Positions 1-64,000 of a stretch of 64,000 nucleotides of DNA are shown here, piece by piece. The first letter of the stretch is position 1. Each line of letters begins with the position of its first letter. Both the position numbers and the translations under genes were made by a program. The notes under the pieces are model-generated. The model was not told where the DNA came from, ran no database searches, and saw nothing but the letters and a program-made list of their open reading frames with translations. The stretch comes from Bacilli bacterium (GTDB lineage: Bacteria; Bacillota_I; Bacilli_A; ML615J-28; CAG-313), in contig JBGVCU010000042.1 of the NCBI GenBank assembly GCA_045119035.1, positions 3,984-67,983 on the forward strand, given 5' to 3'.

Positions 1-147
1 AAAATTTGATATAGTAAAATAAATTATTCATTGTATAATTCCTTCCATTTAAACTAGTATTATTATACAAAAAAACACTCTTTTTTTCAAGTGATATACT
101 AATTACATAAAATAACAATTTGATTAATAAACTATATTGGTGATATT

Positions 148-915
148 ATGATTAAAATTATTAAAGCTATAATATTAGGTATTGTCCAAGGTATTACAGA
201 AGTTTTACCAATCTCATCTTCAGCACATAATGCATTAATTCATTACTTTATTTATGATACATCAATAAATTTAACAAACGAAATATTCCTACACTTTGCT
301 TCACTACTTGCTCTTATAATTTTTATGAGAAAAGATATTTTTAATATAATTAGAAAAATATTTTGTAAAGATTTTAAATATATAATATCAATTATTATAG
401 GATCAATACCAGCACTGATTGTCTATTTATTATTTAACAAATATATAAAATCAATACTTACAAACATTACTTTAATAGGATTCTTCTTAATTATTACTAG
501 CTTGATTTTAATTTTTATTTATTCATTGTTTAATAATTCTAATAAAAAAATTATATCTAAAACTGATTCTTTATTTATTGGTTTTTGTCAAAGTATTGCT
601 TTAATACCTGGTATTTCAAGAAGTGGGATGACATTATACGGAGGTTTACTTAAAGGTATTAACTATAAAGAAACAATTAAATTTTCACTCTTTTTATTTC
701 TTGTCGCAAGTAGTGGTTCTTTAATATTAGAATATAAAGAAATTGCTAGTATTGATTTAAATTTATTTAGTATTATTACTTTTATTACTACATTTTTCTT
801 TACTTTAATTTCTTTACATTTAATTGTAAATAAGATTAAAAGAAAACATTTTTTATATTTTTCTTTATATACATTTCTACTAGGAATCATAGTCATTATT
901 TTTACAATTAGGTAA
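148..915 (+). CDS. uppP: Undecaprenyl-diphosphate phosphatase (BacA/UppP family)
   Basis: GIVQGITEVLPISSSAH and ALIPGISRSGMT signature motifs; multiple hydrophobic segments; GGTGA SD. Confidence 0.92.
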   Translation: MIKIIKAIILGIVQGITEVLPISSSAHNALIHYFIYDTSINLTNEIFLHFASLLALIIFMRKDIFNIIRKIFCKDFKYIISIIIGSIPALIVYLLFNKYIKSILTNITLIGFFLIITSLILIFIYSLFNNSNKKIISKTDSLFIGFCQSIALIPGISRSGMTLYGGLLKGINYKETIKFSLFLFLVASSGSLILEYKEIASIDLNLFSIITFITTFFFTLISLHLIVNKIKRKHFLYFSLYTFLLGIIVIIFTIR

Positions 916-972
916 AGACACTTTCAACATTTAATATATTGTATATTATATAGTGAAAGTGAGGTGTAGTTA

Positions 973-1386
973 ATGGCTTGTGGTACAAATACATATAATA
1001 TGACAACTATTAATACAAAAAATACAACAAATGAAAATACAATTGCTGGATTACTTAAAAGAATAGATACATTACAAAGAAATGCAATTGCAACTAATGC
1101 ATTAAGTACTTGTGATAATTGTTTAGTTAATTCAATGTTCAATACTAAACCTATTAATATCTATTGTGGTTGCGATTTATTTACAGCAACATTCAATGGA
1201 GTAGATTATACATTATTTAGAGTTGAAGAAGTAAGAGGTAACGATACTGTTGTTCTTAGATTATTAGAAGTAGTAAATGATGTTGTTACTTGTACAGCAA
1301 ATACTATTATAGTAAATATTAATGCAATATTTGCTATTCAATGTAATGCTCCTATTAATTGTACAATTAGTTGTTTTCAAGCGTAA
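973..1386 (+). CDS. Cys-rich protein resembling CotY/CotZ spore coat (crust) family
   Basis: Pattern I..LL..I..LQ..A...CD.C ... FRVEEV.G...V.LRLL ... T...I.VNI..IFAIQC..P, recalled from CotY/CotZ; GAGGTG SD; not confirmed by HMM. Confidence 0.55.
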   Translation: MACGTNTYNMTTINTKNTTNENTIAGLLKRIDTLQRNAIATNALSTCDNCLVNSMFNTKPINIYCGCDLFTATFNGVDYTLFRVEEVRGNDTVVLRLLEVVNDVVTCTANTIIVNINAIFAIQCNAPINCTISCFQA

Positions 1387-1542
1387 CTATATATTTTATT
1401 AACGCTGAATAGAAAATCAAATATTCAGCGTTAATCAACCCTTATTTTTAAAGTCAGAGAAATCTGGCTTTTAAATTTTATTTATTATTTTAAATAAAAA
1501 AAATAATTAAATGTGTTATAATAGTATAAAGGAGATGATTAT

Positions 1543-1902
1543 ATGAAACTAATGAAAAAATTTACTTTTGTATTAATTTTAACTTTATCTTTACTTACTC
1601 TTGTTAGCTGTGGTATGGAATCATACGCTAAAAAAATTAATAAAAGAGCAGAAAAAGATGATCACATTACTTATAGCGAAGTTGTAAAAAAACTTGGTGA
1701 AGATAAAATCATCGATTTAACAACTGGATCTGATGCTTATGCTAGTGGTATTATTATTAAAGTTAAAGGTGTAACTTCAGTTGAAGAATTAAAACAAAAA
1801 ATTAATGATGGTGAAACTTTAAAAGGTATTAGAGTTATCATTGCTTTAGGAAAAGCAGTATCTGCTGAATATACTGAAATTGATATGAGTAGTGTAAAAT
1901 AA
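1543..1902 (+). CDS. Small lipoprotein, unknown function
   Basis: Signal peptide with LVSC lipobox; AGGAG SD; followed by a strong terminator. Confidence 0.65.
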   Translation: MKLMKKFTFVLILTLSLLTLVSCGMESYAKKINKRAEKDDHITYSEVVKKLGEDKIIDLTTGSDAYASGIIIKVKGVTSVEELKQKINDGETLKGIRVIIALGKAVSAEYTEIDMSSVK

Positions 1903-1910
1903 CTCATTAT

Positions 1911-1943
1911 AAAAGACATGTTCGATTGAACATGTCTTTTTTT
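1911..1943 (+). terminator. Rho-independent terminator
   Basis: Perfect hairpin aaaagacatgttc-gatt-gaacatgtctttt followed by a T-run. Confidence 0.85.
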
Positions 1944-1945
1944 AT

Positions 1946-2437
1946 GATCATGTGAATTACTTTAGGGTTTGAGTATACCAGTGAATTAGTTTAGGGTCTC
2001 CCTATACTTCTTCACTGTTTTTTTTGTTATAATATAATAAACACACAAGAAAGGACCATAATGAAAAATGATATTATTAAATTACTTAATTTGGAACAGA
2101 AAACTTCTTATTCACTGGAAAGACGAAATAAAAAACTCCTTCATTAGATACCAAGGAAAGAGACTTTCCAATGGGCCTATTGAAGGAGCTAATTCTAGAA
2201 TCAAAACGATTCTAAAATCTGCTAATGGATACACTAATTTTAATAGACTAAGAAACAGGATTATGTATTCATTAAACAAAGACATCCCTATAAAAGGGAA
2301 CCGTAAACGTAAGTAAACTTACGTTTATATTATAACATTTATTATGTGTGTTTGACCCTAAAGTTTTTCACAGGGTTTAAAACACTGAACTAATTCACAG
2401 GTGTAATTACTTGAACCCTAAACTAATTCACAGGGCC
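1946..2437 (+). mobile_element. Internally deleted ISL3-family element (492 bp, non-autonomous)
   Basis: 24-bp imperfect terminal inverted repeats (gatcatgtgaattactttagggtt vs ggccctgtgaattagtttagggtt); five subterminal copies of a gtgaattagtttagggt-like motif; transposase remnant inside. Confidence 0.8.
2061..2316 (+). pseudogene. ISL3 transposase remnant: short N-terminus (MKNDIIKLLNLE) joined out of frame to the C-terminal end
   Basis: AAAGGA SD and ATG at 2061; C-terminal frame has SNGPIEGANSRIKTILKSANGYTNFNRLRNRIM, the typical ISL3 C-terminal motif. Confidence 0.8.
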
Positions 2438-2607
2438 AAAATGATATCATCTCTTTTCTCCAAAGCGTGAACATTAAAATCATTAAGTTTAAAATGAATA
2501 TTTCTAATAACAAATAAAAATAATATAATTAAAATAATTATTTTATAATTTCATCTTTCTAATTCTTTAATAATAATAATAATAATAATCGATTTTTTCC
2601 TATCATT

Positions 2608-4029
2608 TTATTTAATATCAGACAACATTTTATATTTTAAATCATATAATTTTTTCGATAAATCAACGTAATAATTATGAGGATTAGAAAATCTTTTAAC
2701 TTCATCCCATAACATTTGATATTGCTCTTCAGCATATTCTTTAACTTCTTTTGTAGAAGGTAAATTATATACTTGTTTACCATCTTTAAAAATTAAAACA
2801 TGTTGATCTTCAATTTTGTAGTTTGTAAATGTTCTTTGTTTCCAAGGTTGGCTTTCTGAAAAAATAGTTAGTTCTTCTTTACCATCATATACTTCATCAT
2901 GTAAAGCAATTAAGTCTGCAATCATTTTTCCATCTTCAAAAATACGATATACTTTCTTATAACCTGGATTTGTAATCTTAATTACATTTTCACTTCTTTT
3001 GATTTTAGGAACAATTTGACCTTCTTTTTCAACAGCAACAAGTTTATATACACCACCAAAAACAGGATCAGTCTTAGATGTTATAAGTTTTTCACCTACA
3101 CCAAAAACATCAATTTTTGCTCCTTGTTCTAAAACATCTTTAATAATAAATTCATCAAGAGAGTTAGATATACAAATTGTACATTCAGTATAACCTGCTT
3201 CATCTAACATTTTTCTAGCTTTTTTAGTAAGATAAGTAATATCTCCAGAATCAATTCGAATACCACATTTTTTAATTCCAAGTGGTTTTAATACTTCATC
3301 AAATGCTTTTATAGCATTAGGGATACCACTTTTTAAAACATCATATGTGTCAACTAAAAGTGTAGCATTATGAGGATATCTTGTGCAATATTCTTTAAAT
3401 GCTTCATATTCAGTATCAAACATTTGAACCCAAGAATGTGCCATTGTACCTAAAGAAGGAACTCCATATAACTGATCAGCCACAGTACAAGCAGTACCAA
3501 CGCACCCAGAAATATAAGCAGCACGAGCACCTAAAACAGCGGCTGATGCACCATGAGCTCTACGTGAACCAAACTCTAAAATAGGTCTACCTTTTGCTGA
3601 TTCAACGATTCTTCTTGCTGTTGTAGCAATTAAAGATTGGTGATTTACAAGTAATAATAAATATGTTTCAATAATTTGAGCTTCAATTGTTGTAGCTTTA
3701 ATTGTTAGAATTGGTTCATTAGGAAAAATTATACTTCCTTCTTTAAATGAATAAATATCACCAGTAAATTTGAAATTTAAAAGATATTCTAAAAATTCAT
3801 CACTAAATGTATTTTTTTCTCTTAAAAACTCAATATCTTCTTTTGTAAAATGAAGTTCATTAATATATTTAACAATTGATTCTAATCCACAAAAAACAGC
3901 ATATCCACCGCCTTTAGGATTAGTTCTATAAAATAAATCAAAATAACAAATTTTATCTTTTAAAGGACTATTGAAATAACCATTAGCCATTGTTAATTCA
4001 TAAAAATCCATTAACATTGCATGATTCAT
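2608..4029 (-). CDS. pncB: Nicotinate phosphoribosyltransferase
   Basis: DFYELTM, EFGSRRAHG, GTMAHSW, LVDTYD and GIRIDSGD motifs. Confidence 0.96.
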   Translation of the reverse strand: MNHAMLMDFYELTMANGYFNSPLKDKICYFDLFYRTNPKGGGYAVFCGLESIVKYINELHFTKEDIEFLREKNTFSDEFLEYLLNFKFTGDIYSFKEGSIIFPNEPILTIKATTIEAQIIETYLLLLVNHQSLIATTARRIVESAKGRPILEFGSRRAHGASAAVLGARAAYISGCVGTACTVADQLYGVPSLGTMAHSWVQMFDTEYEAFKEYCTRYPHNATLLVDTYDVLKSGIPNAIKAFDEVLKPLGIKKCGIRIDSGDITYLTKKARKMLDEAGYTECTICISNSLDEFIIKDVLEQGAKIDVFGVGEKLITSKTDPVFGGVYKLVAVEKEGQIVPKIKRSENVIKITNPGYKKVYRIFEDGKMIADLIALHDEVYDGKEELTIFSESQPWKQRTFTNYKIEDQHVLIFKDGKQVYNLPSTKEVKEYAEEQYQMLWDEVKRFSNPHNYYVDLSKKLYDLKYKMLSDIK

Positions 4030-4553
4030 TAGATAACCTCCACGTGAATTCCTTCTAAAATATCAAAAGTTTCATTATTTAATTTTTCATCAAAAGATGC
4101 TGTTGCACTTCTATCCACAATAATTTTAGCATTTGGAAGAGCAGCTTTTACCATAACAACATTTGTTAATACACAAATATTAGAAACAAGACCACATACT
4201 TCTACTTCATCATATGGATGATTTTTTAAATAGTTAGCAAGGTCAAGTGAAGGGAATGTTTCTTTTAAAAATGAAACATCTTCTTCCTTATTATATAAGG
4301 AAGAAACTTTACCATACAATTCATGACCTTTTGTCCCTAAAATACAATGTTTAACAGGAAGTTTACTTCCTTCTAAAGTATCAAGGTATTCTTCATAATG
4401 TGTATCAAAAGTATAAATAACATCATTATTACTATTCTTATAATTTAAAATTTTATTATAAATAATATCATCTAGTTCTTTAGCTTTTTCAAATCCTAAA
4501 GATCCATCTACAAAATCATTTTGAAAATCAACTACAATTAATAATTTTTTCAT
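4029..4553 (-). CDS. pncA: Nicotinamidase / isochorismatase-family cysteine hydrolase
   Basis: VVDFQNDF, DTH, HC and CGLVSNICV motifs; translationally coupled to pncB; start placed at ATG 4553 behind AGGAG. Confidence 0.88.
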   Translation of the reverse strand: MKKLLIVVDFQNDFVDGSLGFEKAKELDDIIYNKILNYKNSNNDVIYTFDTHYEEYLDTLEGSKLPVKHCILGTKGHELYGKVSSLYNKEEDVSFLKETFPSLDLANYLKNHPYDEVEVCGLVSNICVLTNVVMVKAALPNAKIIVDRSATASFDEKLNNETFDILEGIHVEVI

Positions 4554-4575
4554 AATATTTCTCCTATTATAAATA

Positions 4576-4821
4576 TTATACCACACTTTGATTTAAAAGT
4601 AAAATATTATTTACATTTAATAATGATATACAGTATGTTATATTATCACTTACAATAACAATACTATCTTGATTAATTCTTTTTATTTTACCAAATAATG
4701 TAGAACCATTTTTTAATATAATTAAATATTTTTTATTTACTTGTAGATTATTATAAATATTGATACATTTTCTCTCATTTATTATATAAGGACTATTAAT
4801 AAACAATAATGGTTTTTCCAA
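4576..4821 (-). CDS. Small protein resembling spore coat protein CotO (KPLLFI N-terminus, Sm-like C-terminus)
   Basis: N-terminal EKPLLFINSP resembles the CotO KPL(L/M)YI.QP motif; C-terminal LKNG..L.GKI..I...I.I.....I.L..V..I beta pattern; GGTGA SD then TTG at 4821. Confidence 0.45.
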   Translation of the reverse strand: MEKPLLFINSPYIINERKCINIYNNLQVNKKYLIILKNGSTLFGKIKRINQDSIVIVSDNITYCISLLNVNNILLLNQSVV

Positions 4822-4925
4822 TTTTCTCACCAATATTATATTATAAAATATTTAATTTTTTATACATACTAAATAAAAACTGTATTTAGCATTGTTATAT
4901 AATAAAAAGGAGATGAGAATTATTT

Positions 4926-6332
4926 ATGTTTATATTAATATCTACTCTATTTTTAATAATTATTTTATCATTATTAATATATTTAAAATTTATTAAAAAT
5001 TATGATTTTAATAAATTTAATAAATTAATCAAAATATTATCTATAATATATGTATGTATATCTTTCGTAAATTTATTTTTACCTGATGGTTTAGCAAGAG
5101 AATATACAGAAGCTGAATTAAAAAATAAAAAAGCTATATATGAAAATATTATAAGATGGTTACAAAATAGTGCCTTTTTAATTATTCCTACAATTGCTTA
5201 TTTTGATAATAAAATACTAAATAAAATAGCTAGTTATATTGTTTTACCATTTAATATTATTTATATGTTTTCTTATAATGTAATTATTAAATCTCTTACA
5301 GATCCAGCTGGTAGAGGACTTAATACAATAAGATTTATGAGTAATGAAGCAAAAGCTTTTATGATAAATGAAACATTTAGAACCATTATATTTAGTTTAA
5401 TTATTTATTTAGCACTTTTTATTTTATTAATTCAAACATTTAAAAATATTAATGATTTAAAATTTTCTAAAAAAGAAATTAAAAACTTTATTCTAGTATC
5501 ATTAGGTATCATTGTTTTATCAATGCCTTGTTATGCTCCTCAATATCTTATTGGATATACAAGCATTATATTTAAACGTTTTACACTTTCACATCTTGCT
5601 ATCATTATTTTATTAGTTATCGAAACAATTTTTATATATAATGTTTTCAAAAATAAGCCAAAAGAAATAAAAATTATTTTATTAATATTGATGAGTTTAA
5701 GTTTATTGTTTCAATTTAATCAAGTATTTACCGGAACAAATGAAATTAATTTTAAAAAATTTCCATTTCAACTATGTAATATTGGATCATATTTAATTCT
5801 TATTACACTAATAACAAAAAATAAACATTTATTTAATTTCTGTATCGTGGTAAATGTTGTAGGAGCAACAATTGCGATGATTATTTTAGATGTTAATAAT
5901 GTTGGTATAGGATATTATTGGAATATACATTATATTTTAGAACATGGAAAAGTAATTATTATTCCAATTTTATGTTTATTATTTAAAATATTTGAACCAC
6001 TTACAAAAAAAGATGTTAAAGATGTTCTTATTGGATTTAGTTCATATTTTACATTTGTTTTATTATTTGGTACAATTGCTAACGGAATATATCATCATCT
6101 TGATAATTCATATTTTAAAGTTAATTTCTTATTTATGTTTTTAAAAGAAGAAACAACGGAAATTGTAGGATTTGTAGAACCATTATTCGATATTAAAATA
6201 AAATTAGGTATATTTGAATTATATCCTATTATTCAATTACTAGTATTTATAATATTTACTTTATTATGTGTAGGATGCTTCTATTTACTATATGTTTTAT
6301 CAAATAAGAAAAAAGAATTAAATACAAATTAA
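4926..6332 (+). CDS. Polytopic membrane protein, YwaF/TMEM164-like
   Basis: About 12 hydrophobic segments; FPFQLCNI and HYILEH motifs; FKVNFLFM. Confidence 0.65.
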   Translation: MFILISTLFLIIILSLLIYLKFIKNYDFNKFNKLIKILSIIYVCISFVNLFLPDGLAREYTEAELKNKKAIYENIIRWLQNSAFLIIPTIAYFDNKILNKIASYIVLPFNIIYMFSYNVIIKSLTDPAGRGLNTIRFMSNEAKAFMINETFRTIIFSLIIYLALFILLIQTFKNINDLKFSKKEIKNFILVSLGIIVLSMPCYAPQYLIGYTSIIFKRFTLSHLAIIILLVIETIFIYNVFKNKPKEIKIILLILMSLSLLFQFNQVFTGTNEINFKKFPFQLCNIGSYLILITLITKNKHLFNFCIVVNVVGATIAMIILDVNNVGIGYYWNIHYILEHGKVIIIPILCLLFKIFEPLTKKDVKDVLIGFSSYFTFVLLFGTIANGIYHHLDNSYFKVNFLFMFLKEETTEIVGFVEPLFDIKIKLGIFELYPIIQLLVFIIFTLLCVGCFYLLYVLSNKKKELNTN

Positions 6333-6358
6333 AAGGTACAGTAAAAACTGTACCTTTT
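6331..6358. terminator. Bidirectional terminator between convergent genes
   Basis: Hairpin aaaaggtacag-taaaaa-ctgtacctttt. Confidence 0.8.
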
Positions 6359-6369
6359 TCAATTAAATT

Positions 6370-6906
6370 CTAGTAGTTAGTACATCTAACTTCAAAATAT
6401 GATTGTGGATGAACACAAACTGGGCAAGCTTTAGGAGCTTCTAAACCAATGTGAATGTGACCACAGTTACGGCATACCCAAACAGTAATACCAGCTTTTG
6501 CAAATACTTGAGCTGTTTCAACATTTTCTAAAAGTTTACGATATCTTTCTTCATGTTCTTTTTCAACAGCAGCAACACCTCTGAATTGTTTAGCAAGTGC
6601 TAAGAATCCTTCTTCTTCAGCAACTTTAGCAAATTCATCATACATTTCTGTCCATTCATAGTTTTCACCTTCAGCAGCATGAAGTAAGTTTTCAGCAGTA
6701 TTACCAATACCACCTAATGCTTTAAACCAAAGTTTAGCATGTTCTTTTTCATTTTCAGCAGTTTCCATAAAAATTGCTGCAATTTGTTCATATCCTTCTT
6801 TTTTAGCTACACTTGCAAAATATGTATACTTGTTTCTTGCTTGTGATTCACCAGCAAATGCAGTCATTAAATTTTGCTCAGTTCTTGTACCTTTTAAGTC
6901 TCTCAT
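6370..6906 (-). CDS. rbr: Rubrerythrin
   Basis: [25 protein letters not shown] and EKEHEERY di-iron motifs; C-terminal rubredoxin CRNCG...CPVC. Confidence 0.96.
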
Positions 6907-6980
6907 AATAATCTCCTTATAATTATTTTTTTACAATAAAATTATATCATTAATTAATTAAAATGTCAATTAAATTTATA

Positions 6981-7703
6981 TTAATTTTTAATCATTTTTA
7001 ATGCATTATCGTATGCAACTTTAGCAAGTTTATAATATTCCATATAACCAGTTAAAGTAGCTTTAGTTGTTACTTTATCAAATACAACTTTACCATTTGC
7101 ATCTTTTTTAGGTTCAACTGAAAGATTTGTTTCTTCCATACCTTTAATTAATTCTTGAATATTTTCTTTCCATCCAAGAGTATTTTCATCTTTAGGCCAA
7201 TAATTTGCTACTGATTTAAATAATTTAGTTGTAGCAAATTTTAAATCTGTAATTAAATTATTTGAATCATCCACAATAGTTAATTTATTATTACTTAATG
7301 ATTCATAATACCATTTAGCTTTTTCACTATCTCCAACATATAAATCTAAACTTGGGATTGTTTCATTTCCATAAGTTACACGATCATTTTTATTACTGAA
7401 ATTAAAAACAATATCGCCAATTTTAATATTTTTTAAATATTTCTTTTCATTATGATTAACAACATAATCATGTTCGTTTTCATAATCTGTGGTAGCAAAA
7501 TCTTGAGGAAGTAAAGCTTCATCAATCATAATTCTTTTAACTTTACCATCTTGAATAGTAACTGTTGCTTTACATACATAACTATTATATACAACACCAT
7601 ACGCATCTGCAGTATATTCTGTCATATCTTTTTTCTTACATCCTGTAAGTAAACATAATACAGCAAGTAATACTAAACATAAATTAAAAAACTTTTTATT
7701 CAT
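6981..7703 (-). CDS. Lipoprotein, possibly FMN-binding-domain-like
   Basis: LTGC lipobox; GWKENI and D.VT.KAT loosely resemble flavinylated extracytoplasmic domains. Confidence 0.45.
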   Translation of the reverse strand: MNKKFFNLCLVLLAVLCLLTGCKKKDMTEYTADAYGVVYNSYVCKATVTIQDGKVKRIMIDEALLPQDFATTDYENEHDYVVNHNEKKYLKNIKIGDIVFNFSNKNDRVTYGNETIPSLDLYVGDSEKAKWYYESLSNNKLTIVDDSNNLITDLKFATTKLFKSVANYWPKDENTLGWKENIQELIKGMEETNLSVEPKKDANGKVVFDKVTTKATLTGYMEYYKLAKVAYDNALKMIKN

Positions 7704-7795
7704 AATATCTCCTTTATTAATTTTTTTATATTATTTGTATATTTAAGAAAAATATACAAATAATTAAACTAATAATTGATATTAAAATAAAAAGT

Positions 7796-8422
7796 TTATT
7801 TTTTATTTTTAATTCTTTCATTATGTTCTTTTATTGAAGAAATACATCCACAATAATCTTGTCTATATAAACCATATTTTTTAGAAAGTTCAATTGATAT
7901 TTTATAACCATTTTCTTTTTTAAAATTAGAATATAAATACTTACTACTAAGTTCCACACTTTTTCCAATCTCATTTATCCATTCACTATTTTTATATGGA
8001 CTAATAGATAATGTTGTTGTAAAATAATCAAAATTATTACTTGATGCAATTTCACTACATTTTTTCAATCTAAAATAATAACAATTATAACATCTTTTTG
8101 AACCTTCACCTAAATCTTCTAACCCATTTACAACTTCTTTGTAAATATTATAATCATAATTATCTAATAAAATATCAATATCAAATCCTAATTTATCAAT
8201 AATCTCTCTTTGAGTTTCTAATCTTTTATAGAACTCTTTTTCAGGAAAAATATTCGGATTATAATAAAGAATTGTAATTTTAAAATATTCATTTAACATA
8301 GATAAAACATATGAACTACATGGTCCACAACAACTATGCAATAACAAACTAGGTTTTTTATCAAGCAAGTTAATATCTTCTAACAATTTCTTAAACTCAA
8401 GATATTCATTCATATTTATCAC
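7796..8422 (-). CDS. queH: Epoxyqueuosine reductase QueH (DUF208)
   Basis: LLLHSCCGPCS, YYNPNI, RCYNCY, FTTTLSISP and YRQDYCGC motifs. Confidence 0.93.
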   Translation of the reverse strand: MINMNEYLEFKKLLEDINLLDKKPSLLLHSCCGPCSSYVLSMLNEYFKITILYYNPNIFPEKEFYKRLETQREIIDKLGFDIDILLDNYDYNIYKEVVNGLEDLGEGSKRCYNCYYFRLKKCSEIASSNNFDYFTTTLSISPYKNSEWINEIGKSVELSSKYLYSNFKKENGYKISIELSKKYGLYRQDYCGCISSIKEHNERIKNKK

Positions 8423-8505
8423 CTATATTAATTATACCATAATTAAAAACAAATTACATAAGAAAAACCTTCTTATATATAATATAAGAAGGTTAAATAT
8501 TTTAT

Positions 8506-10170
8506 TTAAGCTAAATTCAAATTAGTAACAAAATAAATTGTTTCAGGGAAAAGTTGATCTGAATTTGCTACAATTTGAATGTTTACAACTTTATCATAAT
8601 CATATTGACGTTCAATTACTAAAATCGGTTCTTTAGGCCCATATGCATGAGCAACACGAATATTAAATCTATCAATCATTTGTAAACTTAAATCAGTCAT
8701 TAAAGTTGAAGTTTGACTATTAGGATTTCCACAATATCTAGAAACACCAACTCTAAAATTAAAGTTTGCTGGAATTGTAATATTTGTTTCATAAATAACT
8801 TGACCTGCCACAACATCTTGAATAGGAATTGCTATTTCATATCCAGATATCATAATAGCATCATGTATATCAACTAGACCAGCTCCAATTTCATTATCAA
8901 AACCAGGATCTTCAAATCTAGTTCCGTCACCAGTCATATCAGCAGTAGTCGCTAAAAATAATGACGCTAAAGCTGCACTTGTAGAACAATATGGGTAAGC
9001 TTCAAATAACATTCCTAACATACCTGTAACAGATGCACAAGAAAAGCTAGTACCGCTATTTCCATAATATTGTTCAGCAATATTAACCGAATCACCTTCT
9101 GCAACAACTGTTGGTTTTGTTAATTCTCCATCATTCATTTTATATGATGAGAAAGTAGTAAATAATAAATCATAAGTAACTGCACCAACAGTAATAATAT
9201 TATATCCACATCCGGGGTTTGATACCCTTCTATCTTCACTTTCATTATTACCTGCAGCTGCAACAATTGTAATATCGTAATTGTTTACTATATAATCTAA
9301 ATATTCAGTTTGTGAATCTCTTGTACCATATGTACCAAGTCTAGTAAAACTCATGTTAATAATATCAGTATTATTATCTAAAAACCATTCAATTTCATTA
9401 GTATAAGTTCCGTTAACTTCTGCACTTATAATTCTTGCATCAGGACAAATACCTTTAGCTCCACCAATTAAATTAGACGTTAAAATAGCATGTTCTGTAA
9501 CTTGTTCAACTCTCCAAAAATTATTAAAATATTCGCAATCTGTATTAGCAAAATTAGGATGATCTACATCCATTATTCCTGTTTCAAGTAAACCAATAGT
9601 TACACCTTCTCCAGTAAAAATACTATTACTATAATATTCATATCCGTTAGAATTCAGTAATGTTGAATATAATTCATCTTCATATTTCTTTTCCGTAAAA
9701 CTAATGTATGCTGTATCGACACATTTACAATCGTTAATTGTATTTACTATTGTATCTTCTAAAGCTTTAAAATTTTCATAAGTATATTCATATTCAATAT
9801 ATGGAGAATATTTAGAAATATACATATCTTCTTTACCATTCATCTCTATATTACTAGACATATCAATATTCTTATTATAATAGTACTCTTTCATTCTTGA
9901 AAGTCTTTCAGCTTTAGCTTGTTTTATTTCTTTTAGTGATGCATCTTTATTAACGTTTAAGCGTTCAGACTTATTTTCATAATCCAAATGTAATTGTACT
10001 GTGACATTACTAGAAGTATATCCCGCATTAGATCCTTCAGTTGAAAGATCTTTATAATTTAAATTGTCTTCATAAATTATTTTATCATTAGTAGTGTCAT
10101 GATATTCAATATGGCCACATAGCCCCCCGACCATTATTAGTAATAATAGTAGAATTTGTATTTTTCTCAT
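8506..10170 (-). CDS. Secreted S8 subtilase with Glu replacing the catalytic Asp
   Basis: Signal peptide; GVTIGLLETG (D to E), EHAILTS (His), AAAGN (oxyanion hole), GTSFS (Ser); GGAGG SD before ATG 10170. Confidence 0.85.
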   Translation of the reverse strand: MRKIQILLLLLIMVGGLCGHIEYHDTTNDKIIYEDNLNYKDLSTEGSNAGYTSSNVTVQLHLDYENKSERLNVNKDASLKEIKQAKAERLSRMKEYYYNKNIDMSSNIEMNGKEDMYISKYSPYIEYEYTYENFKALEDTIVNTINDCKCVDTAYISFTEKKYEDELYSTLLNSNGYEYYSNSIFTGEGVTIGLLETGIMDVDHPNFANTDCEYFNNFWRVEQVTEHAILTSNLIGGAKGICPDARIISAEVNGTYTNEIEWFLDNNTDIINMSFTRLGTYGTRDSQTEYLDYIVNNYDITIVAAAGNNESEDRRVSNPGCGYNIITVGAVTYDLLFTTFSSYKMNDGELTKPTVVAEGDSVNIAEQYYGNSGTSFSCASVTGMLGMLFEAYPYCSTSAALASLFLATTADMTGDGTRFEDPGFDNEIGAGLVDIHDAIMISGYEIAIPIQDVVAGQVIYETNITIPANFNFRVGVSRYCGNPNSQTSTLMTDLSLQMIDRFNIRVAHAYGPKEPILVIERQYDYDKVVNIQIVANSDQLFPETIYFVTNLNLA

Positions 10171-10264
10171 ATATCCTCCATACATAAAATATAGTAAAAC
10201 TAAATTGCCTTACATAATATATACGAAATAAGATATTAAAAATGCACAAAATAATATATTTTTT

Positions 10265-10840
10265 TTATGAAATTATATATCGATTTACATTTTCATCATA
10301 TAAAATTTCAATTTCGAAACTTTCATTAAACTCACATTCATTAAGAAATCCAAATTGGTTATTATCATTTATATATAAATTATTGTTATCATTAATATTT
10401 TTAATTATAAATTCATTTTGATAATTATATATTTTATAGAAAAATACTATTTTATCTGTGTATTTATTATTTCCTTTATAAATTAATAGATACTGATTAT
10501 TTATAACTTGAATACTCATGATAGGATTTCTATTATAATCGTTACAAAATTCTAAAATATAAGAAAGTTCAGTATTATTTAAATTGACTTCTAAGATATT
10601 ATTATTTTTGTTATCCCTATACATTTTCATTGTAATACATAAACCTACGATTAAAAAACATATTAATATACATGAACATAATGCTGTTAATTTAAACCTT
10701 CTTTTTAGTGAAAAGTATTCATGTTGATAATTTTTTTGATTGATTTCTTCATTATTAAATGTGTCTTTAAATGTTAGTTTTAAATCATTTTCTTTTTTAA
10801 ATTCATTTATAAATTGTTTTTTGAAATCTTTTTTATTCAT
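10265..10840 (-). CDS. Single-pass membrane protein, putative anti-sigma factor
   Basis: Overlaps the ECF sigma stop; short cytoplasmic N-terminus, one transmembrane helix, extracellular C-terminus. Confidence 0.55.
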   Translation of the reverse strand: MNKKDFKKQFINEFKKENDLKLTFKDTFNNEEINQKNYQHEYFSLKRRFKLTALCSCILICFLIVGLCITMKMYRDNKNNNILEVNLNNTELSYILEFCNDYNRNPIMSIQVINNQYLLIYKGNNKYTDKIVFFYKIYNYQNEFIIKNINDNNNLYINDNNQFGFLNECEFNESFEIEILYDENVNRYIIS

Positions 10841-11363
10841 TTCTTTTACCCCCTACATGAGCTTTTGCTTTTTTCATAATTTCATTATATCTTCTTCTTA
10901 CTGTTTCTCTACTTGTATTAAGGATTTTTGATATTTGTATAAAGTTTAAATTATGTACAAATTTGAACACAATTATTTCATATTCTTTATCAGTAAGAAT
11001 TTCTTTTAATATAGCAAAGTATGAATTTGTGTTAGTATCATCTTCTTCTTTTTGGTTATAGACTATTTCTTCGTTTAGAGTTAATCTTTCTTTTTCTTTT
11101 GTTAATTTTCTATACCTATCTATAGCATGATTTCTAGCTATGGTTATAAGCCATGCTTCGAAGTTTCCTTTTGCATCGCTATATTCAGGTATTAGAGTTC
11201 ATAATTTATTAAATATATCTTGAGTACATTCTTCAGCATCTTGTGTATTCTTAAGATACTTTTTAGCAATATAGAATACTGTATATTTGTATTCTTCGAA
11301 TATTACGTTAAACGCTTCTTCATTTCTATTTATAGCTTCTTTTATTATTTTCTTTAGTAGCAT
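10833..11363 (-). pseudogene. ECF sigma-70 factor with in-frame TGA at codon 55 (missed by the ORF track)
   Basis: Manual translation of 177 codons: AFNVIFEEYKYTVFYIAKKYL..TQDAEECTQDIFNKL*TLIPEY...FEAWLITIARNHAIDRYRK (region 2) and LTDKEYEIIVFKF..NLNFIQISKILNTSRETVRRRY (region 4); TGA at 11201-11199. Confidence 0.88.
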
Positions 11364-11502
11364 AGATATACAATACTCTCCTTTCTAAAAATTCCTTTGT
11401 AATTATAACAAATTAGAACTAAATATTTCAACGGACTATAGTATGCAATATATTTTAATATAAAAAAATACTCTCTTATTGTATAAGAGAGTATTAATAT
11501 AA

Positions 11503-12291
11503 TTATAATAATATTTCTAATGATAGCATTGCTAGAAAACCTAACATAAATGCCCATAAACCATAGTGTTCATGACCACCTTTTCTAGCTTCTGGAAGTA
11601 ACTCTTCTATTGTAACATAAATCATTGCTCCAGCTGATAAAGCTAAAAGCCATGGAAGAAGTGATGACATAAGTGTTGCAAGGAAAATTCCTATAACTGC
11701 AAATAAAGGTTCTACAACACCACTAACTACACCATATAAAAATGATTTTCTTTTTGACACTCCTTGTTCTAACATTGGAATAGAAATAGCTGCACCTTCT
11801 GGTAAATTTTGAATTGAAATACCTATTGCTAAGGCAAGCACACTTGAAATAGCTTCTGGAGTTTTTATTGTAAGTGCTAGCCCACACGCAAAACCAACAG
11901 CAAGACCTTCTGGAATATTATGAATTAATACAGCTAAAAAGAATTTAATTTGTTTAGTTAAATTGCATTTAGGTCCTTCATCTTCACAAGCATTGTTGTG
12001 AAAATGAGGAATAATTTTATCTAATACATTTAACATAATTCCACCAAGTATAAATCCAAATACTACAGGAATTATTGAATAATCTTTATAAATAAGTTCA
12101 GCTTCTTCCATTGCTGGAATTAATAAACCAAATATACCTGCAGCAATCATAACACCAGATGCAAGTCCTAAAATAATATTTGATGCTTTTGCTGATAAGT
12201 TCTTTTTAACAAAGAAAACTAAACTTGATCCAATTACAGTAGATAAAAATATTATTGAACAAGATATAATAATAACTGTAAGTACATCCAT
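11503..12291 (-). CDS. ZIP-family metal transporter (ZupT/GufA-like)
   Basis: LGLASGVMIAA, IHNIPEGLAVG, QNLPEGAAIS and EELLPEA motifs. Confidence 0.93.
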   Translation of the reverse strand: MDVLTVIIISCSIIFLSTVIGSSLVFFVKKNLSAKASNIILGLASGVMIAAGIFGLLIPAMEEAELIYKDYSIIPVVFGFILGGIMLNVLDKIIPHFHNNACEDEGPKCNLTKQIKFFLAVLIHNIPEGLAVGFACGLALTIKTPEAISSVLALAIGISIQNLPEGAAISIPMLEQGVSKRKSFLYGVVSGVVEPLFAVIGIFLATLMSSLLPWLLALSAGAMIYVTIEELLPEARKGGHEHYGLWAFMLGFLAMLSLEILL

Positions 12292-12752
12292 TATTTATCA
12301 CCTCTTAAAATACATAATGTATCAGTAGGATTCTTTTTGCTATTTACTTTTTCTTCAATAGAAATAATTATTCCTTCTTCATTAATAACATATGTTGTTC
12401 TTACAATTCCCATGTATTTTTTACCATACATTGATTTTTCTTTATAAACACCATAGTTTGTAATTACTTCGTGTGTTTCATCACTTAATAAATGAAAAGG
12501 TAAATCATGTGTTGTAACAAATTTCATATGTGATTTTATTGAATCTTTTGAAATACCTAAAATAACAGTATTTTCTTTTTTATATTCTTCATATAATCTT
12601 TTAAACTCTAATGCTTGTTCGGTACAACCTGATGTTAAATCTTTAGGATAAAAATATAAAACTACTTTTTGTCCTAGATAATCCGATAATTTATGAAGTT
12701 TTCCTGTTTCATCAGGTAAAATAAAATCTAATGCTTTATCATTTATTTTCAT
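12291..12752 (-). CDS. bcp: Peroxiredoxin, BCP family
   Basis: VVLYFYPKDLTSGCTEQA and RTTYVINEEG motifs. Confidence 0.93.
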   Translation of the reverse strand: MKINDKALDFILPDETGKLHKLSDYLGQKVVLYFYPKDLTSGCTEQALEFKRLYEEYKKENTVILGISKDSIKSHMKFVTTHDLPFHLLSDETHEVITNYGVYKEKSMYGKKYMGIVRTTYVINEEGIIISIEEKVNSKKNPTDTLCILRGDK

Positions 12753-12754
12753 TT

Positions 12755-13078
12755 TTATTCCTCTTTATCTATTTTGCATCCGCAGTTTTTACAGTATGCA
12801 TCATTTACTTTTACTCTTTGTCCACATATAGAACAATATAATATTCTTTCTTCTGTATAATTATTACTATTATCGTTTAAATATTGAGAATTATGTATAG
12901 AGGTATGTTGTGTTCCTTTAAATAATTTTATTAAATTAATTACCGCAATAGCTATAAAAAATAAACCAAAAATACACATAAATGGAGCTATTTGAGCTGC
13001 AGTGATTGTCCAAAAAATTGCAAAGCATATTGCAAAAATTAAACCAAGAAATGAACCAATATTAAACTTTTTATTCAT
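12755..13078 (-). CDS. Two-TM membrane protein with C-terminal zinc ribbon
   Basis: Two hydrophobic helices; CSICG...YCKNCG. Confidence 0.7.
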   Translation of the reverse strand: MNKKFNIGSFLGLIFAICFAIFWTITAAQIAPFMCIFGLFFIAIAVINLIKLFKGTQHTSIHNSQYLNDNSNNYTEERILYCSICGQRVKVNDAYCKNCGCKIDKEE

Positions 13079-13213
13079 AGAATACCTCCCTTTTGGTTAA
13101 TATATTATACAATAATTTGATTATTTTATAAAGCGATAAAATAATTTTTCTTTTTATTTGCTTATTTTTCTAAAAAATATTATGATATTACTATCTTATT
13201 TTTGAGGTGACTT

Positions 13214-14227
13214 ATGAAAATATTAAAGAAATTTCGTTTGTTTTTTATAATACTTGGTTCCATATTTATTTTCTTTCTAGCAATTAATATTATTCCACCA
13301 AAGAAAATTGCTAATAATCCTTTTATTAAAGCTAAAGATGCTCCTACAATGATAGCGGCACATAGAGGTGGTGGAAAAAATAATCCAGAAAACACAATGA
13401 AAGCATTTAGCGCTGCTGTTAAAGAATATGATGTTGATATTTTAGAAAGTGATTTATATTTAACTAAAGATGGTTATTTAGTTTATAATCATGATTCATA
13501 TATTGATGAAACTTGTAATGTTAATGGTAACATTAGTTATGATGAAATGAATAATTTAATAAAAGATAAAAATAATAGACATTATATCAAAGATTATACT
13601 TTAGAAGAGTTAAGAGAATTTAATTTTGGTTACTATTTTACAAAAGACAATACAAGAATTTATAAAGATGTTAATAGCGATGAACTAAAAGGTCAAGGTT
13701 TACAAATTGTAGAAGCTTCTGAATTATTCGAAACATTTTATGAATCTAATCCTGATTTAATGTTCATTGTAGAAATTAAAAATTCTGGTGATGAGGGAAA
13801 AGTTGCTGTTGATACTCTAATTAATATTATTAGCACTAAATATCCAAATTATAAAAATAAAATTGTTATTGGTACATTTCATCCTGAAATTGAAGACTAT
13901 TTAACAAGTGAATATCCAACATTTTTAAGGGGTGCATCAACAAAAGGTGCTGCAAAATTTATTATTTCACAAATGTTAAGAGTAAATATCTTTAATAAAA
14001 GTACTTTTGCTTGCTTACAAATTCCAAAAGAATATGATATTAAAGGTATTAATATTGATTTAATAAAGAAAAACTTAGTTAGACGTGCACATCGTAGAGG
14101 TATTGCTGTTCAATATTGGACAATCAACGATGAAGAAACTATGAGAGATTTAATTGATCTTGGATGTGATGCTATTATGACTGATGATGTAGCATTATGT
14201 AGACAGGTAGTAGATTCATATAAATAG
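13214..14227 (+). CDS. Glycerophosphodiester phosphodiesterase, membrane-anchored
   Basis: AAHRGG, PENTM.AF, ESDL..TKDG.LV..HD, VEIK, WTIND and IMTD motifs. Confidence 0.92.
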   Translation: MKILKKFRLFFIILGSIFIFFLAINIIPPKKIANNPFIKAKDAPTMIAAHRGGGKNNPENTMKAFSAAVKEYDVDILESDLYLTKDGYLVYNHDSYIDETCNVNGNISYDEMNNLIKDKNNRHYIKDYTLEELREFNFGYYFTKDNTRIYKDVNSDELKGQGLQIVEASELFETFYESNPDLMFIVEIKNSGDEGKVAVDTLINIISTKYPNYKNKIVIGTFHPEIEDYLTSEYPTFLRGASTKGAAKFIISQMLRVNIFNKSTFACLQIPKEYDIKGINIDLIKKNLVRRAHRRGIAVQYWTINDEETMRDLIDLGCDAIMTDDVALCRQVVDSYK

Positions 14228-14234
14228 TAAAATT

Positions 14235-14264
14235 AAACGGTAATAGGAAGTCCTATTACCGTTT
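14235..14264. terminator. Bidirectional terminator
   Basis: Hairpin aaacggtaatagga-ag-tcctattaccgttt between convergent genes. Confidence 0.85.
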
Positions 14265-14269
14265 TTGTT

Positions 14270-15169
14270 TTATTTAAATAGTTTTTTAGTGTTTATAATT
14301 GTTTCTTCATAGTTCTTTAAGATTCTTTTTGAGAATCTTTTTTTCTTTGGATATCCACTTATATTAAAAATACCTCTTGGGCAATAATAAGAGTCTATAT
14401 CATCACTCATTGCTTTTAAAGTAGTTAAAGCAGCCTTATCTACTTTGTGGAAACATATTGTCATAAATAAATTAATTAATTTAGTAAACCATGCTGAATA
14501 TCCTTTGCTAAATAAAGGTGTGTATGTAATTCCTGGATGAACTAAATGAAAAATAATGTTTGATGTTTTTTGGTCAGTTAAGTATTTATAATAATGAAGT
14601 AACATTAATTTTGAATTTGCATAATATTTTATTGGACTAGTTGATGAACATAAATAGAATGTATCATAATCTACTTTTGTTCTATAGGCTGCAACAGATG
14701 TTGTAAATATAATATGTACTTTATGAAATTTTAATTTAAAGTATTTCATTAATTTTTCATTTAAATAATACGTACCTAAGTAATTTGTACCCATCATTAA
14801 TTCAAATCCATTTTCAGATTTTTTATTTTTTATATTATAAATCCCAGCATTATGATATACATAATCAATAAGCATATTATGATTAATTATTTCATTGACA
14901 AAATAATCAATAATTAAAAATGAAGATAAATCAACATACATTATATAAATATTTGTGTTTGGAAATTCTTTTAAGATTTCCTTTTTTGCTATTTCTGCCT
15001 TTTCAGTATTTCTAACAGCCATTATAATATTCATTTCTAAGTATGCACAGTATTTAGCTACTTCAAAACCAATACCACTATTGGCTCCTGTTATAAGAAT
15101 TGTTTTTTGCTTTAGATCTTTGCTTATATTTTTATCTATCCATTTAAGATATTTTTTATTCATTGTCAA
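14270..15169 (-). CDS. Short-chain dehydrogenase/reductase (retinol-dehydrogenase-like)
   Basis: ITGANSGIG, HNAG, TNYLG, Y..SK and HPG.T.T motifs. Confidence 0.9.
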   Translation of the reverse strand: MTMNKKYLKWIDKNISKDLKQKTILITGANSGIGFEVAKYCAYLEMNIIMAVRNTEKAEIAKKEILKEFPNTNIYIMYVDLSSFLIIDYFVNEIINHNMLIDYVYHNAGIYNIKNKKSENGFELMMGTNYLGTYYLNEKLMKYFKLKFHKVHIIFTTSVAAYRTKVDYDTFYLCSSTSPIKYYANSKLMLLHYYKYLTDQKTSNIIFHLVHPGITYTPLFSKGYSAWFTKLINLFMTICFHKVDKAALTTLKAMSDDIDSYYCPRGIFNISGYPKKKRFSKRILKNYEETIINTKKLFK

Positions 15170-16520
15170 TATTAATAAGTGTATAACTTCTTGATCCGAA
15201 ATTTAATTCTTCACAAGCATCTAAAATTTTAATACCATGACGAGATTCAATTCTTTCTATAAAATGATCACGTCCTCTATCAGTGGATGCGTAAATTAAA
15301 TCAACACACGCTTGATCAATTGCAACAGGATCTAAAGATATTAACATTCCGATATCTTTCATACAAGGATCTTCAGCAACACTACAGCAATCACAATCAA
15401 CACTTAAATTTTTCATTACATTAATATACACAGCATTATCTTTAAACATTTCATGTACACTTAGAGCCGCATCAGCCATAGCTTCAATGAAATCATCTTG
15501 TTTTGCACGCCAAATATTTGCAGCATTTCCAGCCCCATGAATTAAAGCTTTACCATATGATGAAGCAACACCTATTGAAAGTTGTTTAAGACTTCCTCCG
15601 AAGCCTCCCATTGGATGACCTTTAAAATGCGATAAAACAAGTAAAGAATCATATTTAGTAATATTTTTGCCAACATAATTTTCTTTTATTATTCTTCCAT
15701 TTGGTATTTCTAATCTCAAATCAGGTCCTGTTTCATCAAGTAAATCAACTTTGAAATTTGTACTCCATCCATGTTTCTCTAATGTTTTTAAATGTCTTTC
15801 AGAAGTATTTCTTTCACCTTCATATGCAGTATTACATTCAACAACTGTTCCATCTAACATATCAATAAGAGGTTTCCAAAAATCTGCTTGAATAAAGTTT
15901 TGGTTTCCTGGTTCTCCTGAATGAAGCTTAACAGCAACATTACCTTTTAATTCTTTGCCTAATGTTTTATATAATCTAACAACAGCATCACAATTTAATT
16001 CTTTTGTAAAATATACAACAGGTTTCATAAAATACTCCTTAATATTTTTATTTAAACAAACAACTCGATAATGAGGATCATAGACTTCTTTATATTTTTC
16101 TGAATGATGAACTTGTGGTAAATTTAGCTTTAACATTTTCCCAACAAATTCTTCAAATTGATAATCTTTTATTTGATGATCAATTTCTCTTAACACCTCA
16201 AGTGTAATTTCACAATATTCTAAAAATAAATCTTTACTACCTAAATAATTTGAACTATTTAACATTTCATTAAATAAAAAATCAACGTCATTAGTAGATA
16301 AGTTATTTAAATAAACTCTTACCATATTATTTCCTATATATTCAATAATAGGTTTATTGTTTTTAGAACAATTATTAATTTCTTCTTCAAGATAATTTTT
16401 AGCATTCTGTGTTATAAGATGGTTATTGCCAAACGCAATTTGATAGATTAATTTATACAAATCACTAACCATCATTTGTGAATATTGTATAAGGTGTGTT
16501 TTAAGTATCGATTTTTTCAT
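15156..16520 (-). CDS. In-frame fusion of an uncharacterised N-terminal domain and a DUF362-type Fe-S protein
   Basis: N-domain: DLYKLIYQ..FG..H...HHSE.Y...Y.PHYRVV; C-domain: VKLHSGE.GN, HFKGH.MGGFGG.LKQL and DCDCC; internal AAGGAG + ATG at 16028. Confidence 0.8.
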   Translation of the reverse strand: MKKSILKTHLIQYSQMMVSDLYKLIYQIAFGNNHLITQNAKNYLEEEINNCSKNNKPIIEYIGNNMVRVYLNNLSTNDVDFLFNEMLNSSNYLGSKDLFLEYCEITLEVLREIDHQIKDYQFEEFVGKMLKLNLPQVHHSEKYKEVYDPHYRVVCLNKNIKEYFMKPVVYFTKELNCDAVVRLYKTLGKELKGNVAVKLHSGEPGNQNFIQADFWKPLIDMLDGTVVECNTAYEGERNTSERHLKTLEKHGWSTNFKVDLLDETGPDLRLEIPNGRIIKENYVGKNITKYDSLLVLSHFKGHPMGGFGGSLKQLSIGVASSYGKALIHGAGNAANIWRAKQDDFIEAMADAALSVHEMFKDNAVYINVMKNLSVDCDCCSVAEDPCMKDIGMLISLDPVAIDQACVDLIYASTDRGRDHFIERIESRHGIKILDACEELNFGSRSYTLINIDNE

Positions 16521-16609
16521 ATTTCTATTATACTATATTTTAATTTAAATTAAAATCAAAATATACTATTATTTTTATTAATTAAAAAGATAGATTATAA
16601 AAATCTATC

Positions 16610-17029
16610 TTACTTAATCATCTTATTTAATTTGTTTGATGTTACTTTTAGAATAAAATATATAATTAGCCATATTACCATGTATGTTACAAAGAATATT
16701 ACTGAAAAAATAATTACAAATTCAATATTAAATGGTATCCAAGAGTTTACTAAATAACAACCAATATATACAATATAAAGAGTTATTGAATGAAATAATA
16801 ATGACTTTAAAGTACTCCAATTTTCCATTTGATTAAAAACACTTGCTCCAGCATGAACAAAGGCTAAAATATATGTAGAAAAAATCATAATTGCTAATTC
16901 TTTTGATGTAAGTATTAATGGTGTATCTAGTGATAAATTAATACACAAATAAACAATTGCTCCAATTATTGGACCAAATCCTCCAAACATCATCCCTCTA
17001 AGTAAAAAATCTTTAACTTCTTTTTTCAT
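16610..17029 (-). CDS. DUF3021-type membrane protein (partner of LytTR regulator)
   Basis: Four TM segments, E.WS.LK..LFH motif; ATGA overlap with the LytTR gene. Confidence 0.8.
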   Translation of the reverse strand: MKKEVKDFLLRGMMFGGFGPIIGAIVYLCINLSLDTPLILTSKELAIMIFSTYILAFVHAGASVFNQMENWSTLKSLLFHSITLYIVYIGCYLVNSWIPFNIEFVIIFSVIFFVTYMVIWLIIYFILKVTSNKLNKMIK

Positions 17030-17460
17030 CGTATTAAACCTACTCTTTCTTTAACTGATTTTAATTGTCTACGACTTATATAATCAGTATAGCCATTTTT
17101 CAGTACTACTTCTAATTGACCACTAAAACTAACTTTAAATTTATCAATATACTTTATATTAACAATACAACTTTGATTTATTTTAATAAAATTATTATCT
17201 AGTAAATTTTCCAGTTGATATAATCTTTTTTTAGAATCATATTTTTCATTCTTTAAATATATATAAACTTTTTCTTCACAATTTATATAATAAACATCTT
17301 CTTTATTAATTATTTTCATTTGTTCATTGTTATATCCAATAAGTAATTGATCTTTAGAGTTAATCATTTTTCTTACTTGTTCAAATATCGGATCATCTTT
17401 TTTTGCAATTATAGTAATAGATTCTTCTTGATTTTCATCAATAATTAATTTATATTTCAT
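17026..17460 (-). CDS. LytTR-only transcriptional regulator
   Basis: RLYQLE..L...FIKINQSCIVN and L.NG....ISRR motifs; no receiver domain. Confidence 0.92.
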   Translation of the reverse strand: MKYKLIIDENQEESITIIAKKDDPIFEQVRKMINSKDQLLIGYNNEQMKIINKEDVYYINCEEKVYIYLKNEKYDSKKRLYQLENLLDNNFIKINQSCIVNIKYIDKFKVSFSGQLEVVLKNGYTDYISRRQLKSVKERVGLIR

Positions 17461-17518
17461 ATTAATACCTCGACAATTATTATACTTTATTTAAGAAATA
17501 AAAACAATACTATTTAAA

Positions 17519-17551
17519 TAAATGGTAAATATTTTAATATAAATGGAAAAT
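17519..17551 (-). promoter_or_regulatory. Putative LytTR direct-repeat operator
   Basis: taaatgg(t/a)aaat at 17519 and 17540 (21-bp period), just upstream of a weak -35 (TTGTTT) and TATAAT at 17484-17479. Confidence 0.6.
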
Positions 17552-17571
17552 AGATGTAGTAAAAACTACAT

Positions 17572-19230
17572 CTATACTTCTACTAATGCATGAGCAATAT
17601 AATTTAAGTGGTCCCCAGCTCTTTCTAGGTTAGATACTAAACTAATGTATACACCAGAGTTTGCAGGAGAACATTGATTATTTTCAATACGTTCGATGTG
17701 TTCTGCAATCATTGAAGATCTTAGGCTATCTATTTCTTCTTCTACTTCATCTATATATTCAATTAGATTATTATTTTTTGTATGGAATAATTCTTCAATT
17801 AAATAATATTGTTTCATTAGTTTTTCCATTAAGTTACTAATTTGTTCAATACCAGCACTTGAGAATGTTAATTGATTGTCATTTACTGTTTTTGTATATT
17901 TTAACATATTATCAGCAATTTCAATTTCACGGTTAAAGTCACTAATCATTTCATGAAGTTTAGAAATAGATTTTTCACCACTTTTTGAATGTTCAGCAGT
18001 AGCTACTTTAACTAAGTAATTTAATAATTGTTCATTCATTTCTTCAATTTCATTGATTTTTTCTTTTATATCACTTGTATCTATATTTTTTCTTTTTAAG
18101 AATACATCAACAGCAGAATTTAATGTTTCCATTGAGATTTTACCAATTCTAAATGTTTCTTTATAAGCTTGGTCTAAGGCAACAGCCGGAGTTAATAAGA
18201 AACGTTTATCAAGATGTGATTGTTCTCCTGGTTGTTTTTTATCACGTACAATCCATTCAGCAAATTTAACAAAATAATTAATGAATGGTAAAAATACTAG
18301 TGAACATGTAACGTTGAAGAATGTATGGAACATTGCAATTTGTGTTGCAGGTTCAACAAATAATTTACTTAAAACTCCACTATAGAAATTAGGCACTAAT
18401 AATAATAATATTGCAAATAATAATGAACCAATAAAGTTAAACATTAAGTGGATCATAGAAGCTCTACGAGCATTTGTAGTTGCTCCTAGTGATGATAAAA
18501 TTGCAGTAATACATGTTCCTATATTAGAACCTAAAATAATATATAAAATACAGTTACTTCCTGGAGTACCAATAGTAATACCATTCATTACCATTGTAAT
18601 TACAATAGTTGTAATAGCACTTGATGATTGAATAATTGCAGTAAAGGCAGCACCAAATAGTAATAAAATCAATTCATTATTGCAAGTTTGAAGGAAATCA
18701 GTAAATTCACGCATTTCTCTAAATACCTTCATTGAATCAGACATTAAATCTAACGCAATAAATACCATACCTAGTCCACAAAGTGCCATACCAATTGTTT
18801 TCACTTTATCCTTTTTAAACAGCATATTCATGAAAATTCCAATAACACATAACAACATAATATAAAGTGAAATATCAAAAGAACCAAGGGAAGCAATTTG
18901 TGCTGTAATAGTAGTCCCGATATTTGCACCCATAATCATGGCAGTTGCTTGAAATAAATTCATTATTCCTGCATTAACAAATCCTACAATCATAACTGTT
19001 GTTGCTGAAGAAGATTGAATAATGGCTGTAACTACCATCCCAATTCCAACACCAATAAAACGATTGTTTTGAGTTTTGTTAAATAATTTCTTAAGTCCAC
19101 TATTTGCTAATTTTTCAATGTTATCAGATAATATTTTAAATCCAACCAGCAAAATTCCAAGACCTGATAATAAATATATAATGGCATTAACTATATTCAT
19201 TATATCTGTTGACGACGACAAAAGTTGCAT
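17572..19230 (-). CDS. Na+/phosphate cotransporter with PhoU-like C-terminus
   Basis: Two TAIIQSSSA repeats, GANIGTT and GSNIGTC, ERAGDH motif. Confidence 0.93.
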   Translation of the reverse strand: MQLLSSSTDIMNIVNAIIYLLSGLGILLVGFKILSDNIEKLANSGLKKLFNKTQNNRFIGVGIGMVVTAIIQSSSATTVMIVGFVNAGIMNLFQATAMIMGANIGTTITAQIASLGSFDISLYIMLLCVIGIFMNMLFKKDKVKTIGMALCGLGMVFIALDLMSDSMKVFREMREFTDFLQTCNNELILLLFGAAFTAIIQSSSAITTIVITMVMNGITIGTPGSNCILYIILGSNIGTCITAILSSLGATTNARRASMIHLMFNFIGSLLFAILLLLVPNFYSGVLSKLFVEPATQIAMFHTFFNVTCSLVFLPFINYFVKFAEWIVRDKKQPGEQSHLDKRFLLTPAVALDQAYKETFRIGKISMETLNSAVDVFLKRKNIDTSDIKEKINEIEEMNEQLLNYLVKVATAEHSKSGEKSISKLHEMISDFNREIEIADNMLKYTKTVNDNQLTFSSAGIEQISNLMEKLMKQYYLIEELFHTKNNNLIEYIDEVEEEIDSLRSSMIAEHIERIENNQCSPANSGVYISLVSNLERAGDHLNYIAHALVEV

Positions 19231-19372
19231 ATATACTCCTAATATTTATTATTTTTTTATACATATTATATATATTATATCATATTAATATAAATTAATA
19301 AAGTAAAATATTAATTTAATAAGAGAAAAGTGTTTAAATTTATCATTTAAACACTTTATTTTATATATTATA

Positions 19373-21982
19373 TTACTTATTTTTTCTTCTTTCTATGAAT
19401 TTATGAACTTCCATAATAGCCACCATTACTAAAGATAATCCAATACAAATCATAAATTGTACAAATGAAAGTGGAGTAAATTCAAATAAATCTCTAACAC
19501 CAACCATATAAATTACAATTACTTGTAAAGAGAATCCTAATATAAAAGCAAAATTCATAAAGCTATTTTTATAAGATTTTTTGCTAAATACAGAGTTTTT
19601 AGATTTAACATTATAAGCATGGAAAAGTTGTGTAGAAGAAAGTGTTAAAAAAGCCATAGTTTGTCCAACTGAATGAGCAATTTCTTCTTCTAAACCAAAG
19701 GCATATGAACCTACCATATAAGCAATTAATGTAACTAATCCAATTATAATTCCTTCAAATACTATTTTCCAAGCATAACCGTCAGAGAAGAAACCATCTT
19801 TTTTACTTCTTGGTTTTTGGTCCATAATTGATTCTTCGGCTTCTTCCATTCCGATACCAAATGCAGGAAGCGAATCAGTAATTAAATTAATCCAAAGTAA
19901 ATGCATTGCTGCAAGTGGTGTTCCTAAATTAAGAATACCAAATGCAGTAAGAAGCGATGCAATAAAGATTGTTAATACTTCACCGATATTACTAGAAAGT
20001 AAATATTTTACACATTTACGAATATTATCATAAATTCCTCTACCTTGTTTTACAGCACTTACAATTGTAGAAAAATTATCATCTGTTAAAATCATATCAG
20101 CAGCTTCTTTAGATACATCAGTACCAGTAATACCCATAGCACATCCAATTTCTGCTTTTTTAAGTGCTGGAGCGTCATTTACACCATCACCTGTCATTGC
20201 ACAAATTGCATCATTTTTTTGCCATGCTTCTACAATTCTTACCTTATCTTTTGGTGCAACACGTGCAAATACACTAAATTCATGAATATGTTCTTCTAAA
20301 TATTCATCACTTAATTCATCTAATTCTTGAGAAGTGATAGCACGATCTCCTTCTTTTAAAATACCTAATTCTTTAGCAATAGCACAAGCAGTAACAATAT
20401 GGTCACCTGTAATCATTACAGTTTTAATACCAGCTTTTGTAGCAATTTGAATAGCATCTTTAACTTCTGGTCTAGCTGGATCAATCATACCTACAAGGCC
20501 AATAAATTTTAAATCTTTTTCTAACATTTCTAAAGATGGTAAAGTATCAAATTCTTGAATACCTAAAGCAAGTACACGAAGAGCACTTTCAGCCATCTCT
20601 TTATTTGCAAGTAATGCTTTATCAAGTTCATCTTTACTATTTACTGACATGTTAATTACTCTATCAGGAGCACCTTTTGTAATAGAAATAAATTTATCAT
20701 TTACCTTAATAACTGTAGTCATTAATTTTCTTTCACTATCAAATGGAATATCTAGTAATCTTTGAAAATTATGAATATTTTCACCACATGCTATATTTAA
20801 ATCTAATAAAGCAAGTTCAGTTGGATCTCCAATTCTTACAAAATTTCCATCTTTTTTCTCAATAGAAGCATCACAACATACAGCAAAATATGTAATCATT
20901 GTTTTTTCTTCTTTTGTAATATCTTTAATATCTTTGATTTCATTCAAATAAATTTTTGTTACAGTCATCTTATTTTGAGTAAGAGTACCAGTTTTATCAG
21001 AACAAATTACATTACATGAACCAAGTGTTTCAACAGCTGGAAGTTTTTTAACAATTGCATTTTGTTTAGACATTTTTGTAACACCAATTGATAATACAAT
21101 AGTAACAACAGTAGCAAGACCCTCAGGTATTGCAGCAACAGCAAGTGCAACAGCTGTAATAAAGGCTTCACTAAATTTTGACCAATTCCAACTAACAGCA
21201 ATCATTTCTAAAATAAACACTACAGCACAAACACCAAGTGCCATAATACCAATTGCAGAACCAACTTTGTTTAATTTTTGTTGAAGTGGAGTTAATTCTT
21301 CTTTTTGTTCATTTAACATATTTGCAATTTTACCAATTTCAGTATTCATTCCAACTGCAGTAACAATTGCTCTTGCTTTTCCGTTTGTAACATAAGTTGA
21401 TGAAAATAAACAATTTTTCATATCACCTAAAGCGATATCTTCTTTTTCAATAAAATTACTATGTTTATCAACTGGAACACTTTCTCCGGTTAAAGCAGCT
21501 TCTTCAACCTTTAAATTTGTACATTCAATAATTCTAGCATCTGCTGGAATTGAATCTCCTGCTTCTACTAAAATAATATCTCCAACTACTAAATCAATAG
21601 CATCAATTGTTTGTAAACTATTGTTTCTAATTACTTTACAACTTGCCGCACTCATTTTCTTAAGTGCTTCTAAGCTTTTTTCTGCTTTATTCTCTTGATA
21701 TAAACCAAGAATTGCATTAATTAATACAACAATACCAATAATAACAGATTCAATCCATTCATGTGGATCCACTATTACAGAAATAATCGCTGCAACAATT
21801 AAAATAATTATTAATGGATCTTTAAATTGTAATAAAAATTTGATAAAAAGTGGTGTCTTTTTCTTTTCTTCTAAAGCGTTCTTTCCATACTTGTTAAAAT
21901 TTTCTTTTACTTGAATTTCGTCAAGACCACCATTTAAATTAGAATTAAATTCTAATTCTAATTCTTTTAAAGTTTTTTGCAT
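19373..21982 (-). CDS. P2A-type cation-transporting ATPase (Mn2+/Ca2+ exporter, YoaB-like)
   Basis: TGES, AIPEGL, DKTGTLT, KGAP, MITGD, GDGVND and LITDSLPA motifs; preceded by a yybP-ykoY riboswitch. Confidence 0.95.
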   Translation of the reverse strand: MQKTLKELELEFNSNLNGGLDEIQVKENFNKYGKNALEEKKKTPLFIKFLLQFKDPLIIILIVAAIISVIVDPHEWIESVIIGIVVLINAILGLYQENKAEKSLEALKKMSAASCKVIRNNSLQTIDAIDLVVGDIILVEAGDSIPADARIIECTNLKVEEAALTGESVPVDKHSNFIEKEDIALGDMKNCLFSSTYVTNGKARAIVTAVGMNTEIGKIANMLNEQKEELTPLQQKLNKVGSAIGIMALGVCAVVFILEMIAVSWNWSKFSEAFITAVALAVAAIPEGLATVVTIVLSIGVTKMSKQNAIVKKLPAVETLGSCNVICSDKTGTLTQNKMTVTKIYLNEIKDIKDITKEEKTMITYFAVCCDASIEKKDGNFVRIGDPTELALLDLNIACGENIHNFQRLLDIPFDSERKLMTTVIKVNDKFISITKGAPDRVINMSVNSKDELDKALLANKEMAESALRVLALGIQEFDTLPSLEMLEKDLKFIGLVGMIDPARPEVKDAIQIATKAGIKTVMITGDHIVTACAIAKELGILKEGDRAITSQELDELSDEYLEEHIHEFSVFARVAPKDKVRIVEAWQKNDAICAMTGDGVNDAPALKKAEIGCAMGITGTDVSKEAADMILTDDNFSTIVSAVKQGRGIYDNIRKCVKYLLSSNIGEVLTIFIASLLTAFGILNLGTPLAAMHLLWINLITDSLPAFGIGMEEAEESIMDQKPRSKKDGFFSDGYAWKIVFEGIIIGLVTLIAYMVGSYAFGLEEEIAHSVGQTMAFLTLSSTQLFHAYNVKSKNSVFSKKSYKNSFMNFAFILGFSLQVIVIYMVGVRDLFEFTPLSFVQFMICIGLSLVMVAIMEVHKFIERRKNK

Positions 21983-22007
21983 ATAATCCTCCTAAATTTT
22001 TGCATAA

Positions 22008-22145
22008 TAAAAAAGACCTATTCAAACAAAATTGAATAAAGGTCTTGCATATCATGTGATAACTATAACCGGATAATTTTATATTATCGTGATGACGATT
22101 ATAGTATTAGTAATTATACTAATAGCTACTCCCCTTTAAAGGACT
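22008..22145 (-). promoter_or_regulatory. yybP-ykoY (Mn2+) riboswitch with intrinsic terminator
   Basis: Minus strand AAAGGGGAGUAGC...CGUCAUCACG...CCGG...GCAAGACCUUUAU; overlapping terminator ending GGUCUUUUU; TTGACA-17-TAAAAT promoter at 22188-22160. Confidence 0.9.
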
Positions 22146-22282
22146 TTCTATATGGTAATATTTTACATCATTTTAATTAATTTGTCAAATGTTTTTCTTT
22201 TTTATAGTATATTTTATGTTTATTTTATAATTATATTCATTAAAAAAAGCGAACTCTATAAAGAGTTCACTTAAATTACTTA

Positions 22283-23356
22283 CTAGAATAAGTTAGCAAG
22301 ATATTTAATAGTTTTAACCATTTGGCTTGTGTATGAATTTTCATTATCATACCAAGAAACTACTTGAACTTGGTATAATCCTTCACCAATTTTTGAAACC
22401 ATTGTTTGAGTTGCATCAAATAATGAACCATATCTCATTCCGATAACGTCTGAAGAAACGATTTGATCTTCATTGTATCCATAAGATTCATTAGCAACTG
22501 ATTTCATATAAGCATTGATTGCTTCTTTAGTGATGTCATTTCCTTTAACTACTGCAGTTAAGATTGTTGAAGATCCTGTAGGAACTGGAACACGTTGTGC
22601 AGAACCGATTAATTTTCCGTTTAATTCAGGAATAACTAATCCGATAGCTTTAGCAGCACCAGTTGAGTTAGGAACAATGTTAGCTGCACCAGCTCTTGCT
22701 CTTCTTAAGTCACCTTTTCTGTGTGGTCCGTCTAAGATCATTTGGTCACCAGTATAAGCATGGATTGTAGCCATGATACCAGTTTGGATTTCTGCGAAAT
22801 CATTTAAAGCTTTAGCCATTGGAGCTAAGCAGTTTGTAGTACAAGAAGCTGCAGAAATAATTGTATCTTCTTTAGTTAAGATGTGTTCGTTTACTCCGTA
22901 AACAACTGTAGGTAAATCATTACCAGCAGGAGCAGAAATAACTACATATTTAGCACCAGCATCGATATGAGCTTGTGATTTAGCTTTTGAGCAATAGAAT
23001 CCAGTACATTCTAATACTACATCAACACCTAAATCTCCCCAAGGAAGTAATTCAGCTTTAGGTTGAGCATAAATTGTGATTTCTTTTCCATCAACAGTGA
23101 TTGAACCTGGAACAACAACAGTTTTTCCATCTTCAGCGAATTGAGGATCTTTTGCAGATACAGTGTGTTTGTTTTCTCCGATATAACCAGCATATCCACC
23201 TTGAGCTGTATCATATTTTAATAAATTTGCTAACATTTTAGGGCTTGTTAAGTCATTGATTGCAACGATTTCATATCCTTCAGCACCAAACATTTGTCTG
23301 AAAGCTAAACGTCCAATACGACCAAATCCATTGATAGCTACTTTTACATTTGCCAT
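22283..23356 (-). CDS. gap: Type I glyceraldehyde-3-phosphate dehydrogenase
   Basis: [27 protein letters not shown] and SWYDNE motifs. Confidence 0.98.
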
Positions 23357-23587
23357 TTTAATTTCCTCCTATATTTTTTTATTAAATTTATAAAATGGTT
23401 TTTACTTATATATTATACCACTTTTAAAATGTGATTTCAATGGTTTTACTTTAAGTAAAACCTTTTCATTTTTTTATTTTATTATAAAATTTTATTTACA
23501 TTAAATGGTTAATTAAGATATTGAATAGGAAAATCAAATTCATATGTGAATTATTATATTAAATATTTTTATATATTACGCATTTAA

Positions 23588-24349
23588 TTATTTCTTATTT
23601 ATTCTATTATACCATCTATTTTCTTTTGGATAAACACATAATTCACATATTGAAAACATTCCAAAATATAAAAATATTGAACATAGTGCTATTATCGGAT
23701 ATTTTAAAAATGGAATTGATGAAAATGGGGAATGAATAATAAACATAGAATTAACTGAATAAGCAAGTTCTTTTGATCCTATTATTTCAAATAGTTTATT
23801 ACAGTATAACCCTATTACATACATCATTATAATTGAAATTACTATATGGATCATATTTTTTATTAAATCAACTTTAATATGTCCAAATGTTTTAATAAGT
23901 AAAATGTTAAATAATAAAGTAGCATGAGCAAGGATACTCTTAGTTACTTCATAATCTTTTAATGTAGGATTATTAATAAAATCTACATTCGCAAACATTC
24001 CAACTAGTGTTGAGAAAATTCCAAACCAAAATAAATAATCAGCTAAATATAAAGAAAATTTTGAATTTTTATTTCTTATCAATCCATAAATTAAACATCC
24101 CCACATAACAATATTGCATGGATATATTGGTAATAATAAATTTGGATTCTCTTTTAAATATTCCATTGGTGAATCATTTATAATATAAAGATATATAAAT
24201 GTACTATAGTGACATAAAATTGTAACTATTGCTGAAATCAATAAAATTAAATTTCCAGTCTTATCTTTTTTAACATATTTTTTACAAATAACCAACATAC
24301 CAATTATTATTAATACTAATATTGAATTAAAAATTATTAATTTGCCCAT
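23588..24349 (-). CDS. Membrane protein, YwaF/TMEM164-like
   Basis: Six TM segments; LPIYPCNI and AHA motifs. Confidence 0.6.
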   Translation of the reverse strand: MGKLIIFNSILVLIIIGMLVICKKYVKKDKTGNLILLISAIVTILCHYSTFIYLYIINDSPMEYLKENPNLLLPIYPCNIVMWGCLIYGLIRNKNSKFSLYLADYLFWFGIFSTLVGMFANVDFINNPTLKDYEVTKSILAHATLLFNILLIKTFGHIKVDLIKNMIHIVISIIMMYVIGLYCNKLFEIIGSKELAYSVNSMFIIHSPFSSIPFLKYPIIALCSIFLYFGMFSICELCVYPKENRWYNRINKK

Positions 24350-24393
24350 CTATATTACCTCGTGATTTCTACTACATTTTAATATTAATTAAG

Positions 24394-24744
24394 TTATCTA
24401 AAATACTTGATTGTACATTTACCATCTATAGTAAATGTTTCAATTTCATATTTTAATGGCCCTTCTTTATAAATTTCATCATAAATATTTTTTAGGTCAT
24501 CTGTATTACCATAAACAATTTTCCAACCATCATCTGGTAATTCTATTCTAATATTTGAATCTTTTATTTTACCACTTTTAAGACCTATTGCATAAAATAT
24601 ATTCCCATTTTCCCATTTGTAACCTAAACCTATAAGATTTTCTAATCCGTATAGTAAAGATAATTCATCCCAAAAATATCCAATAGTATTATACTGATCT
24701 TCGTTTTTTAATGAAAATTCTTTTGATATTCCAATAAATATCAT
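24394..24744 (-). CDS. GyrI-like/Cass2 effector-binding small protein
   Basis: IGYFWDE, YAIG, LP..W....G, IY.EIY and YEIE pattern. Confidence 0.55.
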   Translation of the reverse strand: MIFIGISKEFSLKNEDQYNTIGYFWDELSLLYGLENLIGLGYKWENGNIFYAIGLKSGKIKDSNIRIELPDDGWKIVYGNTDDLKNIYDEIYKEGPLKYEIETFTIDGKCTIKYFR

Positions 24745-24761
24745 AACTTTCCCCTTATATT

Positions 24762-25745
24762 TTAATTAATTAATGCTTCAACAACATTCTTTTCAATAAA
24801 TTCTACTCTATCAAAAATCATAGGTTTGAAATATCCTGTTACTGAAACAACTATATTATGATTTTTGTTAATATAAATAACATTCCCTCCATCACCAATT
24901 GCAGCAATTACATCACTACTTCTATGCGGTAACCACCATAAATAACCATAATCTTGATTGCCAAATTTATAATCTAAGGAAACGTATGATTGAGTCATTT
25001 CATTTAAATATTTTTCACTAATGACTCTTACATTATTATAAACTCCATTATTTAAAACCAGCAAACCAACTTGTGCCATTTCATAAGCTGACATTGATAT
25101 TCCCCAACCTGCTGTAGGCATATCAGTAGGATCCATAAACCAAACTTTCCCATGGGGATCTCTATTCATTAAATAATTAAATTGATCTTCTTTAGATGTA
25201 CAATTAGCATTAACTCTTGGTTCAATTCCTAATGGTTTAAATAAATATTCATTTGCAAATTCTAATACATTCATTCCACTTGCTTGTCTGATTATTCCTA
25301 ATAAAATTTGAGTTCCTAATGTATGATATCTAAATTCATTAGTAATACCATTTCTACCACCCAACGAGTCTAAAATGGTTAAGGACCAATCATCTGATGT
25401 GCATACTTTTTTCCAAGGTTCACTTTTCCCTTTATAAGGAGCTAACATTGTTAATAAATGTTTAATTGTTACTTCATAAATAGTTTTTTCTCCTCTTTTA
25501 GGAGTATAAACATATTTATAATAATCCATTACAAAATCATCAACACTGTTAATATAACCTTTATCAATTGCAATACCAATTAATAAAGATGTTATTGATT
25601 TAGTAACACTCATTACATTCATTGTATCTTCTTTAGTAAATCCTTCTTTATATTCTTCTATTTCTAATACATTATCTTTATATGCAACTATTTGTCTAAT
25701 GTTAATATCATTTTTGCTTGAATAATTATTTAAAACTTTCTTCAT
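24762..25745 (-). CDS. Serine hydrolase, class C beta-lactamase-like fold
   Basis: MSVTKS (SxxK), TIKHLLTM, FRY, YGYLWW and AIGDGG motifs. Confidence 0.88.
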   Translation of the reverse strand: MKKVLNNYSSKNDINIRQIVAYKDNVLEIEEYKEGFTKEDTMNVMSVTKSITSLLIGIAIDKGYINSVDDFVMDYYKYVYTPKRGEKTIYEVTIKHLLTMLAPYKGKSEPWKKVCTSDDWSLTILDSLGGRNGITNEFRYHTLGTQILLGIIRQASGMNVLEFANEYLFKPLGIEPRVNANCTSKEDQFNYLMNRDPHGKVWFMDPTDMPTAGWGISMSAYEMAQVGLLVLNNGVYNNVRVISEKYLNEMTQSYVSLDYKFGNQDYGYLWWLPHRSSDVIAAIGDGGNVIYINKNHNIVVSVTGYFKPMIFDRVEFIEKNVVEALIN

Positions 25746-25790
25746 AATTAAGTCACCTACTAATCGTTAAATTCTGATTTATATGTCATT

Positions 25791-25986
25791 ATTATACACT
25801 AGAACTAATTTAATTTCAACTATTATCTCTTATAGGTTCGAGTGCATGGTCAGTCTTCTTAAGTGTTTAAATCTAAACGTTTCATAAATTTATAAAAAAA
25901 GAGGATTTTCTAACTTAAAATGTTTAAAATACCCTATAAAAATAAAAAAAAGACCCTCTTCCAGAAGACCTATAAATTTCAAAATG
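25791..25986. repeat. Copy A of the islet repeat module (terminator-like hairpin, GGTTCGAG, sigmaA promoter on the minus strand)
   Basis: Colinear by eye with 28333-28575; shared blocks attatctctta, ggttcgag, tggtcagtct, tttaaatctaaa, aaataccctataaaaataaaaaaa and gaagacctata...tttcaaaatg; TTGAAA-17-TATAAT. Confidence 0.85.
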
Positions 25987-25990
25987 TGTC

Positions 25991-26090
25991 ATTACGACAA
26001 AAAGTGTTTTTTTAACATTTTACAAATCAGAAAGTGCTTTTTTCTTAATTTACAAAATAAAAAGTGTTAAATGTTACTTTTTGTCGTAAT
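25991..26090. repeat. 100-bp element with 15-bp terminal inverted repeats and internal 30-bp periodicity
   Basis: attacgacaaaaagt (25991) and actttttgtcgtaat (26076); aaagtg at 26001, 26031 and 26061. Confidence 0.75.
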
Positions 26091-26127
26091 AACCTTATTT
26101 TACATATAAAACAAAAATATCATTATA

Positions 26128-27465
26128 TTATAAACAAAATGCCATATAATAAGGTAAATATGTTATATTATCTTCTACTTTAATATCTCCATTATGTAAT
26201 ACATATAATCTTCCTATTTTTTTGTTAAATGTGTTTTTAAATTTTGTTAATGAAGAGATAGTATAGTTATTAGTAGATTTTACTTCAACTGGACATACTT
26301 TATTATTATGTCTAATTAAAAAGTCAATTTCCATTACTGTAGTTTTTAATTCTTTATCAGTTTTTTTATAATAGTAAATATTATGTCCATTTGCTTTTAA
26401 TAATTGTGACACAACATTCTCTATAATCATTCCCTCATTTATATGAAGTTTATCAAACAATATTGCTTCGTATAATTCGTTTTCAAGATAATCTTTATTT
26501 TTATAAGCAAGTGATACAAGTAACCCAGTATCTCCCATATAGCATTTAAAAGAAGGATCAGTAGTTGATAAGTTAAATGCAACACTAGGATCACTAACGT
26601 TTTCCGCAATATTAACAATCATTGCTTCATTTAACCATCTAACGGGTCCTTTGTATTCTCTACGTCTGGCACCATCAATGTGAGATAAAACAAATTGTTT
26701 ATCATGTTTAGAAAGTTCTGATGGAATATGCAGGAAGATATTTTTCACATACGTAGGGTTTTCTTCATCTTGTGTTTCAATATCATTTTCATATAGATTT
26801 AAAATATTTTGTTTAACAAAGTCTACTTTACCAAAATCTTTTGAAGTCGCATATTCAACTACTGCTTGTGGCATTCCTCCGACAAGAAGATATTCTCGAA
26901 AACTTTTCATTATATCTTTATTAATTTTTCCAAGAGGTTTCAATCTAGTGTAGTGCTCTTTTATTACATCAATTGTAATATCATCATTCATCGCCCACAT
27001 AAATTCTTCAAAATCCATTGGTAATACTTCTATTGTATATTCTTCTGATGGTATTAGTATATCTTTACTCTTTTTAGTTATAGAAGCAAGTGAACCTGTT
27101 TCCACAAAATCATATCTTTTATCTTCAAGTAATGTTTTCAATGCTTGTCTAGCTTCAGGAAATAACTGTATTTCATCTAAAATAATTAATGATTCTCTTA
27201 CGTATAATCTAGTTTTATAAAAAATTTGTAACTTATTAAAAAGGTAATCTAAATCTTCTAAAGAATTAACAAATAATTCTTTAATTTCATTAGGCGCTTT
27301 ATCAAATCTAATTTCAATAAATGACTTATATTCTTCCTTACCTAACTTTAAAGCAAGAGTCGATTTTCCAACACGTCTAGCTCCTTTTAAAAACAAAGCA
27401 TAATTAGGAGCATATTCATTCTTCCATTTAAGCATTTTATCATAAACTTTTCTTTTGAATTCCAT
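26128..27465 (-). CDS. AAA_14 ATPase with DUF4143 (PD-(D/E)xK-like) C-terminus
   Basis: GARRVGKS (Walker A), ILDEIQ, TGS, GGMP, GDTGLL, EIDFL and VEVKS motifs. Confidence 0.92.
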   Translation of the reverse strand: MEFKRKVYDKMLKWKNEYAPNYALFLKGARRVGKSTLALKLGKEEYKSFIEIRFDKAPNEIKELFVNSLEDLDYLFNKLQIFYKTRLYVRESLIILDEIQLFPEARQALKTLLEDKRYDFVETGSLASITKKSKDILIPSEEYTIEVLPMDFEEFMWAMNDDITIDVIKEHYTRLKPLGKINKDIMKSFREYLLVGGMPQAVVEYATSKDFGKVDFVKQNILNLYENDIETQDEENPTYVKNIFLHIPSELSKHDKQFVLSHIDGARRREYKGPVRWLNEAMIVNIAENVSDPSVAFNLSTTDPSFKCYMGDTGLLVSLAYKNKDYLENELYEAILFDKLHINEGMIIENVVSQLLKANGHNIYYYKKTDKELKTTVMEIDFLIRHNNKVCPVEVKSTNNYTISSLTKFKNTFNKKIGRLYVLHNGDIKVEDNITYLPYYMAFCL

Positions 27466-27481
27466 AACACATTACCTTTCT

Positions 27482-27559
27482 TCACAAATGCGAGTTTGAT
27501 TCAACTATATTATATCACAATTGCGATAACATTTCAATTATATTATATCACAATTGCGA
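27482..27559. promoter_or_regulatory. Three TCACAAWTGCGA direct repeats at 33-bp period overlapping the ATPase promoter
   Basis: Copies at 27482, 27515 and 27548; one lies within the minus-strand TTGAAA-17-TATAAT promoter. Confidence 0.75.
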
Positions 27560-27700
27560 AGAAATTATACATAAAAAATAAAGGACTAGATTAAAATCTA
27601 GTCATACTTAATGTGTGCAAGATGAAAAGTTCTTAATGTAACTTTTAATAATAATAAATCACTTACCATACCATATGATTTACATTTATTTAGTCTATTT

Positions 27701-28286
27701 TTAAATACCTAAAATAGTAAAACATTTATATTTTTTAATGGCATATTCTACCCATTCATTTATTTCTAAAATAGCTATTTGAATGCATTCTGAATAATTA
27801 GAAAGATTTTCTTTAATTCTAGCCCATCCTTTTTCATCAATAATTGTACTTCCATAATAATCATAATTAGGAATATTATCTTCAAAGATTTTCCATAGTT
27901 CTATCTCATCCATAATCGAATCATCTATATACAAAGATAATTCATTCCAATACTCCATTTTTGGTTTTCCAAATGCAAATTCATGATAGAATGTGCCTTC
28001 TCTTTCATGATTCAAAATAAAATATTTATACTTAAAATCTTCAAAATTAAATTTTAATTTAAAATCATTAAAACATTCAGGACAAATCCAATAATAAAAA
28101 TCTTTTGTGCAGAATGCTAAATCTATATTTTCAATCTTTTCAAAACAAAACTCGCAATGTTCATGAAATCTACCTTTTTTCTTAAATTTATTTTTATATT
28201 CTAAAATATTTACTTTAATAAACTTTTACTTTAATAAACTTTTTATTTGATAAATATTCTTCTTGTCCAAATAATCTCCAACTCAT
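27701..28286 (-). pseudogene. Two-domain hypothetical gene broken by a 16-bp tandem duplication
   Basis: tactttaataaacttt repeated at 28211-28242; removing one copy restores a 189-aa ORF from ATG 28286 (MSWRLFGQEEYL..HEHCEFC..WICPECF..) into the 27701-28015 frame. Confidence 0.85.
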
Positions 28287-28332
28287 ATATAAAATATCCT
28301 TTATCATAACTTTTAATTTATTCTACAATATT

Positions 28333-28575
28333 ATTATACATCAAAAACAAAATAATTTCCACCATTATCTCTTATTGGTTCGAGTCCCATCAGAACCTAA
28401 CATTCGAATCCCGTAAGTTAATGGTTCGAGTACGTGGTCAGTCTCACCTAGTCTTTAAATCTAAATGTTTCATAAATGAATAAAAAAGTAAGGTATTCTA
28501 ACTAAAACTAGCTAAAATACCCTATAAAAATAAAAAAAGCTCCTCTTTTAAAGAAGACCTATAGATTTCAAAATG
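28333..28575. repeat. Copy B of the islet repeat module, abutting the tRNA-Gly 3' end, with a 46-bp tRNA-derived insert
   Basis: Similar to 25791-25986; ggttcgagt duplicated at 28377 and 28423. Confidence 0.85.
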
Positions 28576-28647
28576 GAGCGGGTGATGGGAATCGAACCCA
28601 CGTAGTCAGCTTGGAAGGCTGAAGTTCTACCGTTGAACTACACCCGC
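28574..28647 (-). tRNA. tRNA-Gly(TCC)
   Basis: GCGGGTGTAGTTCAACGGTAGAACTTCAGCCTTCCAAGCTGA...GGTTCGATTCCCATCACCCGCTCCA. Confidence 0.97.
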
Positions 28648-28659
28648 ATTTTATTTAAA

Positions 28660-28736
28660 TGGTCGGGACTGCAGGATTCGAACCTGTGACCCTCTGGTCC
28701 CAAACCAGATGCTCTACCAAGCTGAGCTAAGTCCCG
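28660..28736 (-). tRNA. tRNA-Pro(TGG)
   Basis: CGGGACTTAGCTCAGCTTGGTAGAGCATCTGGTTTGGGACCAGA...GGTTCGAATCCTGCAGTCCCGACCA. Confidence 0.97.
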
Positions 28737-28753
28737 TACTTAAATGCTTATAT

Positions 28754-28783
28754 ATTATAGCATACTTAATATAATATTGTCAA
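28754..28783 (-). promoter_or_regulatory. sigmaA promoter for tRNA-Pro/Gly
   Basis: TTGACA-18-TATAAT with extended TG. Confidence 0.75.
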
Positions 28784-28800
28784 GAAATATGTTTTAAAAA

Positions 28801-28877
28801 TGGCGCGCACGAGAAGATTCGAACTCCCAACACCTTGATCCGTAGTCAAGTACTCTATCCAATTGAGCTACGTGCGC
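28801..28877 (-). tRNA. tRNA-Arg(ACG)
   Basis: GCGCACGTAGCTCAATTGGATAGAGTACTTGACTACGGATCAAG...GTTCGAATCTTCTCGTGCGCGCCA. Confidence 0.97.
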
Positions 28878-28886
28878 ATATAAAAA

Positions 28887-28962
28887 TGGCGGTTCTGACG
28901 GGACTTGAACCCGCGGTCTCCAGTGTGACAGACTGGCATGTTAACCACTACACCACAGAACC
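28887..28962 (-). tRNA. tRNA-Asp(GTC)
   Basis: GGTTCTGTGGTGTAGTGGTTAACATGCCAGTCTGTCACACTGG...GGTTCAAGTCCCGTCAGAACCGCCA. Confidence 0.97.
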
Positions 28963-28969
28963 ACACAAT

Positions 28970-29052
28970 TGGTGCGGGTGACAGGAATCGAACCTGCACT
29001 CCGAAGAACTAGATCCTAAGTCTAGCGCGTCTGCCAGTTTCGCCACACCCGC
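28970..29052 (-). tRNA. tRNA-Leu(TAG)
   Basis: GCGGGTGTGGCGAAACTGGCAGACGCGCTAGACTTAGGATCTAG, long variable arm, GGTTCGATTCCTGTCACCCGCACCA. Confidence 0.97.
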
Positions 29053-29078
29053 ATGTGTACATTATCAAATGCTTGTAT

Positions 29079-29107
29079 ATTATATCATCTTTATATATAA
29101 TTTGCAA
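29079..29107 (-). promoter_or_regulatory. sigmaA promoter for tRNA-Leu/Asp/Arg
   Basis: TTGCAA-17-TATAAT with extended TG. Confidence 0.8.
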
Positions 29108-29178
29108 GTAAAATGATTTTATTTTTCTTTTTACTTTACATATATTTCATTTTATAATATAATTAATTTGGTGATAAT

Positions 29179-29421
29179 ATGAAAGTTATAAATAATAATG
29201 TCGTTTTAAAAAAAGTAAAAAATGAAACAACTATTAGTGGTATTATAATGAATAACACTATTGAAAACATTGGTGAAGTTTGTTTTTATGATGAGGCTTT
29301 AACTAATATCAAAGAAGGAAATATTGTAGCATATAATCCTAATAAAGTTTTCAATTTAAAATATAAAAGTAATGAATATATGATTTGTAATATTAATGAC
29401 ATTTTATGTATTTTAGAATAA
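29179..29421 (+). CDS. Divergent GroES/Cpn10-like protein, with no adjacent groEL
   Basis: MKVINNNVVLK...E.TISGII...GEV...G..V.Y......Y.I....DILCILE follows the Cpn10 pattern. Confidence 0.7.
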   Translation: MKVINNNVVLKKVKNETTISGIIMNNTIENIGEVCFYDEALTNIKEGNIVAYNPNKVFNLKYKSNEYMICNINDILCILE

Positions 29422-29499
29422 TTTGAAATCAATCTAATAGTTATATGAAGTTTATGTGAAGGGTATTGACTTATATTTAATCCTTTGATATAATTTTAA

Positions 29500-29599
29500 C
29501 ATCAGGAAGATATTCCTAGAAATTATTTTTTTCAATTCCCTTATTTCCTTTCAATATTATATTGAAAAAAGGCAACCTTTAATGGTTGTCTCTTTTTTT
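29500..29599 (+). ncRNA. Candidate small RNA of about 100 nt
   Basis: TTGACT-17-TATAAT (29466-29494, extended TG); 5' hairpin AGGAA-GATA-TTCCT; CU-rich tract; terminator AGGCAACC/GGTTGTCT + T7; no ATG; pepF has its own promoter. Confidence 0.55.
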
Positions 29600-29671
29600 A
29601 ATGTATTAATTGCTTTTTTTAATAATTTTTGATAAAATAAAGATAGTTTTATAAAAAGGGAGGAAAATATT

Positions 29672-31435
29672 ATGAAATGGAATTTAACAACATTATTCAA
29701 AACTGATGAAGATTTCAAAATTGCATTTGATGAAGTTAGTTCATATATTCCAAAATTAGCATCATTTAAAGGTAAACTTCATGAAGAAAAAGAATTTGTT
29801 GAATATTTATTACTAAACGATGAACTTGAAGTTTTAGGAGGTAGAGTTTATCAATATTGTTCTTTAAGAAGTGACTTAAACAAAAAGAATGTTGAAAATC
29901 TTGCTGAACTTTCTAAAGTATATAGTTTATTTATGCAACTAGGTACAGCAACTTCTTTTGATAGTCCTGAAATGTTATCTATTGGTAAAGAAACAATTAT
30001 GGGATTTATTGATCGTCATCCAGAAATTGAATCACATCGTTTTGGAATGGAAAAATTATTCAGAAATCAAGATCATGTTTTAGATAATGCAAGTGAAAAG
30101 TTATTATCTTATTTCTCAAGCTCATCAAGAGTAGGTTCAAGTTTATATTCTGCACTTGCTAATGGAGATAGAGATAGCGTTGATGTTAAATTAAAAGATA
30201 AGAGCGTTATTAAAGTTAATACAGCTAACTTTACAATGTATTTAGAAACTTTAAAAGAACCAAGTGATCGTAAAAAAGTATTTGAAGCAGTTTATAAACA
30301 TTTTAATGATCATAAAAATACATTTGCAGGGATTTATGAAGCCGTATTAAATAGTGGTAAAGCATATTCTAAAGCAAGAAATTATGATTCAATTTTAGAA
30401 AGTCATTTATATGGAAATAATATTCCAACAAGTGTTTATCATAATTTAGTTAACGTTGCTTCTAAACATAATAAATCACTTAAAAAGTATTTAAAATTAA
30501 GAAAAAAATATTTAGGTTTAAAACAATATCATACATATGATAGATTCTTAAATTTAGCTTCAAGTGATGCTTCTTATACATATGATGAAGCAAGAGAAAT
30601 TTTCTTCAAATCTATTTCACACTTACCAGAAGATTTTGTTGAATACGCACATGAAGCAATTAAAGATGGTTATGTAGATGTATATCCTCAAGATGGAAAA
30701 CGTACAGGTGCTTATTCTTCTGGTGTAACTGATACTCATCCATTTATTTTACTTAACTATACAAATGGACTTGATGATGTATTTACTTTAGCTCATGAAG
30801 CTGGACACTCTATTCATACATTATATGCTATGAATAACCAAGAAGGAATTAATCAAAATTATACAATCTTTGTTGCTGAAATTGCATCAACATTCAACGA
30901 ACATAATTTACTTGATTATTTTATTAAATCAGGAGATGCTTCAAAAGAAGTTAAAATTCAATTAATTCAAAAAGCAATCGATTCAATTATTGGTACTTTC
31001 TACCGTCAAACATTATTTGCTCACTATGAACTACTTGCTCATGAGGCAGTTGAAAAAGACCAACCAATTAACTATCAAGTATTATCTAATATCATGATTG
31101 ATTTATACAAACAATATTACGGATTAGATATTACTAAAGAAGGATATAAAGAATATGTATGGGCATATATTCCACACTTATTTAATAGTCCATTCTATGT
31201 TTATCAATATGCTACATCTTTTGCAGCAAGCTTCAAGTTATATCAAGATGTAAAAAACAATGTGCCTGGTGCATTTGATCGTTATACTGGACTTCTAAAA
31301 TCTGGTGGATCTAAATATCCAATTGAACAAGCTAAAGAAGCTGGTGTTGACTTTACTAAAAAAGAAACATTTATGGCTGTTATTAATAGAATGGATGAAT
31401 TAGTTTCTGAACTTGAAAAATTATTAGAAGAATAA
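29672..31435 (+). CDS. pepF: Oligoendopeptidase F (M3B)
   Basis: GKRTGAYS, TLAHEAGHS, FVAEIASTFNE, IPHL and FYVYQYA motifs. Confidence 0.96.
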   Translation: MKWNLTTLFKTDEDFKIAFDEVSSYIPKLASFKGKLHEEKEFVEYLLLNDELEVLGGRVYQYCSLRSDLNKKNVENLAELSKVYSLFMQLGTATSFDSPEMLSIGKETIMGFIDRHPEIESHRFGMEKLFRNQDHVLDNASEKLLSYFSSSSRVGSSLYSALANGDRDSVDVKLKDKSVIKVNTANFTMYLETLKEPSDRKKVFEAVYKHFNDHKNTFAGIYEAVLNSGKAYSKARNYDSILESHLYGNNIPTSVYHNLVNVASKHNKSLKKYLKLRKKYLGLKQYHTYDRFLNLASSDASYTYDEAREIFFKSISHLPEDFVEYAHEAIKDGYVDVYPQDGKRTGAYSSGVTDTHPFILLNYTNGLDDVFTLAHEAGHSIHTLYAMNNQEGINQNYTIFVAEIASTFNEHNLLDYFIKSGDASKEVKIQLIQKAIDSIIGTFYRQTLFAHYELLAHEAVEKDQPINYQVLSNIMIDLYKQYYGLDITKEGYKEYVWAYIPHLFNSPFYVYQYATSFAASFKLYQDVKNNVPGAFDRYTGLLKSGGSKYPIEQAKEAGVDFTKKETFMAVINRMDELVSELEKLLEE

Positions 31436-31476
31436 AAAATAAAGGCTCTATTTATTAGAGCCTTTTTCATATCAAT

Positions 31477-32130
31477 TTATATTTTAAGCTTTTTTAAGCT
31501 TGTTGTATTTGCAACAATAACTAATTTCATATTCTCATTAAGTATTTTATTTGGATCAATAGTTGTTTCTAATGAACCATTTTCTTTTATTGCAATGATA
31601 TTAAATGAATATTTTTTTCTTAAATTTAATTCTAGTAAAGATTTTCCGATCCACTCTTTTTTACAATCAAGTTCAATAATTGATACTTCTTCTGTTAATT
31701 CAATTGCATCTATAAAACCTGATGATAAAAGGTTTTTCGCAAGTCTAATTCCTGATTCTTTTTCAGGGAAAATTACTTTATCAGCACCAACTTTTGTAAG
31801 AATCTTATAATGCATTTCGCTAGAACATTTTGCAATAACATTTTTAACACCCAATTCTTTACATAACATTACAGTCATTACACTTGATTCAATATTTTCA
31901 GCCATTGCAACAATAACAGTATCTACATCTTGAATTCCTAGTTGTTTTAATACATCGATATTAGTTGTATTCCCACATTTACAAAAAGCAAGTTCTGTTG
32001 CAGCATTATTAACAATATTTTCATCAAAATCAATAGATATAACCTCTGCTCCAGATCTTTCTAATTCTTTTGCTACAGATAATCCATAGCGACCTAAACC
32101 AAATACAGCATATGTTTTTTTAATACTCAT
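31477..32130 (-). CDS. ktrA: Ktr/Trk K+ uptake RCK subunit
   Basis: FGLGRYG, GAD.VIFPEKESG and RCK_C domain. Confidence 0.92.
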   Translation of the reverse strand: MSIKKTYAVFGLGRYGLSVAKELERSGAEVISIDFDENIVNNAATELAFCKCGNTTNIDVLKQLGIQDVDTVIVAMAENIESSVMTVMLCKELGVKNVIAKCSSEMHYKILTKVGADKVIFPEKESGIRLAKNLLSSGFIDAIELTEEVSIIELDCKKEWIGKSLLELNLRKKYSFNIIAIKENGSLETTIDPNKILNENMKLVIVANTTSLKKLKI

Positions 32131-32139
32131 AATAATCTC

Positions 32140-33492
32140 CTATCCTATACTTACATCTTCTGTTGGATTTTTTATTAAATTTGAAGTACTCTTCTTTGAC
32201 TTAAAAGCAATTGCAAGAGTAATCGGACCAACTCTACCTAAATACATTGTAAAAATTATTATTATTTTACTAGCTAAATTAAGGGAAGAAGTTAAATTTC
32301 TAGACAACCCAACTGTTGCAGTTGCGCTTACTGTTTCATATAAAATATCAACAATTGATCTATTGCATGTATAAGTTAATAAAATTGTTGAAATCAACAT
32401 TATAATAAATGACATACAAGTAACAGCAACAGCTTTTCTTGTAATATCATTAGACAGAGTACGATTAAATAATACAACTTCTTTCTTATTGCGAATAGAA
32501 GCAATAGTTATAGCAAGTAAGGAAACAATTGTAATTGTTTTTATTCCTCCTGCAGTACCAACTGGAGAACCACCAATAAACATAAGAATTAAACAAATTA
32601 ATGTCGATGAATTCGTTAAATTTTCTTGTGGAATAGAAGCAAATCCAGCTGTTCGTGTTGTGATTGATTGGAATAATGATATTTGAATTTTATCAAACAA
32701 CGAATATGTTGAAATCGTATTAATATTATTGTATTCAAATAGTAAAATTAAAGATGCACCACCAAATATTAAAACAAATGTTGCAGATAAAACAATTTTA
32801 CTATGTAATGTTAAATTTTTAAAACACTTGAAATGTTTAGTTTTAAATTCTTTTAAAACACCCAATACATCCCACCATACAGTAAAACCTAACCCACCTA
32901 AAATAATCAAAATACTAGTTATTAGATTTACTAAAATATTTGTTGAATAGTTATATAAACTATTATCACCAATTATATCCATTCCAGCATTACAAAAAGC
33001 AGAAACAGAATTAAATATTGAAATCCAAATACCCTTTACACCAAATTCAGGAACAAATACAAACATATAGAACACTGCACCAATTAATTCAATTATAAAT
33101 GTACCAATAAATACATTATTAATGAATTTTCTAAGACCAGCTAATGTATTCAAATTAAAGGCATCTTGAATTAATAAATTATTTTTTAATCTAAGCTTTT
33201 TATTTATTATAATCAAAAATGCTGACATTACTGCAATTACTCCAACGCCACCAATTTGTATCAGTATTAATATAACTAATTGTCCAAAAAAACTCCAAGT
33301 AGAATAAGTTGGCACTGTTACAAGGCCAGTAACACATGTAGAAGTTGTTGCTGTAAATAAAGCATCAATATATGATACAGGCAGACCATCTTTATGACTA
33401 AATGGTAAAGTAAGCAATAAACTTCCTACAAAAATAACTAATAAAAAACTCATTAATATTACTTGAGTGGTAGTAATCTTTTTAGTTTTCAT
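32140..33492 (-). CDS. ktrB: Ktr/Trk K+ uptake membrane subunit
   Basis: TCVTGL, FCNAG, TRTAGF and ATVGLS selectivity loops; GGSPVGTAGGIK; start set at ATG 33492. Confidence 0.94.
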   Translation of the reverse strand: MKTKKITTTQVILMSFLLVIFVGSLLLTLPFSHKDGLPVSYIDALFTATTSTCVTGLVTVPTYSTWSFFGQLVILILIQIGGVGVIAVMSAFLIIINKKLRLKNNLLIQDAFNLNTLAGLRKFINNVFIGTFIIELIGAVFYMFVFVPEFGVKGIWISIFNSVSAFCNAGMDIIGDNSLYNYSTNILVNLITSILIILGGLGFTVWWDVLGVLKEFKTKHFKCFKNLTLHSKIVLSATFVLIFGGASLILLFEYNNINTISTYSLFDKIQISLFQSITTRTAGFASIPQENLTNSSTLICLILMFIGGSPVGTAGGIKTITIVSLLAITIASIRNKKEVVLFNRTLSNDITRKAVAVTCMSFIIMLISTILLTYTCNRSIVDILYETVSATATVGLSRNLTSSLNLASKIIIIFTMYLGRVGPITLAIAFKSKKSTSNLIKNPTEDVSIG

Positions 33493-33716
33493 AATGACTC
33501 CTATTAATTTGACAGACTCCACCTTAAAATTATTCTTATTATAACATACTATATATATTTATTCAAATGTATAGATAATAGCTAAATTATTTTTTAAAAT
33601 GATTTAAAAAATAAGTTCTATTTATTATAACCTTTTTCTATATTATATAATATATTTTAATTAGTTGTAAAGTAAATAAAAAAACCACTTTAAAAGTGGT
33701 TATTTTAATAGCTTAA

Positions 33717-34274
33717 TTATGCTCTTGATGAATATTTACCATCAGTTGTATTAACGATAACTTTTTCACCTTGTTCAATAAACATAGGAACTTTGATAAC
33801 AAATCCAGTTTCTAATGTTGCTTCTTTTAAAGCATTTGTTGCAGTGTTTCCAGCAACAGCAGGAGCACTTTCAGTTACTTCTAATACTACTTTTTCAGGT
33901 AAGTTAATACCGATAATTTCATCACCATAGAATACAATTTCAATTTCCATATTTTCAATTAAGAAATTTGATTCCCATTTTAATCTTTCTGTAGGTACTT
34001 CAACTTGTTCCCAAGATTCAGTATCCATGAATACATAAGCATCACCAGTGTTATAAGAATAAGACATCTTTCTTTTTTCTAAGATAGCTTGTTCCATTTT
34101 TTCACCAGCACTGAATGTATAGTTAATGTTATTTCCAGTACGGCAATCTTTTAAAGTTGTACGAACAAACGCACTTCCTTTACCTGGTTTAACGTGTTGG
34201 AAATCTAAAATTTGATAAATATGGTTGTTATATAAAATTGTAAGTCCTGTTTTAAAATCAGCTGTTGAAATCAT
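33717..34274 (-). CDS. efp: Elongation factor P
   Basis: HVKPGKGSAFVRT; ETGFVIKVPMFI. Confidence 0.97.
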   Translation of the reverse strand: MISTADFKTGLTILYNNHIYQILDFQHVKPGKGSAFVRTTLKDCRTGNNINYTFSAGEKMEQAILEKRKMSYSYNTGDAYVFMDTESWEQVEVPTERLKWESNFLIENMEIEIVFYGDEIIGINLPEKVVLEVTESAPAVAGNTATNALKEATLETGFVIKVPMFIEQGEKVIVNTTDGKYSSRA

Positions 34275-34383
34275 TAATAGCTTCCTCCTAAAATTTTATC
34301 GTACATATTATACCATAATTTATGATATATTTCAAATTAATTGAAAATATATTTATTTTTGATATAATTTATATGGTGATATT

Positions 34384-35259
34384 ATGAAAGAAAAAAATAT
34401 TATTGTTCTTAAAAACCAAGGTTTTTGTTTTGGAGTTAAAAGTGCAATAGATTTATTAGAAGAAAATATTAATAAATTACCTAAACCAATTTACTTATTA
34501 GGTAATATTGTCCATAACAAATTTGTAAAAAAACATTTTGAAGATTTAGGTGTTATAGTTCTTGAAAATGATACAAGAATTAATATGTTAAATAACATTA
34601 ATTCAGGAAGTGTTGTTATTACTGCTCATGGAGTAAGTAGTAGTATCTATAGATTATTAGAAGAAAAAAAGATCCCTTATCTTGATACGACATGTCCATT
34701 TGTTAAAAAATCTAGTGAACTTATTTTAGAATATATTAATAATGGATATGATGTAGTATATATTGGTAAGAAAAATCATCCTGAAACAGAAGGTATAATA
34801 TCTGAAAGTAATCATATTCATTTAATTGAAAATATTAATGATTTAGATTTATTACATATAAATAATAGTAAAATAGCATTAAGTAATCAAACTACTATGT
34901 CAATATATGATATTGAAGAAATAGTCAATAAGATTAAAGAAATTTATCCAAATATTGTTGTTTTAAAAACAATTTGTAATACAACTAAAAATAGACAAAA
35001 AGAATTATCTGAAACTTTAAATAATTTAAACGGCGATAATACATTAGTTTTTGTTATTGGAGATCCTACTAGTAATAATACTAAAATGTTGGAAAAACGT
35101 GCCAATGGCTTTAAAAATGCCCTAGTTTTTAAAATTGAAGATGAAAGTATGTTAGATGCTAATTTGGTTAAAAAATATTCAAATATTGTAATTACTTCTG
35201 GAGCATCAACTCCAAGCTATATAGTTGATAAAGTTATTGATAAAATAAATAATATATAA
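34384..35259 (+). CDS. ispH: 4-hydroxy-3-methylbut-2-enyl diphosphate reductase
   Basis: GFCFGV, HN, TAHG, DTTCPFV, HPE, NQTT, ICNTT..RQ, SNN and SGASTP motifs. Confidence 0.95.
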   Translation: MKEKNIIVLKNQGFCFGVKSAIDLLEENINKLPKPIYLLGNIVHNKFVKKHFEDLGVIVLENDTRINMLNNINSGSVVITAHGVSSSIYRLLEEKKIPYLDTTCPFVKKSSELILEYINNGYDVVYIGKKNHPETEGIISESNHIHLIENINDLDLLHINNSKIALSNQTTMSIYDIEEIVNKIKEIYPNIVVLKTICNTTKNRQKELSETLNNLNGDNTLVFVIGDPTSNNTKMLEKRANGFKNALVFKIEDESMLDANLVKKYSNIVITSGASTPSYIVDKVIDKINNI

Positions 35260-35285
35260 GAAAAAGGCCATTTTAAAATGGCCTT

Positions 35286-36410
35286 TTATTTCATTGTAAT
35301 TGAATTAAAGGAACTCATAAACTCTGACATATATTTGTCATTTACTAAAGTAAAAGCAACTATATAAATTAGATCTTCTTTAATAATATAAGCTTGAATT
35401 TGTGTCATTTTCACACCTTCTAATGTACCAGAAACTTTTACTTTAATTGCTTTATAGCCATCTATCCTTGTTTGTTCATATGTTTCAATTGTAAAACTAT
35501 CTCCAAATAGATCTTTATAATTTTGTTCTAAGTATTCTTTTGTTATATCTTCTTCAGAATAACCAGAAGTTAAGTATATAACTATATTATCTCCTTCAAT
35601 AGGATAATTTGGACTAACCGCTAATATAATAGAAGAATCTTGTTCCAAGATGAATCCTTTTGGAATGTCTATTGTTAAATCATAATACTTAATTTGTCCT
35701 GCTTGAGGAATACTTTCAATTGTTGTTGATTCATAGTCTGATAAATTAAGTTCAATTTTACCTTCAAATCTTTCTTCCTCATTAACAACATTTCTAATTC
35801 TTTGTTTATATTCACAATTTATTTTTGTTAATTTACGACTAGAATTAATTTTAAAAACAACATTTTTCATCGTAACATAACAATACTGATTTCCTTCACT
35901 AGTTTCGATTAAAAATTGTAAGTTAATTTCTTCATCTGAAGAATATTCATTATTAGCTCTATCATATTTAAATAAATTATAATTATCTAAAAATTTGCTA
36001 AATAATAAGCTGAAAAATTCTTTTTGAATATACGCAGCTTCTGAATTTAATATTTGTTCATCTGTAGAGACTGACCCTGTAGAGACTAACCTTTGTGTAA
36101 TTACTACAGAAACATTATCATCAGTTATTTTATATAAAGTTTCTTGAGTGTAAGGCTGCTCAACTGGAATAAATTTTGGATAATAAATAACTTTCAATGT
36201 ATAGTTATCATAATTGCTCTTATCAGAAATTTCCTTCCATTCATCATATGAAATAGGTTTAGCATATGGATCTGATGTTCTTTGTGGCACTCCACAAAGC
36301 GCACAAACATATCCTGTACCATCTGTAGATTCAACCCATTCATGTTGACATAACAAATTACATGAAGTTAAGGTAAAAAGTACTAAAAGAATAAAAAATA
36401 TTTTTTTCAT
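35286..36410 (-). CDS. Lipoprotein: Cys mini-domain + domain A + PsbP/DcrB-like domain B
   Basis: LTSC lipobox; CQHEW...YVCALCG; N-half similar to 37889-38596, C-half similar to 36460-36972 and 37252-37797. Confidence 0.75.
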   Translation of the reverse strand: MKKIFFILLVLFTLTSCNLLCQHEWVESTDGTGYVCALCGVPQRTSDPYAKPISYDEWKEISDKSNYDNYTLKVIYYPKFIPVEQPYTQETLYKITDDNVSVVITQRLVSTGSVSTDEQILNSEAAYIQKEFFSLLFSKFLDNYNLFKYDRANNEYSSDEEINLQFLIETSEGNQYCYVTMKNVVFKINSSRKLTKINCEYKQRIRNVVNEEERFEGKIELNLSDYESTTIESIPQAGQIKYYDLTIDIPKGFILEQDSSIILAVSPNYPIEGDNIVIYLTSGYSEEDITKEYLEQNYKDLFGDSFTIETYEQTRIDGYKAIKVKVSGTLEGVKMTQIQAYIIKEDLIYIVAFTLVNDKYMSEFMSSFNSITMK

Positions 36411-36459
36411 AAAATTCCTCCTTTTGTTATATTTTAATTATAAATATATACTACTCTTT

Positions 36460-36972
36460 TTAAAATATACCTATCTTTAAAGAATTCATTACTTCCTCAA
36501 AAACATCATGATACTCACTATTTTCTGTAAAAGTAAATGTTACACTATATGTACCAGTAATATGGAAAATTAAAATTTGAGTTTGATCAATATCTTGGGG
36601 ACCACGACTTATTGAGTAGGTTAATTTAATAGCATTAACGCCATCTACTTTTATTTCTTCATATGTAGAAAACCTACTAAATCCGGGGATATTATATCTA
36701 TATAATTTCGCTAGATCACTTTCATTATATAAATGCATACGACTTGCTTTATCTTTAACAAAAGTAATATTATCTCTTACAGAAGGATAATCTTCACTAA
36801 CAGCAATATCAACACCTTCAGTTTCTGTTACAACAAAATTTTCAGGAATTTTTACTCTTAAAGCTCCTATTTTGTAACGACCTATTCCAAATATAGAATA
36901 AAGATTTGAAAGTACTATTATCCATAAACAAATTGTAACTATAGTTATAATAATTTTCGTTCTTTTTCGCAT
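36460..36972 (-). CDS. Membrane-anchored PsbP/DcrB-like protein (domain B)
   Basis: N-terminal TM; KIPENF...AVSEDYP..RDNI...VDGVNAIK...TQ....TYSVTFT...FEEVMNSL. Confidence 0.65.
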   Translation of the reverse strand: MRKRTKIIITIVTICLWIIVLSNLYSIFGIGRYKIGALRVKIPENFVVTETEGVDIAVSEDYPSVRDNITFVKDKASRMHLYNESDLAKLYRYNIPGFSRFSTYEEIKVDGVNAIKLTYSISRGPQDIDQTQILIFHITGTYSVTFTFTENSEYHDVFEEVMNSLKIGIF

Positions 36973-36996
36973 ATCTTATCTATCCTTTTATATTAT

Positions 36997-37135
36997 TTAT
37001 TCTGTAAAAACATTTGAACTATTTACAGAAGTTGTTGCATATGAGTGTAAATTAAACATTGTATAACCACTAATTATACTACTAGATTCACCATCAAAAA
37101 AAGTTCACAAACATATGTTAAATCATTTCTTATCC
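36997..37135 (-). pseudogene. Remnant of a domain A C-terminus
   Basis: DGESSSIISGYTMFNLHSYATTSVNSSNVFTE* resembles IECYAVFNLFDYGTTVANTQVDVE*; frame broken at a T7 run; no 5' part. Confidence 0.5.
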
Positions 37136-37251
37136 ACCTATAAATAAATTCATCATTAATAGCGTCACATGAAGTAATTAAAGTAATAAATACCTTATAT
37201 TAATAAAAACTATTTTAAAAATAAATACTTCTCAAATATTATATAAATATT

Positions 37252-37797
37252 TTATTTTACTTTAATTGTATTTATTATCTCTTTAAACAAATAATATCCA
37301 CTTTCTGTATATGAATAAAATGATAAAACATATGTAGCATTATCATGAAAAATAAAAACTTGAATGATTTTAATATACCAGTCTTTTCTATCATATCTAG
37401 TTTGCACCTTAAGAGCTGAAGTATTATTGATAGTGTATCTTTCAAATTTCTCTATTGTAAAATCTTCATCTATTTGTGGATCATATTGTTTTATAAAATA
37501 TTGCTCATTATAATAATCATCATTTGATTTAACAGTTGTTTCAAAAGTAATGTGTTCTTGTACAAAAGGAAACTTTTTACTCATAGCAACTCTTATGTTT
37601 GATCCAGTTAGAACCTCAAATTCTTTAAATTTATCAAGTTTACGAATAACTTTATATCCATCAGGTAAATCTATTATTACCTTATCATATTTATATTTTC
37701 CAAAATATTTAAAAGTACATGATGAAAGTGTTAATAATAAAAATATAAATAATAGTAATGATGTTAATTTTTTTACTGAATTTAACACATTAATCAT
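37252..37797 (-). CDS. Lipoprotein, PsbP/DcrB-like (domain B)
   Basis: LSSC lipobox; DLPDGY...AMS..FP...EHI...INNTSALK...IQ.F...TYVLSF. Confidence 0.65.
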   Translation of the reverse strand: MINVLNSVKKLTSLLLFIFLLLTLSSCTFKYFGKYKYDKVIIDLPDGYKVIRKLDKFKEFEVLTGSNIRVAMSKKFPFVQEHITFETTVKSNDDYYNEQYFIKQYDPQIDEDFTIEKFERYTINNTSALKVQTRYDRKDWYIKIIQVFIFHDNATYVLSFYSYTESGYYLFKEIINTIKVK

Positions 37798-37888
37798 CTC
37801 CTCAAATATATTATATCATATAAATATTTTATATACAAGAGAATATATAAAAATACATCAGTAATTTTACTGATGTATTTTATTTTTA

Positions 37889-38596
37889 TTATTCAACATC
37901 TACTTGTGTATTAGCTACAGTAGTTCCGTAATCAAACAAATTAAACACTGCATAGCATTCTATAGTTACTTCACCTTGTCCAGGAACGTTAGTAATTTGA
38001 ACATAATTTCCTTCAATAGAAGCTAGCATTTTATTAGCATCAACTTTAATAACTGTATTTTTAAAGATACAAGTAAGCGATGCTTGATGAAGATTCATTG
38101 TAATATCAACTGTAATATCTTCACTACAAGTATAAACTTTTTCTGATTCAACATAAGTAAATTTATCCGCATAACCTAATAGACCAATAAATAATTCTTT
38201 ATATAATTCTCTTTGTTCATTAGATTCTTCTATAGTAAAAGCTACATCATCCAAAACAACTTGTCCACTATATCTTGCTGTTAAAGATACATAAGTATCA
38301 GTGATTTTATATTTATTATATTGTTGTTCTACTCCACCTTTTTCAAGATAGCTAGAATATTCTACTGTATAATTTTTATAATATTCTTCATTTTGAAGAG
38401 ACTGCCAATTTACAATAGATAAACCAGGTTCATTTATATTTTCTTTTTTCTCATCTCCACATTTATCACATGTATAGATAATTGCATCATCTGTAGAATC
38501 TGTTTGTTTCCAATTATGTTCACAATCTGATTCATCGTTACATGAAACAAGTGTTAGCGAAAATAACATCATAATAACTAGTAATAATTTTTTCAT
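37889..38596 (-). CDS. Lipoprotein: Cys mini-domain + domain A
   Basis: LVSC lipobox; CEHNW...YTCDKCG; YKITD and KN.V.K blocks shared with 35286-36410. Confidence 0.7.
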   Translation of the reverse strand: MKKLLLVIMMLFSLTLVSCNDESDCEHNWKQTDSTDDAIIYTCDKCGDEKKENINEPGLSIVNWQSLQNEEYYKNYTVEYSSYLEKGGVEQQYNKYKITDTYVSLTARYSGQVVLDDVAFTIEESNEQRELYKELFIGLLGYADKFTYVESEKVYTCSEDITVDITMNLHQASLTCIFKNTVIKVDANKMLASIEGNYVQITNVPGQGEVTIECYAVFNLFDYGTTVANTQVDVE

Positions 38597-38608
38597 AAAT
38601 ACTTCCTT

Positions 38609-39787
38609 TTAATTATTTCGGTTATAAAAATGATCAACAACAATAACAGGATTTAAGAAGTTATTGTATTCTTTAATTAATTTAGTAATATCACTTTTTA
38701 ACTCAAGTGGTGTTTTAGAATATGTTAAAGGCATTTCAATATCAAAAAGTACATTTGTATGAGTTACACCTTTTACAACTCTAAAATCATGGAATCTTAA
38801 ACATTCATCGTATTTCTTTATAATATTAGAAATTTCTTTTTTTAATTTCATTGTTTCTTCATCATGAATATCAACAGGATCCATATGAATAACTAAATCA
38901 ATATTAAATTCTTTTTTAAAGTCTGCTTCAATATTATCAACCATATCATGGCTTAACATAATATCAACTTTACTATCTACTTCACAATGTACAGTAACAA
39001 ATGTTTTGTTAGGACCATAACTATGAATTACTAAATCATGAATACCTAAAACTCCATCATACTTTACAATGTTATTTACAATACGATCTACATCTTCTTT
39101 AGAAGGCATTTCACCTAGAAGAGGATCCATTGTTTCTTTTAATAATTTAATTCCTGCAACTAAAATGAAAATTGCAATAACAATTCCTACTATACCATCA
39201 ATATAAGCAAAATCAGTTAAATCAAAGATGATTAATCCAACAAGTACAGCTAGTGTTGAAATACAGTCATTAAGCGAATCAACGCTTGATGCTTTTAGAG
39301 TTGTTGAATCAATATCTTTTGCAAGTGATTTATAAAATAATGCTTGCATAAATTTAAATAAAATTGAAATAACTAAGATAATATAAATATATGTTCCAGT
39401 TAACATTTCAACAGGATTAATAATTTTTTTAACAGAATCAATAAATAAAGAACCACCAATAATAAGAATAATAATGGATACAATCATACCACTTAAATAT
39501 TCATATCTTTCATGTCCAAATGGATGTTCTTCATCAGCAGGTTTACTTGATAAATGGAAACCAATAAAAGTTACAATAGAGGCTCCTGCATCACTTAGGT
39601 TGTTAATTCCATCAGCAAGAATTGATACACTTGCTGAAAGTAAACCGACAATTATTTTAACTGAACAAACAATTAAATTAGTAATAATTCCAAATACACC
39701 AGCTAAAACTCCATATTTAGCTCTAACTACTGGGTTTTCTTTATCTTCATAGTTTTTTACAAATAATTTAAGTAAAAGTTTTTTCAT
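38609..39787 (-). CDS. Cation diffusion facilitator family transporter
   Basis: ADGINNLSD, PADEEHPFGH.R.EY, DSLND, HDL..HSYG and IHMDP motifs. Confidence 0.94.
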   Translation of the reverse strand: MKKLLLKLFVKNYEDKENPVVRAKYGVLAGVFGIITNLIVCSVKIIVGLLSASVSILADGINNLSDAGASIVTFIGFHLSSKPADEEHPFGHERYEYLSGMIVSIIILIIGGSLFIDSVKKIINPVEMLTGTYIYIILVISILFKFMQALFYKSLAKDIDSTTLKASSVDSLNDCISTLAVLVGLIIFDLTDFAYIDGIVGIVIAIFILVAGIKLLKETMDPLLGEMPSKEDVDRIVNNIVKYDGVLGIHDLVIHSYGPNKTFVTVHCEVDSKVDIMLSHDMVDNIEADFKKEFNIDLVIHMDPVDIHDEETMKLKKEISNIIKKYDECLRFHDFRVVKGVTHTNVLFDIEMPLTYSKTPLELKSDITKLIKEYNNFLNPVIVVDHFYNRNN

Positions 39788-39788
39788 A

Positions 39789-42197
39789 TTACGCTCTTAA
39801 TGTAATATTGTATCTGTAACTTAAGCTCTTTAGAACTTTATTAATTTTTGAAGAGATTTCTTCTTCAGTTAAAGTTTTATCAGCTTCAATAGTAATTCTT
39901 ACAGCGATTGATTTTTTTCCAGCTTCTAATTTGTCACCAATATATTCATCAAATACAGTAACATTTGTAATTTCTTTTTTATCTGTACTGTAGATTGCAG
40001 CAAGTACTTCTGATACTGGTTGATTAATATCCATAACAAGAGCTAAATCTCTTTCAACTGGTAAGAATTTACTAATTGGTTTGAAGTTAAATTTCTTAAC
40101 TTCATTTTTAAGTAACATATCTAAATTAATTTCAAAAACATAAGTTTCTGTTAAATTATTATTAGATGCATATCTTGGATGTACTTCTCCAATAAATCCT
40201 ACTACTTCATTATTAATTAAAATTTCAGCAGTTCTATTTGGATGAAGTTCATCACATACTCCTTGAAGTGCACGGTATGTTGGATTTAAGTTAAGTTTAG
40301 CAAATAATCCTTCTAAGATTCCTTTAACTAAGAAGAAATCAGCAACTTCTGTTACATGTGTATAAATATTTTTACTAAATACACCAGTAAATGCACCAGC
40401 TACATGATATTCTTCAACATACTCTTCACCTAATTGATAGTAAGTTTTTCCAACTTCATAGAATTTTAAATCTTTAAATTTTCTAGCTTGATTGTAGTTA
40501 ATTGCTTCAATTAAAGAAGAAACTAAATTCTTACGGCATACTGCTCGATCTTCTGTTAATGGATTTGCTAAAACTACATCTTTCGCATTTTCTGGAACTA
40601 ATAATTTAAATACATCATTATTTTTTTGATGAGTAAGTGAATATGTTAATGTTTCATTACATCCAACTTCAGTTAAATAATTTTTAACAATTCTTCTTAC
40701 CTTTTGTACTCTTGTAAGCTCTCCATGTGTTTCCATTGCAGGTAGAGTTTCAACTAATGTTTCATACCCATGCATTCTAGCAATTTCTTCTATTAAATCA
40801 GCAGGAATTGTAATATCAAGTCTTCTATTTGGAACACTTACAACAAGTTCATTATTAATATCATTTACTTTAAATCCTAAGTTAGTTAAAATTAAAGCAA
40901 TTTCATCAGTTGGTAAATTTAATCCTAAATAGTCATTTACAAGTTTAGTTGAAATAGTGATTTGACGATCTTCAACAAATGATGTACCTTTATGTACATA
41001 ACCTTTAGATACTTTACCACCAGCATATTTTTCCATTAAATAACAAGCGTAATTTGCTGCATTTAGAGAATTATTTAAATCTACTCCTCTTTCATAACGA
41101 ACACTAGATTCACTACGTAAATTTAATCTATTAGATGTTCTTCTGATTGATGAACCATTAAATACAGCAGATTCTAATAAAATATTTTTAGTAGTGTTTG
41201 TAACTTCTGTTTCAAGTCCACCCATAACACCACCAAGAGCAATGATACGACCTTCTGCAGTTTTATTATCACAAATTAAAATATCTGTATCTTTTAATGT
41301 TCTTTCTTGATTATCAAGTGTTACTAAAGTTTCACCTTCAGTTGCACGTCTTACAATAATTTTTGATCCTAATGTATCTTTATCAAATGCATGTAATGGT
41401 TGACCAAATAATACTAAAATATAGTTTGTAATATCAACTACATTATTGATTGGTCTAATACCAGATGCGATTAATCTTGATTGAATAAATTGTGGAGATT
41501 CTTTAATTTCTACATCTTTAATTACTTTAGCATAATATGAATAACATCCATCAGTTTGAATTTCAACATCAATTTCATCTTTAGCATCATCCATTGATTC
41601 TGTTAATTGATATTCTAATGGTAATAAATCCCTTTGATACATTGTTGCAACATCTTGAGCAACACCTAACATTGATAATAAATCCATTCTATTTGGAGTA
41701 AGACCAAGTTCAACAGAAATGTCATCAAACATTAATGTTTTAATAGCATCACTTCCAATAACTGCATCACTTTGTAAGAAATAAATCCCGTTAGCATATT
41801 CTTGAGGAACAACACGTGATTCAATTCCTAATTCTTGAAGTGAACATAACATTCCACTAGATTCTACACCACGAACTTTTGCGAATTTAATTTCTCCACC
41901 TGGAAGTTTTGCACCAGGTAATGCAACGATTACTTTCTTACCAACTTGACAGTTTGGAGCACCACAAACAATTTGTCTTACATCTTGTCCTGTATTTACT
42001 TGACAAATATTTAAATGATCAGAATCTGGATGAGCAACCATTTCTAAAACTTCACCTACTACTAAATTAGTAGCATTTTCTAAATTTTCTACACCATCAA
42101 CTTCAATAGAATGTAAAGATAAATCATGAACAAATTTAGCTTTATCAATTCCATTTAAGTCAACAAGTTCTTTTAACCAATTATAAGATACTTTCAT
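39789..42197 (-). CDS. pheT: Phenylalanyl-tRNA synthetase beta subunit
   Basis: HPDSDHL, IVCGAPN, RGVES.GMLCS, TPNR.D, ESAVF and C-terminal FDX-ACB domain. Confidence 0.97.
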   Translation of the reverse strand: MKVSYNWLKELVDLNGIDKAKFVHDLSLHSIEVDGVENLENATNLVVGEVLEMVAHPDSDHLNICQVNTGQDVRQIVCGAPNCQVGKKVIVALPGAKLPGGEIKFAKVRGVESSGMLCSLQELGIESRVVPQEYANGIYFLQSDAVIGSDAIKTLMFDDISVELGLTPNRMDLLSMLGVAQDVATMYQRDLLPLEYQLTESMDDAKDEIDVEIQTDGCYSYYAKVIKDVEIKESPQFIQSRLIASGIRPINNVVDITNYILVLFGQPLHAFDKDTLGSKIIVRRATEGETLVTLDNQERTLKDTDILICDNKTAEGRIIALGGVMGGLETEVTNTTKNILLESAVFNGSSIRRTSNRLNLRSESSVRYERGVDLNNSLNAANYACYLMEKYAGGKVSKGYVHKGTSFVEDRQITISTKLVNDYLGLNLPTDEIALILTNLGFKVNDINNELVVSVPNRRLDITIPADLIEEIARMHGYETLVETLPAMETHGELTRVQKVRRIVKNYLTEVGCNETLTYSLTHQKNNDVFKLLVPENAKDVVLANPLTEDRAVCRKNLVSSLIEAINYNQARKFKDLKFYEVGKTYYQLGEEYVEEYHVAGAFTGVFSKNIYTHVTEVADFFLVKGILEGLFAKLNLNPTYRALQGVCDELHPNRTAEILINNEVVGFIGEVHPRYASNNNLTETYVFEINLDMLLKNEVKKFNFKPISKFLPVERDLALVMDINQPVSEVLAAIYSTDKKEITNVTVFDEYIGDKLEAGKKSIAVRITIEADKTLTEEEISSKINKVLKSLSYRYNITLRA

Positions 42198-42200
42198 GAT

Positions 42201-43235
42201 TTATTCCTCTCTTTCAAATTGTTTTAAGAAACGTACATCATTTGTATAAAAATGACGAATAGTATCAATTTCATTTCTTAACATTGCTACACGTTCAATA
42301 CCAATACCAAATGCAAATCCACGATATACTTTCGGATCGTAACCTGCACCAACTAATACATTTGGATGTACCATACCTGCACCTAAAATTTCAATCCATC
42401 CAGAATGTTTACATAAAGGACATCCTGCTCCATGACATCTAAAACATGAAACGTCTACTTCAACGCTTGGTTCAGTAAATGGGAAGTATGAAGGTCTAAA
42501 TCTAATTTCTAAAGAGTCTCCAAACATTTTTTTAACGAATGCGCTTAATGTTCCTTTTAAATCAGACATTTTAATGTTTTTATCAATTACTAATCCTTCA
42601 AATTGCATAAATTGATGACTGTGAGTTGCATCATCATCATCTCTACGATAAACTTTACCAGGACATAAAATTTTAATTGGTTCACCTTTAGCTTCTAACA
42701 TTGTTCTAATTTGAACAGGTGATGTTTGAGTTCTCATTAATGTATTATTTGTAATATATAATGAGTCTTGCATATCACGAGCAGGGTGATCTTTTGGAAT
42801 ATTTAACATTTCAAAATTATAAATATCATATTCAACTTCTGGACCTTCTGCAATATTATATCCCATACCAATAAAGAAATCTTCAACTTCTTCAATAATT
42901 TGAGTTAAAGGATGTTTTGTTCCTCTTGCAATTTGTTTACCAGGCATAGAAACATCAATTTTTTCACTTTCAAGTTTAGCATTGATTTTTGCATCTTCTA
43001 AAGCTTTCTTTTGATCAAAAATTAATCTTTCAATAGCTTGTTTTGTTTCATTAGCTTTAGCACCTAATGTTTTTCTTTCTTCTGGAGTTAAACTTCCCAT
43101 TTGTTTCATAATTTCCCCAAGTGGGCTTTTTTTACCAGTATAATAAGCTTTTAATTCATAAAGATCATGTTCTGTAGTAGTTGCTTGAATTTTTTCTTTT
43201 GCTTCAAGTAACATTGATTCTAACTTTGTTATCAT
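42201..43235 (-). CDS. pheS: Phenylalanyl-tRNA synthetase alpha subunit
   Basis: [31 protein letters not shown] and FAFGIGIER motifs. Confidence 0.98.
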
Positions 43236-43267
43236 CTTATCCTCCTATTATTTGTGTTTAGATAATA

Positions 43268-43508
43268 AAAAAAACCTTAAAATGACTTTTTCATTTTAAG
43301 GACGAACAAATTTCCGCGAGACCACCTTAATTCAAAATATATAATATTATTATACACTTTGCACCTCATTCTAGTTAACGCCTAGCTACGGGCTGGATTA
43401 GAGCCACTCAACAAGCGAACTTCATAAGTTAAGGAACTTTAAATAAGCTTTCAGTCTATGGCTTATTCTCCCTAAAAAGTATTAACTACTACTTTTCTTG
43501 TCTCACAG
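43268..43508 (-). promoter_or_regulatory. T-box leader (Phe)
   Basis: GGGAGA/ACUGAA stem I motifs, GAAG-UUC specifier, AAGGUGGUCUCGCG T-box, terminator ccttaaaatga...tcattttaagg + U-run. Confidence 0.9.
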
Positions 43509-43599
43509 TATTTTTTATACTTAGATATTATATCATAATTTATAATTTTAGTCACTTAATTTACATATATAAAAAGATACCCTTAAAAGGGTATCGGAC

Positions 43600-43953
43600 T
43601 TAGCAATTAGTTACATTTGTTTCACTACATGTGTAATTAGGGATGAATTCAGCTTGTTTAATATGATGATGCACTACTTCAGTATGATAGTTATGAATAT
43701 AAGGTTGTTTTTGAACATGATAAGTATTAACAACGTTCTTACTTGATGTTACAATTGGTGGTAATGTTTCATATGTAGTATTACCATAATTCATATTTCC
43801 CACTACTTGATTCATACAAGGATTTACTGGTGCATATTGAGTATTTTGTTGATTACTTTGAGCTTGATAACAATTTGTTGTAGTTTGTGTATTTTGATTA
43901 AACGCACACATATAACCTTGATTAAAAGTACAATTAGTTCTCTTTTGTCTCAT
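43600..43953 (-). CDS. Gln/Asn/His-rich protein with CotD-like C-terminus
   Basis: PPIVTSSKNVVNTYHVQKQPYIHNYHTEVVHHHIKQAEFIPNYTCSETNV parallels the CotD pattern PIVHP...VPHIHP.HTT.VNH.H...HY.P.T.S.V; GGAGGTG SD. Confidence 0.6.
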   Translation of the reverse strand: MRQKRTNCTFNQGYMCAFNQNTQTTTNCYQAQSNQQNTQYAPVNPCMNQVVGNMNYGNTTYETLPPIVTSSKNVVNTYHVQKQPYIHNYHTEVVHHHIKQAEFIPNYTCSETNVTNC

Positions 43954-44076
43954 TATTTCACCTCCCATTTATAAAATATTACTTTTTAAGGGAAATGCTT
44001 ATTCTAAATGCCTATACATAAAAAATAAATATTTTCATAAAATATTATTAGAAAATTTATATAGGAGAAAATTATT

Positions 44077-44673
44077 ATGTATTTAACACCTGTTGTAATA
44101 GAATCAACTTCAAAAGGTGAAAGAAGTTATGATATTTATTCAAGATTATTAAAAGACCGAATTATTGTAATTTTCGGTGAAATTACAGATGAACTAAGCG
44201 CAAGCATCATTTCCCAAATGTTATTTCTAGCAAGTAAATCTGATGATGATATTTATTTATATATTAACTCACCTGGAGGAAGTGTTTCAAGTGGACTTGC
44301 AATTTATGATGTTATGAATTATATTAAACCAAATGTAAACACAATCGGAATTGGACTATGCGCATCTATGGGAGCATTTCTTTTATCAAGTGGAGAAAAA
44401 GGGAAAAGATATGCACTTCCTAATACTAAAATTATGATTCATCAACCACTTGGAGGAGCAAAAGGACAAGCAACTGATATTATGATTGTGGCTGAGGAAA
44501 TTTTAAGAATTAAAAAACAATTAAATCATATTTTATCCAAAAATACTAATCAGTCAATAGAAAAAATCACGTCCGATTCTGAACGTGATTATTATATGAC
44601 TTGTATGGAAGCAATTAATTATGGTTTAATTGATGAGATTCTTTCTTCAAGTCAAACCATTTCGGATAAGTAG
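44077..44673 (+). CDS. clpP: ATP-dependent Clp protease proteolytic subunit
   Basis: [24 protein letters not shown] (Ser), IHQP (His), ERD (Asp). Confidence 0.97.
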
Positions 44674-45484
44674 TAAGAACTATTTCTTCTTTTGTTACTG
44701 GATGAATAAATTTTAAATAATAACTATGAAGATGGAGAATTCCTTCTTCATTTTTTGTTCCATATAAACTATCACCAATAATAGAATGTTTTAAATAATT
44801 AAAATGTAATCTTAATTGATGTGTTTTCCCTGTATGAAGAGTTGCTTCTACTACTGATTTATCTTCATTATGATCTAATATGATATAGCTTGTTTTACTA
44901 TTAATAAAATCAAATGTAACTTCTCTTTTAATAGAATCATCACTAATTCTTCTAATACCTGTTAAAAGTTCTCCACTTTTTTCAAGATTACCTTCTACTT
45001 CAAGTAAATATTTCTTTTCTAAAATTGCTTTTTTCATTAAATCATTAATATAAGAATTTTTAGCAAGAACTACAATTCCAGATGTCATTGCATCAAGTCT
45101 ATTTACAAAATGAATATTTGATAAAATACCATTTCTTTTATAATAGCTCATAACATAGTTTGCTAAAGAATTTTTATAATGTTTAATAGTTGGAATACAA
45201 CATATATTTGGTTCTTTATTAATAATTAACAAATAACTATCTTCATATATTATTTCAAAATCACCTTTAATAGATACTATATTTTCTCCACTATCAGTAA
45301 CAGGTAATACTATTTCTAATAAGTCCCCTTTTTTTAATAAGTAACTTTTATTCACATTTTGATTATTCACTATAAAACGACCATTACCGTTTGAAATATT
45401 TGTGATTAAATTACTTGAAAGATCAGTTTCTTCTAAGAAATCTCTTAAAGTAATTTCTTCTTTAATTTCATATCGTTTAATCAT
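44615..45484 (-). CDS. RluA-family pseudouridine synthase (YjbO-like)
   Basis: [31 protein letters not shown] and LHSY motifs. Confidence 0.93.
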
Positions 45485-46265
45485 TTATATCTCCAATAAA
45501 TGCTTTTTTAACACGATTAAAAAATGAATGATTTTTATGAGTTAATAGTTTAACTGATTTATTTGAAAGTTTAACAACAAGTTTTTCAATAGATTCAACA
45601 TATGGATCTAAATTATCAACAGTAATAATATATTTATCATTTTTTCTAGGTTTTAAAACTAATGTATTATTATTACTTAAAATCATTGATGAACCAATTG
45701 TTTTATATACACGATTGTTAATACTTGCAATTTCCGTTAACTGCATAACAGGTAAATTAATATCAACAATAGCTCCACCTAAACTTTTATTATAAGCAGT
45801 TGAACCACTTGGAGTAGAAATACAAAAACCAGTTCCTCTAAAAGTTTCAAAATGATAATCATTAATAAAAGTATCAAGAACCATTGTTTTACTACCTGAA
45901 ATAATTGTTACTTCATTAAATGCATAACCATTATATTCGAGTTCATTTGTTTTTAAATGATATTCAATTAATGGTAAATTACAAATATCAAATTCATTTT
46001 TTTGGATATTAATTAATAGTTGCTCAAAATTTTCTTCAAGAAAATCTGTATAAAAACCTAATTTTCCAAAATTTATACCAATCAATTTTATATTATCTAT
46101 TTTATTTATAAATTCGTGTACTGTTTTTAAAACAGTTCCATCGCCACCAAATACAAAAACATATTCAGGGTTATTATCATCATAAATAAAATTGTATTTT
46201 TCTAATAATGATGTAAATTCAGCAATTTTACTTACTGAATGGTGACATCTATATGTATATTTCAT
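45477..46265 (-). CDS. ppnK: NAD kinase
   Basis: GGDGT, GKLGF, FNE and GFCISTPSGSTAYNKSLGG motifs. Confidence 0.95.
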   Translation of the reverse strand: MKYTYRCHHSVSKIAEFTSLLEKYNFIYDDNNPEYVFVFGGDGTVLKTVHEFINKIDNIKLIGINFGKLGFYTDFLEENFEQLLINIQKNEFDICNLPLIEYHLKTNELEYNGYAFNEVTIISGSKTMVLDTFINDYHFETFRGTGFCISTPSGSTAYNKSLGGAIVDINLPVMQLTEIASINNRVYKTIGSSMILSNNNTLVLKPRKNDKYIITVDNLDPYVESIEKLVVKLSNKSVKLLTHKNHSFFNRVKKAFIGDIND

Positions 46266-46266
46266 A

Positions 46267-46947
46267 CTACCACCTTTTAGCGTTGTTAATTAAAATTTCA
46301 CTTTCCATTGGATCATTTTCTAGTAAATTGTCATTGTCACATCCTAGTGCTACAAGTTCATCATGAATGGCTGACATTTCCATATCTAAAGTTCTAGCCG
46401 CAAAACTTGCTGTAATTAGTCTTTCTTTTAATGTTTGTGGAACTTGTTTTTTAAATTTATATTTTAATGAATGTTCAATACTAGCCCAGAAATGCATCGC
46501 GTGTGTTCTTATTTGGAATTCTAAAAGAACCGGAATTTGTCCATTAATTGTTTCTACATGATATAAAACTATTAAATGTAAAGATCTATATCCACTTGGT
46601 TTAGGCTTTTTAATATAGTCTCTTTCTTCTTTTAATTCAATATCATTTCTTTGTAAAATTAAATCTCTTACTTTATAAACATCATTTAAATATTTACAAG
46701 TTATTCTTAATCCACCTATATCATGAATTTTTTCATCAATTAATTCAAGTGGTACATCCATTCTTTTAGCTTTATCCATGATGCTGTCAGGCGTTTTAAT
46801 ACGACCTGAAATAATTTCAATTGGACAGCTTATTCCATTTAAGTAATGTTGTTTTTTTATACCTTCCATTTTTAAAATGAACCCTTCAACCGCAAGTTCA
46901 TAAGGTTGTAAAAATTGATCCCATCTAAATGTTTCTTTATTAATCAT
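46267..46947 (-). CDS. yjbM: Small alarmone (p)ppGpp synthetase, YjbM/RelQ type
   Basis: GRIK..SI..K, DIGGLRI, DYI..PK.SGYRS.H and EFQIRT.AM.FWA..EH.L.YK motifs; yjb synteny. Confidence 0.92.
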   Translation of the reverse strand: MINKETFRWDQFLQPYELAVEGFILKMEGIKKQHYLNGISCPIEIISGRIKTPDSIMDKAKRMDVPLELIDEKIHDIGGLRITCKYLNDVYKVRDLILQRNDIELKEERDYIKKPKPSGYRSLHLIVLYHVETINGQIPVLLEFQIRTHAMHFWASIEHSLKYKFKKQVPQTLKERLITASFAARTLDMEMSAIHDELVALGCDNDNLLENDPMESEILINNAKRW

Positions 46948-47072
46948 ATTATTATTCTCATTTCTTTTTTTATATTTCTATTTTATCATATAATGAACTT
47001 TTTTTCAAGCAAAAAAGTGTAAGTTAAGTATAATATAAAAAAACAGTTCAAATAAATGAACTGTTTATTAGA

Positions 47073-47648
47073 CTATAACTTTCTTCTTAAAGCAGTATAT
47101 GCTCTTTTCATTTTATGATCAGCTTTTTTATATTGAACCCCAAAACTCTTTACTGTTTCTACAAATTCTCTTTTTCCTGTTTCATATACATTTGATTGGA
47201 AAATTAATTCATAATCAATTGTATCAACATACTTACATTTATCAATGCTTAGTACTCCACTTTTATATGGGAAAGAGATTCTAAATGTTGCTAAAGACAT
47301 ATAATTAACAATCTTTTGACCTTTAATAATTTCTTCTAAATCTTTTCTAATTGGTTCGCTTGGAATAATACCATTTTCACAAAATTCATTAAATTGTTCT
47401 TTTGTAATAAACTCATTTAAAACATGAGCAACATAACCTTTTTTTCTCTTTAAAGTCATTTCATAATTTGAGTTTTCTCTTTTACGAACACGAAGCCCAA
47501 TCTCAGATGCTTTTAGCGTAAAACGGTCTGTATCAAAATAATAGTTTATTTGTAAATTTCCACGATGTTCTGTAAAATGTGTCATTAAATCGACATATTC
47601 TTTTTTTGTTAACATGGTTTTAAATTCGTATTCAAATTTATTTGACAT
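47073..47648 (-). CDS. CYTH-domain protein (YjbK-like)
   Basis: EYEFK, Q.NYYFDT, LRVR, DYELIF and KMKR motifs; start at ATG 47648 behind GGAGGG. Confidence 0.88.
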   Translation of the reverse strand: MSNKFEYEFKTMLTKKEYVDLMTHFTEHRGNLQINYYFDTDRFTLKASEIGLRVRKRENSNYEMTLKRKKGYVAHVLNEFITKEQFNEFCENGIIPSEPIRKDLEEIIKGQKIVNYMSLATFRISFPYKSGVLSIDKCKYVDTIDYELIFQSNVYETGKREFVETVKSFGVQYKKADHKMKRAYTALRRKL

Positions 47649-47751
47649 AATTCCCTCCATATAGAGCAACATTTTTATCAATTTATATTATACGAATTTT
47701 ATATTATTATGCAAGAAATTTGCAAAAAAAAGAGGATTTTTAATCCTCCTT

Positions 47752-48180
47752 TTATTCTTCATCCATTTCATCATCATCTTCTTCATCATCAAGACGATTA
47801 AATAAATTGAAACATTCTCTATTTCTTAATTCTCTTGGTAAAAAGATTGTGATGTCTTCATTGTTATAACCTACTTGTAATTCATTTTCATTAATAATAA
47901 TAGGTCTTTTTAAAACACTTGGATTTTCAATGATAAACTCAACTAAACTACTTGTACTCATACTATCCGGATCAAGTTTCTTTTCTTTGAACACTTTTGA
48001 ACGAGTTGAAATAATATCTTCAAATCCATTTTCGCTATTTGCTAGCATTTTAAAGATATCTTCTTTACTAAGTTTAATACTGAAAATATTTTTTTCTGAA
48101 TATGGAATTTTATATTGATCAAACCATTTTTTTGCTTTTCTACAAGAAGCACAAGATGGTGTAGTGTAAATTTGTATCAA
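47752..48180 (-). CDS. spx: Transcriptional regulator Spx
   Basis: YTTPSCASCRKAKKW, P.VLKRPII and GYN.EDI.IFLPR motifs; TTG start. Confidence 0.93.
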   Translation of the reverse strand: MIQIYTTPSCASCRKAKKWFDQYKIPYSEKNIFSIKLSKEDIFKMLANSENGFEDIISTRSKVFKEKKLDPDSMSTSSLVEFIIENPSVLKRPIIINENELQVGYNNEDITIFLPRELRNRECFNLFNRLDDEEDDDEMDEE

Positions 48181-48265
48181 AGTAAATCACCTCACTGAGT
48201 ATATTATAACATATCTTATTCTAAAATACAATACTTTTTTTGAAATTAATTGCTTTTTTTACAAA

Positions 48266-49132
48266 TTATTCTACTAATTTATTTTTTCTAATAAATAAAA
48301 CACCTAAAGTATTTCTTCCACAATGTGAAGAAACAGTACATCCAGCACGTGTTACATGCACTTCTTTAAATGGAGCACATTCTTTAACTTTATCAACACA
48401 CATATTAACGATTTCTTCATCACATCCTGCATGTGTAACAAAAACATGATCAAGAACTAAATCATCAACATTTTCAAGTTGATCTTGAATATATTTTTTA
48501 AGTGATCCTTCAAAGCTTCCACGATATTTTTTACCAACAGACATTTTCCCACCACGAACAACAATACATGGTTTCATTTTAAGTAAGTTAGCAGCAAATA
48601 CTGTAACAGCATTACATCTTCCACCTTTGTGTAAGAATTCTAAATTATCAATAATAAATGATGCATCAACGTAATCTGCAAGTTCTCTACATTCTTCAGC
48701 AATTTCAGAAGCAGACTTACCTTGTTCTTTAAGTTCACAAGCTCTAAGAACTAATAAACCTCCACCAGTTGATAAGTTTCTAGCATCAACAACATGAACA
48801 TCATCAAATTCTGAAGCAGCTAAACGAGCATTATTAAATGTTGATGACATATCTGAGCTTATTGTAAAGCAAACAATTGCATATCCTTCTTTTGTATATT
48901 TTTCAAATACTTCTGAAAATTGGAATGAATTGATTGCAGATGTTTTTGGTAATTGTTTTGTTTGATTATAAAAATCATAAATTTTTTCGCTATCAATATC
49001 AACACCATCTGTAAAAGTATCTTTACCAAGTGTAATTGTCATTGGAATGATTTTAATATTATATTTATCAATTAATTCTTGACTTAAATCTGTAGTGCTA
49101 TCACTTGCAATAATAACTTTTTTGAAATCCAT
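48266..49132 (-). CDS. DegV family fatty-acid-binding protein
   Basis: DSTTDL, PKTSA, ISS.MSST, GGR, KP and SHCG..TLG motifs. Confidence 0.94.
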   Translation of the reverse strand: MDFKKVIIASDSTTDLSQELIDKYNIKIIPMTITLGKDTFTDGVDIDSEKIYDFYNQTKQLPKTSAINSFQFSEVFEKYTKEGYAIVCFTISSDMSSTFNNARLAASEFDDVHVVDARNLSTGGGLLVLRACELKEQGKSASEIAEECRELADYVDASFIIDNLEFLHKGGRCNAVTVFAANLLKMKPCIVVRGGKMSVGKKYRGSFEGSLKKYIQDQLENVDDLVLDHVFVTHAGCDEEIVNMCVDKVKECAPFKEVHVTRAGCTVSSHCGRNTLGVLFIRKNKLVE

Positions 49133-49151
49133 ATATTTAACTCCTTATTTA

Positions 49152-50321
49152 TTATTTCTTATAAATTATTTTTCCATCAATTAAAATTGTTTTTGGTTGT
49201 GCTAAATAATGGAAAGGATTATGTGACCAAATAACAATATCTGCATCTTTTCCAACTTCAATACTTCCAACACGATCATCTATATTTGTTAATTTTGCTG
49301 CATTAATTGTAACAGCTTTTAAAGCATCAAGTTCATTTAAACCACTTCTAACAAAACGTCCTAATTGTAACATTGTATTATCAAGTTCAATAACTGGATG
49401 GTCAGTCATAATAGCAAAAGGAACTTTAAAATCATTTAAAATTCTTCCTGCTTCAAATGTCTTATTTTGAACTTCAGGCTTTGATTTATAATTCATTGTA
49501 GGTCCAATTACACAACGAACTTGGTGTTTTGATAAAAATTCAGGAATCATATATCCTTCAGTACAATGTTCAATTGTATAATTTAAATTAAATTCTTCTA
49601 AAATTCGAACAGCTGTTTGTATATCATCAGCTCTATGAGCATGAATTTTTATAGGTAATCCTTCAAATACTCTTTTTAAAGAATGCATTCTAACATCAAT
49701 GTTAAATTTTACATCTTCACCATTATTTAATTTTTCTAAATACATTTGATAATCAATATGATATTGTTTAGCTTTTGTAAGCTGTTCTCTAATGATTGCT
49801 GCAGAAGCCATTCTTGTATGAGGAGCTTGACCACGACCACCATAACTTCCTTTAGGATTTTCTCCAAGTGCCATTTTCATTGCTGATTCTTCTACCATTA
49901 CCATATCTTCAACAGTTTTACCACGTAATTTTAATATTGCAAATGTTCCACCAATTAAATTTGCAGAACCTGGTCCAATATTAACCGTAGTAATACCAGC
50001 TTCTAAAGCACTCTTGAAATAACGATCAAAAGGATTAATACCATCAATCGCTCTTAAATGTGGTGTTACTGGATTTGAAAATTCATTAACATCATTACCT
50101 TCTTTATATACTTCTTCTAAAATACCTAAATGACAATGAGCATCAATTAATCCAGGTGTAACATATCTACCAACTGCTTTAATAACTGTTGCATTTTTAT
50201 AATCATCTTCATTAATATTTTTAGCTATTTTTAAGATTTTACCCTTATTAATTAAAATATCTCTAAGTTCATAATTAACATCTGCCATCGATAATAGATT
50301 AGCTTTTTTTATTAATATCAC
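49152..50321 (-). CDS. Metal-dependent amidohydrolase (Amidohydro_1)
   Basis: PGLIDAHCHLG, KMALGENPK, HAHR, EH, TDHP and G.I..GKDAD motifs. Confidence 0.92.
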   Translation of the reverse strand: MILIKKANLLSMADVNYELRDILINKGKILKIAKNINEDDYKNATVIKAVGRYVTPGLIDAHCHLGILEEVYKEGNDVNEFSNPVTPHLRAIDGINPFDRYFKSALEAGITTVNIGPGSANLIGGTFAILKLRGKTVEDMVMVEESAMKMALGENPKGSYGGRGQAPHTRMASAAIIREQLTKAKQYHIDYQMYLEKLNNGEDVKFNIDVRMHSLKRVFEGLPIKIHAHRADDIQTAVRILEEFNLNYTIEHCTEGYMIPEFLSKHQVRCVIGPTMNYKSKPEVQNKTFEAGRILNDFKVPFAIMTDHPVIELDNTMLQLGRFVRSGLNELDALKAVTINAAKLTNIDDRVGSIEVGKDADIVIWSHNPFHYLAQPKTILIDGKIIYKK

Positions 50322-50519
50322 AAAATCACCCCATTTTATATTATATATTATACCATAAAATATTTTTTTGTCAAAAAATAGTTTTTTTAAATTTTTAAAT
50401 ATACAATATAATATTATTATTTAATTTGTGTATTTTTTACTTTATACATAATATAGTAATATCTATTTATTAATTTCATATAAATTGACTATTTAATGAA
50501 TATTTGATATAATGTTTAA

Positions 50520-50750
50520 AACATATGATTTAGAAAGAGTACATTTAGGTAAATTTTTAGAGAAGGCTTGGTTGGTGAAAAAGCTCAAATGAACTATTTG
50601 GAATGGGTCTAATGATGTGAAAAGAGGAAATGCTTTTCCGTATTATCCTGCGTTAAAGGAAAATGAGGGTATATATAATATATACTAAATTAAGGTGGCA
50701 CCACGAAATTATCGTCCTTATGGAAATTAGTTCCATAAGGCTTTTTTTAT
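50520..50750 (+). promoter_or_regulatory. T-box leader (Trp)
   Basis: AGAGA/GGUGAA stem I motifs, GAA-UGG specifier, AAGGUGGCACCACG, terminator ccttatggaa...ttccataagg + U7; TTGACT-17-TATAAT at 50485-50513. Confidence 0.93.
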
Positions 50751-50762
50751 AGGGAGGTATTT

Positions 50763-51758
50763 ATGAAAACAATCGTATCTGGTATTCAACCAACTGGTAA
50801 CTTAACACTTGGAAATTATTTAGGAGCTATTAAACAATTTGTAGATTTACAAAACACATTAGATGATGCAGTTTTTTATATTTTTATTGCTGACTTACAC
50901 GCTATTACTGTTCCTAAAGTTCCTTCAGAACTTAGAAAAAATATTAAAGAACTTGCTGCACTATATCTTGCAGCAGGACTTAATCCTGAAAAGGTTAATC
51001 TATTTATTCAATCAGAAGTAAGAGAACATGCTGAACTTGGATATGCTTTACAAACAATCACTTATATTGGTGAACTTGAAAGAATGACACAATTTAAAGA
51101 TAAAAAAGTTAAACAAGTAAATGGTGTTTCAACTGCACTTCTTACATATCCCGTATTAATGGCTGGAGATATTCTTCTATATAATGCAGATTATGTTCCT
51201 GTTGGAGTTGACCAAAAACAACATTTAGAATTAACTCGTGATTTAGCAGAAAGATTTAATAATCGCTATTCTGAAACATTTAAAATCCCTGAACCACTTC
51301 TTGTTAAAAATGGTTCTAAAGTTATGAGTTTAACTGATCCAACAAAGAAAATGTCAAAATCTGATCCAAATGAAAAATCAGCTATTTACATTCTTGATCC
51401 AAAAGAAGTTATAAGAAAGAAAATAGCATCAGCTGTAACAGACTCTGAAACTTGTGTAAAATATGATCCTGCAAATAAACCTGGTATTTCAAACTTATTA
51501 ACTATTATGTCTGCATGTACTAATAGATCTATTCCAGAATTAGAAAATGAATTTAAAGATAGCAATTATGGTACATTTAAACAAGCTGTTGCTGATAGTG
51601 TAATAAGTGTATTAGAACCTATTCAAAATAGATTCAAAGAATATATTAATTCAAGCGAACTTGATGAAATCTTAAATAAAGGTCGCGATAATGCATCATT
51701 TGTTGCAAATAAAATGATTAAAAAAGTATATCGTAAAATTGGATTAGGTAGAAAATAG
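50763..51758 (+). CDS. trpS: Tryptophanyl-tRNA synthetase
   Basis: SGIQPTG.LTLGNY, YPVLMAGDILLY, VPVG.DQKQH and KKMSKS motifs. Confidence 0.98.
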   Translation: MKTIVSGIQPTGNLTLGNYLGAIKQFVDLQNTLDDAVFYIFIADLHAITVPKVPSELRKNIKELAALYLAAGLNPEKVNLFIQSEVREHAELGYALQTITYIGELERMTQFKDKKVKQVNGVSTALLTYPVLMAGDILLYNADYVPVGVDQKQHLELTRDLAERFNNRYSETFKIPEPLLVKNGSKVMSLTDPTKKMSKSDPNEKSAIYILDPKEVIRKKIASAVTDSETCVKYDPANKPGISNLLTIMSACTNRSIPELENEFKDSNYGTFKQAVADSVISVLEPIQNRFKEYINSSELDEILNKGRDNASFVANKMIKKVYRKIGLGRK

Positions 51759-51768
51759 GTGAAATAAA

Positions 51769-52386
51769 ATGGCGGTAACAATTATCGGAATTGCAGGAGG
51801 AACTGCATCAGGAAAAACAACAATTGCAAAAAAACTATATGCTACAACATCACAAGTAGGTAGTGTTGCCATGCTTAGAATGGATGATTATTATAAAATT
51901 ACAGATCATCTTACTTTAGAAGAACGTCGTCAAATAAATTTTGACCATCCTGATTCATATGATGTTGATTTATTTATTAAACATTTAGAAATGTTAAAAA
52001 ATGGATTAGATATTGAAAAACCAATTTATGATTTTGTTGTTTCTAATAGAACTAAAGAAACAGAAACAATTAAATCAAGTAGTGTAATTATCGTTGAAGG
52101 AATTTTATTATTTGCAATTCCAGAATTACTAAAAAAATTTGATATCAAAATTTTTGTAGAAACACCAGATGATATTCGTTTTATTAGAAGATTAAAACGT
52201 GATATGAGAGATCGTGGAAGAAGTATTGAATCTGTTGTAAACCAATATTTAACAACAGTTAGACCAATGCATGAAACATTTGTTGAACCATCAAAAAAAT
52301 ACGCTGATTTAATTATTCCTGAAGGTGGACATAATCAAATAGCTATTGACTTTGTTGAAACAAAAATACTACAATTATTAAAATAA
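51769..52386 (+). CDS. udk: Uridine kinase
   Basis: GIAGGTASGKT, D.YYK, NFDHP, IIVEGI and R..RD..RGR motifs. Confidence 0.96.
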   Translation: MAVTIIGIAGGTASGKTTIAKKLYATTSQVGSVAMLRMDDYYKITDHLTLEERRQINFDHPDSYDVDLFIKHLEMLKNGLDIEKPIYDFVVSNRTKETETIKSSSVIIVEGILLFAIPELLKKFDIKIFVETPDDIRFIRRLKRDMRDRGRSIESVVNQYLTTVRPMHETFVEPSKKYADLIIPEGGHNQIAIDFVETKILQLLK

Positions 52387-52436
52387 AACATTAAAAAGGC
52401 TTATTAATTTAAGCCTTTTTTTATATATATTAATAG

Positions 52437-53564
52437 GTGATAAATATTAAAGAATTAATTAAATATAGAAGACATCTTCATAAATATCCAGAAATTGGAT
52501 TTGAAACAACAAATACTATTAATTTTATTATTAATGAAATAAATAATATTGATTATAACCAAAATAAAATTAAATTACTAATTAATAAAATAAATAATAA
52601 TTTAATAGTAACCTTATCAACAAAAAATTCAAACATATTAGGTTTTAGAGCCGATATTGATGCTTTAGAAATAAAAGAAACAAATAATATTTCATATAAA
52701 TCAACAAACAATTACATGCATGCATGTGGACATGACGCTCATACCGCAATCTCTTTAAGAGTCATAACTTATCTATTAGAAAATCCTTCTACATTAAATG
52801 GTACTGTAAGATTTATATTTCAAAATGCTGAAGAAGGGCCAAATGAAGGTGGAGCATTTCATTTAATTGAAAATGAATTAATAAAAGAAATCACATCAAT
52901 ATTCGCTCTTCATGTAAATAGTGAATTAGAACCATTTACTATTCATTATAGATATAATGAAATAATGGCTCAAAGTAATATGTTTAAAATTGAATTATTT
53001 GGTAAAAGTTCTCATATTACTAGATTTAAAGAAGGAATTGATGTATTAAAAATAGGATTTAAAATTTATAATAAAATAATGAATTTAACTAAGAAAGACT
53101 TAATTTATATTGGTAAATTTAATAGTGGAGTATCTAGTAATATTGTTTCTGAATATACAAAAATAGAAGGTTCAATAAGAACCTTCCATTTACAAAATTA
53201 TAGATATATATATAAGAAAATTGGACAAATTATAAAAAGATATTCCAAAAATAACAAATATAAAATTAGTTATAATAATGGATATCCTCCTGTAATAAAT
53301 AATAAGAAATTAACTGATCTACTTATTAATTGTTCTAATAATCTAAATATTAATATTAAATACTTGAAAAAACCATTTCTTTTTTCTGATGATTTTTCAA
53401 GATATAGTGTAAATTCACAAATTTGTTATTTTTTTATTGGAACAAAATTAAATAAAAATACACCACTACATTCAAGTAATTTTACGATTAATGAAGATGC
53501 GTTAAAGACGGGATTTGATATATTTATAGAATTAATTAAAAACTATCCTTTTAAATATGTTTAA
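52437..53564 (+). CDS. M20D amidohydrolase (N-acetyl-diaminopimelate deacetylase-like), highly AT-drifted
   Basis: RRHLH..PE, RADIDAL, MHACGHD, FQ.AEEG, ALH, DDFS and LH motifs; start uncertain (GTG 52437 or ATT 52446). Confidence 0.85.
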   Translation: MINIKELIKYRRHLHKYPEIGFETTNTINFIINEINNIDYNQNKIKLLINKINNNLIVTLSTKNSNILGFRADIDALEIKETNNISYKSTNNYMHACGHDAHTAISLRVITYLLENPSTLNGTVRFIFQNAEEGPNEGGAFHLIENELIKEITSIFALHVNSELEPFTIHYRYNEIMAQSNMFKIELFGKSSHITRFKEGIDVLKIGFKIYNKIMNLTKKDLIYIGKFNSGVSSNIVSEYTKIEGSIRTFHLQNYRYIYKKIGQIIKRYSKNNKYKISYNNGYPPVINNKKLTDLLINCSNNLNINIKYLKKPFLFSDDFSRYSVNSQICYFFIGTKLNKNTPLHSSNFTINEDALKTGFDIFIELIKNYPFKYV

Positions 53565-54777
53565 TTAAATAATAGTTCTTCTTACCACGTCTAATAATAG
53601 TATAAATATTTCCAATTGCGTTTTCTTTAGAAATAACACTTTCTAAATCTTTATTTTGAACTCCATTTACAAGTACTCCACCACCTGAAACAAATTCTCT
53701 TGCTTCACGTTTAGATTTTGCTGCACCTGCTTGAATTAATGCATCTAAAATATTTAAGTCTTCTTTAACTTCAATTGTAGGTACTCCTTGGAATCCCATA
53801 TTGATTTCTTCGACTGTTAAGTTTCCAACTTTACCACTAAATAAAGCTTCTGAAATAGCTACTGCTTTATTATATTCTTCTTCACCATGTAAGAATGTAA
53901 TAACAGCTTTAGCTAAAGCTTTATGAGGTTTTCTTAGATGTGCTTCTGTTTCAAGAGTTTTTTCTAAATCTTCAATTTCTTCTTTTGATAAGAAAGTAAG
54001 TTTCTTTAAGTAGTCAATTACTTTAACATCTTCTACATTGATTAAGAATTGATACATTGTATAACTTGATGTTTTATTTTTATCAAGCCAAATAGCTCCA
54101 CCTTCACTCTTACCGAATTTAGTACCATCAGCTTTTGTAATAAGTGGCATTGTAAATGCATAAGCTTCTTTTCCTAATTTTTTTCTAATTAGTTCAATAC
54201 CAGCAGTAATATTACCCCATTGGTCTTGACCAGCTACTTGCATTACACAATTTTTAGTTTGATATAAATGTAAGAAGTCAAGTGCTTGCATAATCATATA
54301 AGAAAATTCTGTATATGTAATTCCACTATCAAGTCTTCTACGTACGATATCTTTATTTAACATATAGTTGATATTAAAGAATTTACCAAAATCTCTTAAG
54401 AAATCAATAAAGTTAATATCTTTACACCAATCATAGTTATTAACAACTTCACAATCAAAAATTCTAGTTACTTGTTCTTTTAAGCAATTAAAATTATGAT
54501 CTACTTGTTCTTTTGTAATCATTGGACGTTCACTACTAGGTTTTGGATCTCCAATTAATCCTGTTGCTCCACCAACAAGTAAAATAGGATGATGTCCTGC
54601 TTGTTTTAAACGTGTAGCAATTAAAAATGATGAAAAATGTCCAATATGTAAACTATCCCCAGTAGGGTCAGTTCCAATATAGAATGTTAATTTTTCATTA
54701 TTTAATTTTTCTTCAAGTTCTGGGTGACTCATATCATTAATAAGGCCACGCCATTTTAATTCTTCAAATAAAGTCAT
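53551..54777 (-). CDS. tyrS: Tyrosyl-tRNA synthetase
   Basis: GTDPTGDSLHIGH, EFSY..MQA.D, G.DQWGNI, KFGKS and C-terminal S4 domain. Confidence 0.98.
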   Translation of the reverse strand: MTLFEELKWRGLINDMSHPELEEKLNNEKLTFYIGTDPTGDSLHIGHFSSFLIATRLKQAGHHPILLVGGATGLIGDPKPSSERPMITKEQVDHNFNCLKEQVTRIFDCEVVNNYDWCKDINFIDFLRDFGKFFNINYMLNKDIVRRRLDSGITYTEFSYMIMQALDFLHLYQTKNCVMQVAGQDQWGNITAGIELIRKKLGKEAYAFTMPLITKADGTKFGKSEGGAIWLDKNKTSSYTMYQFLINVEDVKVIDYLKKLTFLSKEEIEDLEKTLETEAHLRKPHKALAKAVITFLHGEEEYNKAVAISEALFSGKVGNLTVEEINMGFQGVPTIEVKEDLNILDALIQAGAAKSKREAREFVSGGGVLVNGVQNKDLESVISKENAIGNIYTIIRRGKKNYYLIKHI

Positions 54778-54810
54778 ATTATCAAATCCTCTCTTTTAAA
54801 ATTTAAATTA

Positions 54811-54990
54811 AAAAGTCCTTAGATAAAAGAAAATAATCTTTAAATCTAAGGACGAAATTTTATTCCGCGGTACCACCTTAGTTCTAAGTATAAACTTAGC
54901 ACTTTCATATTTAATTGTACCTTGGTAATTCATTTATTAACTTGGATAACCTTTCAGCAACCGGTTATCTTCCTAAATGTCCTATTAATA
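54811..54990 (-). promoter_or_regulatory. T-box leader (Tyr), directly downstream of the ccpA stop codon
   Basis: GAAGA/GCUGAA motifs, GAAU-UAC specifier, AAGGUGGUACCGCG, terminator gtccttagat...atctaaggac + U-run. Confidence 0.9.
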
Positions 54991-54992
54991 AA

Positions 54993-56006
54993 CTACTTAG
55001 TAGAATCACGCCAAATAATCTTATAATCGATTATTTTCTTTAATTCATGATCTTCTACATCTTCTGTTGTTTCCATTAATTCAGTTAAAAGGTCCATTGC
55101 TTTATTACCAATTTCATAAATTGGAATTTGAATTGATGTTAAGCGTGGACGTGCAAGTAATGCATATCTTGTATCTTGGAATCCAATTACTTGAACATCA
55201 TTTGGAACACTTAAACCTTTTTCAGCTACGATATTCATAAATGAAACAGCCATTGAATCACGTACAACAATAGCAACATCAGGATGATTAGAATTTAACA
55301 TATTTCTAAATTCATCTTCATTGATTTCTGTTGTACCATGAGCACGATAGATTTTTGCTTCTAGTCCTGCTTCATTCATAGCTTGAGTATAACCCTCAAT
55401 TTTTAATTCATTAACAATATATTTTCTTTTTGTAGTAACTAACCAAATTTCTTTATTACCTTTTTCAATCATTTGTTTTGTAACATCGTAAGCAGCAGTT
55501 TTATAGTCGATTGTTACATATGGTAAACCTTTTTCAGCACCATTTGTGTTAGTTAAAATTACAGGTATATTTAAATTTGCTAATAAGTCAAATGACCCTC
55601 TTGTGATTTCATCGTTTACATATAAAACTCCGTCAACACCTGAAGCCATAACATTTCCTAATGTTTCTTTTTCAAGAGCTAACGCTTGTTCATCTGTAGG
55701 ACTACTATCATTAATAAATAATCTTAATAGATATCCACGTCTAGTTGCGCAGTCAGCAATACCGTTAACCATTTCTGCTACTGATGAACGATTTAAACGA
55801 GGAACAACGACTGCAACAGTGGTAGATTTTGAACTAGCTAATCCTTTTGCGTTTAAATTTGGTTTATACCCAAGTTCTTTAATAATTCTTTCAATTTTTT
55901 CCTTAGTGGCTGGTTTTACTTTTTCAGGATGATTTAATACACGTGAAACAGTTGCGAGTGAAACACCAGCAGCACCAGCGACATCATATATTTTAATCTG
56001 ATTCAT
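54993..56006 (-). CDS. ccpA: LacI-family regulator, CcpA-like
   Basis: IYDVA..AGVS.ATVSRVLN, Y.PN..A.GLAS, RP.LTSI..P.YEIG..AM.LL; Bacillus-like tyrS-ccpA-murC neighbourhood. Confidence 0.8.
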   Translation of the reverse strand: MNQIKIYDVAGAAGVSLATVSRVLNHPEKVKPATKEKIERIIKELGYKPNLNAKGLASSKSTTVAVVVPRLNRSSVAEMVNGIADCATRRGYLLRLFINDSSPTDEQALALEKETLGNVMASGVDGVLYVNDEITRGSFDLLANLNIPVILTNTNGAEKGLPYVTIDYKTAAYDVTKQMIEKGNKEIWLVTTKRKYIVNELKIEGYTQAMNEAGLEAKIYRAHGTTEINEDEFRNMLNSNHPDVAIVVRDSMAVSFMNIVAEKGLSVPNDVQVIGFQDTRYALLARPRLTSIQIPIYEIGNKAMDLLTELMETTEDVEDHELKKIIDYKIIWRDSTK

Positions 56007-56098
56007 AAAATGCCTCCTTTTTTAAATTTTATTATTCCTCCTATATCAGTATATTAATTATACCACATTTTCATTTTATTTTCAAGCATTTTCATAAT

Positions 56099-57484
56099 TT
56101 ATTTTTGAAATTCATTATCCATATTAATAAATTGAATATTTAATTGTTTCTTTAAAAAACTTATATGATCTTTAAAGCTCCACATAGAGCGATATTCTAT
56201 TGAATATTGTGTTGCAATCCATGGCCATAATTCACCTGGAATACCCCATTTGTTAACATCTCTTTCAATTTCTTCGTCTAATATTTCTACTGCAAGTAAT
56301 AATTCACTATATACTTCTGCAAGAAGTGGTCTTACTTCATTATATCTAGCAATAACTTTATCAACGAACTTTTGATCATTAAATAATAATTTATATAATG
56401 GATTATTATCTTTAAGCCACATCTTTGAATTTTGATATCCTTCATACATATTGCTGTTTTCATTTCTACCAACAACACCTAGTGCAATATCAAAATCCCA
56501 TACAGGACCAGCTTTTAACATACCATCAGTAAACACAAAATAAACACTAGTTTGAACTGCATCAACATTTTTAAATAGCTCATTTACTAAATAATAATCA
56601 ATTAAAGAATCTACATCAATTAATGATTCATAATCTTTTTTATTTCGAATAGAATCAAATACATTATCAACAAATTCTTTAATATATTTACATCTTTCTT
56701 TAGTAGCATCTTCATCTTCAGGATATTTAAATGCAAAATATAATCCATTTGATTCAAAGAATGATTCATCTTTTACAAGACCATCAGCTAAAATACGATC
56801 TAGAAAATCTAGTTCCATTAAATATGATGGATTGGCATCAAAATCATCTTGTTCAATATCAACTCTACCTTTACCAGTTTGCATTTGTTCACATAGTAAA
56901 TATAATCCAAGATATTCCCCATTAAATTCAACTTCAACAAAAATACTTGAAGGTTGGAAATCTAAATTATCAAGTTTGTTTGCAGTTAAATAAGCTAAAT
57001 AATTTCTCATATGAGATTTATCAAAATAATTAGCTAAAAGCACCCAACTTTTTGATTTTTCAAGTCCAAATAAACTTTGTTTTTCATCAAACTTAATTCT
57101 AAAAGCTTTCTTAGGAGCATCAAGTGTTGAATTACCTCTTAAACGAATTCCCATTGCAGCTTCTTCAAATATAATATTTTCTGTATTAGGTTGTTCTACA
57201 ATTTTTAAATTACCTTTTATATAGTCTTCCTTATTATATGGAAATACTTTGTCCTTTGTATTGATAATTATTTTTGGTACTTCATTTTCTTCACTAACAA
57301 AGTTCTTAATATTTCTTGCTTTTGAAGGAACTTCAGGAGTAGGATTTTCTGGTTCATCTATTCCTGGACCCGAAGTGCCTGGATCTTCTGGCGGATTAAC
57401 ACCTGGTTGTTCTATCATCGTACAACCAACTAGTAAAAATAATAAAAATATTACTATTATTATAAAATATTGTTTCTTTTTCAT
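56099..57484 (-). CDS. CotH-family kinase lipoprotein with Pro-rich linker
   Basis: LVGC lipobox; RLRGNST, KK..RIKF, WVLLANY.D, NGEY.GLY.L.E, N.D and PVWDFD motifs. Confidence 0.9.
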   Translation of the reverse strand: MKKKQYFIIIVIFLLFLLVGCTMIEQPGVNPPEDPGTSGPGIDEPENPTPEVPSKARNIKNFVSEENEVPKIIINTKDKVFPYNKEDYIKGNLKIVEQPNTENIIFEEAAMGIRLRGNSTLDAPKKAFRIKFDEKQSLFGLEKSKSWVLLANYFDKSHMRNYLAYLTANKLDNLDFQPSSIFVEVEFNGEYLGLYLLCEQMQTGKGRVDIEQDDFDANPSYLMELDFLDRILADGLVKDESFFESNGLYFAFKYPEDEDATKERCKYIKEFVDNVFDSIRNKKDYESLIDVDSLIDYYLVNELFKNVDAVQTSVYFVFTDGMLKAGPVWDFDIALGVVGRNENSNMYEGYQNSKMWLKDNNPLYKLLFNDQKFVDKVIARYNEVRPLLAEVYSELLLAVEILDEEIERDVNKWGIPGELWPWIATQYSIEYRSMWSFKDHISFLKKQLNIQFINMDNEFQK

Positions 57485-57546
57485 ATTATATACTCCTTAA
57501 CATATATATTATATCAAAGAAATTTTTTTCTTTCAAATAATATTAT

Positions 57547-58809
57547 TTATTTCACTCTTTTCAAATATGAATTAAAACTTCCAGCACCTAGAAAAATATA
57601 AATACTTTTATTTTGATCATCATTAATCACTAATTCATTAAATTTTTCTTTATTTAATTTTTTAAACTTTCTTAATTTCTTATCAATCTTTTTTTGTAAT
57701 AAAATATCTTGTTTTTCTCTTGAAATAAAGACATCATTAATATAAACTTCATCAAATTTACTTAAAGCTTTTTTAAATTCTCTTATAAACTTAATAGTTC
57801 TAGAATACGTATGTGGTTCAAAAAAAACAATATATTTATATTCAGGATATTCTTGTTTAAGTGAATCATAAAAAGCTTTTATTTCTGTTGGATGATGAGC
57901 ATAATCGCTAATAAATATTTTATTATTAAATATCCATTTTTCTTTTCTTCTTTTAGGAAGTAAATAATTATTTAGGTTATAACTTAAATCTATATCTTTA
58001 TAAAATGAATTAATTATAGAGTAACACGCAAGAAAATTATATATCATATGTTTTCCTTTAAATGGTAAATAAGTTCTTTTACTATTAATCAATACTTCAT
58101 ATCCATTTATATCTTTATTAATTATTTTGCATCTAAAATCATTATTTTTATTAAATCCAAATGTAATTTTATTAGGATGTTTAATTTTTCTACATAAAGC
58201 ATTATCACCATTTATAACTAAATATTTGGATTGTTTACTAAAAGTGTTAAATGAATTAAACAATTGTTTTTTACTTTTATAGTAATCTGGATGATCTAAT
58301 TCAATATTATTAATAACAGAAATAGTAGGATGGTATTTTAAAAAATTATCTTTATATTCACATGCTTCGAAAATCAAAATTTCACTATCATGTCCACAAC
58401 CTATTCCATCACCTTTAATAACTGAAGGATTTATTTCATTTAACATAAATGAGAGTAAACTAGTAGTTGTTGTTTTCCCGTGTGTTCCACTGATCGCTAT
58501 TTTCGTTTGAACATTAATTTGATCAATAAAATCTGAATAATAAAAATATGGATAATTTCTTTTTATTACTTCACGTGTTTCAATATTATCTTGCCCATTT
58601 CCTAAAATATACACATAATTATCTTTAATATTATTAATATCATAATTAAAATATTGAATATTTTTATTATCTAAAATATCATCTGTAAAATATTTGCTCT
58701 GTGTATCAGATCCTATAACATTATGTCCTTTATCTTTTAAATAACAAGCTAAACTAGAGCAACCTGTTCCTTTTATTCCTATAATATAATAATTAATAAA
58801 AATCACCAC
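57547..58809 (-). CDS. murC: UDP-N-acetylmuramate--L-alanine ligase, compact and AT-drifted
   Basis: GIKGTG.SSLA, GSD, GTHGKTTT, EACEY, NIELDHPDYY, DYAHHPTEI, EPHTYSRT and LGAG motifs; start uncertain (GTG or ATT 58797). Confidence 0.92.
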   Translation of the reverse strand: MVIFINYYIIGIKGTGCSSLACYLKDKGHNVIGSDTQSKYFTDDILDNKNIQYFNYDINNIKDNYVYILGNGQDNIETREVIKRNYPYFYYSDFIDQINVQTKIAISGTHGKTTTTSLLSFMLNEINPSVIKGDGIGCGHDSEILIFEACEYKDNFLKYHPTISVINNIELDHPDYYKSKKQLFNSFNTFSKQSKYLVINGDNALCRKIKHPNKITFGFNKNNDFRCKIINKDINGYEVLINSKRTYLPFKGKHMIYNFLACYSIINSFYKDIDLSYNLNNYLLPKRRKEKWIFNNKIFISDYAHHPTEIKAFYDSLKQEYPEYKYIVFFEPHTYSRTIKFIREFKKALSKFDEVYINDVFISREKQDILLQKKIDKKLRKFKKLNKEKFNELVINDDQNKSIYIFLGAGSFNSYLKRVK

Positions 58810-58930
58810 TTCATTATATGCAAAAAGTAAGTCAATAATATATTTTCCTAATTATATTTATTATTATCTTTGTAATTTTTTGTTTTATAAAGTATAATAA
58901 TGAGTGAATAGAATAATTTAAGGTGAACTT

Positions 58931-60196
58931 ATGAAAATCAAAACAAAAAAAGTAACATTAGATGAACTTCAAAACATTAACCCTTACAAAAGATTTAAAC
59001 CTGTTAGACGTAGTTTAATTTTAAAAGGATTAATTAGAATCTTATCATTTCCAACACTTAATAAACTTAAATTTAAATATACAACTTATAACTTTGAGAA
59101 TGTAAATCCCAAACAACCTCATTTAATTTTAATGAATCATACAAATTTTGCTGATATGAAAATTGCATTTTAAATGTTAAGAAAATTTAAATTTAACATT
59201 ATATGTACAGATGATGGTTTTATTGGTAAGAAATTATTAATGAAACATATTGGATGTATTCCAACAAGAAAATATACAGCAGATTTAAATTTGATTAAAG
59301 ATATGATGTATACTGTAAAAGAATTAAATTCTTCTATTTTAATATATCCAGAAGCTTGTTATTCATTTGATGGAACAAAAACTGTTTTACCAAAATCAAT
59401 TGGTAAATTTATTAAACTTTTAAATATTCCTGTTATTACTATAATAACTCATGGTTCTTTTTTCTTTGATCCTTTATATAATAATTTACAATATCGTAAA
59501 GTACATGCAACAGCAGATATGAAATATATATTATCTTTAAATGACATTAAAGAAAAATCAATTGATGAAATTAATGCTATTATAAATAATGAATTTAATT
59601 TTGATCATTTTAAATATCAACAAGAAAATAATATAATAATAAATGAAAGTTTTAGAGCTGATTATTTACATAAAGTACTTTATAAATGTCCTCATTGTCT
59701 AAAAGAAGGTAAAACTATCGGTAAAGGTACAAAAGTAACATGTACACATTGTAATAATACATATGAACTTACAGAAAATGGATATTTAGAAAATATTAGC
59801 GGAAATCAAACTATATTTAATCATATACCTACTTGGAACAATTGGCAAAGAGAATGTGTAAGAGAAGAGATTATTAATAACACATATTTACTTGATGAAG
59901 ATATCGATTTATATGCTGTTAAGAATTATAAAACTGTCTATGAAATCGGTAAAGCCCATTTAAAACAAACTAAAGATGAACTTGTATTAACTGATTTAAA
60001 TGGTAAAGTTTTATTTACTCAACCAATGAAAGCTCTATATACATTAAATACTGACTTTCACTGGTATCAAATTGCAGATACTATTTGTATAGGTGATGAA
60101 AACGTACGTTATTATTGTGCCTTTAAAAATAGTCAAAATGTTGTTTCTAAAGCTAGAATGGCAACAGAAGAAAATTATAAATTAAATAATAAATAA
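58931..60196 (+). pseudogene. PlsC-like acyltransferase split by an in-frame TAA at 59171-59173
   Basis: NHTNFAD motif in the upstream part and IYPEA..S.DG in the downstream part; same frame across TAA-ATG; C-terminal CPHC...C..C domain. Confidence 0.8.
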
Positions 60197-60229
60197 AAGA
60201 GAGTAATTAAAATTACTCTCTTTACTATT

Positions 60230-61702
60230 TTATTGTTCTTCTAAATGGAATGTATATCCATGTAATCTATAAGTATAGATATTTTGGTTTGGATAATCAC
60301 GTCTACCTGTTGCTACTACTACAGGAATAGTAGTTGAATCCATAATATATCCATATGGATCTCTAACAATACCAGGATTATGGTTTCTATCCCATCCAGT
60401 TTGTGCAGGACCAACATAACCTACACATGTCCAAGAATATGTATTTGCTGCTAAAATTTCGCATAATTCTTCTGTTGAGCCTACGTTATCAATGTAAGCA
60501 AGTACACAGTGAGAATTTACAAGTGTTTCAGTTATATTTGGTGGATTTTTTTCGTTTGTTACACCAAATACATAGAAACGTTTTGCAACTGGATCATATG
60601 CATAGTCAGTAATTCCAACATTACATTTTAATCCTTGTGAATTAACAATACCATTGTTATTTCTTGCAACATCATATACTACTTTTGGATCATCTAAATT
60701 GCTTAAATCCCAAAGTTGAATTCCTGTACCACGTGATGATGTTTGGAAGAATAATAATACTTTTCCTTTTTGATCAACACTAATTAATGCAGGCATTCCT
60801 GTACCCCAAGATGTATCTGAATTTCTATCTGAACCATCACCGAAGATTTTTGGATCTCCCCATGGAACAATTGGATTTAAGTGATCTACTTTAATCCAAG
60901 GACCAGCTGGAGATTTTGCAACTGCAATACCAGTTTCATTTTTACTATAATCTTCAGTAACACATCCTAGATAACTCATTAAATAGTTATATGTTTCACC
61001 TTGCATAGTAAATTCACCTTTAATAACAGCAGGGTCACAAGTATGACGTCCATCCCATGTACCAGGTGTAGGTGCTAGAACAATTTCTTGTTCAGAGAAT
61101 AACCATTTACCATCTTCTTGTTGTGTACCAGTTCTATAACCGATATGGTCCATAATAACACCAGAAGTTTTATTTGTACAATACCAAATATGCATTACAC
61201 CATCTTCAACTAAAATTGCAGGGCAATAGTTAAAGATTTTAGTTTCATCAATTGGTTTACCAAATAATACGCTATCAAAATCAACAGCTAAATCTTCAGG
61301 ATTTACTTTATCTTCAAATTCTTTGAATTCTACTTTAATACCATTTGTTTTATCTTCAAATACTAATTTACCAGCATTTAATGTATATGTATATTTTTTA
61401 TTTTGATAAGTCTCAGTAATTGTAGTTCCTTCATAATGGTATGTACCTTCTCTTGTTTCAAGACCAGCTAAACCATAAATTTTTACAGAACAAGATAAGT
61501 CTTTTTTAAATTCTACTTCATAAGTAATATAATATGTAGTTGAAAGTTCTCCATCTATATATACTTTATCAAGTTCATATTTTGCATTTAATGTTTTGCT
61601 TGTTGTTTGAGAACCTGGTTGCATTTCACATCCAGCCACTGCAAAAACAGTAAATAACATTATAAATACTAAAAGTAATTTTTTAAATTTCATCTTCATC
61701 AT
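60230..61702 (-). CDS. Lipoprotein with five-bladed beta-propeller glycoside-hydrolase-like domain
   Basis: VAGC lipobox; NYCP, WD..HTCDP.V, NETG.AV...P.GPW and G.P.L motifs. Confidence 0.72.
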   Translation of the reverse strand: MMKMKFKKLLLVFIMLFTVFAVAGCEMQPGSQTTSKTLNAKYELDKVYIDGELSTTYYITYEVEFKKDLSCSVKIYGLAGLETREGTYHYEGTTITETYQNKKYTYTLNAGKLVFEDKTNGIKVEFKEFEDKVNPEDLAVDFDSVLFGKPIDETKIFNYCPAILVEDGVMHIWYCTNKTSGVIMDHIGYRTGTQQEDGKWLFSEQEIVLAPTPGTWDGRHTCDPAVIKGEFTMQGETYNYLMSYLGCVTEDYSKNETGIAVAKSPAGPWIKVDHLNPIVPWGDPKIFGDGSDRNSDTSWGTGMPALISVDQKGKVLLFFQTSSRGTGIQLWDLSNLDDPKVVYDVARNNNGIVNSQGLKCNVGITDYAYDPVAKRFYVFGVTNEKNPPNITETLVNSHCVLAYIDNVGSTEELCEILAANTYSWTCVGYVGPAQTGWDRNHNPGIVRDPYGYIMDSTTIPVVVATGRRDYPNQNIYTYRLHGYTFHLEEQ

Positions 61703-61703
61703 C

Positions 61704-63410
61704 CTATCTAGGTAAATCTAAAACTATACCGTGTAGTCTATATGTATGTAAAGCAGGCCATTGTCCTGAACCATTCCAATCAGGGAAATCAGTTCTTAAC
61801 ATACTTGATGTATAAACTACACCAATTGATGTAGAACTTAGTACCCAACCATATTCATCAGTTACTAATCCACAGTTATGATTACGTTTATATCCAGTTA
61901 ATGCTTCTGTAATAGCAGAAAATTTAATCCAAGTTTTCTTTGAACCTTCAACAATTGAGTGCATTGGAGAAACTTCATCTTCATCTAAATCTACATATAA
62001 TAATGTATTAGAACCTGTAATCCAATTTGTATTTCCATCAGTTGGATAAGGGAAGTCTTCTTTAACACAAATAATTCTCTTAGTTGCAGGGTCATATGCA
62101 AAGTCAGCATTATTAATACAGTCAACTTGACCAGATGCACTTGTAACACCTGCATTTGATAAAGGTGCTTGTGATAACATAACAGGGTTATTTAAATCAC
62201 TTAAATCCCATTCTTCAGCAATAGTTTCTGTTGCATTTGGAGTACCAGCTGTATAGAATAACATAATTTTTCCAGCTTTATCAATACTTACAAGTGATGG
62301 TTGACCATAACCCCAAGCATTTTTCCAATTATCAGCATTACCGTGTTGTTCAATTGCTTTATAATAATCAGCAATTGGATTTAAATTTTCAATTTTTACC
62401 CATGGACCATTAGGATTTTTACTAACCGCAACACCAACTTCGTTTGCTGTAACGTTAGTTGTACGACATCCTAAGTAAGCCATTAAATAATTATAATCTT
62501 CACCATTGTATTTAAATTCACCTTTAATTACAGATGGATCGCATACATGCACTTTATCCCAAGTATTTGGAGTAGGTTGTAAAACTAATTCTTTTTCACT
62601 GAAAGTCCATTTACCATCAGTTGATAATGTACCTTTTCTATAAGCGATATAGTCAGTTACTTTTCCACTATCTTTATTAGAACAATACCAAACATGCATT
62701 GTTGTTCCATTTTCAATCATAATTGATGGACAATAGTTGTAGAAGTTTTCTTCAATATTGTCACCAAATAATTCATCAGTAAAATTAACTTGTCCTTGTT
62801 CTTCAGGCATAGTAAAATCCTTTTGGTATTCATATTCCATTTTAACAGGAATACGATTAATTTTATTTTCAAATGTTAATGTAGAATAATCTTCACTAAT
62901 TTTAAATGAATATTTTTTTAATCCAATAGTAATATCTAAAACATCAGCAGTAATACTTGTAATACCATTTTGCTCAGTTGCTCCAGTATAATCTACTTCA
63001 TACCATGTGGCTTTTCCATTTTCAATTAATAAAGCATTGAATACATATGAATTAGTAATATCTAATCCATTTTCAACTTTATTTTTTAATAAATAATACC
63101 CAGTTTTTAAACCAGTTTCATTGAAACGAGCTTCAACAGTAATATTTTTTGTAACTTCAAAACTATATTCAGCATCTTCACTAACTAAACTATTTTGAAC
63201 ATACCATCCAATAAAAGATTCAGCATCTCCATTATGAATAACAGTAACAAGTGTATTTAATTCAACTTTTTTTGTAGTAACATTTTCATCTTTAATTACA
63301 CCATTAATAACTTTAACAGTATATAATCCATCTGCAGGAGGAGTTTGAACACATCCAACAGTTATTAACATAAGTACTAAAGTAAGAAAAATAAAACAAA
63401 ATTTTTTCAT
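61704..63410 (-). CDS. Lipoprotein with repeat domain and beta-propeller glycoside-hydrolase-like domain
   Basis: TVGC lipobox; F.GWY...VSED..YSF...NIT.EARF repeat; NYCP, WD..HVCDP, NEVG and GPW motifs; paralogue of 60230-61702. Confidence 0.72.
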   Translation of the reverse strand: MKKFCFIFLTLVLMLITVGCVQTPPADGLYTVKVINGVIKDENVTTKKVELNTLVTVIHNGDAESFIGWYVQNSLVSEDAEYSFEVTKNITVEARFNETGLKTGYYLLKNKVENGLDITNSYVFNALLIENGKATWYEVDYTGATEQNGITSITADVLDITIGLKKYSFKISEDYSTLTFENKINRIPVKMEYEYQKDFTMPEEQGQVNFTDELFGDNIEENFYNYCPSIMIENGTTMHVWYCSNKDSGKVTDYIAYRKGTLSTDGKWTFSEKELVLQPTPNTWDKVHVCDPSVIKGEFKYNGEDYNYLMAYLGCRTTNVTANEVGVAVSKNPNGPWVKIENLNPIADYYKAIEQHGNADNWKNAWGYGQPSLVSIDKAGKIMLFYTAGTPNATETIAEEWDLSDLNNPVMLSQAPLSNAGVTSASGQVDCINNADFAYDPATKRIICVKEDFPYPTDGNTNWITGSNTLLYVDLDEDEVSPMHSIVEGSKKTWIKFSAITEALTGYKRNHNCGLVTDEYGWVLSSTSIGVVYTSSMLRTDFPDWNGSGQWPALHTYRLHGIVLDLPR

Positions 63411-63466
63411 TTTTTACCTCTTTTTTTAAATAGATAGTGGTTTATAAAAACCACTATCTTTATTTT

Positions 63467-64000
63467 TTATTCAATAACGAAATCTCTTAAATGTTGAGAA
63501 TATACATAGTCAGCGTTATCAGCTTCTAAATCAGAAACTGTATAAACAACTTCAACAACATCGATTGTATGACCATATTCATCACTAACAAGTGTAGCAT
63601 TATATACTCTTTCATATTCAGTTCCTAAATCGAAACCATCGAATGCACCCATAGAAACGAATCCAGTTTCAACATCAGTTGTATAAAGTTCAGCTTCAGC
63701 AATGTATGCAACTTCAACTGATAAAGCAACTTGTGGTTTTGTTGCAGCAGCAGGAGATACATCTTTAACTAATACGAAACGTTGAGCTTCTGCATCATAT
63801 GCAAAGTCAGCATTAGGCATCATTAATACATCTTCCCCACCTTGTAAGTTACCTTTATTAGTAACATGGTAAGTATAAGCACAGCTTACAGCTTCAATAT
63901 TATCTAAGTTAGAGCAATCGAAATCATAGAATCTTACGAAGTTACCATAAGCATCTGCGTATGTATAGAAAACTCTGATTCCAGATACTTTATTATAGTT
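63467..64000 (-). CDS. Third beta-propeller paralogue, 5' end outside the window
   Basis: Frame open from 64000; NADFAYD...RFVLVKD and LVSDEYG match the neighbouring paralogues. Confidence 0.7.
   Translation of the reverse strand, partial: NYNKVSGIRVFYTYADAYGNFVRFYDFDCSNLDNIEAVSCAYTYHVTNKGNLQGGEDVLMMPNADFAYDAEAQRFVLVKDVSPAAATKPQVALSVEVAYIAEAELYTTDVETGFVSMGAFDGFDLGTEYERVYNATLVSDEYGHTIDVVEVVYTVSDLEADNADYVYSQHLRDFVIE

Follow-up and report, generated by a model that had tools for sequence, protein, structure and literature searches.

The organism studied here carries the genes of a reduced endospore programme and of a minimal peptidoglycan kit; wall synthesis would probably take place at septa and in the forespore. 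The window (the whole stretch of DNA analysed, 64,000 nucleotides of contig JBGVCU010000042.1) comes from an uncultured gut bacterium whose genome is small (1.72 Mb, 96.7% complete) and very AT-rich. Its order, in the class Bacilli, is interleaved with wall-less 'mollicute' orders, and the named genomes closest to it are MAGs that bear the labels Bacilli, Acholeplasmatales, Erysipelotrichaceae and Izemoplasmatales. It is not an ordinary walled spore former, a placement that would have counted against a preliminary description of the window. The AT-richness given there was also found (22–30% GC in the window), and TGA is a stop codon (terminating 90 of 1385 ORFs). Comparisons were made over an order-wide sample of 106 genomes, 67 of them high-quality, and a family sample of 49 genomes.

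Distribution of spore and wall genes

Spo0A was found in 67 of the 106 order genomes and SEDS in 60, effectively with one copy each; MreB was absent from 104 and, where present, confined to one genus. Among the 67 high-quality genomes, 46 carried both Spo0A and SEDS, 19 neither, two Spo0A without SEDS and none SEDS without Spo0A. The spore set and the wall set thus appear to be kept or lost together among the relatives. A member of the host's own family (G016; 1.71 Mb, 92% complete) has none of the Mur, PBP, SEDS or sporulation genes tested and keeps FtsZ, RsmH and SigA. Life in a host-bound niche, with selection generally relaxed, could also explain the joint loss without any functional coupling.

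Sporulation and peptidoglycan genes of the genome

About 40 sporulation genes were present as intact open frames: Spo0A, SpoIVA and sigma E, G and K; SpoVT, SASP, SpoVS, SpoIVB, YqfD (74 bits in HMM searches), YabP, CwlJ and GerQ; SpoVAC, SpoVAD and SpoVAEb of the SpoVA dipicolinate channel; Gpr, SpoIIAA, SpoIIAB, YabG (214 bits), CotE, CotJB/JC and BofA; a PdaA-like deacetylase and S11 (DacB/F-like) carboxypeptidases; a CwlD-like amidase, a SpoIIQ-like M23 protein, SpoIIR and a stand-alone SpoIIIAH-like protein; and YunB, SpoIIGA and a SpoVB-like flippase. SpoIIAA/SpoIIAB form a partner switch, CwlJ–GerQ act in germination, and SpoIVA and CotE in coat morphogenesis. The late structural genes (CotE, CotJB/C, CotZ-like, CotD-like, SpoVAC/D/Eb, Gpr, SASP and CwlJ–GerQ) are conserved over 13 genera, between which shared proteins have just ~47–50% identity.

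SpoIID was absent from all 49 family genomes (the five family matches, one of which comes from the Spo0A-negative G016, are large proteins unrelated to it), and SpoIIIAE from all 49 as well. The family has one full-length SigF/G-type sigma, of SigG type, and no full-length sigma F; its sigF locus holds a 150–230-aa remnant, shortened to 68–104 aa in the host genus and the next genus (a 68-codon stub in the host genome, 87 codons in a sister genome). Galperin et al. (bioRxiv 10.1101/2022.02.25.481979) count SpoIID, SpoIIIAE and sigma F among the proteins that all spore formers have or cannot do without. A screen limited to a subset of ORFs, of 90–480 aa, recovered no SpoIIP, SpoIIM or SpoIVFB.

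The lipid II pathway is complete (MurA–G, MraY, Ddl, UppP and a SpoVB/MurJ-type flippase). By tblastn with E. coli queries, each Mur enzyme was found once, and the synthases comprise one SEDS, one class B PBP and one class A PBP. The SEDS protein scored 378 bits on SpoVE and 369 on FtsW, above the FtsW equivalog cut-off of 337.5, and the class B PBP 596 bits on the SpoVD model; both are encoded in a split dcw (division) cluster with murG, murB and ftsZ. Other peptidoglycan enzymes are DD-carboxypeptidases and the CwlD-like and PdaA-like proteins. No MreB was found in the host genome, the sole tblastn match being DnaK, and no second SEDS (RodA); a single SEDS per genome leaves no separate RodA, and the MreB–RodA elongasome is absent. 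NlpC/P60 hydrolases, sortases and LPXTG substrates were not found by a regex screen and partial Pfam scans.

The preliminary description had predicted sporulation and cortex genes with the elongasome lost. Both were found, the former including SpoVD/SpoVE-like synthases, CwlD-like, PdaA-like and DacB/F-like enzymes and CwlJ–GerQ. It had also named the absence of spo0A, the sporulation sigma factors and spoIVA as a sign that the genes are relics; this objection largely falls away, because the genome has Spo0A, SpoIVA and three of the sigma factors (E, G and K) and lacks only full-length sigF.

Coat and wall genes in the window

A CotY/CotZ-like Cys-rich coat/crust-type protein (137 aa, 9 Cys) is encoded at 973..1386 (+). 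It scored 23.7 bits on PF10612 (E 6e-5), 0.3 bits short of the cut-off of 24; 12 of 21 homologues match PF10612 and no other plausible family, and the family alignment has 31 invariant columns, the Cys pattern included. The gene was found in 68 of the 106 order genomes, with the same distribution as Spo0A, and in none of the high-quality Spo0A-negative ones. A CotD-like His-rich small protein is encoded at 43600..43968 (−). Its direct search of Pfam and NCBIfam gave zero matches; its family profile matches an intermediate, P0057 (E 2.5e-4), which scores 25.7 bits on the CotD model PF11122, above the cut-off of 22. The conserved core (alignment A2) reads PIVT.SKNVVN.YH..KQPYIHNYHTEVVHHHI.Q.E.IPNYTCSE, with a His-rich part, YIHNYHTEVVHHH, and a long Q/N-rich N-terminal extension precedes it. 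The gene is syntenic 5' of pheS in relatives (L008–L012), is not at the corresponding site in G016, and tracks Spo0A over the order, the CotZ-like/CotD-like pair being present in 68 of 106 genomes. The two are small lineage-restricted families; a set of 5.8 billion proteins holds 24 clusters of the first and 19 of the second. Both had been called from the window before, and the calls hold: they are real, divergent coat-family genes.

To these is added a gene missed earlier, for a CotH-family spore-coat protein kinase at 56099..57484 (−; PF08757, 149.2 bits), located between ccpA and murC. The CotY/Z-like, CotD-like and CotH genes are part of the lineage's coat layer. An 85-codon ORF at 4576..4833 (−), first read as 'CotO-like', is unsupported as a coat gene: it has zero Pfam/NCBIfam matches and no homologue in the order's other 105 genomes, apart from a weak match (32% identity over 62 aa) to a 92-aa ORF at the same position 5' of pncA in one relative, L239.

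Among the wall genes, uppP/bacA (148..915, +; PF02673, 192.5 bits), for the undecaprenyl-diphosphate phosphatase that recycles the lipid carrier, lies 57 bp 5' of the CotZ-like gene and co-directional with it, a pair that recurs in relatives L241 and L243. The gene murC, for UDP-N-acetylmuramate–L-alanine ligase, lies at 57547..58809 (−; TIGR01082, 284 bits) and was recovered with E. coli MurC as tblastn query (E 9e-34). Both confirm earlier calls. The order murC→cotH→ccpA→tyrS is kept in L245 and L246, and both cotH and murC are missing from G016. A conserved, housekeeping-type extended −10 box (TGATATAAT) lies in the murC–cotH spacer, so adjacency is no proof of sporulation-specific co-transcription. 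A gene at 52437..53564 (+) had been described as a dapL-like M20D hydrolase; it encodes a generic M20D amidohydrolase (TIGR01891, 223.6 bits), and the DapL identity is unsupported, the gene following a T-box (50516–50722), trpS (50763–51758) and udk (51769–52386), not dap genes.

Two Bacillus-like orders reported before were recovered: spx, CYTH (yjbK), yjbM, ppnK and the yjbO-type pseudouridine synthase at 44615..48180 (−), an order also found on G016 contig 13, and tyrS–ccpA–murC at 53551–58809, with cotH now placed inside it (tyrS and the ccpA-like LacI regulator at 53551..56006, −; TIGR00234, 381 bits; TIGR01481, 252 bits). Elsewhere, nusB-xseAB-ispA-dxs-spoIVB-spo0A and rpsU-yqfC-yqfD-phoH keep a Bacillus-like order, and the coat genes are flanked by housekeeping genes, likewise in relatives. 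These arrangements support the vertical inheritance argued earlier; the sporulation and peptidoglycan gene sets are vertically inherited and heavily reduced.

Alternative explanations

The preliminary description went further and proposed that peptidoglycan is made mainly for the cortex. In its strict form, vegetative cells would be effectively wall-less and mollicute-like, and the lipid II pathway and the SpoVE/SpoVD-like pair would be active in sporulation alone, for the asymmetric septum, germ-cell wall and cortex. The missing MreB and RodA, the best scores of the single SEDS and class B PBP on SpoVE/SpoVD models and the 0 of 67 high-quality genomes with SEDS but no Spo0A are consistent with this, as are the negative screen for NlpC/P60 hydrolases, sortases and LPXTG substrates and the missing SpoIID, expected where no thick septal wall has to be thinned. 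All identified peptidoglycan-active enzymes are of sporulation or germination type (CwlD-like, PdaA-like, CwlJ, DacB/F-like), and precursor genes lie directly 5' of coat genes, also in relatives (uppP→cotZ-like, murC→cotH, murB→cotJB-cotJC); the C. difficile dcw-encoded SEDS–bPBP pair, specialised for sporulation (PMC10693644), is a precedent. However, a class A PBP is present, and such enzymes drive vegetative division in C. difficile (PMC10693644); the SEDS protein clears the FtsW cut-off from within the dcw cluster; the murC–cotH −10 box is of housekeeping type; the lack of NlpC/P60 hydrolases, sortases and LPXTG substrates comes from a regex screen and partial Pfam scans only; and general loss of environmental hardiness also predicts joint loss. 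Strictly cortex-only synthesis is unlikely. 'Mainly cortex' is unproven, since vegetative cells with a thin wall made only for division would match the data just as well; the class A PBP, the FtsW-passing SEDS and the dcw site all suit a thin vegetative or septal wall.

Quite unlikely, too, is a relic programme, in which spores are no longer made, sporulation genes are decaying or re-used and the thin wall is purely vegetative. The truncated sigF frames and the family-wide lack of SpoIID and SpoIIIAE speak for it; Spo0A-positive non-spore-formers are common in Firmicutes (bioRxiv 10.1101/2022.02.25.481979), and Field et al. (PMC10868615) predicted 'fragile' spores at best. Against this, the ~40 genes remain intact, the CotZ-like family retains its invariant columns, loss is complete where it happens (G016, with no lingering fragments), and, most tellingly, the late structural genes conserved over 13 genera are without a known role outside spores. 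That spore and wall genes of another organism were misbinned is very improbable: the assembly is a MAG of 69 contigs, but estimated contamination is only 0.19%, every contig has 24–30% GC, coat and wall genes sit amid housekeeping genes on long contigs, and the arrangements repeat in independent assemblies and ~60 related genomes.

Relation to known systems

The description of an undescribed system was overstated. For the orders ML615J-28, RFN20 and RF39, Field, Bowerman & Hugenholtz 2024 (PMC10868615) had already reported that wall and spore genes are reduced and are lost jointly; their 'thin-wall/fragile-spore' lineages share with the host small, host-associated, uncultured genomes between Mollicute orders and Erysipelotrichales, a reduced sporulation set that includes Spo0A, missing spoIID and a reduced peptidoglycan set without sortases. 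Spo0A occurs in ~90% and ~45% of the genomes of the order's two families, in agreement with CAG-313 and CAG-698 of that study; on this basis the host would belong to ML615J-28, family CAG-313. The study's KO-based analysis placed yabG, yqfD and spoVB among the genes reduced in or missing from ML615J-28, whereas HMMs here find YabG, YqfD and a SpoVB-like flippase; it is silent on MreB, RodA, the single SEDS/bPBP pair, sigF decay and CotZ-, CotD- and CotH-type genes. Nor does it describe the extent to which the host lineage has pared down its spore and wall sets. The earlier observation is thus partly confirmed and its interpretation partly supported.

With the B. subtilis/C. difficile programme (Galperin et al. 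2012, 2022) the host shares Spo0A, SpoIIAA/AB, SpoIIR–SpoIIGA–sigma E, sigma G, sigma K, SpoIVB/BofA, SpoIVA, CotE, SpoVA, SASP/Gpr, CwlD/PdaA-type cortex modification and CwlJ–GerQ, in neighbourhoods like those of Bacillus. Unlike those species, it has no full-length sigma F, SpoIID or SpoIIIAE, its SpoIIIAH-like gene stands alone, and one SEDS/bPBP pair without MreB replaces separate division, elongation and sporulation pairs. As in the C. difficile divisome (Shrestha et al. 2023, PMC10693644), SEDS and class B PBP are encoded in the dcw cluster and resemble SpoVE/SpoVD, and a class A PBP could serve vegetative septation; C. difficile, however, has MreB, a RodA–PBP2 elongasome and a normal thick wall, whereas the host has just the single pair and a single class A PBP. 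The CotZ-like protein resembles CotY/CotZ in Cys-richness, length (~140 aa) and a weak, family-consistent match just under the cut-off; the CotD-like protein has a His-rich core with a link to CotD by way of an intermediate, and differs in its extension and in having no direct match; CotH matches its coat family clearly.

In the favoured reading, wall synthesis would be confined to septa and the forespore, where it would make germ-cell wall and cortex, and vegetative cells would probably have no more than a thin, septum-built wall. A SigG-type sigma held by SpoIIAB would take over the job of the decayed sigma F, and engulfment would proceed without the SpoIID hydrolase, perhaps via a SpoIIQ-like/SpoIIIAH-like zipper. 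The spore set and the wall set would be retained or dropped jointly because the spore needs peptidoglycan.

Genome and relatives

The genome containing the window (G000; 1.72 Mb in 69 contigs, the window being C42:3984–67983) had a completeness of 96.7% and a contamination of 0.19%, and its GC content was 22–30% along the window and 24–30% on every contig. Translation table 11 left long housekeeping ORFs intact and 90 of 1385 ORFs ended in TGA, so TGA was taken as a stop codon and an alternative code with TGA as tryptophan was rejected. A 16S rRNA gene was not found in the assembly. Among 185,579 species genomes, the best PheS matches were mollicute-like metagenome-assembled genomes carrying the labels Bacilli bacterium (73%), Acholeplasmatales UBA11505 (71%), Erysipelotrichaceae SIG222 (70%) and Izemoplasmatales (64%), and true Bacillus came next (about 62–64%). 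Across the 106 species of the order, Spo0A was present in 43/49 genomes of the family of G000 and in 24/57 of the other family, and the published frequencies are about 90% for CAG-313 and about 50% for CAG-698 (Field, Bowerman & Hugenholtz, PMC10868615). The two-family structure and the Spo0A frequencies fit ML615J-28, and we infer that G000 belongs to CAG-313. A cluster of five tRNA genes lies at window positions 28577–29052 (−).

Coat-type genes

The protein encoded at 973–1386, named CotY/Z-like in the preliminary description, scored 23.7 bits on PF10612 against a gathering cut-off of 24 (E 6e-5). Twelve of its 21 homologues matched this family at E ≤ 0.1 (best 7.4e-6), with no other plausible family, and one homologous protein (P0041) has a precomputed PF10612 match. 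The family is small (24 clusters among 5.8 billion proteins), and its alignment contains 31 invariant columns, a cysteine pattern included. Within the order the gene was found solely in genomes of the Spo0A lineage, being present in 48/48 Spo0A-positive and 0/19 Spo0A-negative genomes of high quality (completeness at least 90%, contamination at most 5%; n = 67). We regard it as a real, divergent coat-family gene. Immediately 3′ of it, at 2068–2316 (+), is the C-terminal part of a transposase of the ISL3 family (PF01610), and a complete ISL3-family copy is found at positions 127202–128506 of another contig (C57). At L239, a locus of the relative encoding P0028, an esterase gene on the opposite strand takes the place of the uppP–cotZ pairing, and an SspI-type SASP gene (PF14098; L239:2263–2466) is located 1.5 kb from the CotZ-like gene.

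For the CotD-like protein (43600–43968) and 18 homologues no direct Pfam or NCBIfam match was obtained, nor any direct match to PF11122 (CotD) even at E ≤ 10. A profile of the family (A2), searched against 1.8 billion representatives, retrieved the protein P0057 (E 2.5e-4), which scored 25.7 bits on PF11122 (cut-off 22), making the link of the window protein to CotD transitive only. In each of the five relatives closest to G000 the gene is located 5′ of pheS, and among the high-quality genomes it was present in all 48 with Spo0A and in none of the 19 without it. Between the cotD-like gene and yjbO lies clpP (44077–44673, +); a ClpP match was found nowhere in G016, a Spo0A-negative genome of the same family.

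The ORF at 4576–4833, proposed as CotO-like, is not accepted as a coat gene: it matched no family, PF14153 (CotO) included, was without a homologue among the order's 105 other genomes and showed weak likeness to a small ORF at the same position in one relative; its positional counterparts gave no PF14153 match either. A CotH kinase gene that had not been listed was found between ccpA and murC at 56099–57484 (−), with 149.2 bits on PF08757 (cut-off 23.8) over profile positions 1–308 of 322.

Peptidoglycan genes

Having one synthase pair each for elongation, division and the cortex is commonly regarded as a requirement of walled bacteria. Using E. coli queries in tblastn, one match each was obtained in G000 for MurA–G, MraY, Ddl and MurI (glutamate racemase), with E values from 2e-46 to 4e-11, and the lipid II pathway, UppP included, is complete. 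Within the window, uppP (148–915; UppP/BacA, PF02673, 192 bits) and murC (57547–58809; TIGR01082, 284 bits; E. coli MurC tblastn 9e-34) were confirmed. The gene described as a dapL-like M20D hydrolase does encode an M20D amidohydrolase (52437–53564; TIGR01891, 224 bits), but the dapL label is unsupported because the gene is preceded by a T-box, trpS and udk, without dap genes; the T-box leader lies 5′ of trpS–udk at window positions 50516–50722 (+; 109 bits). Both Bacillus-like gene orders noted earlier were found, namely Spx, a CYTH protein, YjbM, NAD kinase and a pseudouridine synthase at 44615–48180, and tyrS and a ccpA-like gene preceding murC.

The tblastn searches returned one wall polymerase of the SEDS class (FtsW/RodA/SpoVE), one class B PBP (bPBP) and one class A PBP. 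PF01098 had exactly one match in G000, and the genomes of the order with a SEDS gene have effectively one copy each. With the SpoVE model the SEDS protein reached 378 bits and with the FtsW model 369 bits (above the FtsW cut-off), and the class B PBP scored 596 bits on SpoVD, below the SpoVD cut-off. No PF06723 (MreB) match was found in G000, and 104/106 genomes of the order are without one; an apparent MreB hit in tblastn, on contig C58, was DnaK. With no MreB and no second SEDS protein in G000, the predicted loss of the elongasome was borne out. A regular-expression screen of G000 detected no NlpC/P60 hydrolase, sortase or LPXTG substrate, in agreement with Field et al. (PMC10868615).

Two further genes of G000 are absent from G016, one encoding a DUF368 protein (undecaprenyl-phosphate translocase-like; C60:43834–44625) and the other a SpoVB/MurJ-type flippase (C60:16021–17499), so that lipid-carrier recycling genes were lost along with the wall. 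Seven paralogous TMEM164/YwaF-like membrane proteins, none with a counterpart in G016, are encoded in G000, two of them in the window (4926–6332, +; 23588–24349, −) and five outside it (C60:62253–63068; C36:19620–20381; C39:27063–27782; C59:29115–29903; C21:48881–49651). One paralogue occupies the slot expected for ftsL, between rsmH and the sole class B PBP gene, and the family may be linked to the wall or the spore.

Linkage of wall and coat genes

Three wall-precursor genes lie directly 5′ of coat genes in the same direction, at distances of 57–62 bp. The uppP→cotZ-like pairing also occurs at two loci in relatives (L241 and L243), whose CotZ-like proteins are 50–54% identical; the order murC→cotH→ccpA→tyrS recurs at two others (L245 and L246), where the spacer measures about 55 bp; and the murB→cotJB–cotJC pairing is also found in the positive reference genome G040 (contig 7). 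In a more distant relative (L247) a Mur ligase gene lies about 1 kb from a CotH gene, on the other strand. The third pairing in G000 is part of a division and cell-wall cluster (C37:65944–69936) with the order SEDS, murG, murB, cotJB, cotJC ... ftsZ ... spoIIGA, sigE, sigG, an arrangement shared by contig 7 of G040. The spacers between wall and coat genes hold promoter-like boxes of their own, among them a conserved TGATATAAT before cotH that is shared with L245 and L246. Since a separate promoter-like box seems to belong to every coat gene, the linkage does not demonstrate co-transcription, and the physical association of wall and coat genes is regarded as suggestive.

Sporulation genes and sigma factors

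Endospore formation is commonly portrayed as depending on a fixed core made up of four sigma factors for sporulation, engulfment machinery of SpoIID/M/P and the SpoIIIA–SpoIIQ channel. Spo0A (Spo0A_C, 134.9 bits), SpoIVA (310 bits) and sigma E, G and K, whose absence would have marked the genes as relics in the preliminary description, are all present in G000 by HMM scores. SigG scored 377.7 bits (cut-off 372), SigK 245 bits and SigE 305 bits, the SigE model being the best one for this protein yet its score lying below the equivalog cut-off; spoIIGA adjoins sigE–sigG, 3′ of ftsZ. SpoIVB is encoded immediately 5′ of spo0A, after nusB–xseAB–ispA–dxs, and rpsU is followed by the genes for YqfC and YqfD; YabP, YabQ and a YlmC-type PRC protein are also encoded. 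SpoVA proteins, SASP, Gpr and cortex-modifying and cortex-lytic enzymes were likewise found, by HMM scores and, for SASP, by motif: SpoVAC (112 bits), SpoVAEb (103 bits), Gpr (329 bits), a PdaA-like deacetylase (100 bits), a CwlD-like amidase (127 bits) and CwlJ (55 bits) adjoining GerQ (115 bits), together with SpoVT, SpoVS and an alpha/beta-type SASP, the last by motif only. Also present are YabG, BofA, CotE with a LysM neighbour, CotJB–CotJC, VanY, a YtaF-like protein, two S11 DD-carboxypeptidases, a SpoIIQ-like M23 protein, SpoIIR, YunB and a SpoVB/MurJ-type flippase. Two of these genes, yabG and yqfD, were scored as missing in the KO survey of Field et al. (PMC10868615) and were found in G000 by HMM searches.

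Canonical endospore formers share with G000 Spo0A, SpoIVA, sigma E, G and K, SpoVA, SASP, Gpr and the cortex enzymes; they differ in having full-length sigma F, SpoIID and SpoIIIAE, none of which was found in G000. PF08486 (SpoIID) had no match in G000, and the five matches in the family are unrelated proteins of 588–753 aa, one of them in the Spo0A-negative G016. SpoIIIAE (PF09546) was found in 0/49 genomes of the family, a spoIIIA operon was not detected by a size-pattern search, and a SpoIIIAH-like gene (50 bits) stands alone in G000. A scan of a subset of ORFs, of 90–480 aa, revealed no SpoIIP, SpoIIM or SpoIVFB. Crude motif searches for SpoIIP, SpoIIID, SpoIVFB, DpaB and SpoIIIAA were negative; a SpoIIAB motif missed a gene that Pfam found. 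According to Galperin et al. (bioRxiv 10.1101/2022.02.25.481979), no spore former lacks any of the four sigma factors, sporulation seems not to be possible without SpoIID and SpoIIP, and the SpoIIIA–SpoIIQ channel is part of a conserved engulfment complex. Set against these core requirements, the absences place the sporulation set of G000 well beyond the range known so far.

A separate full-length sigma F was not found in G000, and SigF/G-type sigma factors are encoded by one gene per genome in 49/49 genomes of the family. SpoIIAA, SpoIIAB and SpoVAC/D/Eb are encoded in a single block on contig C68 (C68:1210–4022), in the order spoIIAA, spoIIAB, a 68-codon ORF, spoVAC, spoVAD, spoVAEb. The 68-codon ORF, in the slot of sigF between spoIIAB and spoVAC, covers sigma region 2 only. 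In most genera this slot holds a shortened sigma of 150–230 aa (154 aa in G040, with regions 2 and 4 only); in the genus of G000 (g1) and in g2 it holds 68–104 codons. An initial view that sigF is simply absent was revised accordingly: a shortened sigma persists at the locus in most genera, and in G000 a stub. Apparently sigma F is being shortened, with SpoIIAA/AB and the single SigG-type sigma left intact. A divergent 234-aa sigma-70-family gene (C44:750–1454), absent from G016, is located on a 2.7-kb contig among phage-like small ORFs; it was rejected as SigF (56 bits) and by score is not SigE, SigG or SigK either.

Joint loss of wall and spore genes

When all 106 genomes of the order were classified by Spo0A and SEDS, 56 had both, 35 had neither, 11 had Spo0A only and four had SEDS only. 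The 11 are mostly incomplete bins, and the four are all 70–86% complete and belong to genera in which other members have Spo0A. In the 67 high-quality genomes the counts were 46 with both, 19 with neither, two with Spo0A only and none with SEDS only. Losses also occur inside genera (g24, g29 and g22). Two genomes of g22 (G072 and G073, the latter 94% complete) have kept Spo0A and the CotZ-like gene with no SEDS match, and another genome (G035) has kept Spo0A, again with no SEDS match; these three may be midway through the loss, with the wall synthase going first.

The whole genome of G016 (1.71 Mb, 92% complete) was compared with G000. It was found to be without any Mur enzyme, MraY, Ddl, SEDS, class A or class B PBP, without Spo0A, SpoIVA, SpoIVB and sigma E, G and K, and without the CotH, CotZ-like and CotD-like genes; FtsZ, RsmH, SigA and a UppP-like gene are kept. 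At the syntenic site pheS abuts yjbO, the cotD-like gene being gone. Subtraction against G016 left 982 of 1716 ORFs without a match, the shared proteins being about 47% identical, and is too coarse on its own. A positive filter against G040 covered 49% of that genome, and the large ORFs of the candidate set were judged by eye (transporters, enzymes and mobile elements).

Interpretation

The coat-type genes of the window are probably real parts of a large, vertically inherited and drastically reduced spore programme that stands beside a wall kit for division only. About 40 spore genes are intact across 13 genera of the lineage, in which sigma F has decayed, SpoIID, SpoIIIAE and MreB are missing and there is just one SEDS/bPBP pair. 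That the sporulation genes are relics of such a programme is considered improbable, and that wall and coat genes were brought together by a binning artefact is hardly credible; contamination of the assembly is low, and the same genes recur in relatives.

The explicit predictions of the preliminary description came true, with sporulation and cortex genes found in G000 and no elongasome. The stronger proposal, that peptidoglycan is kept mainly for the spore cortex, is compatible with the absolute coupling of Spo0A and SEDS, with the SpoVE/SpoVD-like scores of the SEDS protein and class B PBP, with the missing SpoIID and with the sporulation-type hydrolases, and it has a precedent in C. difficile, in which the dcw-encoded SEDS/bPBP pair is sporulation-specific and the cell is divided by a class A PBP (PMC10693644). 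However, a thin septal wall would account equally well for the class A PBP, the FtsW-grade SEDS protein and the dcw context, and the joint loss may have come about because selection relaxed generally in a host-bound niche. A cortex-only role is judged unlikely. An equally doubtful, more far-reaching proposal is that this is the most reduced endospore programme yet seen, in cells that would grow without a sacculus. A single SigG-type forespore sigma held by SpoIIAA/SpoIIAB would then replace the relay from sigma F to sigma G, with neither an engulfment hydrolase of SpoIID type nor a SpoIIIA feeding channel, and the sporulation septum, the germ-cell wall and the cortex would be all that the lipid II pathway and the single SpoVE/SpoVD-like pair build. 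In these relatives of the mollicutes peptidoglycan would thus persist as an organelle of the spore, disappearing with every loss of sporulation.

The broad pattern, put forward as an undescribed system, is already contained in Field et al. 2024 (PMC10868615): these orders mix thin-walled or wall-less species with fragile-spore or non-sporulating ones, and wall loss never occurs without spore loss. That article and the accessible part of its supplement do not mention that MreB and RodA are lacking, that there is one SEDS/bPBP pair only or that sigF has decayed, nor do they mention the CotZ-, CotD- and CotH-type genes with a Spo0A-linked distribution; that part of the supplement has no entries for sigF, mreB, rodA, spoVE or cotZ.

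If no spores are formed, the lineage represents an ordinary stage of genome decay, already described in outline. If it does form spores, the working gene set for sporulation would be much smaller, and the old question of the origin of the wall-less Mollicutes from Firmicutes that form spores would become testable, as would the idea that peptidoglycan had its last use in the spore. Spore formation would also bear on the host-to-host passage of these common uncultured gut bacteria.
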